Below are positions 1 through 64,000 of a DNA stretch of 64,000 nt, in pieces (positions within the stretch are counted from its first letter, which is position 1; every line of letters starts with the position of its first letter). The translations under genes were made by a program, and so were the position numbers. The DNA is taken from IMG/VR virus record IMGVR_UViG_3300032307_000731, positions 51,164 through 115,163 of that record; one strand, written 5' to 3'. Source of the DNA: a virus. Under the pieces are notes generated by a model, which worked only from the letters and a program-made list of their open reading frames with translations, searched no databases and was not told the origin of the DNA.

Positions 1-10
1 GTGATGGTAT

Positions 11-42
11 AAAAAAAGTGGTCTTAGGACCACTTTTGTTTT
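11..42. terminator. Intrinsic terminator, probably bidirectional, ending the minus-strand block
   Basis: AAAAGTGGTC-TTAG-GACCACTTTT perfect hairpin (14-37) flanked by A7 and T-rich runs, directly after the stop of ORF 43..378(-). Confidence 0.8.
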
Positions 43-378
43 TTAAGATTGTTTTAATCCATCTGAAGATAATATATACCAATTACCTGCGACATATCTA
101 AATTCAATACATGCAAATTTGTCGGCAACTATTTCATCATATTCTTCATCTATTTTACCGATATCTGGTTTAATTGTTAGATTTGTCATCGATTTTACTA
201 CCACATGGTCAGTTGTTTTTGAATCTAATATAATTACTGATTGTGCGACTCCTCGTACGATAACACAACTTTCTCCTGTAGTCCTGTAGTCTAACTCAGA
301 AACTACTGAAATTTCTGAAGTATCTATGGTTAGTCCATTTATTATTTTTCTTGATGGTATTGATTTTACTATTGCCAT
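43..378 (-). CDS. Hypothetical beta-rich protein, possibly virion-associated
   Basis: 111-aa ORF directly downstream of the neck gene; no recognised catalytic motif. Confidence 0.6.
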   Translation of the reverse strand: MAIVKSIPSRKIINGLTIDTSEISVVSELDYRTTGESCVIVRGVAQSVIILDSKTTDHVVVKSMTNLTIKPDIGKIDEEYDEIVADKFACIEFRYVAGNWYILSSDGLKQS

Positions 379-379
379 A

Positions 380-1501
380 TTATATTACGTAAATTTGTCG
401 AGGCATTGCTCTAAATTTCATTTGTTTGTTTAAGTTTTCTGCGATTAACGCTTCTCGTTCCATTACTTTTTCAGGTCTTAATCTTGTTAACCATCCTTCG
501 GCACCTGTAAGTTCTTCAAGTAATTTTGTTTTTTCATCCTTTGCCTCAGTTGATAAAGATTGGTAATCCATCGTTAATTCACTATCAGGTGTTTTAAGAT
601 TTCCACTATATTTTCCTCTAACTCTTGCTAAAGTTTCTTTACAATATGCCGTAAACCATCTTCTAACCCATTGTTGTCCCGGAACGTTTAGGTCTTCCCA
701 ACTTAATTCTTCAAGTGGTACATCTGTTGGTAATTTAATTACATCAGGATTATTTTTTAAACAATCCGCTCTATTGTCAGGTGTTACATCATAATACCAA
801 TACCAAACTGCTTTACCAACATATTGTCCATAACTTGACCAGTTGAATCTTCCTCCCGGTGTATTGTATAAGTGAATGTTTTTCTTACCATCAGGTAAAC
901 CTGTTATTCTATATGTTAAAGAGCCACCTAAAATTCTGTTAAGAATATTTGATTCTTGTGCTCTGATTAAGTAATCGAATCCTGACATCATAAAGTAAGA
1001 CCCCTGATTACCCATTTGAGCAAAACCTGCTTCACTAGCACCAAGTCCAACACCACCAAAAGGACCTGCCATACCACCTAATCCAAGATTATATGGACGG
1101 TCACTAAACCATAAAAGTTCGTTAACTTCTCTACCTGCGGGAATTTCATATGTTTGGACATTCTTCTCAAGAATAAAATAATCTTTCTTTAACACCCAAG
1201 GACCTTCAGTTTGAAGACCGACGATTTTAGAATACGAATAACTAAACTGTTGTTCAAAATCCATGGTTCGAGTAATCAAAGCTTTTGCAACTGATTTCTC
1301 ATTCATGTTTAGGTTAACTAAATTAACCCATTGACTATCTATTAACCATTGAAGAACATATTCTTCATAGTCACCTATAGATAATTCCATTAACGAGTCC
1401 ATCATTTCATCCTCAAGTTCAACACTTCTAAGTGGTGCACCTAATTGATGTTTGACTCTAGTATAAATTTTACTTCTTTCTGGTTCCGGTATAACTGCCA
1501 T
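380..1501 (-). CDS. Neck / head-tail adaptor protein (T4 gp13-like)
   Basis: N-term 'VKHQLGAPLRSVELEDEMM' and C-term 'WVRRWFTAYCKETLARVRGKYSG...EAKDEKTKLLEEL' resemble gp13 family termini. Confidence 0.8.
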   Translation of the reverse strand: MAVIPEPERSKIYTRVKHQLGAPLRSVELEDEMMDSLMELSIGDYEEYVLQWLIDSQWVNLVNLNMNEKSVAKALITRTMDFEQQFSYSYSKIVGLQTEGPWVLKKDYFILEKNVQTYEIPAGREVNELLWFSDRPYNLGLGGMAGPFGGVGLGASEAGFAQMGNQGSYFMMSGFDYLIRAQESNILNRILGGSLTYRITGLPDGKKNIHLYNTPGGRFNWSSYGQYVGKAVWYWYYDVTPDNRADCLKNNPDVIKLPTDVPLEELSWEDLNVPGQQWVRRWFTAYCKETLARVRGKYSGNLKTPDSELTMDYQSLSTEAKDEKTKLLEELTGAEGWLTRLRPEKVMEREALIAENLNKQMKFRAMPRQIYVI

Positions 1502-1524
1502 AACTATAAATATATTGTTAAATA

Positions 1525-3057
1525 TTATTGTATATCATATAATAAAGAATCTAATGGAAATAAAAAGTTACCATTAACAATTACAGGTTTTTTATCAAAA
1601 ACTAAAACATTTTTACCTTTTTGAAAAATCATTAAATCCGTTTTATACATTTTAACACTTGCGGTTCCCTCAAGTAAAATACCCTCATCTGTTATCTTTT
1701 TTTCTCGGAAAGGTTTAACTTGAGCGGTTTTAGTTACACCATCTTTGGTTATCTCTAAATCAATTCCACCAATTCCATCTCTTTTACTTCCAAGTTCACC
1801 AACAATTTCAACTTTAACACCTTTACCAAAATATCTTCTTAATATTGAAGCTGTTATCTCTTCACGTTTTGAACCCGCAGCATCCTTAACAATTAAGACC
1901 TTTAACAAGTTTTGAAATGTTGAACTCTCTCGATTAAATATTTTAAATTTATAATAGTTAATTGCTGAAACAAATCTTGTAGCTTCTTTTTTTTGTTCTT
2001 CAATATTTTTATTTCTAAAATTAATTGGTGGTTCTTTTGTTAATTTTGTAATAACTTGATTTAAATCATTTAATAAAATACAGAATGTTGTGTAATTCGT
2101 ATTTAATTTATTAATTATTGACCGACCTGGTCCTTCTAAGTCATAGACACCTGACATTTGGTTATTACTTGGATTTTGAATATAATTTTCGGAAAAAACT
2201 TCTTTCAAAATCCTATCAATACCATGCATATAAATCCATTTAACATCTTCGTTAGTGTTAAATAAAGTTCTATAAAATTCGTTTTCAGATGATGAACACA
2301 TTTCTGATTTACCTTCACTTAATATTAGTCTCATTTTTGTGGACTCTAAAAGTTTTGTTTCAGTTTTCATTTCATATAATTTGGAAACAAAATTCCAATT
2401 CACAACTTTCCAAAAGTTTGAGATATACTCATCTCTCTTATTCCTATACTTTAGATAGTAAGCGTGTTCCCATAAATCTAATCCTAATAGTGGGAATCCA
2501 CCACCTTCGATAACATTCATTAGTGGGTTATCTTGGTTTGGGGTAGACATAATTTTTAAAGTATTTCTTGATGTTAAAACTAACCATACCCAACCCGAAC
2601 CAAATCGTTCTTTTGCAATTTTTTCAAATTCTTTTTTAAAGGTAGGAAAACTACCATATTGTTTGGTAATTTTATTTAAAAGTTCCCCTTTAAGTTTTGT
2701 GGGTGTTGGTGATAACATATTCCAAAACAATGCGTGGTTAAATGCACCTCCGGCATTATTTCGAATTGTTTTATCAAATCGACTAATTGTTTTAATTATT
2801 TGAATTAGTTCTAAATCCCCGTATTTTTTCTTTGAAAGAGCGTCATTCAATTTATCCACGTATCCCTTGTAATGTTTGTTGTAGTGAAATTCCATTGTTT
2901 CGGGGTCAATGAATTGTTTCAAGGCTGAGTAAGAGTAAGGTAATTTTTCAATCCCTATTTTCTTCATTTCTGTAATCAACAGATTTTTTTCCTTAAGTAC
3001 GTGGTTCCCAAGGATTGTTGTTTCTAATTGTTGAATTTTTTGTTCTATTTTTTTCAT
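1525..3057 (-). CDS. Mn/Fe superoxide dismutase fused to a C-terminal PD-(D/E)XK-like domain
   Basis: LPYSYSAL, HYNKH, NNAGGAFNHALFW, FGSGWVWL, NQDNP, DLWEHAYY metal-ligand motifs; ~280 extra C-terminal aa with 'GIDLEI...AQVK'. Confidence 0.9.
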   Translation of the reverse strand: MKKIEQKIQQLETTILGNHVLKEKNLLITEMKKIGIEKLPYSYSALKQFIDPETMEFHYNKHYKGYVDKLNDALSKKKYGDLELIQIIKTISRFDKTIRNNAGGAFNHALFWNMLSPTPTKLKGELLNKITKQYGSFPTFKKEFEKIAKERFGSGWVWLVLTSRNTLKIMSTPNQDNPLMNVIEGGGFPLLGLDLWEHAYYLKYRNKRDEYISNFWKVVNWNFVSKLYEMKTETKLLESTKMRLILSEGKSEMCSSSENEFYRTLFNTNEDVKWIYMHGIDRILKEVFSENYIQNPSNNQMSGVYDLEGPGRSIINKLNTNYTTFCILLNDLNQVITKLTKEPPINFRNKNIEEQKKEATRFVSAINYYKFKIFNRESSTFQNLLKVLIVKDAAGSKREEITASILRRYFGKGVKVEIVGELGSKRDGIGGIDLEITKDGVTKTAQVKPFREKKITDEGILLEGTASVKMYKTDLMIFQKGKNVLVFDKKPVIVNGNFLFPLDSLLYDIQ

Positions 3058-3099
3058 ATGTTTGGATTAACCATTACATATAAATAATCAAAAAATAGT

Positions 3100-4854
3100 T
3101 TAACGACGCATTTCATTAATTCTCTTTAATATTTCTTCCGCGGCATCAGCTGTATTTTGATTATCTCCCATGACGGTGGCTATCACTTGTTTTTTATTAT
3201 GTAGTATGTCGTAAATAATACCCTCAATAGTATTTTCAAAAATTGGGTAATAAACTAATACATTATTTTTTTGACCATAACGATATGCTCGGTCTTCCGC
3301 TTGTGCGTGGTCAGATGGTAAAAATGATAAATCATTAAAGATAACAGCTTCGGCGGATGTTAAAGTAATACCAACACCAGCGGCTTTAATATTACCAACA
3401 AATACTTTTACTTTTTCGTTTTCTTGAAATTGGTCCACACTAAATTGTCTTTCAACCTTTGACATTGACCCATCAAGTTTAACCGCAGCTTTCCCAAAAT
3501 GTTCTGTTATTTTATTTAATGAATCAGTAAAATTACAGAATATAATAACTTTTTTATCTTGTTCTATAATGTTCTCAGCTATCTCGATAGTTTGTGCAAT
3601 TTTTTCATCGGCAATAATTTGACGAACTTTGGTCAGTTTGGTAAATTGTACCGTTAAAGATTTTGATTCTTCCGGATTTTTTTCATACCAATTATAGTAG
3701 TCACCCATTACTTCCTCGTATACTTTTGATTTTAATCTCAAATATACTGGTGTAATAATTTTGTCGGGTAAATCTAATACATTTTCTTTTAACCTTCTTA
3801 AGGTTAGACCTACGGTTCTATCTCTCAATTCTTCAAGGTTTGATGCTCCTTGAACGTTCCAAATTTTTCTTGGACCAACTTTAAATTGAAAACCGGCACA
3901 ATAACGAATAACATATGCCATCCAATTCTTGGCAACAGGTGAATCAATTAAACTAAGTAAATTAAAATAATCGATTGGACGGGATGTCATTGGTGTACCG
4001 GTTAACAACCATAATCTATCAACACTCTTGGTGATGTCGTTAATAAGTTTTGTTCTTTGAGCTTGGGCATTTTTGATATAGTGTGCCTCATCAATAATAA
4101 TTAAATCGAATTTGGACATTAAAATTAACGACTCATCTTTTTTCTTAGGGTCGTGAAAATTTTTAATAATATCGTAATTAACAATAACAAAATCATCTTC
4201 TGTACTAAATTGTTTTCCTTCAGATATGAATATACTTCGGTCTGAATAATTTTCTATTTCTCGTTTCCAGTTAATTTTTAAAGTTGCCGGACAAATTATT
4301 AAAATTTTCTTTGCTCCGGTTTCTAACGCGGCTATAATAGTTGATGTGGTTTTACCAAGACCCATATCATCGGCAAGGATAAACTTTTTATTCTCAACTA
4401 ATTTTTGGATTGCCTCTTTTTGATGTTCAAGAGGTGGACGATTAGAATATTTTGAATAATCTATTACAACATCTTTAACCGAATTATCTTTAATGATTGC
4501 GGCTTTTGGTAACCAAAAGTGGTGGAATTCCTCATTCTCAAATACTTTACCCCAAATATGATACGCCTTTTCTTTATCACATAATAGTTTTTCTACCCAA
4601 ACTTTTTGTGGTATTTCCGTGTATAGTTTATCGTCGGCGAGTTTTTGAGCAAAGTAGGCATCAAGTATTACCCATTTTTTTGCAACTTTGGGTTGTTTGT
4701 CATGATTATTAACAATATATTCTGATTGACTCCTTGTTGGATAAAACTTTCTGTTTAATTGAGATTTACGTTTTAATTCAATTAAATAATTATTACCCCC
4801 TTCATAAGTTTCCAATAGGGATAACGCCTTTGACTCTATACTAGTATTTTCCAT
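3100..4854 (-). CDS. SNF2-family helicase/ATPase (SMARCAL1/HARP-like)
   Basis: ADDMGLGKT, DEAH, LLTGTP, AAGVGITL, QAEDRAYRYGQ motifs. Confidence 0.92.
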   Translation of the reverse strand: MENTSIESKALSLLETYEGGNNYLIELKRKSQLNRKFYPTRSQSEYIVNNHDKQPKVAKKWVILDAYFAQKLADDKLYTEIPQKVWVEKLLCDKEKAYHIWGKVFENEEFHHFWLPKAAIIKDNSVKDVVIDYSKYSNRPPLEHQKEAIQKLVENKKFILADDMGLGKTTSTIIAALETGAKKILIICPATLKINWKREIENYSDRSIFISEGKQFSTEDDFVIVNYDIIKNFHDPKKKDESLILMSKFDLIIIDEAHYIKNAQAQRTKLINDITKSVDRLWLLTGTPMTSRPIDYFNLLSLIDSPVAKNWMAYVIRYCAGFQFKVGPRKIWNVQGASNLEELRDRTVGLTLRRLKENVLDLPDKIITPVYLRLKSKVYEEVMGDYYNWYEKNPEESKSLTVQFTKLTKVRQIIADEKIAQTIEIAENIIEQDKKVIIFCNFTDSLNKITEHFGKAAVKLDGSMSKVERQFSVDQFQENEKVKVFVGNIKAAGVGITLTSAEAVIFNDLSFLPSDHAQAEDRAYRYGQKNNVLVYYPIFENTIEGIIYDILHNKKQVIATVMGDNQNTADAAEEILKRINEMRR

Positions 4855-5222
4855 TATTCAAACACACTACCATTACCATAGTTTATTAACAATTCTTCCT
4901 CTTCATTAATATCTCTTAATGCAAAATATACAAATGTTCGTTCTTCATTATTTGTGTACCAATCAACATTTGGTGTTTCAGAGTGATTGTAATATGAACC
5001 ATAACCCAACACCAACGCATGTTCATCCCAATTTTCAGAACGAGGATAGCAAAATGAATAATTTGAAAAAACCGGTATTTTTTCCTTAGAATTTTGAGGA
5101 AAAGAAAGAAAAGGGCATACATCTATTACTTCACCTTTTTTTATGGTTTGTGAAGAAAAAACCCCTAAATTATGTAAGGGACTGTCTTTTAAATATATTT
5201 TAGTTGGAGGACTGATTTTCAT
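4854..5222 (-). CDS. SET-domain protein (lysine methyltransferase)
   Basis: LGVFS..IKKGEVI, YYNHSETPN, FALRDI..EELLINYG SET motifs; stop overlaps SNF2 start (TAATG). Confidence 0.88.
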   Translation of the reverse strand: MKISPPTKIYLKDSPLHNLGVFSSQTIKKGEVIDVCPFLSFPQNSKEKIPVFSNYSFCYPRSENWDEHALVLGYGSYYNHSETPNVDWYTNNEERTFVYFALRDINEEEELLINYGNGSVFE

Positions 5223-5231
5223 ATTTCTTTA

Positions 5232-5260
5232 AATATAGTTAATAACCGAGTATTTATCAA
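5232..5260 (-). promoter_or_regulatory. Host-type promoter for SET-SNF2
   Basis: Minus strand reads TTGATA-N17-TATATT just upstream of the SET start; same -10 as the promoter at 31887. Confidence 0.6.
5251..5257 (+). promoter_or_regulatory. TATTTAT putative late-promoter motif (one of about 12 copies)
   Basis: Same heptamer precedes most structural transcription units (see findings). Confidence 0.6.
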
Positions 5261-5294
5261 TATATGAAAATAACACAACAAAAACATTATTAAT

Positions 5295-5807
5295 ATGCAA
5301 AAATTAGTTCCAATAACAAGACTAGGTAAATTCTTTGGTGCTGAAGATTATGCTTTGGATATTGGTATGGGTGAAGAATGGTTATTGGGAGATATGAACT
5401 TTACCGTAATTCTTTACCGTATTGATAGATATAAAACCAAAACGGATGATGTTTATGGTGAGGTAACGGAAGATGGTATTCAATTTATGGCACCTGTTGA
5501 ATTACAAGGATTAGTTCAAGTTATGGCACCAACCTCTAAGAATTATGGAAATTCACGAGTTGAATTACAAGAACCTGGTAATATGAAATTTTCATTGTAT
5601 CAAAAAACTCTTGACGATATGGGTGTTGAGATATTCCAAGGGGATTATCTTGGGTATTATGAAACTGAAGATAGAGTTAGATATTATGTTGTAAGTGATG
5701 ATGGATATGTTAGGTCAGATAATAAACATACATATGGAGGATACAAACCATTCTACAGAAGTGTTGTTGCAACTTATGTAAGTGAAAACGAATTTAGAGG
5801 AATATAA
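5295..5807 (+). CDS. Head closure/neck protein (gp14-like)
   Basis: 'VILYRID..KTKTDDVYGE' resembles the gp14/head-closure motif; beta-rich; structural context. Confidence 0.55.
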   Translation: MQKLVPITRLGKFFGAEDYALDIGMGEEWLLGDMNFTVILYRIDRYKTKTDDVYGEVTEDGIQFMAPVELQGLVQVMAPTSKNYGNSRVELQEPGNMKFSLYQKTLDDMGVEIFQGDYLGYYETEDRVRYYVVSDDGYVRSDNKHTYGGYKPFYRSVVATYVSENEFRGI

Positions 5808-6196
5808 TGGAATACGTAATAAAAGAGAGTAAATTATTTAATGCCATCTATCAGTATATTAATGGGTCTTATGATTTGACTAAAATTGATTTTTTTAATC
5901 CAACCACTTGGAATGATGATGAACATGATGACAAAGAAAATCCATATATTACGGAGTTTTTCAATACAGAATATGATGGTGATTATGATGAAAATGGGAT
6001 GTTATTTATTTATATTGTAAAGGAATATTATTCAGATGAACCTTCAAGACAATCTTTTATAAATCAAACACCAATTTTAATTGTTAATGATTATGGAAAA
6101 TTAGAAACAATGTTTGGTGAATATTGGAAAGACCCTTTTAAAAAATGGTTTGAAAATAAATTTGAATTACCTGTTAAAACAATTGTTGCTGATTAA
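5807..6196 (+). CDS. Acidic hypothetical protein, paralog 1
   Basis: MEYVIKESKLFNAIYQY...FGEYWKDPFKKWFENKFELPVK; homologous to the next ORF. Confidence 0.75.
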   Translation: MEYVIKESKLFNAIYQYINGSYDLTKIDFFNPTTWNDDEHDDKENPYITEFFNTEYDGDYDENGMLFIYIVKEYYSDEPSRQSFINQTPILIVNDYGKLETMFGEYWKDPFKKWFENKFELPVKTIVAD

Positions 6197-6597
6197 TGGA
6201 ATACGTAATAACAGAGAGTAGATTATTTAATGCTATCTATCAGTATCTTGATAGTTATCTAAACCCAAACGAAATTGATTGGGTTTATGGAGTTGGTACT
6301 GATGAAGATGGTTATGAGGATATAGATAAGGATGATGAAAACTTTTTAATGTTCTTTAAAGGAGAGTGGAATGGGGAAGATGATACTGACATAGTTTTTT
6401 ATTATTTTGATGTGGATTATTATGAAAATAGTCCATCAACTAAATCGTTTAGAAATCAAGCACCTATTTTAGAAGTTATGGGTAAATATGGTGAACATTT
6501 AGACACTATGTTTGATGACCATTGGGTCGAACCTATGAAAAAATGGGTTCAAGATAATTTTAAATTACCGGTTAAATCGGTATCAACACATTATTAA
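6196..6597 (+). CDS. Acidic hypothetical protein, paralog 2
   Basis: MEYVITESRLFNAIYQY...FDDHWVEPMKKWVQDNFKLPVK. Confidence 0.75.
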   Translation: MEYVITESRLFNAIYQYLDSYLNPNEIDWVYGVGTDEDGYEDIDKDDENFLMFFKGEWNGEDDTDIVFYYFDVDYYENSPSTKSFRNQAPILEVMGKYGEHLDTMFDDHWVEPMKKWVQDNFKLPVKSVSTHY

Positions 6598-6599
6598 TA

Positions 6600-7133
6600 A
6601 TGAAAGTATTAGTTAAAGAATCTCAATTAAGAAGAATATTTGAAATTGTCACAAAAGATAAAGTAATTTGTGACGAGTGTGGTTGGTCATGGGATTTAGC
6701 TGATGGTGGTGACGACCCTTATATTTGTCATAAATGTGGTCATGATAATGAAGAAAAAAAACATATAGGTGATAGAGTTATGGTGTATTATAATCTACAT
6801 AAGCATACTTTTTCAGTTACTTATGATGGTAGGGTTATAACTCATGCTGACTATGTTAAATTAACAGATGTTGAATTTAGGGTAAGACAAGGTGGTAGAG
6901 AAAAAGTTATTAAAGAAAAAAGAAAAAATGTTCATTCGTTTGTGATTGGTACTTTAGTGGATTATTGTAAATACCCATGTGAAAACCTACCGGATGAACC
7001 GAATAATAATATTGTTACATACAACCCTTACAAATATAATACTTATGTAATGAAGGGTACTGAAGAGCCAGTATATCGAGCAAATGAGGTCGATATGATT
7101 AATTTAAAGAATAAATTATTTATAATAAGTTAA
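6600..7133 (+). CDS. Zn-ribbon plus conserved phage domain of unknown function
   Basis: CDEC...CHKC ribbon followed by 'VYYNLHK..FSV...KRKNVHSFVIG...YNPYK'. Confidence 0.7.
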   Translation: MKVLVKESQLRRIFEIVTKDKVICDECGWSWDLADGGDDPYICHKCGHDNEEKKHIGDRVMVYYNLHKHTFSVTYDGRVITHADYVKLTDVEFRVRQGGREKVIKEKRKNVHSFVIGTLVDYCKYPCENLPDEPNNNIVTYNPYKYNTYVMKGTEEPVYRANEVDMINLKNKLFIIS

Positions 7134-7138
7134 AAAAA

Positions 7139-8938
7139 ATGAGATTATTAAAATTCCTTAATCAAAATATATTGAATGAGGTTTCTGAAAAAGTTAAGAA
7201 CCAATTATATTCAAAATTTAAAGATGATACTTCTGATAGCCGTGAAGTTATAGTATCATATATTGATTTATTTGACCGATACAAAGATAGTTTGTCTTCT
7301 GATAAGAGAGATATTACAAAATATTCATATAATGAGTTAAAATCATTAGTGGATTCAAAACAAAATGCCAAACTAATTTCTGACATTTTTAAACAATTTA
7401 AGAAAAAAGAAAAAGGAATTGAAAATAATGTATTAAAAAAATACATTAAAAAGTTTTTGGAAATCCAATCAGAACTTCCAAAAGAGTTTCAAGATATAAC
7501 CAAACTAAAATTTTTACAAGTAGTTAAACTAATTGACAAAGCGTATTCTCAAATATTAACTAATAAGATGATTGAAAAATTTTCTGAAGAGAATCCAAAT
7601 TTAACAAAAGACCAAATTGTTTTTTATCTTGACACATATAATGAGAATTTTGATTTAATTCCATTTGAAACAAAAGGTATTGATAAAATGTCTTTTGATG
7701 AGTTGGAACATTTGTTGGATGGGTTAGAAGGAAAAAAAGACGCTACCGACAAAAGCAAAGAAGAGGTCGGTGACATTGATTTGAAATATGACCAAAACAA
7801 TTTGAAAATATTTGCACCAAAAACAAAAGACCAATGTATTCGTTTAAAAAATGGTAGAGGTTGGTGTACTAGTCGTGAAGGTAGTGGTAATATGTATTAC
7901 AATTATAGATTAGGTAGTGAAAGAACTCTTTATTATGTAATTGATGAAGACAAAAGTTTTGATGATTTAAACTTTGCAACCGTAATTCTTGTTGACCCTA
8001 ATGGAAGAAAATCAATGGCAGATAAATCTAACTCGGGAAAATATGGAGGTAGTACTAATTTACCTTGGGATGAGATTGTTTCAAAAGTGCCAAAACTTAA
8101 AGGGTTAGAAAATATTTTTGTACCGGAACCTTTAACTCAACAGGAAAGAGAATTGATTAATACAGTTAAAAATGTAAGGGTTGGTGATAATCCAATGGAG
8201 TCTTTTGAAAACCCACAACAAGTAGAAATGTGGTTAGAGTATAATAGCCCAAATTTAAACGATATTCAATATTCTAATTTAACTCCGGACTTAAAGAAAA
8301 AATACATTGCGTTAGGAATGAACTTAACTTCTCCAATGATTAAATCTTCCGAACCTGAAGTGTTAAAATATTATATTAGTAAAAAAATTGATGTAATTAA
8401 AAATAAGGACATTAGTAGTTTAACGAATGAAGAAATTTCATTATTAGAAACTCCTATGTTGAAAAAACTTAAAGAAGAGTTAAAACCAAAATTTGCAAAT
8501 TCATTAACTTCTAATGGTGATAGATTAATAATTGATGATTTTGAGAGAGGTTCTGCAGCTAAATTTATTAGATTGTATGGGTTAGAGGATTTATTTTCAA
8601 ATATACCTAAAACTATTACAGAATTCCAAATTCAAAATAAAACACAGAACGTGGTTAATATCACAATCCCTCAAGACATTGGAAGGTTTAAAGATTTGGA
8701 TATGATTATGTTAGATAATTGTATAAGTTCTATACCTGATAGTGTTTGTACTTTACCAAAATTAAGATTTTTATCTTTAATTAACAATGAAAGATTAACA
8801 TCCATTCCTGAATGTATTGCCAATTTACCAACGATAATATTTCTTAATCTTAAAAATAGTAAAAATGTAGTTATACCTGAAAACATTAAACAAAGAGGTA
8901 ACGACATGGGTGGCGGAATGTGGGATTTAGGAGAATAA
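7139..8938 (+). CDS. Multidomain protein with helical repeats, a WCTS-motif domain and C-terminal leucine-rich repeats
   Basis: C-term 'IPQDIGRFKDLDMIMLDN / ISSIPDSVCTLPKLRFLSLINN / LTSIPECIANLPTIIFLNL' LRR periodicity. Confidence 0.75.
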   Translation: MRLLKFLNQNILNEVSEKVKNQLYSKFKDDTSDSREVIVSYIDLFDRYKDSLSSDKRDITKYSYNELKSLVDSKQNAKLISDIFKQFKKKEKGIENNVLKKYIKKFLEIQSELPKEFQDITKLKFLQVVKLIDKAYSQILTNKMIEKFSEENPNLTKDQIVFYLDTYNENFDLIPFETKGIDKMSFDELEHLLDGLEGKKDATDKSKEEVGDIDLKYDQNNLKIFAPKTKDQCIRLKNGRGWCTSREGSGNMYYNYRLGSERTLYYVIDEDKSFDDLNFATVILVDPNGRKSMADKSNSGKYGGSTNLPWDEIVSKVPKLKGLENIFVPEPLTQQERELINTVKNVRVGDNPMESFENPQQVEMWLEYNSPNLNDIQYSNLTPDLKKKYIALGMNLTSPMIKSSEPEVLKYYISKKIDVIKNKDISSLTNEEISLLETPMLKKLKEELKPKFANSLTSNGDRLIIDDFERGSAAKFIRLYGLEDLFSNIPKTITEFQIQNKTQNVVNITIPQDIGRFKDLDMIMLDNCISSIPDSVCTLPKLRFLSLINNERLTSIPECIANLPTIIFLNLKNSKNVVIPENIKQRGNDMGGGMWDLGE

Positions 8939-8956
8939 TTAAAAAAAAAATAAAAA

Positions 8957-9994
8957 ATGCCATTACCAAAGAAAGTAATACCAACATTACCATTAGTACC
9001 ACAGAAGACATTGTCTGCTCGTAGGGAACAATTGTTGGAGTATATCAACAAAGACGGAACTTATTTACCTAAGTCGGTATTACATGCCGATTTGGATAGA
9101 GGAATGTTGGATTTTGTTAAAAACGATTTAGAGGTTATTACCGCAGGAAAAGTGGTTCCAATGGTGGATATTATAATTACAACACAAAACTGGACTCAAT
9201 ATGTTGAGACTGCCTTATTTGTTGATTTAGATTATAACCCATCCCCGCCTTTTATCACGGTAGTTAGAAGTCCTGAAGTTAAGTTTGGTACCAATCCATC
9301 ATTACAATATACAATCCCTGATAGAAAACAATTCTACTACGCGTCTGTTCCAACTTGGAATGGAAACGAACAGGGGATGGATATTTACACAATACCTCAA
9401 CCGGTTCCCGTAGATATCAATTATAGTGTGAAGATTATTTGTAATCGTATGAGAGAACTTAATCAGTTGAATAAAGTGATTATGCAAAAGTTTTCATCAA
9501 GACAAGCTTACACATTTATTAAAGGTCAGTATGTTCCAATCGTAATGAGTAATGTTTCTGATGAATCACAAATGAGTTTGGATTCAAGAAAGTATTATGT
9601 TCAAAGTTATGACTTCACCATGTTAGGTTATTTAATAGATGAAGAAGAGTTTGAAGTTAAACCGGCAATTGCAAGGGTTACTCAACTTATGGAATTAACA
9701 GGAACAGGTAATACCAAAAGAGAAAAATACCCAAAGAACCCGAATGAATTTTTAGAAAATTATTTATTTGTTGTGGGTAATGATAGTTTAAGTGATGTGG
9801 TTGCTTATACCGCAAATCTTTCATTTTCAAATTGGGTTAATGTAGATTCGTATGATGTCTATATTAATGGTGATTATTTTGGTACCGACGTTCAAAATAT
9901 TCAAATAACAACAAATGATATTTTACGAATTGATGTTGTTAAAACTGATGATACTTTAGAGTCAACAATTCAGTTCGAAAACTTACTTGTTTAA
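8957..9994 (+). CDS. Tail terminator/completion protein (T4 gp15-like)
   Basis: 'PVPVDINYSVKIICNRMRELNQL..IMQKF' gp15-like motif; upstream of sheath. Confidence 0.65.
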   Translation: MPLPKKVIPTLPLVPQKTLSARREQLLEYINKDGTYLPKSVLHADLDRGMLDFVKNDLEVITAGKVVPMVDIIITTQNWTQYVETALFVDLDYNPSPPFITVVRSPEVKFGTNPSLQYTIPDRKQFYYASVPTWNGNEQGMDIYTIPQPVPVDINYSVKIICNRMRELNQLNKVIMQKFSSRQAYTFIKGQYVPIVMSNVSDESQMSLDSRKYYVQSYDFTMLGYLIDEEEFEVKPAIARVTQLMELTGTGNTKREKYPKNPNEFLENYLFVVGNDSLSDVVAYTANLSFSNWVNVDSYDVYINGDYFGTDVQNIQITTNDILRIDVVKTDDTLESTIQFENLLV

Positions 9995-10152
9995 TTTTCC
10001 CCATATATATCTTTCTTTTCTTTACAGGTATCTACAATTAATTTTTCTAAAAATTTGTACATCTTTAAACCTCGTTTTTCACAATACTTTTTTAGTATCT
10101 CGTGGATGGCGGGGTCTATTTTAATATTCTTGATTTCTTTCGTCTGTTTCAT
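9991..10152 (-). CDS. 53-aa ribbon-helix-helix DNA-binding protein (absent from the ORF track)
   Basis: Manual translation MKQTKEIKNIKIDPAIHEILKKYCEKRGLKMYKFLEKLIVDTCKEKKDIYGEN fits a beta-strand/helix/G/helix RHH pattern; fills an otherwise empty gap. Confidence 0.7.
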   Translation of the reverse strand: MKQTKEIKNIKIDPAIHEILKKYCEKRGLKMYKFLEKLIVDTCKEKKDIYGEN

Positions 10153-10272
10153 AGGTAGAAAAAAGGTAGAATTTATTCATACTCTTTATTAATAGATATT
10201 CAAAAGTAAAGTTTTTTCACATTCTATCTAATATTTATCAATAAAATAAATCTGCAATAGAATAATTTAATA

Positions 10273-13200
10273 ATGGCAACAGCACAAGCAAATCAAAAAG
10301 TTTTCGTTTCACCAGGAGTTTATACTTCAGAAACTGACTTATCATTCGTAGCACAAAGTGTGGGTGTTACAACCCTAGGTTTAGTTGGTGAAACTTTAAG
10401 AGGTCCAGCGTTCGAACCGGTATTCATTACAAACTACGACGAATTCCAAGCCTTTTTCGGAGGAACAGAACCGACAAAATTCGTAAACACACAAATCCCT
10501 AAATATGAGGCTGCTTATATCGCAAAATCTTACTTACAACAATCAAATCAATTGTTTGTTACAAGAATCTTAGGTTTATCGGGATATGATGCGGGTCCAT
10601 CTTGGAGTATTAGAGTTACTGCAAATGTTGACCCAACAACAATAATCCAAAGTCCAACAGGTGTTACATCTTGGAATAGAAGTTTTACAGGAGCCACTAG
10701 TGGTGGTACCGTTGATTTCGTTTCAGGTTCGTTCCCATTAGCGATTCAAGCAAATTTAGATACTCAATATAGATTATCTGATGGTAGTACATCTACACTT
10801 GATGATGATTTTACCGCAAACATTTACAATGCGGTTGGGAATAATACTTTAACTGCGACAACAGCTTTCATTTATGGAGCAATTCCTGAGACAGATTATT
10901 ATGATATCACTGATAACTACACAACAGTTATAAATGAATATGGTTCTGATACTAATAACTTAGCAACTAATGATTTATCTGCATCTGAAAATGACCCATG
11001 GTTTTATGCAAACTTTAACAATTATGTTGGTAACTCTTATTCAGGTTATTCATTTGATTATAACATAAGTGCTTTAGAAGTAACAGGAGTAGGAAATTCA
11101 CAAACTTTTTCGGGTACAATTTCAGGTAATTATTATACATTTATTGGTACTGCTTACACTGAATTTAATAATATGGTTGTTGCAACACTTCGTTCAAGAG
11201 GTATTTCATTATATACTAATAGTTCATCAAGTGATAATCACGGACAAATCTATGAAGTAAATAATGAAAACAATGTTACAATTTTAAATACTGACCAATA
11301 TGCTGATATTGATAAAAATCCATTTGCGTCGTTTGGTTTATCAGGTGTTACTAAAGATGGTGATACTTTCACATTTGAAACTAACTTATCAGCAACTTCA
11401 TCTAAGTTTATTACAAAAGTATTAGGTGTTGATAATTTTGGAAAATCAAGAAATGAAGTTCCTTTATTTGTTGAAGAAATTTATCCAAACTCATTAGCTT
11501 ACGCTTACAATCAAGGATATATTAAAGGTATTAATCCTGAATTAATTGCATTACCTGAGGCTAGAAGTCAACAATCAAATTCAATTGCTTATAGTGTTGA
11601 AAGATATCAATCACCTAGTACACCTTATTTAGTATCAGAATTAAGAGGTAATAAAGTTTATAAATTATTCAAATTTGTTTCAATCTCTGATGGTGACGCA
11701 GCGAACACTGAGGTTAAAGTGTCGATAGCTAACTTATCATTCAATAACATGACATTTGATGTATTAGTAAGAAATTTCTTTGATACGGATTCAAACCCAG
11801 TTGTTATTGAGAAATTTACTAATTGTAACTTGGACCCTAACTCTAACAACTTTGTCGCTAAGAAAATCGGTTCAACAAATGGGGAGTACGCATTATTATC
11901 GAAATATGTGATGATTGAAATGGCGGACGAAGCACCAATTGACGCGATACCTTGTGGTTTTGAAGGATATATTCAAAGAGAATATGATTCGGTTACTAAC
12001 CCGTCTCCATACCCTGTATTTAAAACGAAATATTTCTTCCCGGGTGAGACAATTGCTAATCCACCATTTGGAAACGCTAGTGGAAGTTCAAATTTAGTTG
12101 AATCTCCTGGTGATATTGTTAGAAGAACTTATTTAGGTTTCTCAACACAATATGGTATTGACGAATCATTCTTATCATATAAAGGAAGACAAAATCCTGC
12201 ATCTTGGGTTAACTCTATAACACCTGTTGAAGGTGCTGCTTGGAACTATGTAAGTAAAGGTTTCCATATGGACTCCGGAGCAACAGTTGTAACAATTTCA
12301 AATAGTTATGACACGAGTGGTCAAACTGCTTTTGAATGTGGTGTTGCTGACTTTAGAACAGACCCTGAAACTCAAGAGAATCCATATTACTTTATTTTCT
12401 CAAGAAAGTATACTTTATGTTTTGCTGGAGGGTTTGATGGATGGGACATTTATAGAGAATATCGTACAAATGAAGATAGATTCCAATTAGGTCAATCAGG
12501 ATTTTTAGCAGGAGCATCGGTATCAACAAGATATCCAAATGCAACGGGTGAAGGTTTATTCAAACGTATTGTAGTTGAAAATAATACTCAAGATTTTGCA
12601 AACACTGACTATTACGCTTACTTACTTGGTATATTAACATTTGCAAATCCTGAGGCGACTAATATTAATGTATTAGCAACAGCAAGTATTGATTATGTTA
12701 ATAACTCAAACTTAGTTGAGGAAACAATTGATATGGTTCAATTCCAAAGAGCGGATTCTGTTTATATTACTACAACTCCTGATTATAGAATGTATACACC
12801 GGATTCAACAAATCCACAAGACGTTATCTATTCTCAAGAGGCGGTTGATAACTTAGATAATACAGGAATTGACTCTAACTATACTGCGACTTACTATCCT
12901 TGGATTTTAACAAGAGACACGGTTAACAATACACAAATTTATTTACCTGCAACAGGTGAAGTTTGTAGAAACTTAGCATTAACAGATAACATTGCTTTCC
13001 CATGGTTCGCATCAGCGGGTTACACAAGAGGTCTTGTAAATTCAGTTAAAGCGAGAGTTAAATTAACTCAAGAAGATAGAGATACACTTTACCAAGGTAG
13101 AATTAACCCTATCGCAACTTTCTCTGATGTAGGTACGGTTATTTGGGGTAATAAAACATTACAAATTGCTGACACAGCACTTAATAGATTGAACGTAAGA

Positions 13201-13494
13201 AGATTATTACTTCAAGCTCGTAAGTTAATATCAGCAGTGGCGGTAAGATTATTGTTTGAACAAAACGACCAAGTTGTTAGACAACAATTCTTAGATAGTG
13301 TTAACCCAATCTTAGACTCAATCAGAAGAGACCGAGGTTTATACGATTTCCGTGTAACGGTTTCATCATCTCCTGAGGATTTAGATAGAAATACATTAAC
13401 AGGTAAAATTTACTTGAAACCAACGAAAGCGTTAGAGTTCATTGATATTGAATTCTTCATTACTCCTACAGGAGCTTCGTTCGAGAATATTTAA
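10273..13494 (+). CDS. Contractile tail sheath protein
   Basis: SPGVYTSETD N-term; WFASAGYTRG, LYQGRINPI, WGNKTLQ, LNVRRLL, FEQND, PTKALEFI C-term motifs. Confidence 0.95.
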   Translation: MATAQANQKVFVSPGVYTSETDLSFVAQSVGVTTLGLVGETLRGPAFEPVFITNYDEFQAFFGGTEPTKFVNTQIPKYEAAYIAKSYLQQSNQLFVTRILGLSGYDAGPSWSIRVTANVDPTTIIQSPTGVTSWNRSFTGATSGGTVDFVSGSFPLAIQANLDTQYRLSDGSTSTLDDDFTANIYNAVGNNTLTATTAFIYGAIPETDYYDITDNYTTVINEYGSDTNNLATNDLSASENDPWFYANFNNYVGNSYSGYSFDYNISALEVTGVGNSQTFSGTISGNYYTFIGTAYTEFNNMVVATLRSRGISLYTNSSSSDNHGQIYEVNNENNVTILNTDQYADIDKNPFASFGLSGVTKDGDTFTFETNLSATSSKFITKVLGVDNFGKSRNEVPLFVEEIYPNSLAYAYNQGYIKGINPELIALPEARSQQSNSIAYSVERYQSPSTPYLVSELRGNKVYKLFKFVSISDGDAANTEVKVSIANLSFNNMTFDVLVRNFFDTDSNPVVIEKFTNCNLDPNSNNFVAKKIGSTNGEYALLSKYVMIEMADEAPIDAIPCGFEGYIQREYDSVTNPSPYPVFKTKYFFPGETIANPPFGNASGSSNLVESPGDIVRRTYLGFSTQYGIDESFLSYKGRQNPASWVNSITPVEGAAWNYVSKGFHMDSGATVVTISNSYDTSGQTAFECGVADFRTDPETQENPYYFIFSRKYTLCFAGGFDGWDIYREYRTNEDRFQLGQSGFLAGASVSTRYPNATGEGLFKRIVVENNTQDFANTDYYAYLLGILTFANPEATNINVLATASIDYVNNSNLVEETIDMVQFQRADSVYITTTPDYRMYTPDSTNPQDVIYSQEAVDNLDNTGIDSNYTATYYPWILTRDTVNNTQIYLPATGEVCRNLALTDNIAFPWFASAGYTRGLVNSVKARVKLTQEDRDTLYQGRINPIATFSDVGTVIWGNKTLQIADTALNRLNVRRLLLQARKLISAVAVRLLFEQNDQVVRQQFLDSVNPILDSIRRDRGLYDFRVTVSSSPEDLDRNTLTGKIYLKPTKALEFIDIEFFITPTGASFENI

Positions 13495-13504
13495 TAAAAA
13501 CCAT

Positions 13505-13529
13505 AAGTGGGGATACGTCCCCACTTTTT
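13505..13529 (+). terminator. Intrinsic terminator after the sheath gene
   Basis: AAGTGGGGA-TACG-TCCCCACTT followed by TTT. Confidence 0.8.
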
Positions 13530-13537
13530 AGCCAATT

Positions 13538-14368
13538 ATGAGAAAGATTAGATTAAATGAAGGAATAGATGAAATGGGAACACCCGATATGAAGTATTAT
13601 GCTTTTGATTGGGACGATAATGTTGTTCATATGCCAACTAAGATTATCCTTAAGAATGAAGATGGTGATGAGATAGGTATGAGTACCGATGATTTTGCTG
13701 AGTATAGACATCAAATAGGTGGTGAACCATTTAACTATAAAGGTGAAACTATTGTAGGATATAGTGACGAACCATTTAAAAATTTTCAAACACCCGGTGA
13801 TAAAGATTTTTTAATTGATGCTATGAGGGCTAAATTAGGTCCGGCTTTTGATGATTTTAGAGAAGCTATTAACAATGGTTCAATATTTTCGATTATAACC
13901 GCAAGAGGTCATAATCCTAATACATTAAAAGAGGCTGTATACAATTACATCATATCAGGGTTTAATGGTATTGATAAAGATGAGTTAGTTAAAAACTTAA
14001 GAAAGTATCGAGATATTAATGATGATGAAGACATGAGTGATGATGATTTAATTAAAACTTATCTAAATATGAATAGATATCATCCTGTCTCTTATAATGA
14101 CCCTGAAGGTGCCGCAAATCCTGAAGAGGCGAAAGTTCGTGCGATGGAGAAATTTGTGGAATATATTAAAGAAATGTCATATGATTTAGATAAAAAAGTG
14201 TATCTGAAAAAAGAGGTGAGTAATAATTTTATTCCTACAAAACCGACAATTGGATTTTCTGACGATGACATCCGAAATGTGGAGGTTATGAAAAAACACT
14301 TCAAAGACAAACCGGACAATATTGTTAAAACTTATTCAACAGCAGGAGGAATAAAAAAAGAATATTAA
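13538..14368 (+). CDS. HAD-superfamily phosphatase-like protein
   Basis: Motif I FDWDDN, motif II IITARG, motif III K (EEAKV), motif IV GFSDDD..N. Confidence 0.75.
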   Translation: MRKIRLNEGIDEMGTPDMKYYAFDWDDNVVHMPTKIILKNEDGDEIGMSTDDFAEYRHQIGGEPFNYKGETIVGYSDEPFKNFQTPGDKDFLIDAMRAKLGPAFDDFREAINNGSIFSIITARGHNPNTLKEAVYNYIISGFNGIDKDELVKNLRKYRDINDDEDMSDDDLIKTYLNMNRYHPVSYNDPEGAANPEEAKVRAMEKFVEYIKEMSYDLDKKVYLKKEVSNNFIPTKPTIGFSDDDIRNVEVMKKHFKDKPDNIVKTYSTAGGIKKEY

Positions 14369-14442
14369 CTAGTTATTAAGAACTAGTATTAAATAAATAA
14401 TTAAAAAAAACTAGTTAAATAAACTAGAATTAAATAAACTAG
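14366..14442. repeat. Array of five AACTAG motifs in an AT-rich intergenic region
   Basis: AACTAG at 14367, 14381, 14409, 14422, 14437; first copy lies in palindrome TAACTAGTTA. Confidence 0.75.
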
Positions 14443-14545
14443 ACTGGATTTTAAATATATAAAAATAAATTCAGAAAGTCAATAAAAATATTTTCCTTTT
14501 GGATATATTTATGATAATAAACAAAGAAAAACTAATTTAAATAAT

Positions 14546-15034
14546 ATGGCTGATTTATTGATGAAAATGCCGATTCCTTACGAACCGAAAAGACAGAATC
14601 GATTCATACTAAGGTTTCCATCAAGCTTAGGAATTAACGAATGGTTTGTAGAAAGTGCTGCGAGACCATCGATTAAAATTGCTTCAACTGAGATTCAATT
14701 TTTAAATACCTCAACTTATGTTGCGGGAAGATTTAATTGGGATGAAATTTCTGTTAAATTTAGAGACCCAATTGGACCTTCTGCGTCACAAGCTCTTATG
14801 GAGTGGGTTCGTTTACACGCTGAATCTGTTACAGGTCGTATGGGTTATGCAGCAGGTTATAAAAAAGATATTGACCTTGAGTTGTTAGACCCAACAGGAG
14901 TTGTTGTTGAGAAATGGATTTTATATGGTACATTCTTAACAAGTGTGAATTTTGGTTCATTAGGATACAGCACTGATGGTCTTGTAGATATTACAGCGTC
15001 ATTAAGAATGGATAGATGTGTTTTAGTTTACTAA
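14546..15034 (+). CDS. Tail tube protein (T4 gp19-like)
   Basis: EPKRQNRF, YVAGRFNWDEISVKFRD, YKKDIDLELLDPTGVVVEKWIL; downstream of sheath. Confidence 0.9.
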   Translation: MADLLMKMPIPYEPKRQNRFILRFPSSLGINEWFVESAARPSIKIASTEIQFLNTSTYVAGRFNWDEISVKFRDPIGPSASQALMEWVRLHAESVTGRMGYAAGYKKDIDLELLDPTGVVVEKWILYGTFLTSVNFGSLGYSTDGLVDITASLRMDRCVLVY

Positions 15035-15067
15035 TACTCTTTATAAAAAATCAATACTGATTATATT

Positions 15068-15103
15068 TAACCGTAAAGACATAAACTTTACGGTTATTTT
15101 TTT
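15068..15103 (+). terminator. Intrinsic terminator/attenuator after the tube gene
   Basis: TAACCGTAAAG-N7-CTTTACGGTTA followed by T7. Confidence 0.75.
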
Positions 15104-15105
15104 AT

Positions 15106-15849
15106 ATGGAAAATCAAACAACAGATTACGCACAACAAAATTTTACTTTACCTCACGATGTGGTACCATTACCATCAGGTGGAGTTTTTTACAAAAACAA
15201 AAAAAAATCAATTAAGGTGGGTTATTTAACTGCATCTGATGAGAATATTTTAATGGCGGGTGGATTAGATATTACCACAAATTTATTAAGAAATAAAATT
15301 TACGAACCAGACCTTAGGATTGAAGATATGATTGAAGGTGATGTTGAGTCAATATTGGTGTTTTTAAGAAACACTGCATTTGGGCCTGAAATGGATTTAA
15401 ATTTAATTGACCCGGTAACAAAAAAACCATTCAAAGCAAAAGTTGCACTTGATGAATTGAATGTTATTAAAGGTCAGTTACCAAATGAGGATGGTACATT
15501 TACAACAATATTACCAAAATCTAATTCTACAATTAAATTAAAACCATTAAATTATGGTGAAATAATGGAAATTAGTAAGCTAGAATCTACATACCCTCAA
15601 GGTAGAGTTGTTCCAAAAATAACTTGGAGACTTCAAAAGGAGATTGTTGAAATAAATGGAAACACTGATAAATCAGAAATATCCAAATTTGTTGAACAAA
15701 TGCCTATTGCGGATTCTAAGTATATTAGACAATTTATGAATGAAAATGAACCAAAATTGGACATGAGTCGAGTTGTAAGCACCCCATCAGGAGAAAAGAT
15801 GACAGTTAATGTCGGATTTGGGGTGGACTTTTTTCGCCCTTTCTTCTGA
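15106..15849 (+). CDS. Tail assembly chaperone / baseplate hub assembly protein (T4 gp26-like)
   Basis: 'VPLPSGG.FY', 'LTASDENIL', 'GD..SILVFLRNTAFG', ends 'GVDFFRP'; between tube and tape measure. Confidence 0.7.
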   Translation: MENQTTDYAQQNFTLPHDVVPLPSGGVFYKNKKKSIKVGYLTASDENILMAGGLDITTNLLRNKIYEPDLRIEDMIEGDVESILVFLRNTAFGPEMDLNLIDPVTKKPFKAKVALDELNVIKGQLPNEDGTFTTILPKSNSTIKLKPLNYGEIMEISKLESTYPQGRVVPKITWRLQKEIVEINGNTDKSEISKFVEQMPIADSKYIRQFMNENEPKLDMSRVVSTPSGEKMTVNVGFGVDFFRPFF

Positions 15850-15988
15850 TTATAGGAAAGGACAAATAGATGAATTCTATTATTTAAACAAATTAATGAA
15901 CATATCTTATCAAGATTTTATAACAATGCCCTTATTTGTTAGAAAATATTTGTTAGATAAATGGTTAGAAGATAATAAAAAGGACTGA
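15809..15988 (+). CDS. Small chaperone partner (gp51-like / 'T' segment) in the +1 frame overlapping the upstream gene
   Basis: Manual translation (MSDLGWT)FFALSSDYRKGQIDEFYYLNKLMNISYQDFITMPLFVRKYLLDKWLEDNKKD; 'MP..VR..LL' is typical of this segment. Confidence 0.65.
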   Translation: MSDLGWTFFALSSDYRKGQIDEFYYLNKLMNISYQDFITMPLFVRKYLLDKWLEDNKKD

Positions 15989-16003
15989 AAACTCAGTCCT
16001 TTT
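15978..16003 (+). terminator. Hairpin/terminator overlapping the small ORF stop
   Basis: AAAAGGACTGA-AAAC-TCAGTCCTTTT. Confidence 0.7.
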
Positions 16004-16032
16004 GTATTTATAATAAAATACTATTTTAAATT

Positions 16033-17829
16033 ATGCAAGCAGCTGAACAATCACCGGAAGAATATAAAAAATCGCTTATTGGCTCTCTTGATGTTGCAAC
16101 AGAATTAGCGTCATACGTTGTTGAGATACAAAAATCATCTATTGAGATAAATAAGGTTTTTGGTCAGGGTAGAGAACGAGTTGACATATTAATGTCAAGT
16201 ATCGCAGATGCGGTCCCTATGGTCAATCGTTTAGGTGGGTCAATGTCTGATGTTGCCAAAACTATTGGTGAAGTTGCGGACGCGTCTAATCGAAATGTTA
16301 TTGCGAGTACTGAGGAGGTTGAGAAACTTTATGCTGCTCAGAAAGTATTAGGTATTAGTGCAAAGGATATGACCAATTCTTTTTTGGATATTGGTGTTGG
16401 TTTGGCTCAGGTTCCTAAACAATTAGAAGATTCTATAGAATACATTCAAAGTATTGGTGGTAACACACAGGCGGTAATGAAATCCGTTACCGGTAATATG
16501 GAACAAATGAATAGGTTCCAATTTGAAGGTGGTGTTGTTGGTTTAACTAAAATGGCCGCACAAGCGTCAATGTTAAGGTTTAATATGAATGAAACCTTTA
16601 GATTGGCGGATAAAGTATTAGACCCTGACGGAGCGATTGAAGTTGCATCCGCATTCCAAAGATTAGGTGTATCGGCAGGTGCCTTAGCTGACCCATTCCA
16701 ATTAATGAATATGTCTATTAATGACCCATCAGGGTTACAAGATAGTTTAGCGGATGTTGCAAAACAATTTACATATTTTGATGAGAAAACTAAAACCTTT
16801 AAAATAAATCCTCAAGGTGTGTTAACACTTAGAGAGATGGAAAAACAAACAGGTGTTAGTGCTGCGGAAATGAGTAAAATGGGGTTAGCGGCTGCGGAAC
16901 TAGACAAAAGATTATCAGCAGTTAATTTAGCAGGATTATCAATTGGAAGTGAGGAAGACAAACAATTCTTAGCGAATATTGCTAAAATGGGTGAAGGAGG
17001 AGAGTATGAAGTTAAAATCAAAAATGAAAAAGGGGAAGAAGAAACTAAAAAATTATCAGAAGTAACTCAAACAGAATTTGATAAATTAATACAAGAACAA
17101 AAAAACGGGCCAAAGAGTTTAGAAGAGATTGCCAGAGTTCAAATGAACATTTCGGAAACCGTTAAAGGTGATGTCGCAGCAATTAAAAACGCTTTTCTTG
17201 GAGGTACCGCAACCGCAAAACCTGTTAAAGAAACTATAATTGGGGCTCAAAAAACTGCGGATATATTAGGTGGTGAAGCTTCTAAAAAATTTGGAGACAC
17301 TAAAAGTACTAGAGTAGAAGTTGAAACAACGTTGAAAGATTTGGGTACAATGGCGATGGATTTTAAAGAGGGTATTAAACCTGCAACTCAAACATTATCG
17401 GATTACTTAATGAAGGTTGGTAATCAAATGGAATCAGTTCAAAACAAGTTTACTGACGCGTTAAAAGAGTATGGTAAAAATGTTTCTAGTAAATTAGGTG
17501 ATACACCAATGGAACGACTTACAAAAAAAGGGGTTGATACTGCTTTAGAAAAAAGTGGTGTTGAAATACCGTCTAAGACTGCTCCAATAAGTTCAAACAC
17601 CAATAAAATTGAAAATGAAAAAACGATTCCTAAAAATCAAAATATAACCACTAAAAGTACTGTTGATGTTGGAGGAAAAATAGAGGTTGATGTTAAAGTT
17701 CCTGCAGGACTTTCATCAGAACAACTAAAACAAATTTTAGATACTACATTTAATGAGCCGAGATTTAAGGATTATATTGTTAGGTTAATACCTGGTGATT
17801 CAAAAGAACCTGTTTCAAAAACTTATTAA
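16033..17829 (+). CDS. Tape measure-like protein
   Basis: Helical Ala/Gln/Met-rich protein immediately after tube and chaperone genes. Confidence 0.7.
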   Translation: MQAAEQSPEEYKKSLIGSLDVATELASYVVEIQKSSIEINKVFGQGRERVDILMSSIADAVPMVNRLGGSMSDVAKTIGEVADASNRNVIASTEEVEKLYAAQKVLGISAKDMTNSFLDIGVGLAQVPKQLEDSIEYIQSIGGNTQAVMKSVTGNMEQMNRFQFEGGVVGLTKMAAQASMLRFNMNETFRLADKVLDPDGAIEVASAFQRLGVSAGALADPFQLMNMSINDPSGLQDSLADVAKQFTYFDEKTKTFKINPQGVLTLREMEKQTGVSAAEMSKMGLAAAELDKRLSAVNLAGLSIGSEEDKQFLANIAKMGEGGEYEVKIKNEKGEEETKKLSEVTQTEFDKLIQEQKNGPKSLEEIARVQMNISETVKGDVAAIKNAFLGGTATAKPVKETIIGAQKTADILGGEASKKFGDTKSTRVEVETTLKDLGTMAMDFKEGIKPATQTLSDYLMKVGNQMESVQNKFTDALKEYGKNVSSKLGDTPMERLTKKGVDTALEKSGVEIPSKTAPISSNTNKIENEKTIPKNQNITTKSTVDVGGKIEVDVKVPAGLSSEQLKQILDTTFNEPRFKDYIVRLIPGDSKEPVSKTY

Positions 17830-17857
17830 TAATCTATTTATAAAATAAAAATCATAG

Positions 17858-20800
17858 ATGTCAAATAGTCCATTAGATTTAATTAACTCGGATGCGTTCA
17901 GAAAAAAACTTATAACAAGAAATTTAGTACCTTATGCTAAATCTCCAAATAGACCTTCTGTACAAGTTCCGTATGAGCATATTCAATCAGATTTATCGGT
18001 TATTGATAGCCCTGACCAACTTATTGATGTTCCTTCATTTGCAAACCAATTATATCCATTAAACAGATATGGTAATGAGGGTGGATACGAACAAGTTCCT
18101 GACCCAAATGGTTTAACGAATACCATTTCAAATCAAGGTGAATATGGACCGGGACAACAAGATGCTCATATAGTTGATGAAGGTTATGATGCAGTTAGAT
18201 TATGGAGACCATTAAATGCCTATGCTGACGGATTAAATGTTTTTGACTCTGCGGAATCATTTTCAAGTTTAGAGACAGTTAGACCTGACCAAGACAGACA
18301 AAGTAATGGACAACCATACCCTGGCCCAATTGTTGCGTCATCATATTCTCCTTTATCAATCTTATTATCAACTAATCCAACCGGTAGTAATGGTAATTTA
18401 AGTCAAGATTCATATATTGCTCGTTTAGGTGCTCAAACACTTAGAAATGAGTTTCAAGAAAGAATTGCAGCCCGAATAAGACTTGAAACTATAGGACAAG
18501 CCAACATTTTAAATGTAACAAGTGGTACTGATTTAGTTAATATTTTATCAGGACAAGTTCCGATATTAGAACCAAATTGGCAAATAACAGTACCTGCAAA
18601 TCCAATAACCGCAGCGGCTGATTTTGCATTAAGATTAGGGGGTAGTATTTTACCTGTTTCTTTAATACCGGGTTCTTATTTTGACCCAACCATTAATCCG
18701 GGACAACCAACAACTATTCAACAAGTAACTAATGCGATTGCCGGTACAGGTATTGGTAATTTCTTTAATCAACTATTAGGGGGGACACAAACAGGTTCAC
18801 AAATTTTTTATAATAATACAGGGGCCGGTCAAAAATCTCGTTTATTTAAAAACATTGATTACAACAGATACAAACCAAATTTTGTTAGAGGTGTATTTGA
18901 TAGATTGTTAGGTGCTATAACAGGGACCCTTTCTGATAATAGTAACTATTACGTTGGTTCTATAACATCAGAGCCATCTAGAGTGTTTTCTCCTGGTGGG
19001 GATTTACCGGTTGACCAATTTGGAAAAGAACAACAATCACCGGTATACGGACCTCAAGAGTTAGCTCAACTTTATGAAGGACCAAGTAAAGAAGTTAGGT
19101 TAGGGGCTAATGGCCCTACATATTCTAATGGTGGTGGTATTGAAGGAGGTTTTACTTGGGTTTCTCCAAAATATAAAGATAATGCCGGAAAAAAAGTTGG
19201 GTTAGGTGGGGTTGTAACAAATGAAGATGAAGATTTTAAACCATCATCATATAATACAACTGAATCAACAAACATAACTTTTAAAGGAGGTTCTATCTTA
19301 GATGATACTCAGAGAATCATTAATAGCCAACCTCAAGGAGGTCGAAGATTACAACACGTAGGAAATGCGATTGACCAAGTTAGTAAAGTTTTCCATGATG
19401 GATATAAAGAAATTACTAAAGGTTCAAGAGTATATCGATATGTTGGTGCTGTGGGACAAGAAGTTGGGACAGAATATTGTCGTATTTTCGCTAAAGATTT
19501 ACCATATCTACAATACAATGATTTACAAAAAGTAGATGGTATTACAACATCGGGTAGAAGATTTTCAGATTCGGTATTTGACAACACCTATAATTTAAAT
19601 ATCGCCCCAAACAAACAAGAAGGTGGACAAGATTCGACTAATTTGATTGGAACTGAAAATAATGCGTATGCTAAAAAGTATATGTTTTCATTAGAAAATT
19701 TAGCTTGGAGAACATCAAGTACTCCGGGTTATGCGGTTTCTGATTTACCTGTTTGTGAAAGAGGTCCTAATGGAGGACGAGTTATGTGGTTTCCACCATA
19801 TGGTTTAACATTTAGTGAACAAGTATCTGCAAATTGGAATACATCTGAATTTCTTGGGAGACCGGAACCAATTTACACTTATAAAAACACTTCTCGTACT
19901 GGTACTTTAACTTGGAAAATAGTTGTTGACCATCCGTCATCTTTAAATGTTGTTGTTAATAAAGTTTTGGCTAATGAAACAAATAAAGTAAGGATTGATA
20001 GTATTTTAGATTCATTCTTTGCAGGATGTAGAAAATATGATTTATATGAATTAGCCAAAAAATATTATACGGTTAATCCTAATGATTTATATTTGTTACA
20101 ACAGGCGATTACTTCAAAAGAAACGACAAAAGAACAAACTGAATATATTAAAAAAACAATTCAAACAGGTAACAATTCGACTACAGGTGCTGATACAAAT
20201 GTTTCTCAAGCAAGTAGTGTAGATTTATTTGGAAAGTATAAAGATTTGGGATTCTATTTTGAAAATGATTATCCTCAAAAGAATAATGTAAGTGCTTACC
20301 CATCTCAATATAATTTATACATAGGTAATAAAAGTGTTTATAATAGTAAACCAAATGCGGCACAAACTAGTGAAGTTTTTGAAACTGTTGTAACACCTAA
20401 TTATGAGGTAATGAAACAATTGGCGGTTGATATTGGTAAACAATTAAGTGCTAATACTCAGGGTATTGTGACAATAACAATTGATGCAAGTTGTTCCGCA
20501 CCTGCGACTCCGTCGTATAATGTTGAATTAGCAAAAAGAAGGATTGAATCAGCTATTAAATTTTTCCAAGAAAACGAAAATACTAAAAAGGAGTTTGGTA
20601 AAAGATTATTGGTAAATGAAGGTAGAAGTTTAGGAGAGCAAACCACCACATTACCTTTAGCGTCTAAATCAAGACAAGCCCCATATACATTACCTTTCGT
20701 TAGTAAACAAAGTGTAAATTGTACTGACCAAGACTCTAGTGTTGTCGGAGGTGATATTAAAGTAGGTGCTAAAGAAGTTTATACTTATGGTGCGATGGCA

Positions 20801-22888
20801 TGTAGAAGAGCGTATATTAGTTCAATTAAATCAACTTTAAATAACCCAACAACTACACCGCCAGCACAATTTACTACCGTTCTTGAGGGTAATAAAGTAC
20901 TGAAAACGGTTAAAGAAGAAGTTGTTAGTCAAGAGTACAAACCTAGAGATAATATTACTAAAAGAGTTTTAAGAGCGTTATTATCAGAATGTGATTATTT
21001 TGAAACAATAAAAGCAGAAACACCTATGGTTTATGATAACTTGAGAGATAAATTAAAATTCTTTCAACCTGCATTCCATTCAACAACTCCTGAAGGATTG
21101 AACTCTCGTCTAACATTTTTACAACAATGTTTGAGACCGGGGGATACTATTCCAACAATTAAAGATGTGAATGGTAGTCAACAATTGCAATATAATAATG
21201 CGACTAACACCTCTTTTGGTGCACCTCCAGTATTGGTACTACGTGTTGGAGATTTTTATAACACTAAAATAATACCAACGTCATTGTCATTACAATATGA
21301 ATCACTTGATATCAATCCTGAGGGTATTGGTATTCAACCTATGATTGCAAATGTGACAATGGGATTTAATTTTGTTGGTGGTAGTGGATTAAAAGAGTCA
21401 ATTGATAAGTTACAAAATGCATTAACGTTTAATTATTATGCTAATACTGAGATTTGGGACGATAGAGCCGATGTTACGTCAAATGAAGAATTCTTAAAAT
21501 CGTTAGATAAAGAATTTTTGGCGATGGCACCACCTCCATCACCACCTACATTGAATCAGGCAGAGGTTGAAAATGGTCAAAATAATAATAGTGCTATTGG
21601 AACAATTACAACAAATGAGATTACTGCAACTGAGGAAAAAGGTACTTTAAATTATTCTGATTTTATGGTTAAAGTTGTTAAAGAAACTCAAACTTATTTC
21701 CAAACAATTGTTAATAAGACAAAAGAAAGTGTTAATCAATATAACAACGCTGTTCGTCAACAATGGATGTTAGAAAGGTCATATACTCAAGGTAATATTA
21801 GAACATCTGAGAATCCAACTGTGTTATTTGGAAAACCAAGTAATGTTGAAAAAAGATTTGATGAAATTTTTGCGTCATTACAGAAGAACATTTCAGATGG
21901 AGATGAAGGTTTTATACAATGGATGTCTTCTCCTTCATTTGGGTTTTCAACTAAAGTAATTCGACAACTTAAGGATAATTACATTAATTTAGTTAAAAAC
22001 AAAAGAGGTTCATTCCAAAATGCAATTAGCAAGATAACTCAGGATGTTACTAATGTTGAACAAACTTATATCCAAACATTAGGTAGAGCTAATACTATTA
22101 TTTTCCAAGGAATGACTGATATGGGTACTGATGGATATCAGTCAAAATCGGGGCCTGTTAGGGTTTATAATACAAGTGGTACAACAAATGTTAATATTAC
22201 ATCAAATGGTGCCGCTAACACATTAATTGAATTAGTTAATGATATCAATACAATTAAATCGGGTATTACTGAATTTAATAAAATTATTTCGAGTACTTAT
22301 GATTTCACGTATGAGGGACAAAAATATACCGGTATTTTAGTTTATGGAACTGACACTAAAGGTAAAACGGGTACTGACGCACCTACGGTTGAAAAAGTGT
22401 TTAATCCTTTTAGTAAAAATAATGACTTCCAAAATGATATTTTTAAACGAGTTTATATGATTATTTCAGATGATATTCTTGATACTAAAAAATATGAAAC
22501 ATTTAAAACTGCGATGATTGGTAATATAATTGGTAACGCTAGTATTATTGGAACCGGATTTGATGATATTGAGAAAAAATTTGATGATTATTGGTTGGTT
22601 AAAACAAAACCATTATTCTTAAATGAAACAAATATTACAAAATCATTTATTGATAATATTGAGAAAACACCATTAAAAGATTTCTTAATATACACACCTT
22701 TTGATAAAAAATCTAGAGAGTTTTTTTATACAACATTAAGTAACGCTACTGATAATAAAAAGAAATCTCAAGAAACAATGATTTCATCATTGGGTGATAC
22801 GACAAATAGGAATACAGACATAAACAAATGGAATAGTGAAGATGGAGTTAATTCATTGGCATATATTTCAAAAGTAAAACTTAATTAA
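17858..22888 (+). CDS. Large baseplate protein (tube-initiator-like) with an inserted OmpA-like domain
   Basis: 'FSEQVSANWN..EFLGRPEPIYTYKNTSR' and 'PPVLVLRVGDFY...PMIANVTMGF' halves; central 'ASCSAPATPSYNVELAKRRIES...CRRAYI'. Confidence 0.6.
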   Translation: MSNSPLDLINSDAFRKKLITRNLVPYAKSPNRPSVQVPYEHIQSDLSVIDSPDQLIDVPSFANQLYPLNRYGNEGGYEQVPDPNGLTNTISNQGEYGPGQQDAHIVDEGYDAVRLWRPLNAYADGLNVFDSAESFSSLETVRPDQDRQSNGQPYPGPIVASSYSPLSILLSTNPTGSNGNLSQDSYIARLGAQTLRNEFQERIAARIRLETIGQANILNVTSGTDLVNILSGQVPILEPNWQITVPANPITAAADFALRLGGSILPVSLIPGSYFDPTINPGQPTTIQQVTNAIAGTGIGNFFNQLLGGTQTGSQIFYNNTGAGQKSRLFKNIDYNRYKPNFVRGVFDRLLGAITGTLSDNSNYYVGSITSEPSRVFSPGGDLPVDQFGKEQQSPVYGPQELAQLYEGPSKEVRLGANGPTYSNGGGIEGGFTWVSPKYKDNAGKKVGLGGVVTNEDEDFKPSSYNTTESTNITFKGGSILDDTQRIINSQPQGGRRLQHVGNAIDQVSKVFHDGYKEITKGSRVYRYVGAVGQEVGTEYCRIFAKDLPYLQYNDLQKVDGITTSGRRFSDSVFDNTYNLNIAPNKQEGGQDSTNLIGTENNAYAKKYMFSLENLAWRTSSTPGYAVSDLPVCERGPNGGRVMWFPPYGLTFSEQVSANWNTSEFLGRPEPIYTYKNTSRTGTLTWKIVVDHPSSLNVVVNKVLANETNKVRIDSILDSFFAGCRKYDLYELAKKYYTVNPNDLYLLQQAITSKETTKEQTEYIKKTIQTGNNSTTGADTNVSQASSVDLFGKYKDLGFYFENDYPQKNNVSAYPSQYNLYIGNKSVYNSKPNAAQTSEVFETVVTPNYEVMKQLAVDIGKQLSANTQGIVTITIDASCSAPATPSYNVELAKRRIESAIKFFQENENTKKEFGKRLLVNEGRSLGEQTTTLPLASKSRQAPYTLPFVSKQSVNCTDQDSSVVGGDIKVGAKEVYTYGAMACRRAYISSIKSTLNNPTTTPPAQFTTVLEGNKVLKTVKEEVVSQEYKPRDNITKRVLRALLSECDYFETIKAETPMVYDNLRDKLKFFQPAFHSTTPEGLNSRLTFLQQCLRPGDTIPTIKDVNGSQQLQYNNATNTSFGAPPVLVLRVGDFYNTKIIPTSLSLQYESLDINPEGIGIQPMIANVTMGFNFVGGSGLKESIDKLQNALTFNYYANTEIWDDRADVTSNEEFLKSLDKEFLAMAPPPSPPTLNQAEVENGQNNNSAIGTITTNEITATEEKGTLNYSDFMVKVVKETQTYFQTIVNKTKESVNQYNNAVRQQWMLERSYTQGNIRTSENPTVLFGKPSNVEKRFDEIFASLQKNISDGDEGFIQWMSSPSFGFSTKVIRQLKDNYINLVKNKRGSFQNAISKITQDVTNVEQTYIQTLGRANTIIFQGMTDMGTDGYQSKSGPVRVYNTSGTTNVNITSNGAANTLIELVNDINTIKSGITEFNKIISSTYDFTYEGQKYTGILVYGTDTKGKTGTDAPTVEKVFNPFSKNNDFQNDIFKRVYMIISDDILDTKKYETFKTAMIGNIIGNASIIGTGFDDIEKKFDDYWLVKTKPLFLNETNITKSFIDNIEKTPLKDFLIYTPFDKKSREFFYTTLSNATDNKKKSQETMISSLGDTTNRNTDINKWNSEDGVNSLAYISKVKLN

Positions 22889-23211
22889 TGGCTTTTCAAT
22901 ATTGGAATAGATACAGTGAATTTTTAATTAACGGTGAACAAACCGTAGTTCCATATGTGCAACTACCTCAAAAAACTACCGACAAAGCTTATATCTATAA
23001 AGTTGCTAAAAGTAGATTGGATAAAGTTTCACAGGAGTATTACAATTCACCATACTTTAGTTGGTTAATTTTACAAGCTAACCCTCAATTTGGTGGGTTG
23101 GAAAATAATATATATGACGGGGCTATCTTGATAATTCCATTTCCTTTACTACCATCTTTACAGGATTATAAGGCAGCGTTAGAAAATCATTTTTATTATT
23201 ATGGCAGGTAA
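22888..23211 (+). CDS. LysM-like baseplate wedge protein (T4 gp53 / P2 gpX-like)
   Basis: 'RLDKVSQEYYNSPYFSWLILQANP...GAILIIP'. Confidence 0.8.
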   Translation: MAFQYWNRYSEFLINGEQTVVPYVQLPQKTTDKAYIYKVAKSRLDKVSQEYYNSPYFSWLILQANPQFGGLENNIYDGAILIIPFPLLPSLQDYKAALENHFYYYGR

Positions 23212-26200
23212 CTTACAAGCAGACAACAGCGGAGATATTTTAGTTGAGTTTGATTACAACAATATCATTGTAGTTGACCCAAATAAAACAATTGACTCTC
23301 AAGGTAAAATTCAAGAAAGATTGGTTGACCATGAGAGTTTGGTTATGTATGCAAATTTGGAAGCAGAAGTTCTTCCAAGAACTAAACTAGCGGTAGGGGG
23401 TAGTCCTGAAGATAGAATTAGAACCATTTCTGTTGCCAAAATGAATTTTTTAAAACCAACCAAAGATTCGTTTTTAGGTGTGGGTTACTATGATGAGTTA
23501 ACCGGAGAAAATTCAACCAAATTTAAAGGTGCTAATCAAATGATGGAAAAGGCGGTTGACCCAAAAAATGGTGACACCCCTTATATTATTAGTTCTCCTG
23601 CAAATTTAAAAGATGTTTTCGATAATGGTTTATTAGGTATTACACAGATTAATGTTACTACTAATTCATCATTTGTTCCTTCAGTTACAATGGAATTAGA
23701 AGATGTTCAAGGAAAGGCGTTATTTCAATTGGGTAATAATTCACCATACGCGGCGTTTTTTAATTTACCATATCCACCATTTTATTTAACACTTAAAGGT
23801 TACTATGGTCAGGCGATTAGATATCAATTAAATTTAGAGACTTTTAACGCTCGATTTAATTCATTTAGTGGAAATTACCAAGTTAGTTTAAAGTTTAAAG
23901 GGTACAAGTTTAATGTTCTAAATGAAATATCAATGGGACATTTACTTGCAGTGCCACACATGTATGGTCAAAGATTTGACATATCTACAACTCCAGGGGG
24001 TACTCAAGAATCTAACAAACAAGCAGAATCTCAATCTAACGTTGAGGGTAGGGCATCTCAAAATAATGCCTTAAGCCAAGATGAGGTTGTTACTCAAATT
24101 GTTTCAGAAAAAGGTTATCAGAAAATTATTGAGGTTTATAGTGAATATAAATCTAAAGGATTAATTCCTGCTAATTTACCTGAATTAACTTTATTTCAGT
24201 TAATGACTAAATTACAAACATTTGAGAATAATATAATGGCATCTTTTCCTCGTGCAAAAGTTGCTCCTCTTACTAATATTAGAAGTTATAAAGAAGTTCT
24301 GAAACAATACTTTGATGCTGTTAGAGGTTCAAATCTATCATGGTTTAATAAATATTTAAATCCAAAACCTATTGTAACTAATGGGAATGAAAAAATATAT
24401 GTATTTAAAGAACTTAGCCGAGAAGATAAGGACTATGCGATAACATTGTTGGAATCTTATATAAAAAAATTCAATAATGCTTTGTCTGAAAACGCTACTT
24501 TAGGTAAGAATGGTGAATCTCCAATTGTTAATCCAATAGCGTTAAAAACGATTGAGATAGACCCACCAACAGATGAATCTATTAATTGGAAAGAAACTGT
24601 TAGGTTACAAACAGGTAAAGTATTACCAACCATTGAGGATGAACAAAAAGTTAAAGAATTGATTTATCTTACAAAAATACCTGCAGCAGCAAAAACAGAA
24701 ACCAATGGTAAAACATCGGTTGATATAGTTAATACAAAATTTTTCATATTTGAAGGTAATGGTCGATTTGACAATCAAATATCATTAATAGAGGCACAGG
24801 CAAATAAAAAATTGTCAGAATATGAGGCGTCAATCTCAGCTGAATTGTTAAGGAAAATTGAAGATACTGATACAGGTCTTGGATTTAAACCAACGGTTAG
24901 AAATATGATTGCGGTTGTAATGGCTTCAGCAGAAGCGTTTATTCGTTTAATGGATGACGTTCATACTAACGCATGGAATGTAAAATATGACCCAGTTAGA
25001 AAACAGGCGATATTAGATAATCCTTCATCGGCTCCAAGTTCGGAGACAATACAAAAAGTGGCCATTACAACAGAGGCTCAACAATCAAATCAAGGTTTAA
25101 GTAATTCTGAAATACCTGTTTATCCATGGCCGTTATTTTTTGTTGAAACACCTGAAGACACTAAAGGAAGATTTCAATTGAAATACATTGCGGACCCATC
25201 AGTTGTTGACTTAACCCAAGGTTATTTATATGACAAATGGCCTGAGGTTGAATTTGTGGAAGAATATATGATTGGTTTAACTCAAAAATTTAGTCAACCG
25301 TCAGCACCACCACCATTAGATAATCAAAGAGATACTAATAGGATTAATATTAATGCAATTGAATTTCCATCAGAAGGATTACCTTATGTTAACAAAGAAG
25401 AAGTTAAGTTCTTTTATGAAATATGGGAAAGACAATTTTTAACATCACATTATTCAAATTTAATTAGGGCTAATCAAAATCAAATTGATTCATTAATTAA
25501 ATTAAACTCTGAGGCAGAGGTTAATAATATTGTTAAAGGAATTGGTGTGAGTTCTCCATATTTAAGTTTAAAATTAAAAAATTACGATTTAAATGCTTCA
25601 AATTATCAGGAGTTTTTAAAAACTATTTCAAATTCAGGAACCGGTAGAGCTTATCAAGATTATATCAGAGATTTTTTTGTTACACCATACATTAGAAATT
25701 TAACAGAAAATTCTTATAGTATTTTAAGTGTTAACGATATCGGTAAGCTACCTCAATCAAGTACTAAATCAGATGCGTTACAATCTTTATTATTGAATGC
25801 GTCTAATGAGCCATTGGTTATTGATACGTTACCTTATACAGACCCGACATGGTGTTTAAATAATTTAAGTTCAAGTAACAAATCGGTTGGAAATGAAGTT
25901 TTTAATACAAAACAAACTTTAAAAGTTTTTGAACCAAGAAAAGTTATTGCAAATTTCACAGACGTATATGATTTTACTACTAATAGACCTGTAACGAATT
26001 TTTCTTTTTATCAAAATCAAAATCCTACTGTGTTTGCAATACTAGGGTTAAATGGTTTTTACGAGTCTCGAACACCAAAAACTTTTGTGGCGACCGAAGG
26101 GTATTGTGATTACACAACCCCAACAAATGCGTTACCATTTAGAACTACAACTTCAATATTGAACACACCTTATTTTGTTAATTCAATTCAAAATGGTGTG

Positions 26201-29200
26201 CAAAATATTAGAACAAGTGACCCATATCCGTTTGTTCAATCCGCTTATTTGTTTTTGAATTCATTACCATTGGCATCATTAAGAGAACGATATAAAACAT
26301 TGTCAAATGACATTACAACTGACTTAGATTATATATCGTCATGTTTTAATAAGTTTGGTGCAATTCACAAATTACCATATGCTTGGATTTTAAAATATGG
26401 TTCTGTTTGGCATCGTTATAAAAAATATAAGGAGTCAAATACAGATATTTTAGATAGTGCTTGGAAGAATTTTGATTATAGAACCAATTATAGTCCTATT
26501 TTAAGTTCAATTACTCAAACATATGACTTTAAAATAAATGACACACCAACAAGTATTACATTACAACAAGAGGATTCAAATAGTGTTAAAATGCAAATCG
26601 GGTTTTATCCTAAAGTTGTAAATGACTTTAATGTTTTTTATAAAGGTTTTGAGTTATACGATGAATATACTAATAGTGAAATTCAAAGTAGTGTTAATAA
26701 TGGGATGAAAATTTATAATTTTGAAAACTCAAATATTACTGCGAATCGAAGTAATAGAACGTTAAATTTATTTACATATTCTGTATTGTTAGAAAATAAA
26801 GATTTTGGTACTGAAGTAGATTGTGACCCTACTAATAATACTAAAGGTGTTGAATATTTTGTTGTACCTTCTTTTGGTACTTTTTATAACCAAACTCAAA
26901 TTGCTTGTGTTGAAAATTTAACAACAACTAATAATGCTGTAGTTGATTTTACCTTTAATCCAAACATATATAATGGTTCAGTTAGAACTTTATGGTCTGC
27001 ACCAAATTATGGTTATTTTGATAATAGTCAGATTAAATACCCTCAGCCCGACTCATATTTAAATTTTATTAATAATGGAGAGGAACAATCCCCTATGTCG
27101 TTATTAAATGAGGATAAGTATAGTAAAATTGAAGAAATGTTCTCAGTATTTGAGAAGAAAATTTTAGACTCATTCGAACAAGAGTTTTTAAATTTCTGTA
27201 AGCCAATTACTGACATTTCAACAATAAAAGAAACAACTTCTTTTTATACTTCAACAGTTGATGATAATAATAATTTTAAAAATTTCCAATCAGTATTTAG
27301 AGGATTGATGTCCGTTCCTGCAAAACCGGCGGGTGTAAATGAAGACGAATATTTTAATAATACAATTACTAATCAATACAATACATTCCAAGGTGGTATT
27401 AAAGATTTTATGAATTATGATGTTTTATTTAGATATGGTAATCCATCTGATTATAGAAGAAGACTTTTTAACTCTTATTTATCTCATAATAACACTCAAA
27501 AAGTTGTTGACCCTGTTAAATTTAGACCTTACGTTCAAAATACTCTTCCAACAAATGGAGGAACGTTAACGGTTTCTCAATCAAAAGGATTAAATCCTAA
27601 CGCGTGGCTAGCACTTGAAACTGAAGTTGGATTTTCAACAATAAGAAATGTTGAGTATAGTAGTACCGGTTCATATATAACGGATTTCTTTGTAAATAAT
27701 AATATTGAATTTACAACAGATAATGTTGTTTTATTGGCACCAATAATTAAGATGTACGCGACTCAAAAATTGAAAAACCCAACAATTACGGTTGGTCAAT
27801 TCCAAAATCAGATTAATCAGTACTTAAACAATGAAAGTGTATTACAAGACAATTTCTTAAATTTAGTTTTAGATGGTGTTCGTAGACAACTACCTAATCA
27901 ACAACAATTACCGGAAAGAGCTATTAGAAGTGCGATTGATGGAGAACAAAGTAAAGTTGAGAATTACGAAGTGTTCAAATCTCTTAATGATAAATGGATT
28001 GCAGGTGGTGACTATAAAACAAAAACATTATTTGAGGATATGTTATTTTTAGATAGGGCATCAAGAAATATTGGTGATACTATCATATTAAATATCTTTG
28101 ATATACAAGGAATGTTTGGGGTTGGTGGTAAAGATGGTGATTATTCTTTAAACCAAGCAATGAGTGTTTACACCTTTATTAGTGGACTATTGATTAACAA
28201 TAATTTCACAGTAATGAATTTGCCGGCATATATTAATTTTTATAATGTTCAAGATGTTGATGGAACGGTTATTCCAAATAAATCAGAAGGTTCGTTAGGG
28301 TTTGCTAATAGTATGTGGGGAACATTCTTGGATGTTGACTATAGAAAATCAAGTCCAAAAATGGTTTGTTTTTATGTGGGTAAACCATCTCAGTATTTGG
28401 ATTTACCAAAAGGTAATTTTAGATTTAGGGATGATGGTTTTGAAATGAGAAGAGCGTCTGAAAATCCATTAATTGAAAATCAACAGGGTAAAAAAGATTG
28501 GGCTTTATCTAACAAATGTGTTGGTTTTAATGTTGATATTGGAACTCGTAATCAAAGTATATTTTATTCATTTAGTGTTTCCCAAGATAATGGGACTGCC
28601 ACATCAGAATCGATAAATGCTCAAATTAATATGGTTGACCAAGCATCAGGAAAAAATGTTACAACCCAAAACGCAAGTTTATATAATCTATACAAACAGA
28701 GAAGTTATAAATGTTCTGTTGTTTGTTTAGGAAATGCGTTATTACAACCAACCATGTATTTTAATTTAAGACACGTCCCAATGTTTAATGGACCATATAT
28801 GATACAACAAGTTGAACATAGTATTCAACCGGGTCAATTCCAAACATCATTTCAAGGTATTAGACAAGGAGTGTATGATTTACCAGCAATAGATAATTTC
28901 ATTCAAAGTATTAATCAAAACTTATTAACTAAATTAGAATCGATTCTTAAGATTAAGAAAGACGTTATTAATGTGTTATCAGCATCAACAGATTCTAGTA
29001 AGAGTAATAATATTCAACAAAGTTCTAATACGACTAAAGCGGCTTCAAATACTTGTAGTAGTAAGGTTCTTCCGGTATATCTTAATGCCGGATATAATGT
29101 GGTTGATGCAACGAAAACTAGTCCTACTGAGGCAGAATTTGCAGCGGCACTTAAGAGATTGATACCAAATCTACCGGTACTTCAAACTATTATTTATTGT

Positions 29201-30895
29201 ATCTCTTATGCTCGTTCATTTGAAAAAATCAGTAATAGTAAAGCGGGTAAATTTAATGGGTGGAATAATAATTTGGCGTCAGTTTCATTAGATATTGACT
29301 ATGGGGCTACATCAACATCATTCTTAAAAACATATTCTTGTGTTAACGTTCAAACCAATCCATCGACTAATAGTTCATTACCGATGGCAAGTTTTTCAAC
29401 AATTGATACATATATTAATTTTATGAGAGATAGGTTAATTAATAATATAGATAGAGTTTTAGATGATGGTTTGGTAAAATACTATGTTTGTTATTACCCT
29501 AAAAAGAATGTTGCACCAACTTATTACGATACACATATTAATGAGTATAAAACTTTAAAAACTACAATGGAAAAGGCGTTAAATTCCGCTCTTAGTGTTA
29601 AGGTTGCGACTAAAGAAATTGTATCTGATTTATTAAACCAAATAAATGAAACCGATAATAATGGTAGTAGTCCGGGTGTTACACCGACACCTTCACCGAT
29701 TCCACCATTACCTGGCCAATCTTGTCCACCACCGGTTATATCATCGTTCTCACCATTATCAGGTAATACAGGAACGATAGTACAACTTAATGGTAGAAAC
29801 TTTAATGGTGTTAAATCGGTTAAAGTTAACGGAGTTGAGGTTGGAATGACAGGTATAACGGTGTTTAACGATTCAACGATGAGAATTATTACGCCTAAAT
29901 TCTTACCTGATAATGTGGTTAAGAAAGGGTTTATTGTTGTCACTACTGATTTCGGTACATTTACAACAATTGACCAATTTACCTATGACCCTGCATTACC
30001 AGCATCTGCAGCGGCATCACCGGGGGGTTATCAAAATCCTCAAAATCAAACTGCAAATACCCCTCAAACTGAGACTGTAAATACTAATCCTCAGACTGTG
30101 GGTAATATTACTATGATTGGTACCGCGGTTCAGTTAAACGCTAGTAAAACTCAATCATTAAATGTTAAGATAAATCCACAGGAAACTGGGTGGGTATTAT
30201 CACCTAATCCTGATATGAAATATGTAGTGTATGAATTAGAGGAAGTTAACGGTCAAGTAACTCGAAAATATATTTCACAAAGTGTGATAGGTGTTGGAGG
30301 ACAAGTAACAAATAATCAATTCAATGTTACCTTAAGTGATGTTGAATCTTATTTTATAACTAATATCCCTAAAATTGAAGGTAAAACACAGATTGATATT
30401 GTGTTTATTCTTAAAGCATATAAAGGACAAGAACAACCTGTGGTACAACAATTCCCGTTCAGAGTTTGGTATACATTACCAAATCAATCTCAGGTTCCTG
30501 TTGATAATATCCCAACTAGTCAAACATTACCAACATTCCCACCTCAAAAAATTGCTTTAATTAAAATAGGTGAGTCTACTGAGTTACAAGGAAGTGGTTG
30601 GAGTTATTATAATATTAAAAAACCAGATGGAGGATATATTACATATCAATTAACAACTGAAGAACCATTTGAAGAACGAAAAGCTATTAATAATAGAGTT
30701 TTAGATGCGGCGACTTATGATATTGTAAATTTTGGGGGTAGTGGAAGTGTTGCAACTCAATACACTAATTTAATCAATATTAATAAATTAGGAAGTTTTA
30801 GATTACAAGTACAATATAAACCATATGGTAATACATCTCCAATTGGTGGAGAAATTTTAACTCAAACCATATTAAGTGATGTTTTCACTTTATAA
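23201..30895 (+). CDS. Giant baseplate hub protein (gp27/VgrG-like motifs) with a C-terminal IPT/TIG domain
   Basis: 'CSVVCLGNALLQPTMYFNL..PMFNGPYMIQQVEHSIQPGQFQTSFQG' hub motif; 'PVISSFSPLSGNTGTIVQLNGRNF' IPT motif. Confidence 0.65.
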   Translation: MAGNLQADNSGDILVEFDYNNIIVVDPNKTIDSQGKIQERLVDHESLVMYANLEAEVLPRTKLAVGGSPEDRIRTISVAKMNFLKPTKDSFLGVGYYDELTGENSTKFKGANQMMEKAVDPKNGDTPYIISSPANLKDVFDNGLLGITQINVTTNSSFVPSVTMELEDVQGKALFQLGNNSPYAAFFNLPYPPFYLTLKGYYGQAIRYQLNLETFNARFNSFSGNYQVSLKFKGYKFNVLNEISMGHLLAVPHMYGQRFDISTTPGGTQESNKQAESQSNVEGRASQNNALSQDEVVTQIVSEKGYQKIIEVYSEYKSKGLIPANLPELTLFQLMTKLQTFENNIMASFPRAKVAPLTNIRSYKEVLKQYFDAVRGSNLSWFNKYLNPKPIVTNGNEKIYVFKELSREDKDYAITLLESYIKKFNNALSENATLGKNGESPIVNPIALKTIEIDPPTDESINWKETVRLQTGKVLPTIEDEQKVKELIYLTKIPAAAKTETNGKTSVDIVNTKFFIFEGNGRFDNQISLIEAQANKKLSEYEASISAELLRKIEDTDTGLGFKPTVRNMIAVVMASAEAFIRLMDDVHTNAWNVKYDPVRKQAILDNPSSAPSSETIQKVAITTEAQQSNQGLSNSEIPVYPWPLFFVETPEDTKGRFQLKYIADPSVVDLTQGYLYDKWPEVEFVEEYMIGLTQKFSQPSAPPPLDNQRDTNRININAIEFPSEGLPYVNKEEVKFFYEIWERQFLTSHYSNLIRANQNQIDSLIKLNSEAEVNNIVKGIGVSSPYLSLKLKNYDLNASNYQEFLKTISNSGTGRAYQDYIRDFFVTPYIRNLTENSYSILSVNDIGKLPQSSTKSDALQSLLLNASNEPLVIDTLPYTDPTWCLNNLSSSNKSVGNEVFNTKQTLKVFEPRKVIANFTDVYDFTTNRPVTNFSFYQNQNPTVFAILGLNGFYESRTPKTFVATEGYCDYTTPTNALPFRTTTSILNTPYFVNSIQNGVQNIRTSDPYPFVQSAYLFLNSLPLASLRERYKTLSNDITTDLDYISSCFNKFGAIHKLPYAWILKYGSVWHRYKKYKESNTDILDSAWKNFDYRTNYSPILSSITQTYDFKINDTPTSITLQQEDSNSVKMQIGFYPKVVNDFNVFYKGFELYDEYTNSEIQSSVNNGMKIYNFENSNITANRSNRTLNLFTYSVLLENKDFGTEVDCDPTNNTKGVEYFVVPSFGTFYNQTQIACVENLTTTNNAVVDFTFNPNIYNGSVRTLWSAPNYGYFDNSQIKYPQPDSYLNFINNGEEQSPMSLLNEDKYSKIEEMFSVFEKKILDSFEQEFLNFCKPITDISTIKETTSFYTSTVDDNNNFKNFQSVFRGLMSVPAKPAGVNEDEYFNNTITNQYNTFQGGIKDFMNYDVLFRYGNPSDYRRRLFNSYLSHNNTQKVVDPVKFRPYVQNTLPTNGGTLTVSQSKGLNPNAWLALETEVGFSTIRNVEYSSTGSYITDFFVNNNIEFTTDNVVLLAPIIKMYATQKLKNPTITVGQFQNQINQYLNNESVLQDNFLNLVLDGVRRQLPNQQQLPERAIRSAIDGEQSKVENYEVFKSLNDKWIAGGDYKTKTLFEDMLFLDRASRNIGDTIILNIFDIQGMFGVGGKDGDYSLNQAMSVYTFISGLLINNNFTVMNLPAYINFYNVQDVDGTVIPNKSEGSLGFANSMWGTFLDVDYRKSSPKMVCFYVGKPSQYLDLPKGNFRFRDDGFEMRRASENPLIENQQGKKDWALSNKCVGFNVDIGTRNQSIFYSFSVSQDNGTATSESINAQINMVDQASGKNVTTQNASLYNLYKQRSYKCSVVCLGNALLQPTMYFNLRHVPMFNGPYMIQQVEHSIQPGQFQTSFQGIRQGVYDLPAIDNFIQSINQNLLTKLESILKIKKDVINVLSASTDSSKSNNIQQSSNTTKAASNTCSSKVLPVYLNAGYNVVDATKTSPTEAEFAAALKRLIPNLPVLQTIIYCISYARSFEKISNSKAGKFNGWNNNLASVSLDIDYGATSTSFLKTYSCVNVQTNPSTNSSLPMASFSTIDTYINFMRDRLINNIDRVLDDGLVKYYVCYYPKKNVAPTYYDTHINEYKTLKTTMEKALNSALSVKVATKEIVSDLLNQINETDNNGSSPGVTPTPSPIPPLPGQSCPPPVISSFSPLSGNTGTIVQLNGRNFNGVKSVKVNGVEVGMTGITVFNDSTMRIITPKFLPDNVVKKGFIVVTTDFGTFTTIDQFTYDPALPASAAASPGGYQNPQNQTANTPQTETVNTNPQTVGNITMIGTAVQLNASKTQSLNVKINPQETGWVLSPNPDMKYVVYELEEVNGQVTRKYISQSVIGVGGQVTNNQFNVTLSDVESYFITNIPKIEGKTQIDIVFILKAYKGQEQPVVQQFPFRVWYTLPNQSQVPVDNIPTSQTLPTFPPQKIALIKIGESTELQGSGWSYYNIKKPDGGYITYQLTTEEPFEERKAINNRVLDAATYDIVNFGGSGSVATQYTNLININKLGSFRLQVQYKPYGNTSPIGGEILTQTILSDVFTL

Positions 30896-30927
30896 CATAA
30901 CGATATATTTATAATAAAAACAATTTT

Positions 30928-31152
30928 ATGAACATAAAATCAGCATTAGATAATTATCTTGGGAAATCTACAAGAATTTCTCAAACAGATAATGGAGACG
31001 GAACACAACAGGTTTGTGATTTAGATACCGGAGATTGTTATACAATCAGAGAAAGAGATGGTCTTATTGAACGAGCAGGACACCAAACAACTATTAATAG
31101 AAAAGTTAGAGTTGAAACAGCTGGTGGAATTAAACAATTATTAAACGGATAA
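30928..31152 (+). CDS. Small hypothetical protein
   Basis: 74-aa ORF preceded by TATTTAT; contains C-x6-C. Confidence 0.65.
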   Translation: MNIKSALDNYLGKSTRISQTDNGDGTQQVCDLDTGDCYTIRERDGLIERAGHQTTINRKVRVETAGGIKQLLNG

Positions 31153-31157
31153 TCGAA

Positions 31158-31847
31158 ATGGGTTTAGACAAAAAATTAATACAAGAGATTACAAGATACC
31201 ATAGTATTAATAACTATATTATGGAACAGGAGGCTACCGATGATTTAGCCGCGTTAACAACACCGGCACCTGAAGGGGAGACGCCAGCGGCACCTGCACC
31301 GGCACCATCTGAAGCAATACCACCTGCGGCACCGGGAGATGCGGCCACTACACCACAACCAATTGATGTTGAGACAGACCCTGATGTTGAGAAAATTGAC
31401 GATGAAGGAGAATCTGAAGAAACAACTGATGAAAGTGAAGATAGTGAAGAACTTGAAATTACTGATTTAGTTAATTCTCAAAAAAATATTGAAACAAAAC
31501 AAGATGAATATTTTGAAAACCTATTCAATCAATTATCCAACTTAGAATCTAAATTAGGTGAGATGGATAATGTAATGAACAAATTAAATTCACTTGAAAA
31601 TAAGATTGAAAAATATCGAGAAAAAACTCCTGAAGAAAAACTTGAATTAAGAAGTTATGATTCATATCCATTTAATCAAAAATTATCTCAATTTTTTGAT
31701 GACAAACAAGAAGAGATGGAAAAAACCGGAAAAAATGATTATGTTTTAACCTCAGACGAAGTTGAAGATATAAATGTGAATGATATAAAAAATTCATTCC
31801 AACCTGGTTCTCAAGAAGATGAATATAAAACATCATTCAAACGATAA
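31158..31847 (+). CDS. Acidic Pro/Ala-rich coiled-coil protein (possible scaffold or internal head protein)
   Basis: PAPAP linker, acidic tract, heptad 'LSNLESKLGEMDNVMNKLNSLENKIEK'; LIQE/IMEQ leader. Confidence 0.55.
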   Translation: MGLDKKLIQEITRYHSINNYIMEQEATDDLAALTTPAPEGETPAAPAPAPSEAIPPAAPGDAATTPQPIDVETDPDVEKIDDEGESEETTDESEDSEELEITDLVNSQKNIETKQDEYFENLFNQLSNLESKLGEMDNVMNKLNSLENKIEKYREKTPEEKLELRSYDSYPFNQKLSQFFDDKQEEMEKTGKNDYVLTSDEVEDINVNDIKNSFQPGSQEDEYKTSFKR

Positions 31848-31857
31848 TTAAAAAATC

Positions 31858-31884
31858 AAAGGTGTCTTAACGGACACCTTTTTT
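31858..31884 (+). terminator. Intrinsic terminator ending the structural unit
   Basis: AAAGGTGTC-TTAACG-GACACCTTT followed by T run. Confidence 0.8.
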
Positions 31885-31886
31885 AT

Positions 31887-31915
31887 TTGACTTCATACAA
31901 TTTATCAATTATATT
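31887..31915 (+). promoter_or_regulatory. Host-type promoter of the replication cassette
   Basis: TTGACT-N17-TATATT; also a near fit to the Bacteroidota TTTG-N20-TAnnTTT(G) layout. Confidence 0.7.
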
Positions 31916-31950
31916 TTTATAACAATACTTAACAATTTAAATTTAAACAC

Positions 31951-32802
31951 ATGAGTTCATTAGACGCCGTATTGGCACAGTACGAAAATTCAAAACAATC
32001 AGGGGGCGGGGCCCAAGGGAAAATGTCGCAAGACGAAAGAATGAAAAAATATTTTGCACTTATCTTAGGGGATAAGGAGCAATCTGGACAAAGAAGAGTT
32101 AGAATCTTACCTACGAGTGATGGTTCTTCACCATTTAAAGAGGCTTGGTATCATGAGATTCAAGTTGGAGGACAATGGCAAAAATTCTACGACCCGGGAA
32201 AAAACGATAACGAACGTTCACCTTTAAACGAGGTTTACGAAGAGTTAATCTCAACCGGAAAAGAATCAGACAAACAATTAGCGGCTCAGTATCGTTCTCG
32301 TAAATTCTATATCGTAAAAGTTATCGATAGAGATAGAGAAGAAGACGGACCAAAATTTTGGAGATTCAAACACAACTACAAAAATGATGGTATCTTAGAT
32401 AAAATCATTCCAATTTGGAGAAATAAAGGTGATATCACGGACCCACAAAATGGTAGAGATTTAATCATCGAGTTGACTAAAGCGAAAACTCCAAAAGGAA
32501 AAGAATATACAACCGTATCTACAATTATGTATGAAGACCAAGGTCCTGTACATACTGACCAAGCACAAGCGGATGCTTGGATTACTGACGAATTAACTTG
32601 GTTAGATGTTTATTCTAAAAAACCTGTTGAATATCTTGAAGCTATTGCTCGTGGAGAAACTCCAAGATGGGATTCAGAAAAAGGTGGATATCTTTACGAA
32701 AGTGATTCAGTTGGTACAGAATCATTCGGGGGTGGAAAGTCAAATGACATTCCTTTAGACCCACAAATGAATGATATTCCTGACGAAGATTTACCTTTCT
32801 AA
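31951..32802 (+). CDS. Single-stranded DNA-binding protein (T4 gp32-like)
   Basis: 'RVRILP...PF..WYH', 'FYIVKVIDRD', 'DITDPQNGRDLII'; acidic tail DEDLPF. Confidence 0.8.
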   Translation: MSSLDAVLAQYENSKQSGGGAQGKMSQDERMKKYFALILGDKEQSGQRRVRILPTSDGSSPFKEAWYHEIQVGGQWQKFYDPGKNDNERSPLNEVYEELISTGKESDKQLAAQYRSRKFYIVKVIDRDREEDGPKFWRFKHNYKNDGILDKIIPIWRNKGDITDPQNGRDLIIELTKAKTPKGKEYTTVSTIMYEDQGPVHTDQAQADAWITDELTWLDVYSKKPVEYLEAIARGETPRWDSEKGGYLYESDSVGTESFGGGKSNDIPLDPQMNDIPDEDLPF

Positions 32803-32814
32803 AATAAAATAATC

Positions 32815-32853
32815 AAACTTGGACATTTAGTTAGACACTTTGTCCAAGTTTTT
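32815..32853 (+). terminator. Hairpin/attenuator between the SSB and recombinase genes
   Basis: AAACTTGGACA-N15-TGTCCAAGTTT plus T run. Confidence 0.55.
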
Positions 32854-32866
32854 ATAATAATATTAT

Positions 32867-33868
32867 ATGGCAATTAAAAAAAATGATTTTAAGTCGATTA
32901 AAGATAAATTCTCAGTATCGGCAAAATACAAACCACAAAGATTTTTTGACTTAGGCCCGGACTTCTTAGATGCGGTTGGATTACCAGGTCCTGCAATTGG
33001 ACATATTAATATGTTCTTAGGTCACTCGGATACGGGTAAAACAACGGCTCTTGTGAAAACTGCTGTGGATGCACAAAAGAAAGGAATTCTTCCTGTGTTC
33101 ATTATTACTGAACAAAAATGGTCATTTGAACACGCTAAGTTAATGGGGTTTGAATGTGAGGAAGTTGTTGATGAGGAAACAGGTGAATTGGATTGGGATG
33201 GTTTTTACATCTTCAACAATAACTTTGATTACATCGAACAAATTACTGACTATATCAATAACTTACTTGATGAGCAAGAAAAAGGAAACTTAGACTATAG
33301 TTTATGTTTTATGTGGGATTCAGTAGGTTCTGTACCTTGTAAAATGACTTATGAAGGTAAAGGAGGTAAACAACACAACGCATCTACATTAGCGGATAAG
33401 ATTGGTATGGGTATCAACCAAAGAATCTCGGGTTCTCGTAAGTCTGACTCAAAATATGAAAACACTTTAATCATTGTTAATCAACCATGGGTTGAATTAC
33501 CGGACAATCCGTTTGGACAACCTAAGATTAAAGCTAAAGGTGGTGAGGCGATTTGGTTAAACTCATCATTAGTTTATTTATTTGGAAATCAAAAAGGAGC
33601 AGGGACTACTAAGATTACCGCAACCAAAGACAAAAGAACTATTAAGTTTGCTTCAAGAACAAAAGTGTCGGTTATGAAAAACCACATCAATGGATTGGGT
33701 TATGATGATGGTAAAATTATTGTCACACCTCACGGATTCATTGCGGGTAAAGATTCAACGGAAGAAAAAGCATCGTTGGAAAAATACAAAAAAGAATATG
33801 CAGACTATTGGAAAGATATCATCGGAACTGAAGGTGATTTTGACCTAAAAGAAGAAAAAGAAGCTTAG
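32867..33868 (+). CDS. uvsX: RecA/UvsX-like recombinase
   Basis: Walker A GHSDTGKTT, Walker B WDSVGS, IVNQ, KGGEA, KNH. Confidence 0.88.
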   Translation: MAIKKNDFKSIKDKFSVSAKYKPQRFFDLGPDFLDAVGLPGPAIGHINMFLGHSDTGKTTALVKTAVDAQKKGILPVFIITEQKWSFEHAKLMGFECEEVVDEETGELDWDGFYIFNNNFDYIEQITDYINNLLDEQEKGNLDYSLCFMWDSVGSVPCKMTYEGKGGKQHNASTLADKIGMGINQRISGSRKSDSKYENTLIIVNQPWVELPDNPFGQPKIKAKGGEAIWLNSSLVYLFGNQKGAGTTKITATKDKRTIKFASRTKVSVMKNHINGLGYDDGKIIVTPHGFIAGKDSTEEKASLEKYKKEYADYWKDIIGTEGDFDLKEEKEA

Positions 33869-33892
33869 TTTATTCACCATTAAATCACCATT

Positions 33893-34894
33893 GTGATTAA
33901 GACATTATTAATTGACGGGTCCAACTTAATGAAAATTGGATTCCACGGAGTAAAAGACCTATACAATGACGGAAGTCACTTAGGTGCTATTTACCACTTT
34001 ATAAATACAATTCGGAAATTCCTTGAGGAACATAACTACGATAAGGTAGTTGTGTTCTGGGATGCCGAACATAGTTCATCCACTCGGAAAGAACTTTATC
34101 CACAGTATAAGGGAAATAGAAAACAAGATATGAATGAGTTTAAGTACGAATCATATCTACAACAAAACGCTCGTATTAAAGAATATCTTGAAGAAGTCTT
34201 TGTTAGACAAGTTGAGATGGTTTATAACGAGGCGGATGACTTGATTGCTTATTATTGTCTAAGAGCGACTAATGAAGAGATTACCATTTTTTCGTCAGAT
34301 AAGGACCTTACACAACTTATTTCGGACCGGGTGACCATCTACTCTCCAAACTTAAAACAATACTTTAAACAGGGTGATATGATTACCATCAATAAAGTTC
34401 AGATACCACATTATAATGTATTACTTTGTAAGATTCTTACCGGTGATAGTTCGGATAATATTAGTGGAATTGAAGGTTTAGGTGAAAAAACTTTAGTTAA
34501 ATTATTCCCTGATATGCTGGTTAAACCATGCACTATCAACGAAATAAGAGTTAATGCGGGGATTATCATGCAAGAAAAGAAATCAAAAGTATTGGAAAAT
34601 ATTTTGACTGGTAAGACAAAAAATGGTATAATTGGTGAAGAGTTTTATACTACAAACGAAAAAATAGTTAATTTATCTAACCCTTTAATTACAGACGATG
34701 GAAAAGAATTAGTTGACCAAATTATCACAGACACTATTGACCCGACAGATAGGGGATATAAAAATTTAATGAGACTTATGATGGAAGATGGTCTCTTCAA
34801 ATATCTTCCAAAAAACGATGAAGCTTGGGTAAATTTCCTAAGACCATTCATGAAATTAACAAGAAAAGAAAAACGTAAAACAAACAAAAATTAA
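33893..34894 (+). CDS. 5'-3' exonuclease / flap endonuclease (T4 RNase H, PolA N-term-like)
   Basis: LLIDGS, RKELYPQYKGNR, EADDLI, SSDKDLTQL, GDSSDNISGIEGLGEKT; GTG start. Confidence 0.92.
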   Translation: MIKTLLIDGSNLMKIGFHGVKDLYNDGSHLGAIYHFINTIRKFLEEHNYDKVVVFWDAEHSSSTRKELYPQYKGNRKQDMNEFKYESYLQQNARIKEYLEEVFVRQVEMVYNEADDLIAYYCLRATNEEITIFSSDKDLTQLISDRVTIYSPNLKQYFKQGDMITINKVQIPHYNVLLCKILTGDSSDNISGIEGLGEKTLVKLFPDMLVKPCTINEIRVNAGIIMQEKKSKVLENILTGKTKNGIIGEEFYTTNEKIVNLSNPLITDDGKELVDQIITDTIDPTDRGYKNLMRLMMEDGLFKYLPKNDEAWVNFLRPFMKLTRKEKRKTNKN

Positions 34895-34898
34895 ATTT

Positions 34899-35351
34899 AT
34901 GAGAGAACAAGAAAGTACTAAGATGGAATTTTTATTGACATTAAACGATAACATCGTAGTCCAAAGATTCTTTAACGTAAGAGGTTTTAACTCAAAGGCG
35001 AAAAATTCGGTTGAGTTATATGAGTTTATTTCAGACTTCAAAGAAGAACTTCAAGAATACTTGAAAATGAAAACTTTAGTGTATATGATGGACAACAAAG
35101 AGTCAATTACACACGACCCAACCATTATGGACACATCGTTTACCGATGGACCTGAAGTGTTTAACATTTTTATCAAATTAGGTGAACAGACAATTTGTCA
35201 TAGAATTTTTGACGGAAAATTTTATCCACCAAAAGTTCGTTATACCGTCGATGTGAGACCTTTCTTAAAGGAAACTCTTCGAGGATTGACTGACATTTTT
35301 TCAGATAAAAAATTAAGTTACAATTATTTGGAACTTGACTTGAGTAAGTAA
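34899..35351 (+). CDS. Hypothetical protein in the replication cassette
   Basis: 150-aa ORF tightly packed between exonuclease and helicase. Confidence 0.7.
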   Translation: MREQESTKMEFLLTLNDNIVVQRFFNVRGFNSKAKNSVELYEFISDFKEELQEYLKMKTLVYMMDNKESITHDPTIMDTSFTDGPEVFNIFIKLGEQTICHRIFDGKFYPPKVRYTVDVRPFLKETLRGLTDIFSDKKLSYNYLELDLSK

Positions 35352-35388
35352 GTATTTAATAATACAAGGGTAACTTTTAAAACAATTT

Positions 35389-36771
35389 ATGAACAAAAAT
35401 TTCGATTATTTAGGGAACACATTTCAATTACAATTACTGAATCAGATTATATTAGATAAGGACTTTTCATCTTCAATTATGGATGTTATTGAGCCAATCT
35501 ATTTCGACAACAAGTACTTTAAAATCATTTTACAAATGACAAAAGAGTATCACAAGAAATATGAATCTACTCCTAATTTCGATACTCTTGAGCAGATAGT
35601 TAAGTCTGAAATCTCCCAAGAGATGGTTGCCAAGATTGTTTTGGACACATTAACACAAGTAAAGGAGGCACCATTTGAAGGTACTACTTTCGTTCAGGAG
35701 AAGGCCTTAAAGTTCTGTAAACAACAAGAACTTCAAAAGGCGATGGACAAAGCTCAAAAGATTATCACTCAAGGTGATTTCGAGTCTTATGATAAGGTTG
35801 AAGGACTCGTGAGAGACGCATTACAGGTTGGGGAGATAGATAAAGGTCAAACAGATATCTTCGCTAATTTAGACACTGTACTTGATGAGGATTATCGTCA
35901 CCCAATTCCAATGGGGATTAAAGGTATTGATAAACTACTTAAAGGTGGATTGGCTAAAGGTGAGATTGGAGTTATATTAGCGCCAACAGGTGTTGGTAAG
36001 ACAACTATCTTATCTAAAATTTCAAACACCGCATTTAATCTTGGGTATAACGTACTTCAAATATTTTTTGAAGACAACCCAAAAATTATACAAAGGAAAC
36101 ACTTCACAATGTGGACAGGAATTGAACCGGATAATTTGGTTCAACACAAAGACGAAGTGATGAGTAAAATTACTGAAATTAAGGAGACAATGCAAAACAG
36201 ATTAGTTTTGAAAAAATTGGCGTCAGATACGATGACTATGAGTCAAATTAAAAATCAGGTTAGAAAAATGATTGCGGATGGAATTAAGATTGATATGGTT
36301 TTATTAGATTATATTGATTGTGTATTACCGGAATCAAGTAGTAAAGATGAGTGGAAAGCGGAAGGTTCTGTGATGAGAGGTTTTGAGGCGATGTGTCACG
36401 AACTTGATTTAGTTGGGTGGACTGCAACACAAGGTAACAGGTCTTCAATTTCGTCAGAGGTTGTAACTACAGACCAAATGGGAGGTTCAATTAAAAAGGC
36501 ACAAGTTGGTCACGTAATCATTTCCGTGGCTAAGACATTACAACAAAAAGAAATGGGTCTTGCGACTATTGCGATTACTAAAAGTCGTTTAGGTCAAGAT
36601 GGTGTTGTTTTTGAGAATTGTAAATTCAATAATGAATTACTTGAGATTGATACTGAAAGTTCAGTAACATTCTTAGGATTCGAAGAACAACAAGAAGATA
36701 GAAAAAGAGATAGAGTTAAAGAACTCTTGGAGAAAAGAAAACAGAGAGAACAGAGTCAACAACAAAATTAA
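35389..36771 (+). CDS. dnaB: Replicative DNA helicase (DnaB / T4 gp41-like)
   Basis: GGLAKGE, APTGVGKTT, LDYID, TATQGNR, KSRLG. Confidence 0.9.
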   Translation: MNKNFDYLGNTFQLQLLNQIILDKDFSSSIMDVIEPIYFDNKYFKIILQMTKEYHKKYESTPNFDTLEQIVKSEISQEMVAKIVLDTLTQVKEAPFEGTTFVQEKALKFCKQQELQKAMDKAQKIITQGDFESYDKVEGLVRDALQVGEIDKGQTDIFANLDTVLDEDYRHPIPMGIKGIDKLLKGGLAKGEIGVILAPTGVGKTTILSKISNTAFNLGYNVLQIFFEDNPKIIQRKHFTMWTGIEPDNLVQHKDEVMSKITEIKETMQNRLVLKKLASDTMTMSQIKNQVRKMIADGIKIDMVLLDYIDCVLPESSSKDEWKAEGSVMRGFEAMCHELDLVGWTATQGNRSSISSEVVTTDQMGGSIKKAQVGHVIISVAKTLQQKEMGLATIAITKSRLGQDGVVFENCKFNNELLEIDTESSVTFLGFEEQQEDRKRDRVKELLEKRKQREQSQQQN

Positions 36772-36774
36772 AAT

Positions 36775-37413
36775 ATGAAAATTAATAAAGAGAAATTACA
36801 AATAGAATTTAAAGATTCTGAAACTATTAATGAAAATTATAGTCAATCCGCTCAGGACATTTTTGTTCTAATGTGTTTGGATGGTAAGAAAAATGGTACA
36901 TTTTTGGATTTAGGTTGTCATCATCCTATAAATATAAATAACACATATCTATTAGAGACCCATTATAATTGGAATGGGGTTTCAATAGATATTGATAAAA
37001 CGATGACTGATTTATTTGGAATTAGAAAAACCACATCACTAACTGAAGATTGTACAAAATTAGATTTTAAGAAAATTTTAAACTTATATGATAGTAAACA
37101 TATTGATTACTTATCTTTAGATTTAGAGCCGGCATCAATAACATTAGATTGTTTGAAAACAATACCTTTTAATGATATTGAATTTAGTGTTATTACTTTT
37201 GAACACGATGTATATCGATTTGGAGATGATTGTCGAACTAAATCAAGGGAATTACTTGAAGGATATGGGTATAAAAGAATTTGTTCTGATGTTAGTAATG
37301 GATATAACATATATGAAGATTGGTATTATAATCCCAAATATGTTAGTTATGATAGAATAAAAATTATTGAATCCGAAGGTAAAGAATGGTCGGATATTTT
37401 ATTAAAAAATTAA
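36775..37413 (+). CDS. FkbM-family SAM-dependent methyltransferase
   Basis: [15 protein letters not shown]...[36 protein letters not shown]. Confidence 0.8.
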
Positions 37414-37417
37414 AAAT

Positions 37418-38365
37418 ATGGAAAAAATATTAGAACCAAATAATGACAGATTTGTCATATTCCCTATCGAACATAATGATATATGGGAATTTTATAAACA
37501 ACACCAAGCGGCGTTTTGGACTGCTGAAGAAGTTGATTTATCTAACGATATTAGAGATTGGGAAAATTTATCAGATAATGAGAAATATTTTCTTAAAAAT
37601 ATATTAGCGTTTTTTGCGGCGTCTGATGGAATTGTAAATGAAAACTTAGCAGAAAATTTCTTAAAAGAAGTACAATATGCTGAGGCAAAATTCTTTTACG
37701 GATTTCAGGTTATGATGGAAAATATCCATTCATTAATGTATTCGTTATTGATTGATACTTATGTGTCTGATGAAAAAGAAAAAGATGAATGTTTCCACGC
37801 GATTGACAGATTACCTGCAGTTCAAAAGAAAGCTAAATGGGCTCTTGATTGGATTGAAAACGCTTCATTCCAAGAAAGATTAGTTGCATTCGCGGCTGTT
37901 GAAGGTATCTTCTTTTCAGGTTCATTCTGTTCAATCTTTTGGTTGAAATCAAGAGGAATCATGCAAGGTTTATGTAATGCTAATTCACTTATCTTTAAAG
38001 ATGAAAATTTACATTGTGATTTTGCTATTCATTTGATTAATAATCACGTTGAGAACAAACCAAGTGAAAAACGAATTAAAGAGATTTTATTATCTGCATT
38101 AGAAATTGAAAAAGAGTTTATTACAGAATCTTTACCTGTATCTTTAATTGGTATGAATTCTAATTTGATGAAACAATATTTAGAATTTGTAACGGATGGT
38201 CTATTAGTTAAATTTGGATGTAAAAAACAATTCAATGTTGAACAACCATTCAAATTTATGGAACAAATTGCTGTTGAGACTAAAGGAAACTTTTTTGAAT
38301 CAAGAACAATGGAATACCAAAAGGCTAAATTAGGTGAATCACTAACATTCACTGACGATTTCTAA
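37418..38365 (+). CDS. nrdB: Ribonucleotide reductase class Ia beta subunit
   Basis: [49 protein letters not shown]. Confidence 0.96.
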
Positions 38366-38375
38366 TTAAAAATAT

Positions 38376-40802
38376 ATGATGTCATTAAAGATTAAAAAAA
38401 GAGGGGGAGATGAAGTTTCATTTAACCCTCAAAAAATTTACAATAGAGTTAAACGAGCGTCTAGAGGGTTAAATGTTAACTCAGACGAGATTTTTATTAA
38501 AGTTATTACTTCAGTACCAACTGAAGGATTTATTACAACTAAAGAGTTAGATAAATTAGTTTATGAAATTGCTGCTTCATATACCGGAAGTCATCACGAT
38601 TACTCAAGATTAGCGTCTTCGGTAGCGATTTCATCTTATCATAAAGAAACTGATGAAAGTTTTTGTAACACAATGCACACCTTACACGTTGATGGGGTCA
38701 TTAATGATAAGTTAATGGAAACTATTGAACTATATGGTCCTGAAAATATTGATTCTGTAATTAATCACGAGAATGATTACAATTTTGATTATTTTGCTTG
38801 GCGTTCATTACAAGAAATGTATTTGTTAAAAACACCTGAAGGTAAGGTAATTGAAAGACCACAACATATGTATATGAGAGTTGCTCTATGGGTGACTAAA
38901 TCATTCGAAGAGGCGGTTGAATATTACAATTCTTTATCAAATCAACTTATTTCTCCGGCAACACCAATTATGATTAATGCGGGTACTAAAACACCTCAAC
39001 TAGCATCTTGTGTATTGAAATACAACCATGGGGATTCAAGAGAAGGTTTATTACAAACATTAAATGATATCTCAACTTACTCATCAGACGCTGCGGGTAT
39101 TGGATTATGTATGTCTAACATTCGTAGTAAAGAAAGTAGAATTAATTCATCAGGTGGATTTGCGGGAGGTTTATTAAAATACCTTAAAATTGTAAATGAA
39201 TCACTACGTTTCTTTAACCAACAAGGAAGAAGACCGGGTAGTGCTGCTATCTACATTGAACCTTGGCATAAAGACATCATTGATTTACTTGATATCAAAA
39301 AGAATACAGGAGCTGAAGAGATGAGAGCAAGAGATTTATTCACGTCAATTTGGTTACCGGATAACTTTATGAATGCTGTTAAAAACAATGGGGATTGGTA
39401 TTTGTTTTGTCCGAATGACATTAAGAAAGCTGGTATCAAACCATTACAGGAGACTTATGGTGATGAGTATGAAGAGAATTATAACAAAGCGGTTGAACTT
39501 GGTCTTGGTAAAAAAGTTAAAGCTCAAACAATTTGGAATAAGATTATTGAATCTCAGGTTGAAACAGGAGTTCCTTACTTATGTTCTAAAGATAGTGCGA
39601 ATAGAAAAACTAACCATCAAAACATTGGGGTGATTAAACAATCTAACTTATGTAATGAGATTTACCAATATACCGATGAGGAAACAACTGCAATCTGTAC
39701 GTTATCTTCTATGGTGTTGAAAAACTTTATTATTAAAGGAGAGTTTGATTTTAATTTACTTTACAATGAAGTTAGAAAAGTTGTGAGAGCACTTAACAAA
39801 GTTGTTGACATTAATAGTTATTCAACTGAGCAAGGTAGAAAAGGGGGTCTTGAACAAAGAGCAATTGCGATTGGAACACAAGGTCTTGCGGATGTTTTTT
39901 ATTTAATGGATTATATCTTCACATCTGAAGAGGCAAAGAAACTTAACAAAGATATTTTTGAAACAATTTATTTTGCTGCAATCACTGAGAGTTCTTATTT
40001 ATGTCAACAAGGTTTATACAGACCATATGAATTCTTTAAAGGTTCACCAATGTCAAAAGGAATATTCCAATTTGATATGTGGGGAATGAATGAGGATAAT
40101 TTATCAGGTCGTTGGGATTGGATGGGATTGAAAGATAAAGTGTCGGAATATGGTGTTTGTAACTCATTATTCACGGCTCAGATGCCGGTAGCATCTTCGG
40201 CTAAGATTACAGGTTCATTTGAAATGACAGAACCAGCTCACTCGGCATTGTTTAATCGTCGTGTGGTTGGGGGAGAAATCCTTATCGTAAACAAATACTT
40301 AATTACTGATTTTGAAAAATTAGGTGTTTGGAGTGAGGATTTAAAAAATGAGATTATTATGAATGAAGGTTCAATTCAGAATATTAATTTCAATCAATAT
40401 CTTGACCCTGAAGATAAAAACTACAACAAGAAAGTTAAAAGAATTGAACATTTAATACCTAAATACAAAACAATTTGGGAGATATCTCAAAGAGAATTAA
40501 TTGATATGGCGGCGGACAGAGCACCATTTATTGACCAATCACAATCAATGAATATCTATATGTCTGAACCAACATTATCAAAAATTTCATCATCTCATTT
40601 CCATTCATGGAGTAAAGGTTTGAAAACTCTTTGTTATTATGTTAGAACTAAGGCAATATCAACCGGAGCAAAACATTTAGCTGTTGATATTTCAAAAGTA
40701 AAACAAACCTCAAATAAAGTTGAAACACCAAAAGTTAGTTTAATTGAAAATACTACAAAACCAACTGATTCAGAATTTGAATGTTTTGGATGTGGGTCAT
40801 AA
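38376..40802 (+). CDS. nrdA: Ribonucleotide reductase class Ia alpha subunit with ATP-cone
   Basis: IKKRGG ATP-cone, ERPQHM, SPATP, SNLCNEI, CTLSS, MPVASS, DQSQS, YYVR, C-term CFGCGS. Confidence 0.96.
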   Translation: MMSLKIKKRGGDEVSFNPQKIYNRVKRASRGLNVNSDEIFIKVITSVPTEGFITTKELDKLVYEIAASYTGSHHDYSRLASSVAISSYHKETDESFCNTMHTLHVDGVINDKLMETIELYGPENIDSVINHENDYNFDYFAWRSLQEMYLLKTPEGKVIERPQHMYMRVALWVTKSFEEAVEYYNSLSNQLISPATPIMINAGTKTPQLASCVLKYNHGDSREGLLQTLNDISTYSSDAAGIGLCMSNIRSKESRINSSGGFAGGLLKYLKIVNESLRFFNQQGRRPGSAAIYIEPWHKDIIDLLDIKKNTGAEEMRARDLFTSIWLPDNFMNAVKNNGDWYLFCPNDIKKAGIKPLQETYGDEYEENYNKAVELGLGKKVKAQTIWNKIIESQVETGVPYLCSKDSANRKTNHQNIGVIKQSNLCNEIYQYTDEETTAICTLSSMVLKNFIIKGEFDFNLLYNEVRKVVRALNKVVDINSYSTEQGRKGGLEQRAIAIGTQGLADVFYLMDYIFTSEEAKKLNKDIFETIYFAAITESSYLCQQGLYRPYEFFKGSPMSKGIFQFDMWGMNEDNLSGRWDWMGLKDKVSEYGVCNSLFTAQMPVASSAKITGSFEMTEPAHSALFNRRVVGGEILIVNKYLITDFEKLGVWSEDLKNEIIMNEGSIQNINFNQYLDPEDKNYNKKVKRIEHLIPKYKTIWEISQRELIDMAADRAPFIDQSQSMNIYMSEPTLSKISSSHFHSWSKGLKTLCYYVRTKAISTGAKHLAVDISKVKQTSNKVETPKVSLIENTTKPTDSEFECFGCGS

Positions 40803-40821
40803 CAAAAGGTAATTATATAAT

Positions 40822-40851
40822 AATCCCGACAATGTCGGGATTTTTTATTTT
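40822..40851 (+). terminator. Intrinsic terminator after nrdA
   Basis: AATCCCGAC-AAT-GTCGGGATT followed by T-rich tract. Confidence 0.8.
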
Positions 40852-40893
40852 TAGGTATTTATAAGAAATAATCATAACACTATAATTATAGAT

Positions 40894-41364
40894 ATGGCAG
40901 ACGGAACAACATATGGTATTAATTTCCCTTTTAGGGATTCAGTTAAAGGTGACTATTTACAACTAACTGAATTTGAGGCTCAAGAAATTAAAGCGGATTT
41001 AATCCACTTACTTTTAACTCGAAAAGGTTCAAGATATTATTTACCAACATTTGGGACTAGACTTTATGAGTTTTTATTTGAACCATTTGATGGGTTAACA
41101 TTTGATGCAATTGAATCAGATATTCGAGAAGCGGTTGGTACATTTATGCCAAACTTATTATTAAACCAAATAACCATAAGTCCTGCTGACCCAATGGAAG
41201 AGGTTGATTTAGCAACAGGGATGGCAACAATAGGGACAAGTGAATCGTCAATTTATAGATTTCCTGGTAAAGGGACTTCAGAATATACTGCAAAAATAAA
41301 AATAGATTACTCGACAAACAATTCAACTTTTGGACCGAGTGATTTCGTTATCATTAATATTTAA
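40894..41364 (+). CDS. Baseplate wedge / sheath initiator (T4 gp25-like)
   Basis: 'IKADLIHLLLTRKGSRYYLPTFGTRLYEFLFEP'. Confidence 0.9.
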   Translation: MADGTTYGINFPFRDSVKGDYLQLTEFEAQEIKADLIHLLLTRKGSRYYLPTFGTRLYEFLFEPFDGLTFDAIESDIREAVGTFMPNLLLNQITISPADPMEEVDLATGMATIGTSESSIYRFPGKGTSEYTAKIKIDYSTNNSTFGPSDFVIINI

Positions 41365-41370
41365 TATCAT

Positions 41371-43209
41371 ATGGCAAATCGTAATATATCATATACTACA
41401 AGAGATTATCAAGGAATAAGAACTGAATTATTAAACTATGTAAGAACTTATTACCCTGAATTAATACAGGACTTCAATGATGCTTCGGTATTCTCGGTGT
41501 TCTTAGATTTGAACGCGGCGGTTGCGGATAATTTACATTATCATATTGATAGAAGTATTCAAGAAACGGTTCTACAATACGCTCAACAAAGGTCTTCAAT
41601 TTATAATATTGCAAGAACCTATGGATTAAAATTACCGGGTCAAAGACCATCTGTTTCTTTGGTTGATTTTTCAATTACGGTTCCGGCTTTTGGGGATAAA
41701 GAAGATGAAAGATACTTAGGTACATTAACAAGAGGGTCTCAAGTTGTTGGTGCTGGTATTGTTTTTGAAAACATATATGATATTGATTTTACATCACCAT
41801 ATAACGCTCAAGGGTTTCCAAATAGATTAAAAATACCAAATTTTAATGCTAATAACGTTTTAATTAATTATACCATTACTAAACGAGAATTGGTAGTTAA
41901 TGGTATTACTAAAGTTTTTAAAAGAGTTATCACACCTAATGATGTGAAACCATTCTTTGAATTATTTTTACCTGAAAAAAATGTATTAGGTATTACAAGT
42001 GTATTACTTAAGAGTGGGACTGAATATACTAATATTCCTTCTACTGCGGAATTTTTAGGGGTTGAAAATAAATGGTATGAAGTTGATTCGTTGGCGGAAG
42101 ATAGAGTTTTTATTGAAGACCCAACTAAAGTGTCGGACCAACCAGGTATTAAAGTTGGTAGATATATTCAAACACAAAATAGATTTATAAGTGAATATAC
42201 TTCTGAAGGATTTAAAAAGATGACTTTTGGTGGTGGAACAAACACTGCTCAAGATGCGTTAGACCAATTTACAACAGTTGGGGCAACAATTGATTTACAA
42301 AGATATTCAAACAACTTTTCATTAGGGTCTGCTTTAACGCCTAACTCAACATTATTTATTCAATATCGAGTTGGTGGTGGATTAGCAACAAACTTAGGTA
42401 CAAACGTGATTAATCAAATTGGTACGGTTAATTTCTTTGTGAACGGACCATCTGAATCAACTAATTCATCTGTAGTTAATTCACTAAGATGTAACAACGT
42501 TACTGCTGCAATTGGTGGTGCGGGAGTTCCTTCATTAGAAGAAATTAGAAATTATGTTTCATTTAATTTCTCGGCACAAAAAAGAGCGGTAACCGTACAA
42601 GATTATGAATCAATCATTAGAAATATGCCATCAGAGTTTGGAGCACCTGCAAAAGTGTCCATAACAGAGAATAATAATAAGATATTGATTCAGTTATTAT
42701 CTTATGATACTTCAGGTAAATTAACCAGTATTGTGTCTGATACATTAAGACAAAATGTTGCAAATTACCTTTCTAACTATAGAATGATGAATGATTATAT
42801 TTCAATCTTAACCGCTGATGTTATTGATTTAAGTATTGATGTTCAGATTGTATTAGATTCTGCACAAAATTCAGGACAAGTTATTGCTGATGTGGTTGAT
42901 AGAATTTCTACTTATCTTAATCCTCAAACAAGAGAGTTGGGACAAAATGTTTATTTATCTGAAATAAGAAGTATTGTTCAAAATCAAAACGGGGTTTTAA
43001 CTGTTGCAGGGATAAATGTGTATAATAATGTTGGAGGACAATATTCTTCTTCTGAAACATCCATGGAATACTCTAATTCTGAAACAAAAGAAATTGCTCC
43101 GGTTGATGACACAATTTTTGCTCAACCATCTCAAGTGTATCAAATTAGATACCCTAATAAAGATATTAGAGTGTCGGTTAAAAATTTCCAATCAGTTACC
43201 TTTTCATAA
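41371..43209 (+). CDS. Baseplate wedge protein (T4 gp6 / P2 gpJ-like)
   Basis: RDYQGIRTEL, AQQRSSIYNIARTYG, FGGG, YRVGGG, AQKRAVTVQDYE. Confidence 0.88.
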   Translation: MANRNISYTTRDYQGIRTELLNYVRTYYPELIQDFNDASVFSVFLDLNAAVADNLHYHIDRSIQETVLQYAQQRSSIYNIARTYGLKLPGQRPSVSLVDFSITVPAFGDKEDERYLGTLTRGSQVVGAGIVFENIYDIDFTSPYNAQGFPNRLKIPNFNANNVLINYTITKRELVVNGITKVFKRVITPNDVKPFFELFLPEKNVLGITSVLLKSGTEYTNIPSTAEFLGVENKWYEVDSLAEDRVFIEDPTKVSDQPGIKVGRYIQTQNRFISEYTSEGFKKMTFGGGTNTAQDALDQFTTVGATIDLQRYSNNFSLGSALTPNSTLFIQYRVGGGLATNLGTNVINQIGTVNFFVNGPSESTNSSVVNSLRCNNVTAAIGGAGVPSLEEIRNYVSFNFSAQKRAVTVQDYESIIRNMPSEFGAPAKVSITENNNKILIQLLSYDTSGKLTSIVSDTLRQNVANYLSNYRMMNDYISILTADVIDLSIDVQIVLDSAQNSGQVIADVVDRISTYLNPQTRELGQNVYLSEIRSIVQNQNGVLTVAGINVYNNVGGQYSSSETSMEYSNSETKEIAPVDDTIFAQPSQVYQIRYPNKDIRVSVKNFQSVTFS

Positions 43210-43304
43210 CAGGTTTATTTATCTCCCAACTATCTTATAATTAAAAGTAAGGTGTGTGAATTTTAAAAATAACACATAAACTATTTATTAATTAAAAGAA
43301 TTGC

Positions 43305-46300
43305 ATGGGTCAGTCTTATAGAATTAAAACCGAATTAGGTGTCAACAAAACTATCAATGTTCAGTTGGAGCAAGATTTTGAGTTTTTAGAAATATTATCA
43401 TTAAAAATACAACAAGCCGATGTTTACACAAGAAGTTGTGCAGACTATGGTGTGATTGTTGGAAGGGTTACCGCTAATAATGGGTTTGGTATTCCAAACG
43501 CTCGAGTTTCTGTTTTCATACCAATTAGTGCGGTAGATGAATCTAACCCATTAATTTCAAGTATATATCCTTACAAATCGCCAACAGATAAGAATGAGGA
43601 TGGATATCGTTACAATTTACTACCTTACGAAAAATCTTATTCTGCTCACGCTGCCACAGGAACTTTACCAACAAGAGCGGATAGTTTAACAGGTGCGACT
43701 GCCGTTGAAATATACGACACATATTACAAATATACTACCAAAACAAATGAGAGTGGGGATTACATGATTATGGGAGCTCCATTAGGTGCTCAAACATTAG
43801 TAATGGATGTTGACTTGTCCGATATTGGTGAATTCTCATTAACACCTCAAGACTTAATTAGAATGGGGTTGGCCACAGAAGGACAAGTTGCTGGTAACAG
43901 ATTTAAAACTTCTACCGACTTAAGTTCTTTACCTCAAATAGTTTCATTAACAAAACAATTAGAGGTTAGCCCATTATGGGGGGACCCTGATATATGTCAA
44001 ATTGCCGTGAACCGAATGGATTTTGACCTTAGAGATGACGCGAATATAGACATTCAACCAACATCGGTTTTTATGGGTTCAATTTATTCAACCGCTGATG
44101 AGTTTCGTGTGAGAAAAAATGCGAAACCTAGAGATGATATGGGTAATTTATGTAGTTTAAATGCGGGTCCGGGTCAAATTTTAGCAATTAGACAAACCAT
44201 ACAAGAAGATAGTGATGGTAATCCAATATTAGAACAATTTCAGTTAGAACAATCGGGAAATATTATTGATGGTAATGGTGTGTGGATGACCGAATTACCG
44301 ATGAATTTGGATTATTTTATTACCAATGAATTTGGTGAGAAAGTTTTATCAAACGACCCTACTGTGGGTATTCCAACAAAAGGAAGGTATCGTTTTAAAG
44401 TTAAATGGTCACAATCAGCTGGAGTTTCAGAACAGACCAGACGACCAAATTATTTAATACCTAACGTAAAAGAGTATGGATGGGGAAGTGGAAGTGTAAA
44501 TAGTCCCGCAAGACAAGAAGGTTCGTATTATTTTGGATTAGATTGGAGTGGGTATACAAAAGGATTTGTTGGTTTTACATCATCAAATGTTCAACAAAGA
44601 AATCAACTGTTAGATTCAAAAATAAATTGTGAGGATACTTTTTATGAGTTTAAGTTTAATCGAGTATATACGGTTGCCGGATTTATTGATGAATTTAAAA
44701 ATGGGGCTAAAGGTAGATTTATAGGTATAAAAGAAATAGATAGTAATGAATGTGCGACTACTATAAATAAATTTCCGGTTAATGACGGATTTCGAAATTT
44801 TGATTTATTATTTTTTATTTTCGCAATTTTAATGCAAATAATTCAATTAGTAGGGTTAGTTATACTTATAGTTTATCATTTTGTTGCCTTTTTGTGGAAC
44901 AATTTTGCGGTTCCAATATTAGCTTATTTTATTGTCCAATTTGGATTTAACTCTTATTTTGAGTTTCAAGCGGCATATGCTGCGGCTGCGGGTGCAACAA
45001 GTTTTTCATGGGGTTTATTATTACTTATAACTCCATTTATATTAAAAGGGATATTATGGGCAGCAATTGCGTTATTTTTAGGATTTAATTTTAGGAAAAT
45101 TACTTCTTATAAATTTGGTAGATTAAAATTACCAATGATGCAATATCCCGATTGTCAAGCTTGTTCATGTGATGGAGAGACAACTGAGCCAGGTGGTGGG
45201 ACGGGTACAAATGAGTCTCCACCTCAAACAGGGTTGCTTAGTCAGGTATCAAACCGTAATTTTTATTATGATGAAACAATAAACTATCAATCAAATTTAA
45301 ATGCGACGGTATTCTCACAATATGGTGCGAATATGGCTGGAGAAGAGAGACAAATGAATTACCCTGGATGTGGGGGAGGATGGGGAGGCGGAGGTCGTAA
45401 TACTTACCCTTGTGACCCATATTCTGAAGAAACAATCGATGAATATAATACCATTGCGGGAAATATGAAAGTAGCAGCACTTGCTGGAAATCTAAATAAA
45501 ATAAATGTTAGTGGGGTTGCTCAATATTCTAATGGTGTTAAAGAATTTGCGGTAGGATATTCTATTCCTCCTGGAGAGAGAATTAATATCTATAATACTC
45601 GTGGAAAATATTTTACGGGTGAAAATAAAATAAAGGTTACTTTTTCTAAACCTAATAATGGTACAACACACCATTTTGATAATACTTTAACCGTATTATC
45701 AACACAGGATTTACAAGTTGGTGAGATGGTTTCTTTCATTGATATAAGTAAATCAAAAGATGTTAATTTTTTATATACCGGAACAACAACTGTTGGTGGT
45801 AGATTAATTAATGGTATTAACGGAGTTATTAATACTAATCAACAATCTGTAAATGTTACTTATGCTACTTCTCAAACACAGGGTTCACAAGTTTTATATA
45901 CATTACCACAAATAACAGGGTATACTTGTGTTGATTCTGTTACTATTTCCGCTTCAACAGATGGTACTGTAACCTATCAGACTTGCCCGGGGTATACTGT
46001 TACAAACGTTGTTACAACAGGTACCACAACATTTACTAATGAATATGGTATTGATATCTCAACAACCGGAGGTACTGCAGAATATGTTGTGATTGCCTCA
46101 GGTCAAACATTACAAAGATATATTTATCCATCTGATATTGAATATTACCAAGTATTAACCGCCATAACAATTACAACTACTGTTGTCAACGGGGTTACAA
46201 CATACACTAATCCGAATTTCAATGGGACTACAGGTTTTTGGGGGGCTCTTAATGCTCCTAATACTATTCAAGTTTGGAATGAAATAGATGGTGATGGTTG

Positions 46301-48656
46301 GGGTGTAGTTAGACCAACAGAGAATGTACCAACAACTACATTTACTGATTTGGTAGAACAAAAAGTATTAATATTACAAAGAGGTGTAGACCCTAACTCA
46401 CCAAAATATCTAAATCAATATGGTATTGGTAAAATTTTAGGATATTCAAATGAAGATAATGTAACTATAACAGGATATACAAGATTAAATATACCAATAC
46501 AACCTTTAAATACGTCAACTAATGGAAATATAAGTGTTCAAAACCATAGAAACCAAAATAATATTTTTTATCCACCATATGTTTATACACCGGGTATACC
46601 AAATTCAACATATGTTGGTGATATTTGGAGTGGATTTACTACTGATAATGTTGGGTATTATGGAAGTTTAGATTCTCAAAACTTTCCAACAGGTATATTT
46701 CCTGTTTTACAAGGGTTTTCAAATGGTGGGGTCACAGGATTAAGAACAACTTCAAGTGGTACTCAAGCGGGAGGAAATCGTTATTATTCTGCAAGTGTTG
46801 CGAATAATCGTTATGATAGTTCTGAAGATTTATCAGGAGCGGCAGTTATATGGGGTGACTATAGTAGTTCATTTCGTCAACGAGTTCCATCTCTAATTTG
46901 GTTTTTAAATGGAGATTATGTTGGGGGTAGAAGATATCATGGGTTTCCTGAATCATCATATGTAAGTCCGGTTTTATACCCTTCTTTTACAGGATTCTCA
47001 ACCTCTACTAGTGGTCAATTAAGTATTACAAATTCTAATGGATATAGAACAGTTATGAGAACTGACAGACTACCTTCATCTGATTATTCTGATTATAAAA
47101 AAGGGTTTACTTCGGGTCAAAATTCTAGTTTATTACAACAAAATTTAGGATTTGCGGTTTATTCTGTTGATTCAGGTATTGGTTATGCTGTGACTACTAC
47201 AGCATTTAGTACTGGTGCGGATATTGTAACTGCGGATATTGGTGGACAAGTTGCTGCTCTTAATGTAGTTTCAAGTTTAAACTCATGTGAAAACATGGTT
47301 GGGTTAACGTGTTATCAAGGAAATGGTACAAACTTTGGTGTTAGGCCCGGTTGTCAGGCTGATGATTATGTTGAGAACGGATGTTATGTCATGGTTAATA
47401 GACCTTTGGAAGATTTAAGTCAAGACATTAAAACTTTTAATGAATGGGCCTTTAGATTTAGATTTTTCTATGGATTATGTAGAGGGGTTTTATCACAATC
47501 TTTTGTTAATAATTGGGTGAATGGTTCTTTGTATATGTTTCCAATCCAAGTAGATATTGAATATGATAGTAATAATCAACCGAGTACTCCTCAATTTGCA
47601 ACGCAATTAGTTTATTTTGATAAATCAAGTAATAATTTTTATTATAGAAGTTCACCATTTAGACTTAATAATACGTCAAGTATTGATGGAGATTTCATTG
47701 GATTACCTCCAACAGGACAATCGTCACCTACAAATCAAAGACAATTATTATTTCCAACAACAATTATTAATTTGGGAATAAAAGATGATTTTTACCAAGA
47801 AATTATTTTTGACCCATCGGCTAAAGGGTATATAATGAAAAGTTTAAATTCAACAAGTTATTCTGATACTTCTGATTTAGTGAATTTATTTGTTATAAGT
47901 AGAATTACTGATGAGTCGTTTTTACAACAATTAATATCATTTAATCCAAATAATAATTTAGACCAATTATTTTCAAGACAATATAAAAGAATTGATGGAG
48001 ACTTAGCTCAAACTATGTCTATAAATTCGGAGTTTGGAGTAATTCCTTTTTCTCCTGAATTTTATAGTAGTTTGGGATTACCTTCAGACCCTGTTCAAAT
48101 TTTAGGTTCATTGGGTAATCCAACAATGGCGATTTATTTTTCATCTACAACTTTTGATTTGCAAAATAAAGATTATTTGAGTCCGGGGGTTATTGATTTC
48201 AGGCCTTCAAATAATGCCAATGCTCTAACATATTATTATGGTATTAAATCTCAAGAGGTACCATATTACCAATGGACTAGAGATACTAATCCAACAACAG
48301 GTGTTTTCGGTACTCAAGATAATAATTGGGCGACAAATTATAGTACAAACTCTTCATCTTCAGGAATATTTTCATACCCATATCAATCTCTTAATAGACG
48401 TGATGATGGGATTACACATCCGAGTTATTTCATTCCATCAAACACCGCTTTGAGTGATACATTTGCTCGTGGTTATATCTTTAACTTATCCGCACAAACA
48501 TACACTGATTTTACATATTCGGCGACATATGGGTATAATACGTGGTCAGGAAGAAACAAATTTTTGGTAGGTGCGCCAAATCATTTTTATTTTGGACTAA
48601 TTAAAGGGGAGAGCGCTCTTGATAAATTTAAAGAAAAATATTCGATAGATGAATAA
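43305..48656 (+). CDS. Large putative baseplate/virion protein with an internal hydrophobic (TM-like) segment
   Basis: N-term 'GVIVGRVTANNGFGIPNARVSVF' beta-sandwich; ~100-aa hydrophobic stretch; TATTTAT upstream. Confidence 0.55.
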   Translation: MGQSYRIKTELGVNKTINVQLEQDFEFLEILSLKIQQADVYTRSCADYGVIVGRVTANNGFGIPNARVSVFIPISAVDESNPLISSIYPYKSPTDKNEDGYRYNLLPYEKSYSAHAATGTLPTRADSLTGATAVEIYDTYYKYTTKTNESGDYMIMGAPLGAQTLVMDVDLSDIGEFSLTPQDLIRMGLATEGQVAGNRFKTSTDLSSLPQIVSLTKQLEVSPLWGDPDICQIAVNRMDFDLRDDANIDIQPTSVFMGSIYSTADEFRVRKNAKPRDDMGNLCSLNAGPGQILAIRQTIQEDSDGNPILEQFQLEQSGNIIDGNGVWMTELPMNLDYFITNEFGEKVLSNDPTVGIPTKGRYRFKVKWSQSAGVSEQTRRPNYLIPNVKEYGWGSGSVNSPARQEGSYYFGLDWSGYTKGFVGFTSSNVQQRNQLLDSKINCEDTFYEFKFNRVYTVAGFIDEFKNGAKGRFIGIKEIDSNECATTINKFPVNDGFRNFDLLFFIFAILMQIIQLVGLVILIVYHFVAFLWNNFAVPILAYFIVQFGFNSYFEFQAAYAAAAGATSFSWGLLLLITPFILKGILWAAIALFLGFNFRKITSYKFGRLKLPMMQYPDCQACSCDGETTEPGGGTGTNESPPQTGLLSQVSNRNFYYDETINYQSNLNATVFSQYGANMAGEERQMNYPGCGGGWGGGGRNTYPCDPYSEETIDEYNTIAGNMKVAALAGNLNKINVSGVAQYSNGVKEFAVGYSIPPGERINIYNTRGKYFTGENKIKVTFSKPNNGTTHHFDNTLTVLSTQDLQVGEMVSFIDISKSKDVNFLYTGTTTVGGRLINGINGVINTNQQSVNVTYATSQTQGSQVLYTLPQITGYTCVDSVTISASTDGTVTYQTCPGYTVTNVVTTGTTTFTNEYGIDISTTGGTAEYVVIASGQTLQRYIYPSDIEYYQVLTAITITTTVVNGVTTYTNPNFNGTTGFWGALNAPNTIQVWNEIDGDGWGVVRPTENVPTTTFTDLVEQKVLILQRGVDPNSPKYLNQYGIGKILGYSNEDNVTITGYTRLNIPIQPLNTSTNGNISVQNHRNQNNIFYPPYVYTPGIPNSTYVGDIWSGFTTDNVGYYGSLDSQNFPTGIFPVLQGFSNGGVTGLRTTSSGTQAGGNRYYSASVANNRYDSSEDLSGAAVIWGDYSSSFRQRVPSLIWFLNGDYVGGRRYHGFPESSYVSPVLYPSFTGFSTSTSGQLSITNSNGYRTVMRTDRLPSSDYSDYKKGFTSGQNSSLLQQNLGFAVYSVDSGIGYAVTTTAFSTGADIVTADIGGQVAALNVVSSLNSCENMVGLTCYQGNGTNFGVRPGCQADDYVENGCYVMVNRPLEDLSQDIKTFNEWAFRFRFFYGLCRGVLSQSFVNNWVNGSLYMFPIQVDIEYDSNNQPSTPQFATQLVYFDKSSNNFYYRSSPFRLNNTSSIDGDFIGLPPTGQSSPTNQRQLLFPTTIINLGIKDDFYQEIIFDPSAKGYIMKSLNSTSYSDTSDLVNLFVISRITDESFLQQLISFNPNNNLDQLFSRQYKRIDGDLAQTMSINSEFGVIPFSPEFYSSLGLPSDPVQILGSLGNPTMAIYFSSTTFDLQNKDYLSPGVIDFRPSNNANALTYYYGIKSQEVPYYQWTRDTNPTTGVFGTQDNNWATNYSTNSSSSGIFSYPYQSLNRRDDGITHPSYFIPSNTALSDTFARGYIFNLSAQTYTDFTYSATYGYNTWSGRNKFLVGAPNHFYFGLIKGESALDKFKEKYSIDE

Positions 48657-50346
48657 TTTTACAATAATACCGAGTGGGTTAAAATATAAGGGGGCTCCAT
48701 CAGTTGATGAAAGGGTGACCATATCTTTAAATCAACAAAGTCAACAAATTACGGAATACGATAGAAGTGTTACGATTAGTTTAGCTCAGGTTTATGATGA
48801 TGAGAGACAAGCATGTACAGTATTTAGACCAACGTTTAAAGTGAATTATGTATATGATAACACTTATGTCGGTAGTACTACTTATTTACCTTTTCAATAT
48901 AACTTATATTATGTTGATGCTGCAAACTCAACGGTTAGTGGAATTTGGAAAGGTTACCCACAATACTATGAATTTGATTTTTTTAGACCGGATGTTAACG
49001 ACCAGCATTTTAAATATAAATCAAAAAGTGCTTACACATACAATTGGATGTATTATTTAACATATCCATTCGAAAACGACTACACTAAGAAACTATATTA
49101 TTATTCTAACACAACTAGAGATATTGATTGGGAGGCTCAAGAAGGTATTCCATTTACCATTGAAAATATTGAGATAAATGGAAATGGATTAATATCATTT
49201 AAATGTATTGCGCCTCATGGGTTATCAGTTGATGAATATGTTGAATTATCTTTAACTTATAGAAATTCTAATATTTTCCAAGTTTACTCATTAGGTAATG
49301 GGTTATTTGATAGTGACCCTTATGTCTTCAATGTTTTCAATATTGGTTATACGGGAAATACTTTTGCGGATAATGTTACTGGATTATTTAAACGAGTGAT
49401 TAATCCGGACAATTTATTAGAAACTAAATCAAAGTATTATGTTCGAAAGCACAAAGTAATAACTAATCTTGATGATTTAATTATAACTAAAAATGGTTTT
49501 GAAAAGAATGTTTTTAATGAGAAAAAACAATTTGAATATAGTTCAATAACACCGAATAACCTTTCAAGGATATCTCAAAAAACTAGTAGTAACTCTTACA
49601 ATATAACATCAGCTTATGATTTAGATTTTGCAGGGTATAAAGATAATCAAATGAGACCTTTGAATGAAATATATTTGACAATTATAAATAAAGGATATTC
49701 AGGGTATTTTAATGAACCTTCATTTGGGTTTGGTTTAAAACAAGGTTGGGAGTTTAATTTAACAAAAGAAGTTAATGAATATTGGGATTTATTTAATAAT
49801 GAATCTAATTGTCAAATACCTTTATCGTCATATACATTAACAAGTGGAGCGACTAAAACATTTTATTATAATCAAAATTTATCCAAAGGTGATGTATTGT
49901 ACGGTGATTTTTGTGAATGGAATGACTATGAACAACTTGAAAGAGTTATATCACCATATTATCAAAAAATAAATTATAATCAAAAAGTTTTTCAAACTTC
50001 TGATTTTGTCGATACAAACTCTAAAGGGTTTTATTATGAACCTCATAATAAAATGACTTTAAAAGTATTTTCAGATTATATTGAAACAGGTAATGTTGAA
50101 TTTATTGACCAATTACCTGAGTATTCATTTTATTCGGAATCTGACCAACAATTTAGATGGAGAGATTTATATACTTATGGGTTTTTTGATAATTTTGATA
50201 GAGGTGTTGATTATCCATTTTTGAATACTTCTCATTATCCTTTTGCTGATATAGTGTTTAGATTAATACCGGAAGGTAGTAATTATAATGAAAGTTTAAA
50301 CGGGGTTGATATACCAATAAAACCATTAATAGATGACTGTGAATAA
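48649..50346 (+). CDS. Putative virion structural protein
   Basis: 565-aa Tyr/Asn-rich ORF overlapping its neighbours in the baseplate operon. Confidence 0.55.
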   Translation: MNNFTIIPSGLKYKGAPSVDERVTISLNQQSQQITEYDRSVTISLAQVYDDERQACTVFRPTFKVNYVYDNTYVGSTTYLPFQYNLYYVDAANSTVSGIWKGYPQYYEFDFFRPDVNDQHFKYKSKSAYTYNWMYYLTYPFENDYTKKLYYYSNTTRDIDWEAQEGIPFTIENIEINGNGLISFKCIAPHGLSVDEYVELSLTYRNSNIFQVYSLGNGLFDSDPYVFNVFNIGYTGNTFADNVTGLFKRVINPDNLLETKSKYYVRKHKVITNLDDLIITKNGFEKNVFNEKKQFEYSSITPNNLSRISQKTSSNSYNITSAYDLDFAGYKDNQMRPLNEIYLTIINKGYSGYFNEPSFGFGLKQGWEFNLTKEVNEYWDLFNNESNCQIPLSSYTLTSGATKTFYYNQNLSKGDVLYGDFCEWNDYEQLERVISPYYQKINYNQKVFQTSDFVDTNSKGFYYEPHNKMTLKVFSDYIETGNVEFIDQLPEYSFYSESDQQFRWRDLYTYGFFDNFDRGVDYPFLNTSHYPFADIVFRLIPEGSNYNESLNGVDIPIKPLIDDCE

Positions 50347-51163
50347 AGTAACGATGGTACCTGATGGTACTAATAAAGACATAAATATTCCAATAAAATT
50401 GACTTGGGATTATTTGGGGTTAGACATGGCGATTGATGAGTATGAAACTCAAATGATAACTGAAGTTATTGGGGTTGGACGAGATTTTGAGGTAAGCAGA
50501 TTTGCTCACGCACCTGCTACCGGAACTACGGATAACACTGAAGTGAATTATGAATTTTATTTTTATTCTGGAGGACCTTTGTCGAATATAACGAGTTGGA
50601 GTATTGATTATATGAATGAAGGGTTTACCTCAGAAGATTTATATTATTATAATAATAATTTTGCAAATTCATTTTTTAAATTAGATTTTTATGATACCCC
50701 GGATGAAAAAAGACAAACAAATTATTTGACGGTTATTATCCCAACTCAGCAAGGTTTAAAAATGGATGTTCAAATGAGTCGAAATGTTGTTTCAGTAAAG
50801 AAACCAAAATTTATTTTGGATTATGTCGGAGATAAGGAAGGGTTTTTCTTGTATTGGTTAAAGAAAAGAACTTTTTTGGATTTGGATACATTTTATATGG
50901 CGGCTAAGTTTTATAATGCAAAGACGGGACAATTTACAAAAATGATGACAGGTAACGGGACGGACCCATTAGATGATACTAATGGACCTCAATCAGACCT
51001 TTCTGATGGACTAAGGTATAATTTTGATAACACTCAATATTTTTATTACACCGTTAAGTTAGATTATCCGAGTCAAACTTATCAAGTATTAAATACTTAT
51101 GGTCAGAGAATGGGGACTAATATTCCCATAAAATGGTACGAATATGTTAACCCACCAGTATAA
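50333..51163 (+). CDS. Putative virion structural protein
   Basis: 276-aa ORF overlapping its neighbours in the baseplate operon. Confidence 0.55.
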   Translation: MTVNKVTMVPDGTNKDINIPIKLTWDYLGLDMAIDEYETQMITEVIGVGRDFEVSRFAHAPATGTTDNTEVNYEFYFYSGGPLSNITSWSIDYMNEGFTSEDLYYYNNNFANSFFKLDFYDTPDEKRQTNYLTVIIPTQQGLKMDVQMSRNVVSVKKPKFILDYVGDKEGFFLYWLKKRTFLDLDTFYMAAKFYNAKTGQFTKMMTGNGTDPLDDTNGPQSDLSDGLRYNFDNTQYFYYTVKLDYPSQTYQVLNTYGQRMGTNIPIKWYEYVNPPV

Positions 51164-52254
51164 TGGAAGATTTTTATAATATTAAGATATCACCGGAAAC
51201 AATATTAGGTGATTTGTCAGTTGTGGATTATCAAGGGACTCCTGTTGGGGTCTATTCTGCTATGACCCAAGTTGTGAGTTCAGGGGTGAACGGAAGTTCA
51301 ATTTTGACAGGACTTACCATTCCAATTTTGATAAGGCAAAGTGCGGTTGATGCGGGATATTATAGTCCTTTTGACGGAGCGGTTTTACAAAAAGATGTTG
51401 TTGCAAATTTTATATTTTCATCCACTACATCCTCAGGTTATACTTACAATGTTTATAACACATCAAATGAATTTCAAAAATTTTTGGATTTATCTGCTTA
51501 TAGAATTGATTGGGGTGATGGTTCACCAAAACAAACAATAACAACTTACGCACCTAATTCAATTAATCATACATACCCTGTTGAGAATAAACAATATGTG
51601 ATTACATTAGAACAGACTAACCCTTGGGGAATTACAAAAGTTTCAAAAACTATTACAACACCATTTAGTGATGTGACAATTTATAATCCTCAAGGAGAGG
51701 CGTTTTTCGCACCATCATCAGGTAATTGGATTGGTACATCAGTGTCTTATGATTATATATTTTCAGGTGATGCGGTTAATGAAGTGTCGGCTCAAACATC
51801 TAACAATTATGTTACGATACCATTTACCATATCGGGTGTTACTAAATCAAGATTAACTGAATTAGAAACTTATGGGGATTTAACAATTAATCAAAGAATT
51901 GGTACTCCGGTTATTAGTAATGGACAAATATGGGGAATGATTACCGATGTTACACCAATCTATACTGCATATACCATCACTCAGATTAATTATTATGATT
52001 ATTTTGATGGTACTACAATATATTTTGAACAATCATCAGGATTAACTGAGAACAATTTAACCTCAACACCAATAACTAAAGATGAAGTTTTATTAAAAGT
52101 TGTTGACCAAGCACAAATACAAACAAATGTTTTTGTTGAAAGAGGTAACAATAGTGCTTATGAAAGAGTTCAAAGAATTGGAGAGGTAGACAATCTTGGT
52201 GACATGATTAATTATGGGTACGGATTTTTTAATGTAGTTAACAAACAAAATTAA
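51163..52254 (+). CDS. Putative virion protein with a PKD-like Ig domain
   Basis: 'YRIDWGDGS...INHTYP...YVITL' PKD signature. Confidence 0.6.
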   Translation: MEDFYNIKISPETILGDLSVVDYQGTPVGVYSAMTQVVSSGVNGSSILTGLTIPILIRQSAVDAGYYSPFDGAVLQKDVVANFIFSSTTSSGYTYNVYNTSNEFQKFLDLSAYRIDWGDGSPKQTITTYAPNSINHTYPVENKQYVITLEQTNPWGITKVSKTITTPFSDVTIYNPQGEAFFAPSSGNWIGTSVSYDYIFSGDAVNEVSAQTSNNYVTIPFTISGVTKSRLTELETYGDLTINQRIGTPVISNGQIWGMITDVTPIYTAYTITQINYYDYFDGTTIYFEQSSGLTENNLTSTPITKDEVLLKVVDQAQIQTNVFVERGNNSAYERVQRIGEVDNLGDMINYGYGFFNVVNKQN

Positions 52255-52297
52255 AGGAAAAAAAGAACTAAACTATTTATAAATTAAATAACAAGTT

Positions 52298-53206
52298 ATG
52301 GCAATTGGAAGCTATGGAACAATAAGACCTTCAGATGTTTCACCAACAGATGTTGAAATCATCATGAATTATACACCGAGTAGAGATGTTACGGACGCAT
52401 TTGTCTTAACAAAATTGGATGCTCAAACAATTTTACGACCTTATTTTGAAAATTCTGAAACCGGAGGAAACGCAGGTGTTGAGGTTTTGGGGGGGTTATA
52501 TAATTTAACATTACCTGCTAATCAGTTTAACGCATTAGGGTTTTATACTTTATATTTGAGACCCGCCCAAATCAGAACAACAATTACTGATTGTGGGGTT
52601 TTAAGTGCTCTTCCAAATGTTAAAGGTCTTGTTATTGATTTAGCTAATGTACCAACAGAATATCAAAACAAATTTGTACCACAGGGATTAATTGGGTTTA
52701 GAATTGAATATCTAAATCCGGATGGTTCTAAAATACCTAATTTTTTCAGAGTAATTACTTCAAGTTTTTATTGTGAACCTGTTGTAACAAATGAAGTTAA
52801 CACACAACAAAAGGCGATTAGATATAGATATGTTGATGGTTCATCAAATTTGATATTTTTAACATTATCACCATCATCATCTCCAACTAACAAACCAAAT
52901 GCGACCCCATTTATTGGACAACCAAGCCAAGATATTATTATAACTAATACCTTCTTTAATCCGGTTACGATTGAAATTGAAATGGTTGAATATGACATTT
53001 CATCTCTTGCGATTGCTCTTTATGGTAATCAAACCAAATCTATTGATGATGGAATTTATACAATTTACGATTCACAAAATAACATCTATAGACAATACAA
53101 CTTATACGAGGTTAGAGACCAATTTAATGCGTTGTTATACGAGGTTAGACAAGGTCGAGGTAATAATATTGATTTTAGTAAAAACTTTACAAATATAACA
53201 ACTTAA
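52298..53206 (+). CDS. Putative virion structural protein
   Basis: 302-aa ORF preceded by TATTTAT and coupled to the wedge gene. Confidence 0.55.
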   Translation: MAIGSYGTIRPSDVSPTDVEIIMNYTPSRDVTDAFVLTKLDAQTILRPYFENSETGGNAGVEVLGGLYNLTLPANQFNALGFYTLYLRPAQIRTTITDCGVLSALPNVKGLVIDLANVPTEYQNKFVPQGLIGFRIEYLNPDGSKIPNFFRVITSSFYCEPVVTNEVNTQQKAIRYRYVDGSSNLIFLTLSPSSSPTNKPNATPFIGQPSQDIIITNTFFNPVTIEIEMVEYDISSLAIALYGNQTKSIDDGIYTIYDSQNNIYRQYNLYEVRDQFNALLYEVRQGRGNNIDFSKNFTNITT

Positions 53207-56193
53207 TGGCAGTAAATACGACAACAACAAAATATTTTTATCCGCCAAGACCTGGTAGTGGGGCTGCGACTTTTTCCGACAACATTGTAGGTTTACAAAC
53301 TGTTGAAGGGGGAGGTTTAACGCAAGGTAATTTTGAGTTTACAACTTCAGTTACTGAAAAAGTTAATAGAAATTTTAACGTTGGTGCGTTTTCAGAACCT
53401 TTAAGTTTACAATCGTTAAACATTGAAGATGTTAATGAAAGTAGAAGAATCATGGCAACTCAGTTTAGGGTTTATCCTAATTATGATGTTTCACAAGTTC
53501 TTAACTTTTCGATGTATGGTTCTTTACGTAAAAGATTTCAAGTATCTGCTACAAAAATTATTAATTATTTTCCAGCATCATTAGATATTCAATTTTCAAA
53601 CTTAGAGTTTGTTACAGGTGCGACGGCAATTAATGTTAGTTATGACCCTATTGAGGACGAAACTTATTTTCAAGTTAATGTTGATAGAATTAATAATCCA
53701 TTCGATATTGATTATTCTTTAAGTGCTGCAACCAATTTAAATTTAAGGGAAATTACAACTTCACCATATAGAAATTTATATAACACTTATTTAGATTATT
53801 GTGTTAGTATAAATGATGATATATTCAAAATAAATTCATTTCAACCATCGGATACGTTAGGTAGTGGTTATATTACTTTTTATGTGTCAGGTGCTCCTTT
53901 TGGTAAATCAGCAACTACGGTTTTTGAAGAATACCAAATTAGACCGAACGATTTAATTTGTGACAAAGTATTTTCTGAAAGTTTTGATGAAGTTGAAAAA
54001 TTCTTATTAAATAGATTAATAAGACCTGAATATACTGCAGTATTCCAAGTCCCTGCTCAAACTGAAAATGGAGAATTTTTTACGGATTACCAACAAGTTA
54101 CTTGGCCTAAAGATGGTCCTTGGAATTTAGATATTAGGTCATTACAATTTGATGGTTATTTAGCTCAATTGGATGCAATTGCAGAAAATTTAGATTCATT
54201 TAAAACAAATTTAATTTCGAGATTTTTAGTAACGGACTCATTAAAAGAGTTTGATACTATGGGTCAAAAAGTTGAGAAGATATTTCAAATTTATGGTAGA
54301 AGTTTTGACCAAATAAAACAATTCATAGATGCCTTGGCTTATATGAATTCGGTTAATTACAATCCATCTAACGATATACCTTCACAATTACTTGTTAATC
54401 TCGCTCAAACATTAGGATGGTCATCAAATTTTTCACCAATTACTGATGAAGACTTTTTAGAATCGGTATTTGGGAATACTTCAACTCCAACTTATCCTGG
54501 TTATGCGAGAGCGTTAACACCTACTGAGATTAATTACGCATATTATCGTAATTTAATTATTAACGCCTCTTATTTATTTAAATCAAAAGGTACAAGAAGG
54601 TCAGTTGAATTTTTAATGAGATTAATTGGTGCTCCGGATTCATTAATTGAATATAATGAACATATCTATTTAGCCGACCAAAAGATTAATTTAGACCAAT
54701 TCTATACACAATGGGCGACAATATCAGGAGGAACTTATGTTGATAATACTCCGGCCTATTTACCTGGTCAAACATATAAAATTAGAGGTAACGTTTATTC
54801 CGCTTATACATCAATTGCAACATATGAAGATGTATCGATAAGATTGGATGAATATCCTATGGATAGTTTAGGATTTCCTAAAGCTCCTGTTAATACGGAA
54901 AGTTATTTTTTCCAAGTTGGGTCGGGATGGTATGAATCAACTCCACAACATAGAAGTCCTGATGAAGTAATTATTACCGGAGATGTTTACACCGGTCAAA
55001 ATTATAATATCCAAACAAGTCTAACTCCGTTTACTTATGGACAACCATATTTAGATAGATTTAGACAATTCCCTTATATGAATGAAGGGTTTAAATTGAG
55101 AAAAGTCGTTGATAATAAAAAGTCTTGGTTAGAAGAAGATGATAAGATTAGATTGTCAACGGAGGGTGATTATAATGCTTACTATTATGTTGATAATGAA
55201 AAGTTAGTTTTAAATGTTAAAAATGTTGATTTATTTTTAAATCCTTCCCAAGGTCTTGTTTATGATGTTTGGAGAGAATCAGTTAACTATGATTATCCAA
55301 TTCCTGAATCAGGGTTAACAATTGGTTATCCGGTTCCGGGTGGAGTGGATTGGACTTACATAAATCCCCAACCAAAAAAGAAAACATTCTTTGAATTCTC
55401 ACAAACATTTTGGGAGAACATGATTAATGTTAGAAATCGACAATATATTAGTGATGGTAAAACAGGAGGTTATCCGACATTACAATCAATATGGTGGAAA
55501 TATATTGAATCTGAAGCGACAGTTGGTTTACCAAATAGCAAATATACTTATCAAAAACTTATTGATTATGTAAATGGTATTGGTCCTTATTGGATGAAGT
55601 TGGTTGAACAAATGTTTCCCGCAACAACAATTTGGAATACCGGTGTTAAATTAGAAAACTCAGTTTTACATAAACAAAAATTTGTTTATAGAAGACAAAG
55701 AGGATGTCAATTCGTTCCGGTTCCTGTTAATCCTTGTTTTATAATTGATAATATCTTTGATTTTAATTGTGCAACCGAAACAACGGTATTTAACGTATTT
55801 CCATGGTTAAATGGTGACCCAAATGTTGGGAATTTTAATAGTATTTTGGCAAACCGAATTGATAATATGTTAACCCAAAATGGATTAACGTTAAATGATT
55901 GTGTTCAAGATTCAGTTCAAACTGAATGGTATGTAGATTTAAGAATTGGTGGGGAATTATTGATTAAAGAACCATTCTATGTTGGATATGGGTATACCGA
56001 TGTCCCAACACTACAAATGTGGAGGGTTGCATTACAAAATAATCTATCATTATTATATGATTATGGATTTACTTACGATATAGAAGGAAATACTTTAACA
56101 ATACAAAGTTTAACTTGTACGGAAAGAAATATTGATGAATTGTTAACTTTAAATGTAGGAATACAAATAAATATAAATTGTAGTAGTAACTAA
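53206..56193 (+). CDS. Baseplate wedge protein (T4 gp7 / P2 gpI-like) with extensions
   Basis: 'IPSQLLVNLAQTLGW...LIINASYLFKSKGTRRSVEFLMRLIG' motif. Confidence 0.65.
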   Translation: MAVNTTTTKYFYPPRPGSGAATFSDNIVGLQTVEGGGLTQGNFEFTTSVTEKVNRNFNVGAFSEPLSLQSLNIEDVNESRRIMATQFRVYPNYDVSQVLNFSMYGSLRKRFQVSATKIINYFPASLDIQFSNLEFVTGATAINVSYDPIEDETYFQVNVDRINNPFDIDYSLSAATNLNLREITTSPYRNLYNTYLDYCVSINDDIFKINSFQPSDTLGSGYITFYVSGAPFGKSATTVFEEYQIRPNDLICDKVFSESFDEVEKFLLNRLIRPEYTAVFQVPAQTENGEFFTDYQQVTWPKDGPWNLDIRSLQFDGYLAQLDAIAENLDSFKTNLISRFLVTDSLKEFDTMGQKVEKIFQIYGRSFDQIKQFIDALAYMNSVNYNPSNDIPSQLLVNLAQTLGWSSNFSPITDEDFLESVFGNTSTPTYPGYARALTPTEINYAYYRNLIINASYLFKSKGTRRSVEFLMRLIGAPDSLIEYNEHIYLADQKINLDQFYTQWATISGGTYVDNTPAYLPGQTYKIRGNVYSAYTSIATYEDVSIRLDEYPMDSLGFPKAPVNTESYFFQVGSGWYESTPQHRSPDEVIITGDVYTGQNYNIQTSLTPFTYGQPYLDRFRQFPYMNEGFKLRKVVDNKKSWLEEDDKIRLSTEGDYNAYYYVDNEKLVLNVKNVDLFLNPSQGLVYDVWRESVNYDYPIPESGLTIGYPVPGGVDWTYINPQPKKKTFFEFSQTFWENMINVRNRQYISDGKTGGYPTLQSIWWKYIESEATVGLPNSKYTYQKLIDYVNGIGPYWMKLVEQMFPATTIWNTGVKLENSVLHKQKFVYRRQRGCQFVPVPVNPCFIIDNIFDFNCATETTVFNVFPWLNGDPNVGNFNSILANRIDNMLTQNGLTLNDCVQDSVQTEWYVDLRIGGELLIKEPFYVGYGYTDVPTLQMWRVALQNNLSLLYDYGFTYDIEGNTLTIQSLTCTERNIDELLTLNVGIQININCSSN

Positions 56194-58328
56194 TGGCGTT
56201 TAATTATATCATAAATGTAACGGGGGATTGTCAAAATAATTCGAGTGGGGTAATTGACTTATTAGTCTACGACGGCTCATCACCATATACTATAGAATGG
56301 ATTTCTCCGGTATTGACGACAAATACTCAAGTAACCGGAACGGTGACGAAAACAGGATTACTTAGTAATACTTATGCTATTAAAGTTACGGATTCTACAT
56401 TACCTGATAATCAAATTGAATATATCAATATTCCGGTATCAAGTGGGGTCTGTTGTAGTATTTTAGGTGTTCAAGATACAACTTGTTCTCAAAATAATGG
56501 TTCTGTTACAGGAACCTCAACAACTCAATACTCTTCAACAAATTATTATTTATATCACGGGGATGGTGTTTATAGTCAATCTGCGACAACAAATCAAAAT
56601 AGTGTTGTCTTTGGAAGTTTAACGGCTGGAACTTATTATATGACAGTTCAAGATTTAGGAGGATGTACGGGTCGTAGTCAAAATTTTATTGTTGAAGAAT
56701 CGGTACCTTTAAATTATGGTTTATATATGGTTCCGAACTCATCTTGTGGAGGACAGCCATTAGGTAAATTAACTGTAACTGGTTTGACGGGACAACCACC
56801 TTTCACTTATTTATGGGACAATGGTGCGACAGGGTCTACAATTACAGGTTTAACTTCGGGTTCTTATTTTGTTACGGTAACAGATGGATATGGTTGTGAA
56901 TTAAATCAAGGTTCAACAATTGTTGATGTTAACCCAATAGGACTTGGTTTTTTTACTGCAACTCCCCCAACCTGTTTTTCTGCTAATGGGGTGTTGACCC
57001 TTAATATTACAGGAGGAACTGCACCTTATTATTATTCAGCTTCAACGGGTCAAGTTGAAATTTCTTATGCTAATTCTTTTTCAATTTCGGGATTGTCTTC
57101 GGGTAGTTATGGTTTTTTAGTGACTGACGCGGGATTTTGTCAATTAAGTGCGGAATCATCATTGGTTTCTCCAAATGGAATCGCATCCGTATCAGTACAA
57201 ACATTTAATTCAACTTGTTCAAGTACAAATGGACAAATAACAATATCAGTAATTGGTGGAGTTACACCATATACTTATACCTTAATTTACCCAACAGGAG
57301 ATGTTGTTGATACAAGTGGAAGTCAAACGGTTCAACTATTTGACAATTTATCTGCAGGTACTTATTCAGTTGGTGTTAGTGATGATTCAGGTTGTTCATA
57401 TTTGGATGAGGTTTACATCATGACTGATAATAAGTATACAATATCAACAACGGTTACAGGTACTTCTTGTAATCAAGTAAATGGTTTAATTAATGTTGTA
57501 GTTAATACAGGTGCAACCTTACCACTTAGTTATTCTATTGATAACGGGTTATATGATATTTTAAATACAAATTTAACAGCGGTAACCTTTAATAATATTT
57601 CCGCTGGTACACATACGGTTACCGTAACAGATGCCTCAGGATGTGCTCAATCTACTAACGTATTAATTACATCAAGTGAACGATTAGATTACTCATTATA
57701 TAGTACATCTTGTGGTACGGGTAATAGTGGTAAAATAACTGCATTTATAAACTCAGGTGTACCACCATTTTCTTTCTATTGGTCTAATAACGTTCCAAAT
57801 AATCCACAACAAATTCAAGTATCGGGTTTAACAGGTGGAACTTATAGTTTAACTATTGTAGATAGTGGGGGATGTTCCTTAGTTAGAAACGCTTTGATTA
57901 GTTGTAATGCTAACTTAACATCATATCAAACTTACGTTATGGGTGAGGAAGTTTTTAATATTGAATCTCCAACTAAGTTTGGTTTATTACAAATGTTAAA
58001 TGAAGGTTTTTATGATTTAACATTGGATAATGAAGGGTGTGATTTAGTAAGTGCGACATTTACTGCAAAAGTATCGGTAACTCCTCTTAATTTAACTACA
58101 AGTGACACATTCTTTACAACAACTTCATTAAATGTTTATCCAACGGATAATCAATATTATGATACAATTAGAGAATTATTATTAACAATTCCAGGTGTTG
58201 GAAATGTTATTATAAACGCTCTAACAAATCAAATAACAATTGAGACAACAAGAGGTAATGATACTTTAAATGGTCAAGAGATTATTATTGATTTGATTAT
58301 TGAGTATGATATAATGTGTTTGAATTAA
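56193..58328 (+). CDS. SprB-repeat-like fibre/adhesin protein
   Basis: Repeated ~75-85-aa units 'C...NG.I.....GGT.PYTY.W......GL..GTY.VTVTD..GC'. Confidence 0.75.
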   Translation: MAFNYIINVTGDCQNNSSGVIDLLVYDGSSPYTIEWISPVLTTNTQVTGTVTKTGLLSNTYAIKVTDSTLPDNQIEYINIPVSSGVCCSILGVQDTTCSQNNGSVTGTSTTQYSSTNYYLYHGDGVYSQSATTNQNSVVFGSLTAGTYYMTVQDLGGCTGRSQNFIVEESVPLNYGLYMVPNSSCGGQPLGKLTVTGLTGQPPFTYLWDNGATGSTITGLTSGSYFVTVTDGYGCELNQGSTIVDVNPIGLGFFTATPPTCFSANGVLTLNITGGTAPYYYSASTGQVEISYANSFSISGLSSGSYGFLVTDAGFCQLSAESSLVSPNGIASVSVQTFNSTCSSTNGQITISVIGGVTPYTYTLIYPTGDVVDTSGSQTVQLFDNLSAGTYSVGVSDDSGCSYLDEVYIMTDNKYTISTTVTGTSCNQVNGLINVVVNTGATLPLSYSIDNGLYDILNTNLTAVTFNNISAGTHTVTVTDASGCAQSTNVLITSSERLDYSLYSTSCGTGNSGKITAFINSGVPPFSFYWSNNVPNNPQQIQVSGLTGGTYSLTIVDSGGCSLVRNALISCNANLTSYQTYVMGEEVFNIESPTKFGLLQMLNEGFYDLTLDNEGCDLVSATFTAKVSVTPLNLTTSDTFFTTTSLNVYPTDNQYYDTIRELLLTIPGVGNVIINALTNQITIETTRGNDTLNGQEIIIDLIIEYDIMCLN

Positions 58329-58331
58329 GAT

Positions 58332-58652
58332 ATGACACAATTAGAGATACGAAGTATATCGGGGGGTACTTTACCAATAAATATATATGCTTGTGATGTA
58401 TATCAAAATCAATGTGTTCTATTTGGAACTATTAATACTACTGTTCCACCGGTTTTAGTCTTTAATCTGCCACCTCAATTTAATAATATTCCTGCTATTG
58501 GTATTTTATTGAGGGATGCTGTTGGTTGTGAAAGATTTGAAGTTGGGATTTGTGGGGATTCGGGTGTTGGTAAAATATTCCAAAACATCGATGATGATTA
58601 TGTATTCCAATTTATGGACTTTATTATTTACCAATTTGAGGGGCCAAATTAA
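58332..58652 (+). CDS. Small hypothetical protein related to the SprB-like unit
   Basis: 'ISGGTLPINIYACD...LRDAVGC' echoes the GGT.P/D..GC pattern. Confidence 0.55.
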   Translation: MTQLEIRSISGGTLPINIYACDVYQNQCVLFGTINTTVPPVLVFNLPPQFNNIPAIGILLRDAVGCERFEVGICGDSGVGKIFQNIDDDYVFQFMDFIIYQFEGPN

Positions 58653-58702
58653 AAATTGGAATTGAATTGAGATTTCAAGGTATTTATTATTAAAAAAGAA
58701 CC

Positions 58703-61700
58703 ATGCCGATATATCAAAGACTGACCGACCGACAATTTTCACCTAGTGCGGTTACACTTAACGATTTAATACATATTGTAATTACTGGTGATACTTCACA
58801 AAGTCCTCAGGGTTCCTCGTTTAAAGTGACCTTGGGTGATGTTGCGCATGTTATGTCGGGAGGAACCGGAACGTCAGGTACAAGTGGAACTTCGGGGATT
58901 AATGGTACCTCAGGTACGAGTGGAACTTCGGGAGTTAATGGTACCTCAGGTACAAATGGTACGTCAGGTACTTCAGGTACAAGTGGTGTTGATGGAACTA
59001 ATGGTACATCAGGAACGAGTGGTATAAATGGAACTTCAGGTACTGATGGAACATCAGGAACTAGTGGAACATCAGGTACTACAGGTACGAGTGGTATTGA
59101 CGGGACTAATGGAACATCGGGAACATCGGGAGTAAATGGTACATCGGGTACTAGCGGTACGACAGGAACTAGTGGTACATCAGGAACAACAGGAACAAGT
59201 GGTACAAGTGGTATTAATGGGACTAATGGTACGAGCGGAACTTCAGGTGTTAATGGTACCTCAGGAACAAGTGGTACAACAGGTACTTCAGGTACTTCAG
59301 GTACAACAGGTACCTCAGGAACAAGTGGAACTTCGGGTGTAAATGGAACTTCAGGTACTAGTGGTGTAAATGGAACTTCAGGTACAACAGGTACAAGTGG
59401 GACTTCAGGTACAACAGGTACATCGGGAACTAGTGGTATTGACGGAACTAATGGGACATCAGGTACAAGTGGTGTAAATGGAACTTCAGGAACAACAGGT
59501 ACTTCAGGAACATCAGGAACAACAGGTACATCGGGAACTAGCGGTACAACAGGAACAAGTGGAACAAGTGGTGTTAACGGAACATCAGGTACTTCGGGAA
59601 CTACAGGTACTTCAGGTACTTCAGGTACAACAGGAACTAGCGGTACAACAGGTACTTCAGGAACAAGTGGTATTGATGGAACAAGTGGTACAACGGGAAC
59701 TTCAGGAACAACAGGGACTAGTGGTACAAGTGGAACAACGGGTACATCAGGGACTTCAGGAATAGATGGTACATCGGGAACATCAGGAACAACAGGTACT
59801 TCAGGAACATCAGGAACAACAGGTACTTCAGGTACTAGTGGAATCGATGGGACTTCAGGTACAAGTGGGACAACAGGTACCTCAGGAACAAGTGGAACAT
59901 CAGGAACAACAGGTACTTCAGGAACATCAGGAACTACAGGTACTTCAGGTACTAGTGGAATTGATGGGACTTCAGGTACATCAGGAACTGATGGGACAAG
60001 TGGAACTTCAGGAACAAGTGGTACAACAGGTACTTCAGGAACAACAGGTACTTCAGGAACATCAGGAACTTCGGGAATTGATGGGACATCAGGAACAAGT
60101 GGTACAACAGGTACAAGTGGTACAAGTGGTACGACGGGTACAAGTGGAACAAGTGGGACAAGTGGGATAGATGGTACTTCAGGAACATCAGGAACATCAG
60201 GAACAACAGGTACGAGTGGAACATCAGGAACAACAGGTACGAGTGGAACAACAGGTACTTCAGGAACTAGCGGTATTGACGGAACGTCAGGTACGTCAGG
60301 AACTGATGGTACGAGTGGAACAACAGGAACTAGTGGTACATCAGGAACTACAGGTACCTCAGGAACTAGTGGTACATCAGGTATTGACGGAACATCAGGG
60401 ACTAGTGGTACAGATGGAACTTCAGGGACAAGCGGTACAACGGGAACTAGCGGTACATCAGGAACAACAGGTACAAGTGGAACTAGCGGTACAACAGGTA
60501 CTAGTGGAACATCAGGTATTGATGGGACATCAGGTACAACCGGTACATCAGGTACATCAGGTACATCAGGTACTACAGGTACTAGTGGTACATCAGGTAT
60601 TGATGGAACATCAGGGACAAGTGGTACAGATGGAACTTCAGGGACAAGTGGTACAACAGGAACATCAGGTACAACAGGCACAAGTGGAACTTCAGGAACA
60701 GATGGTACTTCGGGAACAAGTGGAACAACAGGTACCTCGGGAACAAGTGGTACAGATGGTACTTCAGGTACTAGCGGTACGACAGGAACAAGTGGAACTT
60801 CAGGAATTGATGGAACTTCAGGAACTAGCGGAACCGATGGTACTTCAGGAACTAGCGGTACAGATGGGACTTCAGGGACTAGCGGTACTACAGGTACATC
60901 AGGAACAAGTGGAACTACAGGTACTTCAGGTACAAGTGGTATTGACGGAACTTCAGGAACAAGTGGTACAGATGGAACTTCAGGAACTTCGGGTACAACA
61001 GGAACTTCGGGAACTAGCGGTACTTCAGGTATTGATGGAACTTCAGGAACTAGCGGAACCGATGGTACTTCAGGAACTAGCGGTACAACAGGAACATCAG
61101 GAACTAGTGGAACTACGGGTACTTCAGGTACAAGTGGGACTAGTGGTACTTCAGGAACGGATGGTACATCAGGAACTACAGGTACTTCAGGTACAAGTGG
61201 GACTAGTGGTACAACAGGTACATCAGGAACTACAGGAACTTCGGGAACAACAGGTACAAGTGGAACTAGCGGTACTACAGGTACATCAGGTACATCAGGG
61301 ACAACAGGAACAAGCGGAACTTCAGGAACAAGTGGTGATGATGGTATATCGGGAGGACAAAATTTATTCTTCAACCAATCAGTGGTACAAGGAGTAACTC
61401 CATATAAAGAATTAGGTGAATTTACAGATGGGCTTCCACAAAGTACTGTAACTGTAAATCTAACCGCGAATCAACAAAATGTTTTAATTAATGGTGGATT
61501 TATTACAGACCCGGGAAAACCTGGAGTTTTTGTAATCCCAAATGGTTTATGGCACGCATATTGTTATTTCACCAAAAATGCTGAAAATGATAACCTAAGT
61601 GTTTATTACATTGTTTCGAAATATACTACAGGAGGGACAAAAACTACGTTATTTACATCAAGTGCAGTTCAAATTGGATGGGATACTAATAATACAACGC

Positions 61701-64000
61701 CTGTTGAGATAAAAATAAATGCCTTACCAACAACTGAAATATTAGATATTACAGACAGAATTATTGTCGATTTATATGTTAACAATGGTGATAACCAAAG
61801 TAGAACAGCTACCTTTTACTCAGAAGGTACTTTAAATTATTCATATTTAGTAACAACATTAGCAACTCCATCAGGAACAAGTGGTACTTCAGGGACGAGT
61901 GGTACTTCAGGAACAACTGGAACATCAGGTACTTCAGGAACAAGCGGTACTAGTGGTACAACGGGTACTTCAGGAACATCGGGTACGAGTGGTACAACAG
62001 GTACCTCAGGTACAAGTGGTGTAAATGGGACTTCAGGAACTAGCGGTACAACAGGGACTTCAGGGACTTCAGGTACAACAGGTACTTCAGGAACAAGTGG
62101 AACAACCGGTACAAGTGGTACTTCAGGAACAACAGGTACAAGTGGAACATCAGGAACAACCGGTACAAGTGGAACATCAGGAACGACAGGTACAAGTGGT
62201 ACTTCAGGAACGACAGGTACAAGTGGAACAACAGGTACGAGTGGGACTTCGGGTGTTAATGGTACAAGTGGAACAAGTGGTACTACAGGTACAAGTGGTA
62301 CTTCAGGAAGTTCAGGTACTTCTCCAACAGGATTAGTTGCATCTAATTACGTTGCTAAAGGTGTTAAGGGAGGTACTATTCAAACTATAACAAATGGAAG
62401 TGACCAAGTTGTAACATTTGTTGATGAGTTTGACCCTAATGGTTGGATATCATCTAATAAATTTCAACCAACAATTGAAGGTTATTACAATATTCAAGTT
62501 GCAGTATGGTGGTACCCAGCATCAACAACATCAGGACAAAATAATGTTCAGCTTAGAAAAAATGGTAGTACACAAGTTGCAATTCAACAATTTCCACTTA
62601 ATACTACTGAGGGATATGGACAAGAAATTGATATTGTAATGTATTTTAACGGTTCTACTGATTATATTGAAGTTACTGCTTATACATCAAATCCAACATC
62701 TCAAGATATACATGGTGAGAGTTCGGGTACTTGGATTACGGGGTCATTAATTGTTGGTGGTGGAACAAGTGGTACATCAGGTACTAGTGGAACGTCAGGA
62801 ACAAGTGGAACTACGGGTACTTCAGGTACAAGCGGAACTTCAGGTGTTAATGGTACGTCAGGAACAAGCGGTACAACAGGAACATCAGGTACTAGTGGAA
62901 CAACGGGTACAAGTGGTACTTCAGGTACAAGTGGTGTTAATGGAACTTCAGGAACTAGTGGGACTTCGGGTACTACAGGAACAAGTGGTACGACAGGTAC
63001 TTCAGGAACAAGTGGAACTTCGGGTATTAATGGTACGTCAGGTACATCGGGAACAACAGGTACAAGCGGAACTTCAGGAGTTAATGGTACGTCAGGTACA
63101 TCGGGAACAACAGGTACGAGCGGAACTTCAGGTGTTAATGGGACCTCAGGTACATCAGGTACTTCGGGAACAACAGGTACGAGCGGAACTTCAGGTGTTA
63201 ATGGGACCTCAGGTACTTCAGGAACAACAGGTACCTCAGGGACTAGTGGTACGACAGGGACATCAGGGACTAGTGGTACTACAGGTACAAGTGGTACTTC
63301 GGGTATTAACGGAACTTCAGGTACAAGTGGAACTTCAGGAACTACAGGAACAAGTGGAACTTCGGGTGTAAATGGAACGAGTGGTACTTCAGGAACATCA
63401 GGAACAACAGGTACGAGTGGAACTAGTGGAACAACAGGTACATCAGGAACAAGTGGAACTTCGGGTGTTAATGGTACTTCAGGAACTAGCGGAACGACAG
63501 GAACCTCAGGTACAACAGGAACCTCAGGTACTTCAGGAACTACAGGTACAAGTGGAACTTCAGGTACGACAGGGACTTCGGGAACTACAGGTACTAGTGG
63601 AACATCGGGAGTGAATGGTACATCAGGAACTAGCGGTACTTCGGGTATTAACGGAACTTCAGGTACAAGTGGAACAACAGGAACATCAGGTACAACAGGA
63701 ACATCAGGAACATCAGGAACAACAGGTACGAGTGGAACTTCAGGTACTACCGGAACAAGTGGAACATCTGGAGTAAATGGAACGTCAGGAACAACAGGGA
63801 CTTCGGGAACTACAGGTACTAGTGGAACATCGGGAGTGAATGGTACATCAGGAACTAGCGGAACAACAGGGACTTCGGGAACTACAGGAACAAGTGGGAC
63901 TTCGGGTACTACAGGTACAAGTGGAACTTCAGGTGTTAATGGTACATCAGGGACTAGCGGTACGACAGGTACTTCGGGAACTACAGGTACAAGTGGAACT
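58703..64000 (+). CDS. Giant (Gly-Thr-Ser/Thr)n collagen-like fibre protein with internal globular domains including C1q-like; 3'-truncated, >1766 aa
   Basis: Manual translation [30 protein letters not shown]...[13 protein letters not shown]...; frame stays consistent through 61331, 62321 and 63998; TATTTAT at 58681. Confidence 0.88.
58868..61345 (+). repeat. 9-bp (GGN ACN TCN/AGY/ACN) coding repeat, block 1
   Basis: About 275 G-X-Y triplets: GTS/GTT punctuated by GIN, GVN, GID, GTD. Confidence 0.92.
61874..62323 (+). repeat. GTS/GTT coding repeat, block 2
   Basis: About 50 triplets between two globular domains. Confidence 0.9.
62762..64000 (+). repeat. GTS/GTT coding repeat, block 3 (runs off the window)
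   Basis: Continuous triplets punctuated by GVN/GIN. Confidence 0.9.

Follow-up and report, generated by a model that had tools for sequence, protein, structure and literature searches.

We found that a lineage of jumbo phages puts a small set of interchangeable N-terminal leaders on dozens of otherwise unrelated small proteins. The stretch of DNA analysed here (64,000 nucleotides, hereafter the window) comes from a 115-kb fragment, G000, which is 38% complete. Its parent is an uncultured T4-like jumbo myovirus of about 300 kb, the host of which is probably a member of Bacteroidota; among 50,697 GenBank phage records, there were 0 matches to a cultured or proteome-characterised relative. The sequence-only reading had proposed a portable leader ending in (I/L)-x-E on unrelated late proteins and had named seven carriers. 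Such a leader is real in the lineage, while the membership list proved largely wrong: the full feature is much larger than the seven listed genes, and only some of the seven carry the tag.

The main class of leaders has the consensus MKKIIRLTESDLTRIVKRVIKEQ and heads at least 99 distinct, mostly unrelated proteins in viral contigs. The DNA search pattern specified only 'MKK x1-3 LTESDL' and matched at least 119 viral stretches, and the matches listed gave 103 ORFs, with 99 distinct proteins of ≥60 aa. Beyond the near-invariant core L-T-E-S-D-L, residues outside the search pattern (R/K, I/L, V/I, K/R, R/K and V/I) are also conserved in 98 sequences from the matches listed. In these same sequences, the leader ends with [ILV] at P3 (98/98), any residue, and E at P1 (92/98). 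Conservation halts directly after [I/L/V]-x-E, where the information content falls from 3.9 to 1.4 and then to <0.5 bits, and P1' is mostly Gln. The overall architecture is a basic stretch, an amphipathic helix and [I/L/V]-x-E, then a linker that is flexible and often acidic, and finally the cargo. Among the matches listed, cargoes measure 44-506 aa, and 93/99 of them have no Pfam match. A second long class reads MK.hIITEEEKNRILGMH.SA....YL.EQ, and short forms follow MK-h-h-h-[T/K]-E-S-Q-L..h-x-E, as in ORF 6600 of the window.

Several lines of evidence demonstrate four properties of the leader: portability, N-terminal placement, virus specificity and selection acting on the protein. An OmpA-like cargo (41% identity, E 2e-24) bears the main leader in L223 and the second class in G000 (at 1797), so that leaders are swapped on homologous bodies. 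Matches to the leader profile are 88% N-terminal and fall into 17 cargo families, with at most 1 match in a reversed database, and synonymous codons of the conserved leader residues vary freely. Cellular contigs (596 Gb) gave 35 in-frame pattern matches, only 2 of which run on into the leader; cellular genomes all but lack the tag. Each tag-bearing phage genome encodes about 20-30 tagged proteins, and the majority of these genes map to hyperplastic regions, well away from the head module; a tagged gene adjoins the protease gene in one sublineage only. One small conserved ORF has the leader motif at its C-terminus.

The motif-enrichment check suggested by the sequence-only reading gave a divided answer. 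As a generic rule, [ILV]-x-E within the first 30 aa stands at chance level, being present in 34/94 ORFs (36%), when internal 30-aa windows have it in 31% of cases and composition alone predicts 31% as well. Ortholog conservation of the motif is likewise found in 9/51 ORFs at aa 2-35 versus 8/51 at aa 36-68, and an all-versus-all comparison of N-termini did no better than random internal segments, paralogue pairs excepted. In contrast, a sharper hallmark, M-[K/R/E]-x(1-3)-h-x(0-1)-h-[T/K/N]-E with h = I/L/V, occurs at 38/894 ORF starts in four related genomes (G000, G001, G002 and G009), a count inflated by paralogues and orthologs and obtained with an expression composed after data inspection. 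The controls gave 5/4103 internal Met contexts and 2-3 matches in composition-preserving shuffles; the hallmark is strongly position-specific and N-terminal. In G000, it is carried by the window ORFs 5807, 6196, 6600 and 13538, and by a gene at genome 8598-9281 (minus strand), outside and upstream of the window.

It is at this point that the null explanation has to be weighed, namely that there is no functional tag and that AT-rich N-terminal codon bias, paralogy and chance produce the resemblance. It is right where (I/L/V)-x-E is taken as a generic rule, and also for three of the supposed leaders (those of the SOD gene, 7139 and 31158), and paralogy accounts for the likeness of 5807 and 6196. 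What it leaves unexplained is about 10 conserved residues beyond the search pattern in the 98 sequences from the matches listed, the excess of 38 over 2-3 expected under N-terminal composition controls, the virus specificity and the leader swapping on homologous cargo. Residue conservation, virus specificity and hallmark excess refute it for the main leader class, and as a general account we consider it the least probable of all the readings discussed here.

The features of the window that bear on the tag are the following.

1525..3057, minus strand: 510-aa Fe/Mn superoxide dismutase (SOD; Pfam) with a C-terminal half of no known family.
5251..5257, plus strand: copy of TATTTAT, a motif resembling a late promoter, placed 44 nt ahead of the unit 5295-9994.
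5807..6196, plus strand: 129-aa protein, paralogue 1 of a small alpha/beta family, N-terminus MEYVIKESKL, hallmark match.
6196..6597, plus strand: 133-aa paralogue 2, N-terminus MEYVITESRL, hallmark match, identified by alignment with 5807.
6600..7133, plus strand: 177-aa protein with a leader, a Zn-ribbon and a PF25735 (Phage_L5_gp82) domain, identified with Pfam and the leader profile.
6600..6644, plus strand: short-form leader MKVLVKESQLRRIFE, residues 1-15, with terminal I-F-E, from 20 aligned homologs.
7139..8938, plus strand: 599-aa protein, N-terminus MRLLKFLNQNILNE, with a weak C-terminal LRR-like region (LRR matches below Pfam cut-offs).
13538..14368, plus strand: conserved protein of 276 aa, its gene flanked by those for sheath and tube, N-terminus MRKIRLNE, a minimal form of the hallmark.
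31158..31847, plus strand: 229-aa acidic protein with a conserved 24-aa N-terminal segment and then a Pro/Ala-rich linker.

All seven N-termini quoted in the sequence-only reading are present exactly as given. ORF 6600 is the best tag carrier within the window, with a leader-profile score of 28.8 bits and more than 1400 homologs. Its PF25735 match covers residues 56-168 (E 1.6e-31; 109 bits versus a Pfam gathering cut-off of 27). Across 20 aligned homologs of this very highly conserved family (60-99% identity), E7 and Q9 of the leader are nearly invariant and E15 is invariant, and [IL]-x-E stands at 13-15 in 20/20, including forms without the Zn-ribbon or with an inserted domain. In the AF2 model, helix 7-18 is unpacked with a pLDDT of about 50, and the body reaches 75-89. 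The tag is possibly also present on 13538, where the 22/22 orthologs listed keep a hydrophobic residue (I/L/V, one M) followed by x-E-G at aa 6-8; this ORF gave no score against the long-leader profile. Its proposed identity as a HAD phosphatase was not confirmed in Pfam, PHROG and PDB sequence searches, which gave no match, and comes down to a D-x-D-like FDWDDN motif recognised by eye; the label "nuclease" given to another gene also found no support in the Pfam, PHROGs or PDB sequence searches.

ORFs 5807 and 6196, described earlier as unrelated, are tandem paralogues (42% identity, E 2e-27) with almost identical leader codons. In the AF2 model of 5807 (mean pLDDT 87, pTM 0.80), helix 7-21 has pLDDT >93 and residues 1-6 alone are free; a PDB fold search with this protein gave no match. 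We rejected a detachable leader in this pair, the motif being a structural helix of a compact fold in the model, which suggests that the two proteins share only the first residues of the tag and that the helix belongs to the fold.

The remaining three genes scored zero against the profile of the real leader, leaving them unsupported as bearers of a shared tag. Every one begins with a segment of its own, in which orthologs conserve [IL]-x-E at the end or close to it; this is not telling, because the motif is no more frequent than background. In the SOD gene (Sod_Fe_N E 1e-21, Sod_Fe_C E 6e-40, from residue 37), a 30-aa extension at 2968-3057 is kept in every ortholog listed, down to 57% identity, and varies in sequence with a constant [IL]-x-E end immediately ahead of MKKIGIEKLPY. 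Distant homologs of 7139 begin with M[KR][FL]..[LI][LI]...I.E. The N-terminal segment of 31158 ends in Y-I-x-E-Q, with ..YI.EQ kept in both orthologs.

The association with TATTTAT-preceded units held up. Of the 80 sense-strand copies, 23 fall in the 2.4% of positions lying ≤60 nt upstream of ORF starts. The copies close upstream of ORF starts in G000 belong mostly to structural genes, and the motif stands 11-41 nt upstream of sheath, tube, tape-measure, baseplate and adaptor genes. The unit 5295-9994, in which the genes are tightly packed, contains 5807, 6196, 6600 and 7139, the last also with its own copy at 7117-7123; the SOD gene has one at 3080-3086 (minus strand), and 31158 lies downstream of 30928, which has one at 30906-30912. 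Among the matches listed, TATTTAT occurs ≤80 nt upstream of 80/103 tagged genes, with peaks at -11..-13 and -21..-26; the motif is found ≤60 nt upstream in only 26% of all G009 ORFs. Tagged proteins thus mostly come with a putative late-type promoter of their own and, with this motif as the only proxy, would be made at head-building time.

The most likely reading, to which we give somewhat less than an even chance, is that the leader is a head-loading tag comparable to the capsid-targeting sequence (CTS) of T4, following a logic of "load into head, then trim". The leader would bind the scaffold core of the prohead under assembly and the cargo would become built into the head. A gp21-type protease would then cleave after the leader Glu, as with T4 internal proteins, and the freed cargo would be packaged with DNA and possibly ejected at infection. 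The precedent in T4 is a 10-aa CTS common to diverse internal proteins and an L/I-x-E cut rule (PMC9026906, PMC3012670).

The T4-type protease context invoked earlier does exist in the lineage. Peptidase_S77 (T4 gp21-type) was found in 5/5 complete tag-bearing genomes (294-412 kb), in 3/5 further fragments and in G001, and relatives have both Peptidase_S77 and Gp23. In T4, 65 residues are removed from gp23 (PMC9958956), and its E65/A66 site aligns with I-N-E60/A61 of the relatives' capsid protein. The relatives' proteases retain a G-I-L-I-E motif near the N-terminus, similar to L-I-E of T4 gp21 (PMC9026906). Neither a capsid gene nor a protease gene was found on the G000 contig (38% complete), and this counts against head loading, as does the lack of similarity to the T4 CTS. 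Further points against it are that P1' of the leader is mostly Gln, whereas the T4 gp23 site and the lineage's capsid site have Ala; that the 6600 family is too conserved to resemble arms-race cargo; that most tagged genes are remote from the head module; and that 5807/6196 carry the same motif as a buried structural helix. The [ILV]-x-E end is itself no proof of a cut site, because an amphipathic helix (hydrophobic at i, i+3, i+4) often contains it.

Keeping in mind the helix of 5807/6196, the leader might instead be a module for docking or oligomerisation that stays uncut. Its short strand and amphipathic helix would then bind one shared partner, different from the prohead core; candidates are the capsid surface, neck, baseplate, tail hub and some late cytoplasmic complex. 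The predicted single hydrophobic stripe of the leader helix suits such a role, and so do the packing function of the same motif in that pair, its C-terminal position in the small conserved ORF, and the presence of binding domains (PG_binding_1, LysM, OmpA, adhesin-like) among the cargoes. The tagged gene at 8598-9281 and its G001 counterpart also directly follow baseplate-hub/spike genes. But conservation ends exactly at [ILV]-x-E with a flexible acidic linker next, which a trimming site fits better; on the outside of a virion infecting a Gram-negative host, a peptidoglycan-binding cargo that lacks a signal peptide would find nothing to bind; and 20-30 tagged proteins per genome are many for a single surface site. 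Overall, we regard docking as rather unlikely, yet as the rival that deserves most attention.

The peptidoglycan-binding cargoes (PG_binding_1, LysM, OmpA) could also be taken to mean that the leader, as a basic amphipathic helix with a net charge of about +4 and a hydrophobic face, recruits late proteins to the inner membrane or the envelope of the cell, the capsid not being involved. Lysis, remodelling of the envelope and superinfection exclusion are examples of what such recruitment might serve. The apparent lateness of the tagged genes would agree with this, but an anchor on the cytoplasmic membrane would leave peptidoglycan-binding domains on the wrong side. Moreover, most cargoes are of no known family or of cytoplasmic type (PPK2, the Zn-ribbon/gp82-like protein), and near-invariant L-T-E-S-D-L is more specific than usual membrane helices, so we hold envelope targeting to be improbable. 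Sec, Tat and lipoprotein signal peptides have, behind a basic N-region, a hydrophobic core that runs for ~10 or more residues without a break. The leader lacks such a core and has charged residues along its whole length (K, K, R, E, D, R, K, R, K, E). True signal peptides of this genome, for example that at genome 5843, look unlike it.

A single conserved leader on many unrelated bodies would also be expected if some modifying enzyme or chaperone encoded by the phage recognised it, by a logic like that of RiPPs. A radical-SAM protein (PF04055) was found in 1/5 complete tag-bearing genomes, as against 5/5 for the S77 protease, and no conserved enzyme neighbour was seen in the tag-rich regions of G009; this makes the idea a shade less probable still than envelope targeting.

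Returning to head loading, the closest known system is the T4 CTS, MKTYQEFIAE, which is found on IPI, IPII, IPIII and Alt and is removed by gp21 (PMC9026906, PMC3012670, 10.1101/2021.01.19.427310). Both are short N-terminal peptides with an (I/L)-x-E end on otherwise unrelated proteins, in phages that encode a protease of the gp21 family (Peptidase_S77) and a capsid protein of T4 type, with a propeptide boundary that falls at the T4 cut site in the alignment. Like T4 internal proteins, the cargoes are small and fast-diversifying. Unlike the T4 CTS, MKKIIRLTESDLTRIVKRVIKEQ has only the M-K start and the terminal h-x-E in common with it, is about twice as long (22-32 aa), and belongs to several interchangeable classes on ~20-30 genes per genome versus 3-4 in T4. 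The tagged genes are also mostly separate late-promoter units, P1' is Gln instead of Ala, and loading and cleavage are putative here.

In phiKZ-like and SPN3US-like giant phages, head and inner-body propeptides are cut after Glu by the prohead protease (PMC9026906, PMC10052503). The likeness would lie in jumbo size, many packaged proteins and processing C-terminal to Glu, which has few other determinants in those phages. To our knowledge, their propeptides have no shared portable sequence; the present phages are of another lineage and reuse a near-invariant tag. In extracellular contractile injection systems such as PVC, effector N-terminal packing signals of tens of residues direct diverse payloads into a contractile-tail machine. 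These signals are disordered and poorly conserved, load the tube lumen and have no protease link; unlike in PVC payload loading, the phage tube lumen holds the tape-measure protein. Finally, the tags MNRYDIALGKKPPP, MNWYK, MEMxIALAA, MKRYI and M(A)KDAxGHGS of unrelated huge phages differ in sequence and lineage and share the layout of one tag on many bodies.

In this phage group, unrelated late proteins share a portable, virus-specific tag at the N-terminus, with [ILV]-x-E as its final residues. The contig of origin, G000, is a linear IMG/VR contig of 115,163 bp (GC 31.7%, CheckV completeness 38%), in which the window lies as follows:

G000 bases 51164-115163: the window

The window has genes for a long tail sheath, tube, tape measure, baseplate wedge proteins and a head-tail adaptor, together with those for replication and ribonucleotide reductase, and the closest sheath from an isolate is only 30% identical to that of G000. 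Neither a capsid nor a protease gene was found on this 38%-complete contig. We reached relatives via homologs of the 6600 protein (window ORF starting at 6600: leader, Zn-ribbon and PF25735 domain), and such relatives do encode both. One of them, G001 (199 kb), follows T4 gene order, with a Peptidase_S77 (T4 gp21) protease, a Gp23-type capsid protein, scaffold, portal and terminase, while G004 is colinear with G000 and places the capsid gene shortly to the left of where the G000 contig begins. The complete relatives measure 294-412 kb.

The sequence-only reading had proposed a candidate capsid-cargo system from seven leaders ending in (I/L/V)-x-E. All seven quoted N-termini were confirmed in the sequence; the generic rule itself performs at the level of chance: 34 of 94 ORFs have [ILV]-x-E in their first 30 residues, and so do 31% of internal windows. 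When the motif also had to be conserved among the orthologs of two or three relatives, it occurred in 9/51 ORFs at residues 2-35 versus 8/51 at residues 36-68. In an all-against-all ungapped comparison within G000, N-termini were as alike as random internal segments, bar two paralogue pairs. The power of a single genome fragment is too low here; only with relatives included did the signal emerge.

In the related genomes, further ORFs had starts like that of 6600, and a leader profile built from such ORFs was run on the ORFs of three genomes and 78 loci. Its matches were N-terminal in 88% of cases, with at most one match in the reversed database. They span 17 cargo families, which provide the family-level support for the tag. 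The hallmark M[KRE]-x1-3-[ILV]-x0-1-[ILV]-[TKN]-E was found at 38 of 894 ORF starts in four genomes, a count inflated by paralogues and orthologs among these genomes, which collapsing related ORFs would lower, and obtained with an expression devised after the data had been seen; the same expression matched 5 of 4103 internal Met contexts, and two composition-preserving nulls gave 2-3. This hallmark, looser than the profile, additionally takes in 13538 (MRKIRLNE).

Only four G000 ORFs score on the profile (20-30 bits): 5807, 6196, 6600 and genome 8598-9281(-), whose protein begins MKKIIKLTESDLNKIVKKVLKEQ. From the proposed leader set, 7139, 13538, the SOD gene and 31158 gave no score on it. The genes 5807 and 6196, which had been called unrelated, are tandem paralogues with 42% identity, and profile searches supported neither the HAD label of 13538 nor firm LRR and nuclease labels. 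The 30-aa extension of the SOD gene (window 1525-3057(-), TATTTAT 29 nt upstream) is genuine: every listed ortholog, down to 57% identity, keeps it open. Its sequence varies, and its end is always [IL]-x-E just before MKKIGIEKLPY. The 31158 protein keeps ..YI.EQ followed by a Pro/Ala-rich linker, and relatives of 7139 begin M[KR][FL]..[LI][LI]...I.E. By their sequence, the ends of these three segments are compatible with protease sites, yet they occur at background frequency, and by the leader profile these N-termini have nothing else in common with the tag.

The main leader class was sought with a DNA pattern in which 'MKK x1-3 LTESDL' alone was specified, and which matched at least 119 viral stretches. 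Among the matches listed, 103 ORFs share the same following residues, left unspecified by the pattern (consensus MKKIIRLTESDLTRIVKRVIKEQ); P3 is I, L or V in 98/98 and P1 is E in 92/98, and past P1 the information content falls from 3.9 bits to 1.4 and then to under 0.5, giving way to an acid-rich linker and unrelated sequence. The cargo in these listed matches measures 44-506 aa and mostly (93/99) lacks a Pfam family, the assigned ones including LysM, OmpA and PilW_C; PG_binding_1 and PPK2 domains were found on other tagged proteins. Synonymous codons vary at the conserved leader residues, so selection acts on the peptide. The same pattern matched 89 stretches of cellular contigs (596 Gb), 35 of them in frame, and only 2, both on Bacteroidota MAG contigs, have the full leader. 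Among 50,697 GenBank phage records, tblastn gave zero matches to the leader consensus or to a 78-aa tagged protein, and a full-text literature search for LTESDL-type strings returned no relevant paper.

A second leader class, MK.hIITEEEKNRILGMH.SA....YL.EQ (h, I/L/V), heads two OmpA-like late genes that closely follow the G000 capsid gene:

G000 genome 123-1301 (locus L089, left of the window): OmpA-like late gene, leader MIKQ.WNINEDEKNRILNLHES....YL.EQ
G000 genome 1797-2969 (locus L089, left of the window): OmpA-like late gene, same leader

In relatives, this class is also present on other proteins, N-terminally every time. Since homologous OmpA-like cargo bears either class (41% identity, E 2e-24, leaders outside the alignment), we regard the leaders as swappable modules. 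In G009 (complete, 293,850 bp), 21 of 393 ORFs, about 5% of genes, carry the hallmark, and about 28 have tag-type starts, most of them in two small-gene regions (1-28 kb and 284-293 kb). These regions have other recurrent starts too, e.g., MNLQE.I+KVL+E, with which six genes in a row begin in a hyperplastic region at 288378-291659 (L325). At G009 25806-26906 (L312:5806-6906), a polyphosphate kinase 2 domain (E 2e-72) follows an N-terminal extension of ~120 aa beginning MRKLLTEVEKIKEIMG, a leader-like start on an enzyme, with the TATTTAT promoter motif upstream.

The 6600 family comprises more than 1400 homologs with the conserved start MK[IV][IL][IV][TK]E[SE]Q..[RK][IL]xE, and [IL]-x-E stands at 13-15 in 20/20 aligned homologs. 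Even homologs without the Zn-ribbon, or with an inserted domain, retain the leader. Two homologs, P0074 and P0085, have an additional domain of ~120 or ~75 aa between leader and Zn-ribbon, with [IL]-x-E preserved where the two segments join; in P0074, the insert is similar to the small MK.LITESQ..FKYLD domain family. In the AF2 model of 6600, the leader is a low-confidence helix (pLDDT about 50) adjoining a confident beta-rich body, while the corresponding helix of 5807 (residues 7-21) is integrated in a compact fold predicted with confidence (pLDDT above 93, pTM 0.80). In 5807 and 6196, no more than the first six or seven residues could therefore serve as a tag. Foldseek matched neither model to the PDB at E <= 0.001. 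The main rival to head loading with trimming is an uncleaved docking helix, which we consider somewhat less likely; should the tag dock proteins elsewhere, it would still be an undescribed sorting code on about 5% of the genes of the complete relative G009.

A late timing of the tagged genes is suggested by TATTTAT. In G000, this motif precedes the sheath, tube, tape-measure, baseplate, adaptor and giant-fibre genes by 11-44 nt and is absent upstream of the replication genes. The placement of this motif before gene starts, as had been claimed, is significant, 23 of 80 sense copies falling within the 60 nt upstream of starts that make up 2.4% of positions; its total in the window (39) is not above the shuffle expectation (48). 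Among the matches listed, 80 of 103 tagged genes have TATTTAT no more than 80 nt upstream, often just past a terminator-like hairpin; over all G009 ORFs, the share with the motif inside 60 nt is only 26%. In the window, the genes of 5295-9994 are tightly packed into a single unit, with TATTTAT at 5251 and again at 7117.

A head protease accompanies the tag: Peptidase_S77 (S77) is encoded by 5/5 complete tag-bearing genomes, 3/5 further fragments and G001; in the complete G009, the S77 segment is at 67126-67554. A radical-SAM maturase was unsupported as an alternative, its gene being present in only 1/5 complete tag-bearing genomes. In T4, gp21 cuts after L/I-x-E (PMC9026906), gp23 loses its first 65 residues to it (PMC9958956), and a 10-aa capsid targeting sequence (CTS) is the sole conserved part of internal proteins and is enough to load foreign ones (PMC3012670, PMC9026906). 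BLASTP aligns T4 gp23 residues 6-125 with the G001 capsid protein, T4 E65|A66 falling on I-N-E60|A61. The relatives' proteases retain G-I-L-I-E near the N-terminus, similar to L-L-I-E of T4 gp21. Upstream of the protease, the gp67/gp68 position is not always taken by a small tagged gene: by profile, this is so at 6 of 77 scorable loci, or about 15 if divergent and start-miscalled copies are counted. Most loci have a conserved untagged gene of 145-150 aa there instead; in the relatives' head modules (L107-L186), it begins MKKGKTSKL…AKC.YGTVD, directly upstream of the protease at the T4 gp68 position.

By analogy with T4, loading of tagged proteins into the head, their trimming and their ejection seem a serious possibility, albeit short of probable. 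A fuller scenario, which we put forward tentatively and on the same analogy, is that in these 290-410-kb T4-like uncultured phages several interchangeable tags load 20-30 different late proteins of each genome into the capsid, to be delivered along with the DNA, a gp21-type protease trimming the tag. All such tags would begin MK-h-h-h-T-E, the long forms finishing [I/L]-x-E-Q, and the capsid cargo would include peptidoglycan binders and enzymes such as PPK2. If true, no other CTS-type cargo system would come near it in size, and engineering would gain a packaging tag ready for use. As a head-loading signal, the tag would mark from sequence alone the full injected-protein set of a phage group abundant in metagenomes and without a cultured member. 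Nearly all of these proteins lack known function, and they would offer a direct route to new host-takeover and counter-defence proteins. The T4 CTS principle would then reach distant jumbo relatives with longer, modular tags, supplying a defined peptide for packaging foreign proteins.

Several further observations concern the same genomes. The 900-aa product of the phage gene at G000 genome 5843-8545 (L089) has a signal peptide in the Bacteroidota style; judged by eye, its N-terminus is like that of a TonB-dependent/SusC-type receptor, a hint to the host phylum. Genome 23769-24557 and 24561-25349 form a tandem pair of 262-aa genes in a glycosyltransferase-rich minus-strand operon, their first 35 residues at least being identical. 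Window 58703-64000 (+) is a giant open frame, continuing past the window end, with Gly-X-Y-like repeats and a raised GC content (44%), which the ATG-based ORF caller split into spurious out-of-frame pieces; TATTTAT at 58681 lies 22 nt upstream of it. Finally, a conserved ORF of 47-63 aa bears a leader-like motif, …NIVISESQLERLIEKIK…, at its C-terminus, right before the stop:

L049:15151-15342 and 11 similar loci: ORF with the C-terminal motif
G001 4309-4452(-): ORF with the C-terminal motif

This ORF may be a remnant, or the module may be used C-terminally.

Follow-up and report, generated by a model that had tools for sequence, protein, structure and literature searches.

Phage-encoded superoxide dismutases (SODs) are usually logged as auxiliary metabolic genes and receive little further attention. 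How phages load proteins into their heads is better described: in T4, the internal proteins IPII and IPIII have a common targeting sequence, and T4 researchers have so far exploited the capsid-targeting sequence artificially, by fusing foreign proteins. Capsid-targeting leaders are removed by the T4 protease gp21, which cleaves after L/I-X-E (PMC9026906, PMC9958956); the propeptide of gp23 comprises 65 residues (PMC5694885). Here we describe an SOD gene in which these two themes may meet. Judging from its sequence, we read it tentatively (with a probability of about 0.45) as encoding a late pro-protein of modular build, processed and loaded into the capsid of a freshwater jumbo phage of the bS21 type whose genome measures about 320 kb.

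The window that we analysed is a stretch of 64,000 nucleotides of the IMG/VR virus record IMGVR_UViG_3300032307_000731. The protein in question is labelled only “Fe-Mn family superoxide dismutase” in public databases; because these name the SOD alone, half of the protein is unannotated. It is encoded by a single open reading frame (ORF) that comprises a leader, an Mn-type SOD, a linker and a second module, here called X (Table 1). The central observation of the earlier sequence-only reading, an SOD fused to a restriction-endonuclease-like domain, is thus confirmed in one ORF, and so are the details of its layout: the 30-aa leader in front of the SOD is conserved where homologues replace Met31, and the linker KLLE/STKMRLILSE occupies residues 235-248 (nt 2314-2355), its L-L-E at residues 236-238 doubling as the last three residues of the SOD part. 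Met31 was considered as the true start codon and rejected, the leader being conserved as protein and Met31 being Ala in some homologues. In the AlphaFold model, the linker has low pLDDT.

Table 1. Positions in the window of the parts of the SOD-X gene and of its neighbours.
Feature	Positions	Strand	Remarks
Whole ORF, 510 aa	1525..3057	-	stop codon at 1525-1527
N-terminal leader, residues 1-30	2968..3057	-	last residues I-T-E (nt 2968-2976)
Mn-type Fe/Mn SOD cassette, residues 31-238	2344..2967	-	Pfam, ligands; pI 9.5
Linker with L-L-E 236-238 (nt 2344-2352) and L-S-E 246-248 (nt 2314-2322)	2314..2352	-	
X module, helical N-subdomain, residues 249-392	1882..2313	-	C254 invariant
X module, PD-(D/E)XK nuclease-fold core, residues 393-510	1528..1881	-	model, fold searches, motif
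TATTTAT, late-promoter-like motif	3080..3086	-	29 nt upstream of ATG
Downstream neighbour, head-tail adaptor-like gene	380..1501	-	PHROG match, E 1.7e-9
Upstream neighbour, SNF2-family helicase	3100..4854	-	without TATTTAT of its own

The SOD part matches Pfam Sod_Fe_N at residues 37-116 (E 1.4e-21; 77.2 bits, cut-off 27) and Sod_Fe_C at residues 123-226 (E 5.9e-40; 135.9 bits, cut-off 20.9), and shares 47% of 203 aligned residues with E. coli SodA (E 7e-63). In the alignment to SodA, all four metal ligands are present (H58, H108, D194 and H198, equivalent to E. coli H26, H81, D167 and H171), together with H62, Y66 (E. coli Y34) and the Mn-type Q175 (E. coli Q146); NNAGG lies at residues 100-104 and NQD at residues 174-176. 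The four ligands, Y66 and Q175 are invariant across 13 fused homologues. The NCBIfam equivalog level is missed for both metals ([Mn], 197 bits against a cut-off of 363; [Fe], 167 against 348). By its sequence, this part is a divergent Fe/Mn SOD nearer to the Mn type, and the earlier description of a complete SOD with four ligands and Mn signatures is borne out, as is the remark that the SODs of cells stand alone and are ~200 aa long (SodA has 206). One property sets the SOD part off from the phage proteome: in all homologues it has a pI of 9.3-9.7, whereas the proteome median is 5.3-5.4. The idea that the SOD is held close to DNA is compatible with this basic character and holds as an alternative.

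What is the other half of the protein? The X module comprises 262 aa, the last ~120 of which form the nuclease fold. Its AlphaFold model has a pLDDT of 94.6; Foldseek matches it to the homing endonuclease I-Ssp6803I (2ost) with a probability of 1.0 and next to Hjc, and VIA-align to Hjc (2wcw; Z 7.7, rmsd 3.8 over 101 residues) and I-Ssp6803I (2ost; Z 7.2). Z values below 8 being middling, we base the fold call on the motif and on the uniformity of the matches: 32 of the best 33 VIA-align rows are PD-(D/E)XK-fold or related tRNA-splicing endonucleases, over model residues 157-275. E399 lies on a long helix (model 144-178), D433 just before strand 2 (199-203), and Q446-x-K448 on strand 3 (206-214). 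The C-terminal motif picked out from the sequence, G..E ... D..GGID ... QVK, is in place. Across 56 diverse members of the family, E399, D433 and K448 (module numbering E164, D198 and K213) never vary, and G395, D427, G431 and Q446 are conserved at 90% or more; the catalytic-type residues E399, D427, D433, Q446 and K448 span nt 1714-1863. In the model, the C-terminal core of X adopts the PD-(D/E)XK nuclease fold, a helix followed by a mixed β-sheet, and its Mrr-like E...D...QxK motif is intact: the fold proved to be present in the region where a D...QxK variant had been recognised from the sequence, and fold matches and conserved residues agree on it. The (near-)invariance of E, D and QxK among members that are only 20-30% identical points to retained catalysis.

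At the sequence level, X gives nothing significant in Pfam, PHROGs, PADLOC, NCBIfam or PDB sequences; matches to MC4 (E 0.004), ShosA and DUF6602 fall below cut-off and were treated as noise, and PHROG 5018 (unknown function) weakly matches nine of the 56 family members. The N-subdomain, modelled separately (pLDDT 89.7), has no match above Z 4.7 in Foldseek and VIA-align, which is not proof of a new fold. By these searches, X is an uncharacterised PD-(D/E)XK family without a significant Pfam match.

Could the fusion be an artefact, an assembly chimera or two genes merged by a lost stop codon or sequencing error? Some database entries of 280-397 aa do resemble separate genes, but at least one short entry (P0144) begins at a Met that in the fused proteins belongs to the linker, which is what gene calling on a truncated copy would yield; with this in mind, entries of 280-292 aa were left out of the count of genuine stand-alone genes. 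Of 80 related IMG/VR loci, 69, independent of one another and from many samples, have a fused single ORF of 509-513 aa; the protein database holds more than 100 clusters of 509-510 aa, and deep-branching fused forms exist. The 69 loci exclude the chimera or lost stop that the sequence-only reading had named as a possible refutation, and we give such an error a negligible chance. The X family as a whole is found at no fewer than 567 IMG/VR loci and in 144 clusters at 50% identity in the protein collection. In all relatives examined, the gene order is constant: SNF2 helicase, X with or without SOD, head-tail adaptor. GenBank phages give no megablast match to the first 12 kb of the window, and tblastn with a megaphage X protein returns its own two records only, with no cultured phage there at that sensitivity.

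The history of the gene is told by a complete 318-kb genome (G003) that encodes a 309-aa homologue without SOD, and no SOD elsewhere; both the leader and the linker's end survive in this homologue. In the tree, it is nested within fused clades (support 97/90), and distant stand-alone X proteins lie outside; for two of the latter (P0160, P0217) no IMG/VR loci were found. On this comparison of sequences, leader and X together make up the older gene, present throughout the lineage, and the SOD is an in-frame cassette between the two. By the same tree, the cassette was gained once and then lost once, recently, in one nested sublineage without loss of X; where present, it is under strong purifying selection. 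The earlier description had missed that the leader belongs with the nuclease module, that the SOD is a dispensable cassette and that X also occurs without it.

The surroundings of the gene suggest when it is expressed. The neck gene that had been placed directly downstream is indeed head-tail adaptor-like, and the gene's own TATTTAT is found where it was noticed (Table 1); this motif occurs within 60 nt upstream of the gene in 50 of 50 related loci. Elsewhere in the window, it precedes the adaptor, the sheath, baseplate-region and large flanking ORFs and is absent before replication genes. We infer that the gene is expressed late, alongside structural genes, from its TATTTAT motif.

The hints of processing lie at the junctions. 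An (L/I)-x-E motif ends the leader (residues 28-30) in 48 of 48 homologues; of the two in the linker, that at residues 246-248 is likewise kept in all 48 and that at residues 236-238 in 45. The middle residues of these motifs vary, with 4-6 different ones overall and 4-5 at the two linker sites, and the surrounding segments are 30-44% identical; the leader overall is poorly conserved (median identity 30%). A three-residue motif is weak evidence by itself. Among the nine (L/I)-x-E motifs of the protein, only the three at the junctions and a buried active-site LWE are conserved. A protease to match is encoded in three complete relatives (~320 kb), which have a Peptidase_S77 of the T4 gp21 family (E ~1e-25) and a gp23-type capsid protein (E ~1e-65) and also encode bS21. 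Their capsid protein itself carries L-I-N-E/A at residues 58-61, right before its conserved part. In the relative G001, (L/I)-x-E motifs ending at residues 6-10 occur in 56 of 282 proteins (53 BLAST families), against ~19 per bin elsewhere, and a second X paralogue, with the N-terminus MKITISE/G, is flanked by the prohead protease on one side and a scaffold-like acidic ORF on the other, just before the capsid gene. The leader of the SOD-X protein resembles this common N-terminal tag solely in its terminal LITE-type motif, and a leader HMM found no carrier besides the protein itself in two genomes (G000 and G001), a point against capsid targeting.

The window's own 115-kb record yielded no prohead protease, capsid protein or bS21. 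This record is a 38%-complete fragment that begins a few kb past the capsid gene position of the collinear relative G001, and we attribute the missing head module to its being a fragment. Because the head module lies outside the fragment, the presence of the protease is taken from the collinear relatives. The place of the gene also counts against capsid loading: ~90 kb separate it from the head module, and a helicase and a SET gene are close by. The earlier notion of a polyprotein with protease sites gains real, if indirect, support from the near-invariant junction motifs and the T4-type protease of the relatives, the cleavage itself being a prediction; of that interpretation as a whole, the fold call stands.

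How might such a precursor work? In the scheme that we favour, the gene would be transcribed late with the structural genes, and the leader would carry the protein into the prohead. There, the T4 gp21-type prohead protease of this lineage would cut after E30, E238 and/or E248, releasing a basic SOD of native size (~208 aa) and a nuclease of ~262 aa. Both would remain with the DNA after packaging and accompany it into the host, the SOD to remove superoxide as infection of an aerobic Bacteroidota host starts, the nuclease to act on DNA. That intracapsid cleavage yields an active, DNA-associated Mn-SOD and an Mrr-like nuclease, both injected with the genome, is a touch less probable than the capsid-loaded pro-protein as such. 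An active nuclease in the capsid would have to be held harmless, and no earlier case of one being packed along with the genome is known to us.

If X is an intact nuclease, need it ever leave the cytoplasm? The main rival, unlikely in our estimate but of real weight, is that the protein remains an uncleaved bifunctional late enzyme of the cytoplasm and that X is a Holliday-junction resolvase or a debranching nuclease acting at packaging, the role played in T4 by endonuclease VII; the SOD would then be an auxiliary gene carried along as a passenger, fused by chance, which may aid dimerisation, and the (L/I)-x-E motifs would be kept for structural reasons. The structural matches include several Hjc entries (Z 7.7, 6.9, 6.0, 5.8, 5.6) and a RecU-type resolvase (1y1o, Z 5.6), but X shares its QxK with Mrr, where Hjc has ExK, and Pfam Hjc (PF01870) has no match at E 0.1 in three X-carrying relatives. 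Branched DNA is to be expected in this phage, since it carries a UvsX-like recombinase, an SSB and a DnaB-like helicase. RuvC, RusA, Hjc and T7 endonuclease I families were not detected in three complete relatives, which is not proof that a known resolvase is absent, and Endonuclease_7 gave a sub-threshold match in one of the three. X would suit the part as a single-copy core gene that adjoins the head-tail joining genes and is preceded by a late-type promoter motif, and so might its partner: Fe/Mn SODs are dimers or tetramers, and resolvases work as dimers. A resolvase leaves unexplained, however, why only the junction (L/I)-x-E motifs stay invariant with free middle residues, why the leader persists after loss of the SOD and why an X paralogue sits within the head cassette.

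Two further readings keep the fold and change its use. X could be an Mrr-like, type-IV-style endonuclease whose N-subdomain reads a feature of host DNA, e.g. methylation, and which degrades that DNA from the cytoplasm or after delivery, with the SOD as an independent add-on; we think this improbable. D...QxK is the signature of the Mrr catalytic domain (PD-QXK; PMC11037411) and that of X is the same. A profile alignment pairs the E, GGID and QxK of X with those of E. coli Mrr (hhalign P 0.057), Mrr_cat and Mrr_cat_2 are the first named families by ESM-Atlas features (scores 0.87-0.88), one of 56 family members matches Mrr_cat_2 (E 0.0045, below cut-off), and a sensor-like N-domain followed by a nuclease is the layout of modification-dependent enzymes. 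Every one of these links nevertheless falls short of significance (the hhalign P, Pfam under cut-off, the Atlas scores below 0.9); the window protein has no Pfam match to Mrr_cat (PF04471) or Mrr_cat_2, and the N-subdomain is unlike any DNA-modification reader (best Z 4.7). Less probable again, and by our reckoning a long shot, is a catalytically silent DNA-binding structural or head-completion protein that has retained a nuclease fold, e.g. one binding DNA ends like T4 gp2. The place of the gene beside the head-tail adaptor, its late-type promoter motif and the basic protein would fit; the full E/D/QxK set, so nearly invariant in so divergent a family, argues against it, as does the lack of similarity to any structural PHROG.

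In an abundant group of lake phages with Bacteroidota as predicted hosts, X is a fixed and probably late gene, and the gain and loss of the SOD between leader and cargo is a natural experiment on how phages recruit host enzymes for delivery. If the processed pro-protein is real, it would be the first case known to us of a bacteriophage virion that delivers an antioxidant enzyme, and a host gene would have been captured by mere in-frame insertion behind an existing capsid-targeting leader. Cleavage and packaging would mean that phages, like giant eukaryotic viruses, carry their own protection against oxidative stress; if they do not take place, the gene remains a candidate for the missing resolvase of these genomes.

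[quoted passage not shown] As with Alt, the cargo would be an enzyme and late expression is likely; here, in contrast to T4, processing is predicted and the leader, 30 aa long, is not common to other proteins of the two genomes searched. Two enzymes from one precursor have, to our knowledge, not been described for T4. On the nuclease side, X shares with Mrr_cat and Mrr_cat_2 the PD-(D/E)XK core with E on helix 1, G-x-D on strand 2 and Q-x-K on strand 3, but it does so without a significant sequence match, and its N-terminal partner is a helical domain of no known fold rather than a winged helix or SRA. The best structural matches to the nuclease core, archaeal/phage Hjc and I-Ssp6803I, differ from X in that it has Q for the second acidic residue, an extra N-subdomain of 144 aa and an all-β C-terminal extension instead of the usual helices, and lacks a Pfam Hjc match. 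The SOD resembles E. coli SodA over its full length, ligands and Mn-type second-sphere residues included; unlike SodA, it has a leader in front and a 262-aa nuclease-fold module behind it, and its pI is ~9.5 instead of 6.4. SODs are also encoded by giant eukaryotic viruses (Megavirus, chlorovirus PBCV-1), and vaccinia A45R is SOD-like; viral SODs of this kind are thought to counter reactive oxygen early in infection. A45R is termed a virion component in the title of a paper cited in PMC10583209. The giant-virus enzymes, however, are stand-alone Cu,Zn SODs of eukaryotic viruses, whereas the SOD described here is Mn-type, encoded by a bacteriophage and fused to a nuclease.

SOD-X is encoded by a single unbroken 510-aa ORF in which a leader, a superoxide dismutase (SOD) domain and a short linker precede a 262-aa C-terminal module, X; public database annotation describes it as a superoxide dismutase only. 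Both Pfam domains of the enzyme, Sod_Fe_N (residues 37-116) and Sod_Fe_C (123-226), score well over their curated thresholds, and the NCBIfam Mn-type model scores above the Fe-type, with neither reaching its equivalog cut-off. Alignment to E. coli SodA (47% identity over 203 residues, E 7e-63) recovers all four metal ligands (H58, H108, D194, H198), and H62, Y66 and Q175 correspond to SodA H30, Y34 and the Mn-type Q146; judged by its residues, the active site is intact, as expected of the complete Mn-type SOD proposed in the sequence-only reading. The 30-residue leader noted there is evidently translated, because it is conserved among homologues, even where Met31 is replaced by Ala or a different residue. 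Relatives of SOD-X are encoded in at least 567 IMG/VR stretches; in 80 loci taken from these, SOD and X share one 509-513-aa ORF 69 times and a SOD-less 309-aa X occurs nine times. Other architectures in the family carry N-terminal extensions (583-1113 aa in total) with no significant Pfam domain. More than 100 of the 290 clusters matching residues 240-510 are 509-510-aa proteins that contain Sod_Fe_N and Sod_Fe_C, and the contigs they come from reach 293 kb. These counts contradict an assembly chimera: the chance that the fusion is an artefact is negligible, and the claim of a SOD joined to a C-terminal module holds.

What is X? Searches of Pfam, PHROGs, PADLOC, NCBIfam and PDB sequences give no significant match to it. 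Clustered at 50% identity, the family recovered by an exhaustive HMMER search comprises 144 representatives; among 56 diverse members aligned, E399, D433 and K448 are invariant, and conservation is 90% or higher at G395, D427, G431, Q446, Y471 and F478. The AlphaFold2 model built on this alignment (pLDDT 94.6, pTM 0.89) puts E399 on a long helix, D433 where the second strand begins and Q446-x-K448 on the third, which in the model is the canonical PD-(D/E)XK arrangement, with the nuclease-type site predicted to be intact. The top Foldseek match is the PD-(D/E)XK homing endonuclease I-Ssp6803I (probability 1.0, E 8e-3), and Hjc resolvases come next. VIA-align, run against 48,161 representative chains, returns Hjc (Z 7.7, rmsd 3.8 over 101 residues) and I-Ssp6803I (Z 7.2), values that the tool itself warns are middling, and then HhaI, NhoI, tRNA-splicing endonucleases, a RecU-type protein, DpnI, MspI, PvuII and VRR-NUC, all covering model residues 157-275. 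Because the matches are uniform and the motif is invariant, the modelled X is assigned to the PD-(D/E)XK fold, in the D...QxK variant suspected from the sequence. X begins with a helical subdomain of 144 residues (pLDDT 89.7 when modelled alone), for which the structural search returned nothing above Z 4.7.

The slot of (SOD)X, the X gene with or without SOD, is fixed in every relative examined: SNF2 helicase, (SOD)X, a 373-aa head-tail adaptor-like protein, in agreement with the neck gene placed next to it earlier, and a ~111-aa protein. How did SOD enter this slot? In G003, a complete 318-kb relative with one of the SOD-less genes and no SOD domain genome-wide, X retains a leader of the same kind, ending in I-N-E and followed by MKKI.IEKL, that runs straight into the linker end (IISE/GKSERCS): some 200 SOD residues are precisely absent. 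An ML tree of X modules nests the SOD-less proteins in fused clades, sister to loci L037/L035 (97/90 support, very short branches); with the tree rooted as drawn, distant stand-alone X proteins, including one of 290 aa from the 735-kb megaphage LR756501, lie outside the fused clade. Two state changes suffice, one gain and one recent loss, a direction that depends on the midpoint root. By these comparisons, X is the older gene and SOD a cassette within it. The evolution of SOD is much slower than that of the rest of the protein (median identity with the window protein: SOD 75%, the two halves of X 48% and 44%, linker 44%, leader 30%), so it is under strong purifying selection. A small SET-domain gene sits two genes away from X in the window, and one 36% identical to it adjoins the stand-alone X of the unrelated LR756501; this proximity could reflect a functional link or chance.

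T4 gp21 cuts after L/I-X-E; internal proteins and the enzyme Alt lose to it the N-terminal leaders that target them to the capsid (PMC9026906, PMC9958956). In giant phages, propeptides are longer and hold several sites (PMC5694885). Of the nine (L/I)-x-E motifs in the window protein, only four are conserved across 48 unique fused homologues. The buried active-site LWE of SOD, with an invariant middle residue, is the first of these; the other three lie at domain borders, at 28-30 (48/48), 236-238 (45/48) and 246-248 (48/48), each with four to six different middle residues. Cuts after E30 and E238 would release a 208-aa SOD, its natural size, and a cut after E248 would leave X beginning just ahead of its first structured helix. 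In the two records scanned with a leader HMM, G000 and G001, no other protein has the SOD-X leader.

Each of the three complete relatives, 318-322 kb in length, has genes for a protease of the gp21 family (Peptidase_S77, E ~1e-25) and a capsid protein of the gp23 type (E ~1e-65). Residues 58-61 of this capsid protein carry L-I-N-E|A, directly ahead of its conserved body and close to the 65-residue propeptide of T4 gp23 (PMC5694885). The window's record, 115 kb and an estimated 38% complete, is collinear with the 322-kb G001 (73 of 101 ORFs common, median identity 55%) from a few kb beyond the G001 capsid gene; we infer its own head module from these relatives. The phage matches the freshwater bS21 jumbo phages (293-331 kb, 31.0-33.7% GC), whose hosts are predicted among lake Bacteroidetes in a paper that does not mention superoxide (PMC9723584), because the relatives encode bS21 beside the prohead protease (L096-L098 with L091-L093, loci of the three genomes) and size and GC (~31% in the window) agree. 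GC rises from about 31% to 40-45% near the window end, over a very long ORF whose DNA has repeated GGTAC/GGAAC-type triplets.

In G001, (L/I)-x-E with its Glu at residues 6-10 occurs in 56 of 282 proteins (53 BLAST families), about a fifth of the total and three times the background of ~19 for other five-residue bins. Its consensus, MKx(L/I)(L/I)TES (seen at loci L100-L116), resembles a lineage-wide N-terminal tag, possibly a capsid-targeting or protease signal. Some otherwise different proteins share a longer N-terminal block, MKK..RLTESDL..VK..I.E. G001 also encodes a divergent 318-aa X paralogue (profile E 4e-28), which begins with MKITISE/G and has the catalytic motif G..E / D / G.D / QVK intact. 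Its gene, just upstream of that for the capsid protein, is flanked by the prohead protease gene and an acidic ORF that resembles a scaffold. In G002 and G003 no X paralogue occupies that position.

TATTTAT occurs 39 times in the window, 13 copies lying 11-44 nt upstream of gene starts. It precedes the adaptor, SOD-X, sheath and baseplate-region genes and surrounding large ORFs, and no replication, SNF2 or SET gene of the window. The copy that the sequence-only reading had assigned to SOD-X recurs upstream of (SOD)X in all 50 loci compared, most often between -23 and -30, and the motif is a candidate late promoter element of the lineage. Another gene behind it encodes a protein whose C-terminal part resembles leucine-rich repeats (…LPKLRFLSL.NN..LTSIPE…LNL…). 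The SOD part has a pI of 9.3-9.7 in all fused homologues versus 6.4 for E. coli SodA; the phage proteome has a median of 5.3-5.4, and only 2-5% of its proteins reach 9.5. Such a charge would fit a DNA-associated enzyme.

Coordinates of features in the window and, where a locus is named, in relatives
Feature	Position	Strand	Remark
SOD-X ORF	1525-3057	-	
TATTTAT of SOD-X	3080-3086	-	
SET-domain gene	4854-5222	-	
N-terminal (L/I)-x-E examples	5807, 6196, 6600		
Leucine-rich-repeat-like gene	7139-8938	+	599 aa; TATTTAT 22 nt upstream
Other TATTTAT copies	upstream of 10273, 16033, 17858, 43305, 52298	+	
GC-rich end	58000-64000		
Very long ORF	58703-64000+		open at window end
SET gene of LR756501	L001:3302-3739	-	
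X paralogue of G001	L128:1441-2397		

How would the two enzymes be used? In the reading we favour, with a probability of roughly 45%, (SOD)X would be transcribed late, SOD-X would enter the prohead via its leader and be cleaved into SOD and X, and both would be delivered together with the DNA. The polyprotein proposed at the outset gains indirect support from conserved junction motifs and from a gp21-type protease in relatives; its maturation we infer. The main rival, somewhat unlikely, is an uncleaved cytoplasmic enzyme whose X would be the missing resolvase: the window encodes a UvsX-like recombinase, and RuvC, RusA, Hjc and T7 endonuclease I families were not detected in the three complete genomes, with Endonuclease_7 sub-threshold in one only. 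Q-x-K ('PD-QXK') characterises Mrr catalytic domains (PMC11037411), and an Mrr-like enzyme degrading host DNA would overlap both localisations; in a profile alignment E, GGID and QxK of X are in register with E. coli Mrr at P only 0.057, ESM-Atlas features give Mrr_cat at 0.88, a lead rather than a test, and we hold this role to be improbable. With the catalytic-type residues of X conserved, an inert structural role for it is very improbable.

No description of the SOD-X combination, of the X family or of a cassette-like enzyme insertion behind a leader was found in the literature searched or in public database annotation. Taken singly, the parts of SOD-X all have known counterparts, namely phage SODs, PD-(D/E)XK nucleases and T4-type propeptides.
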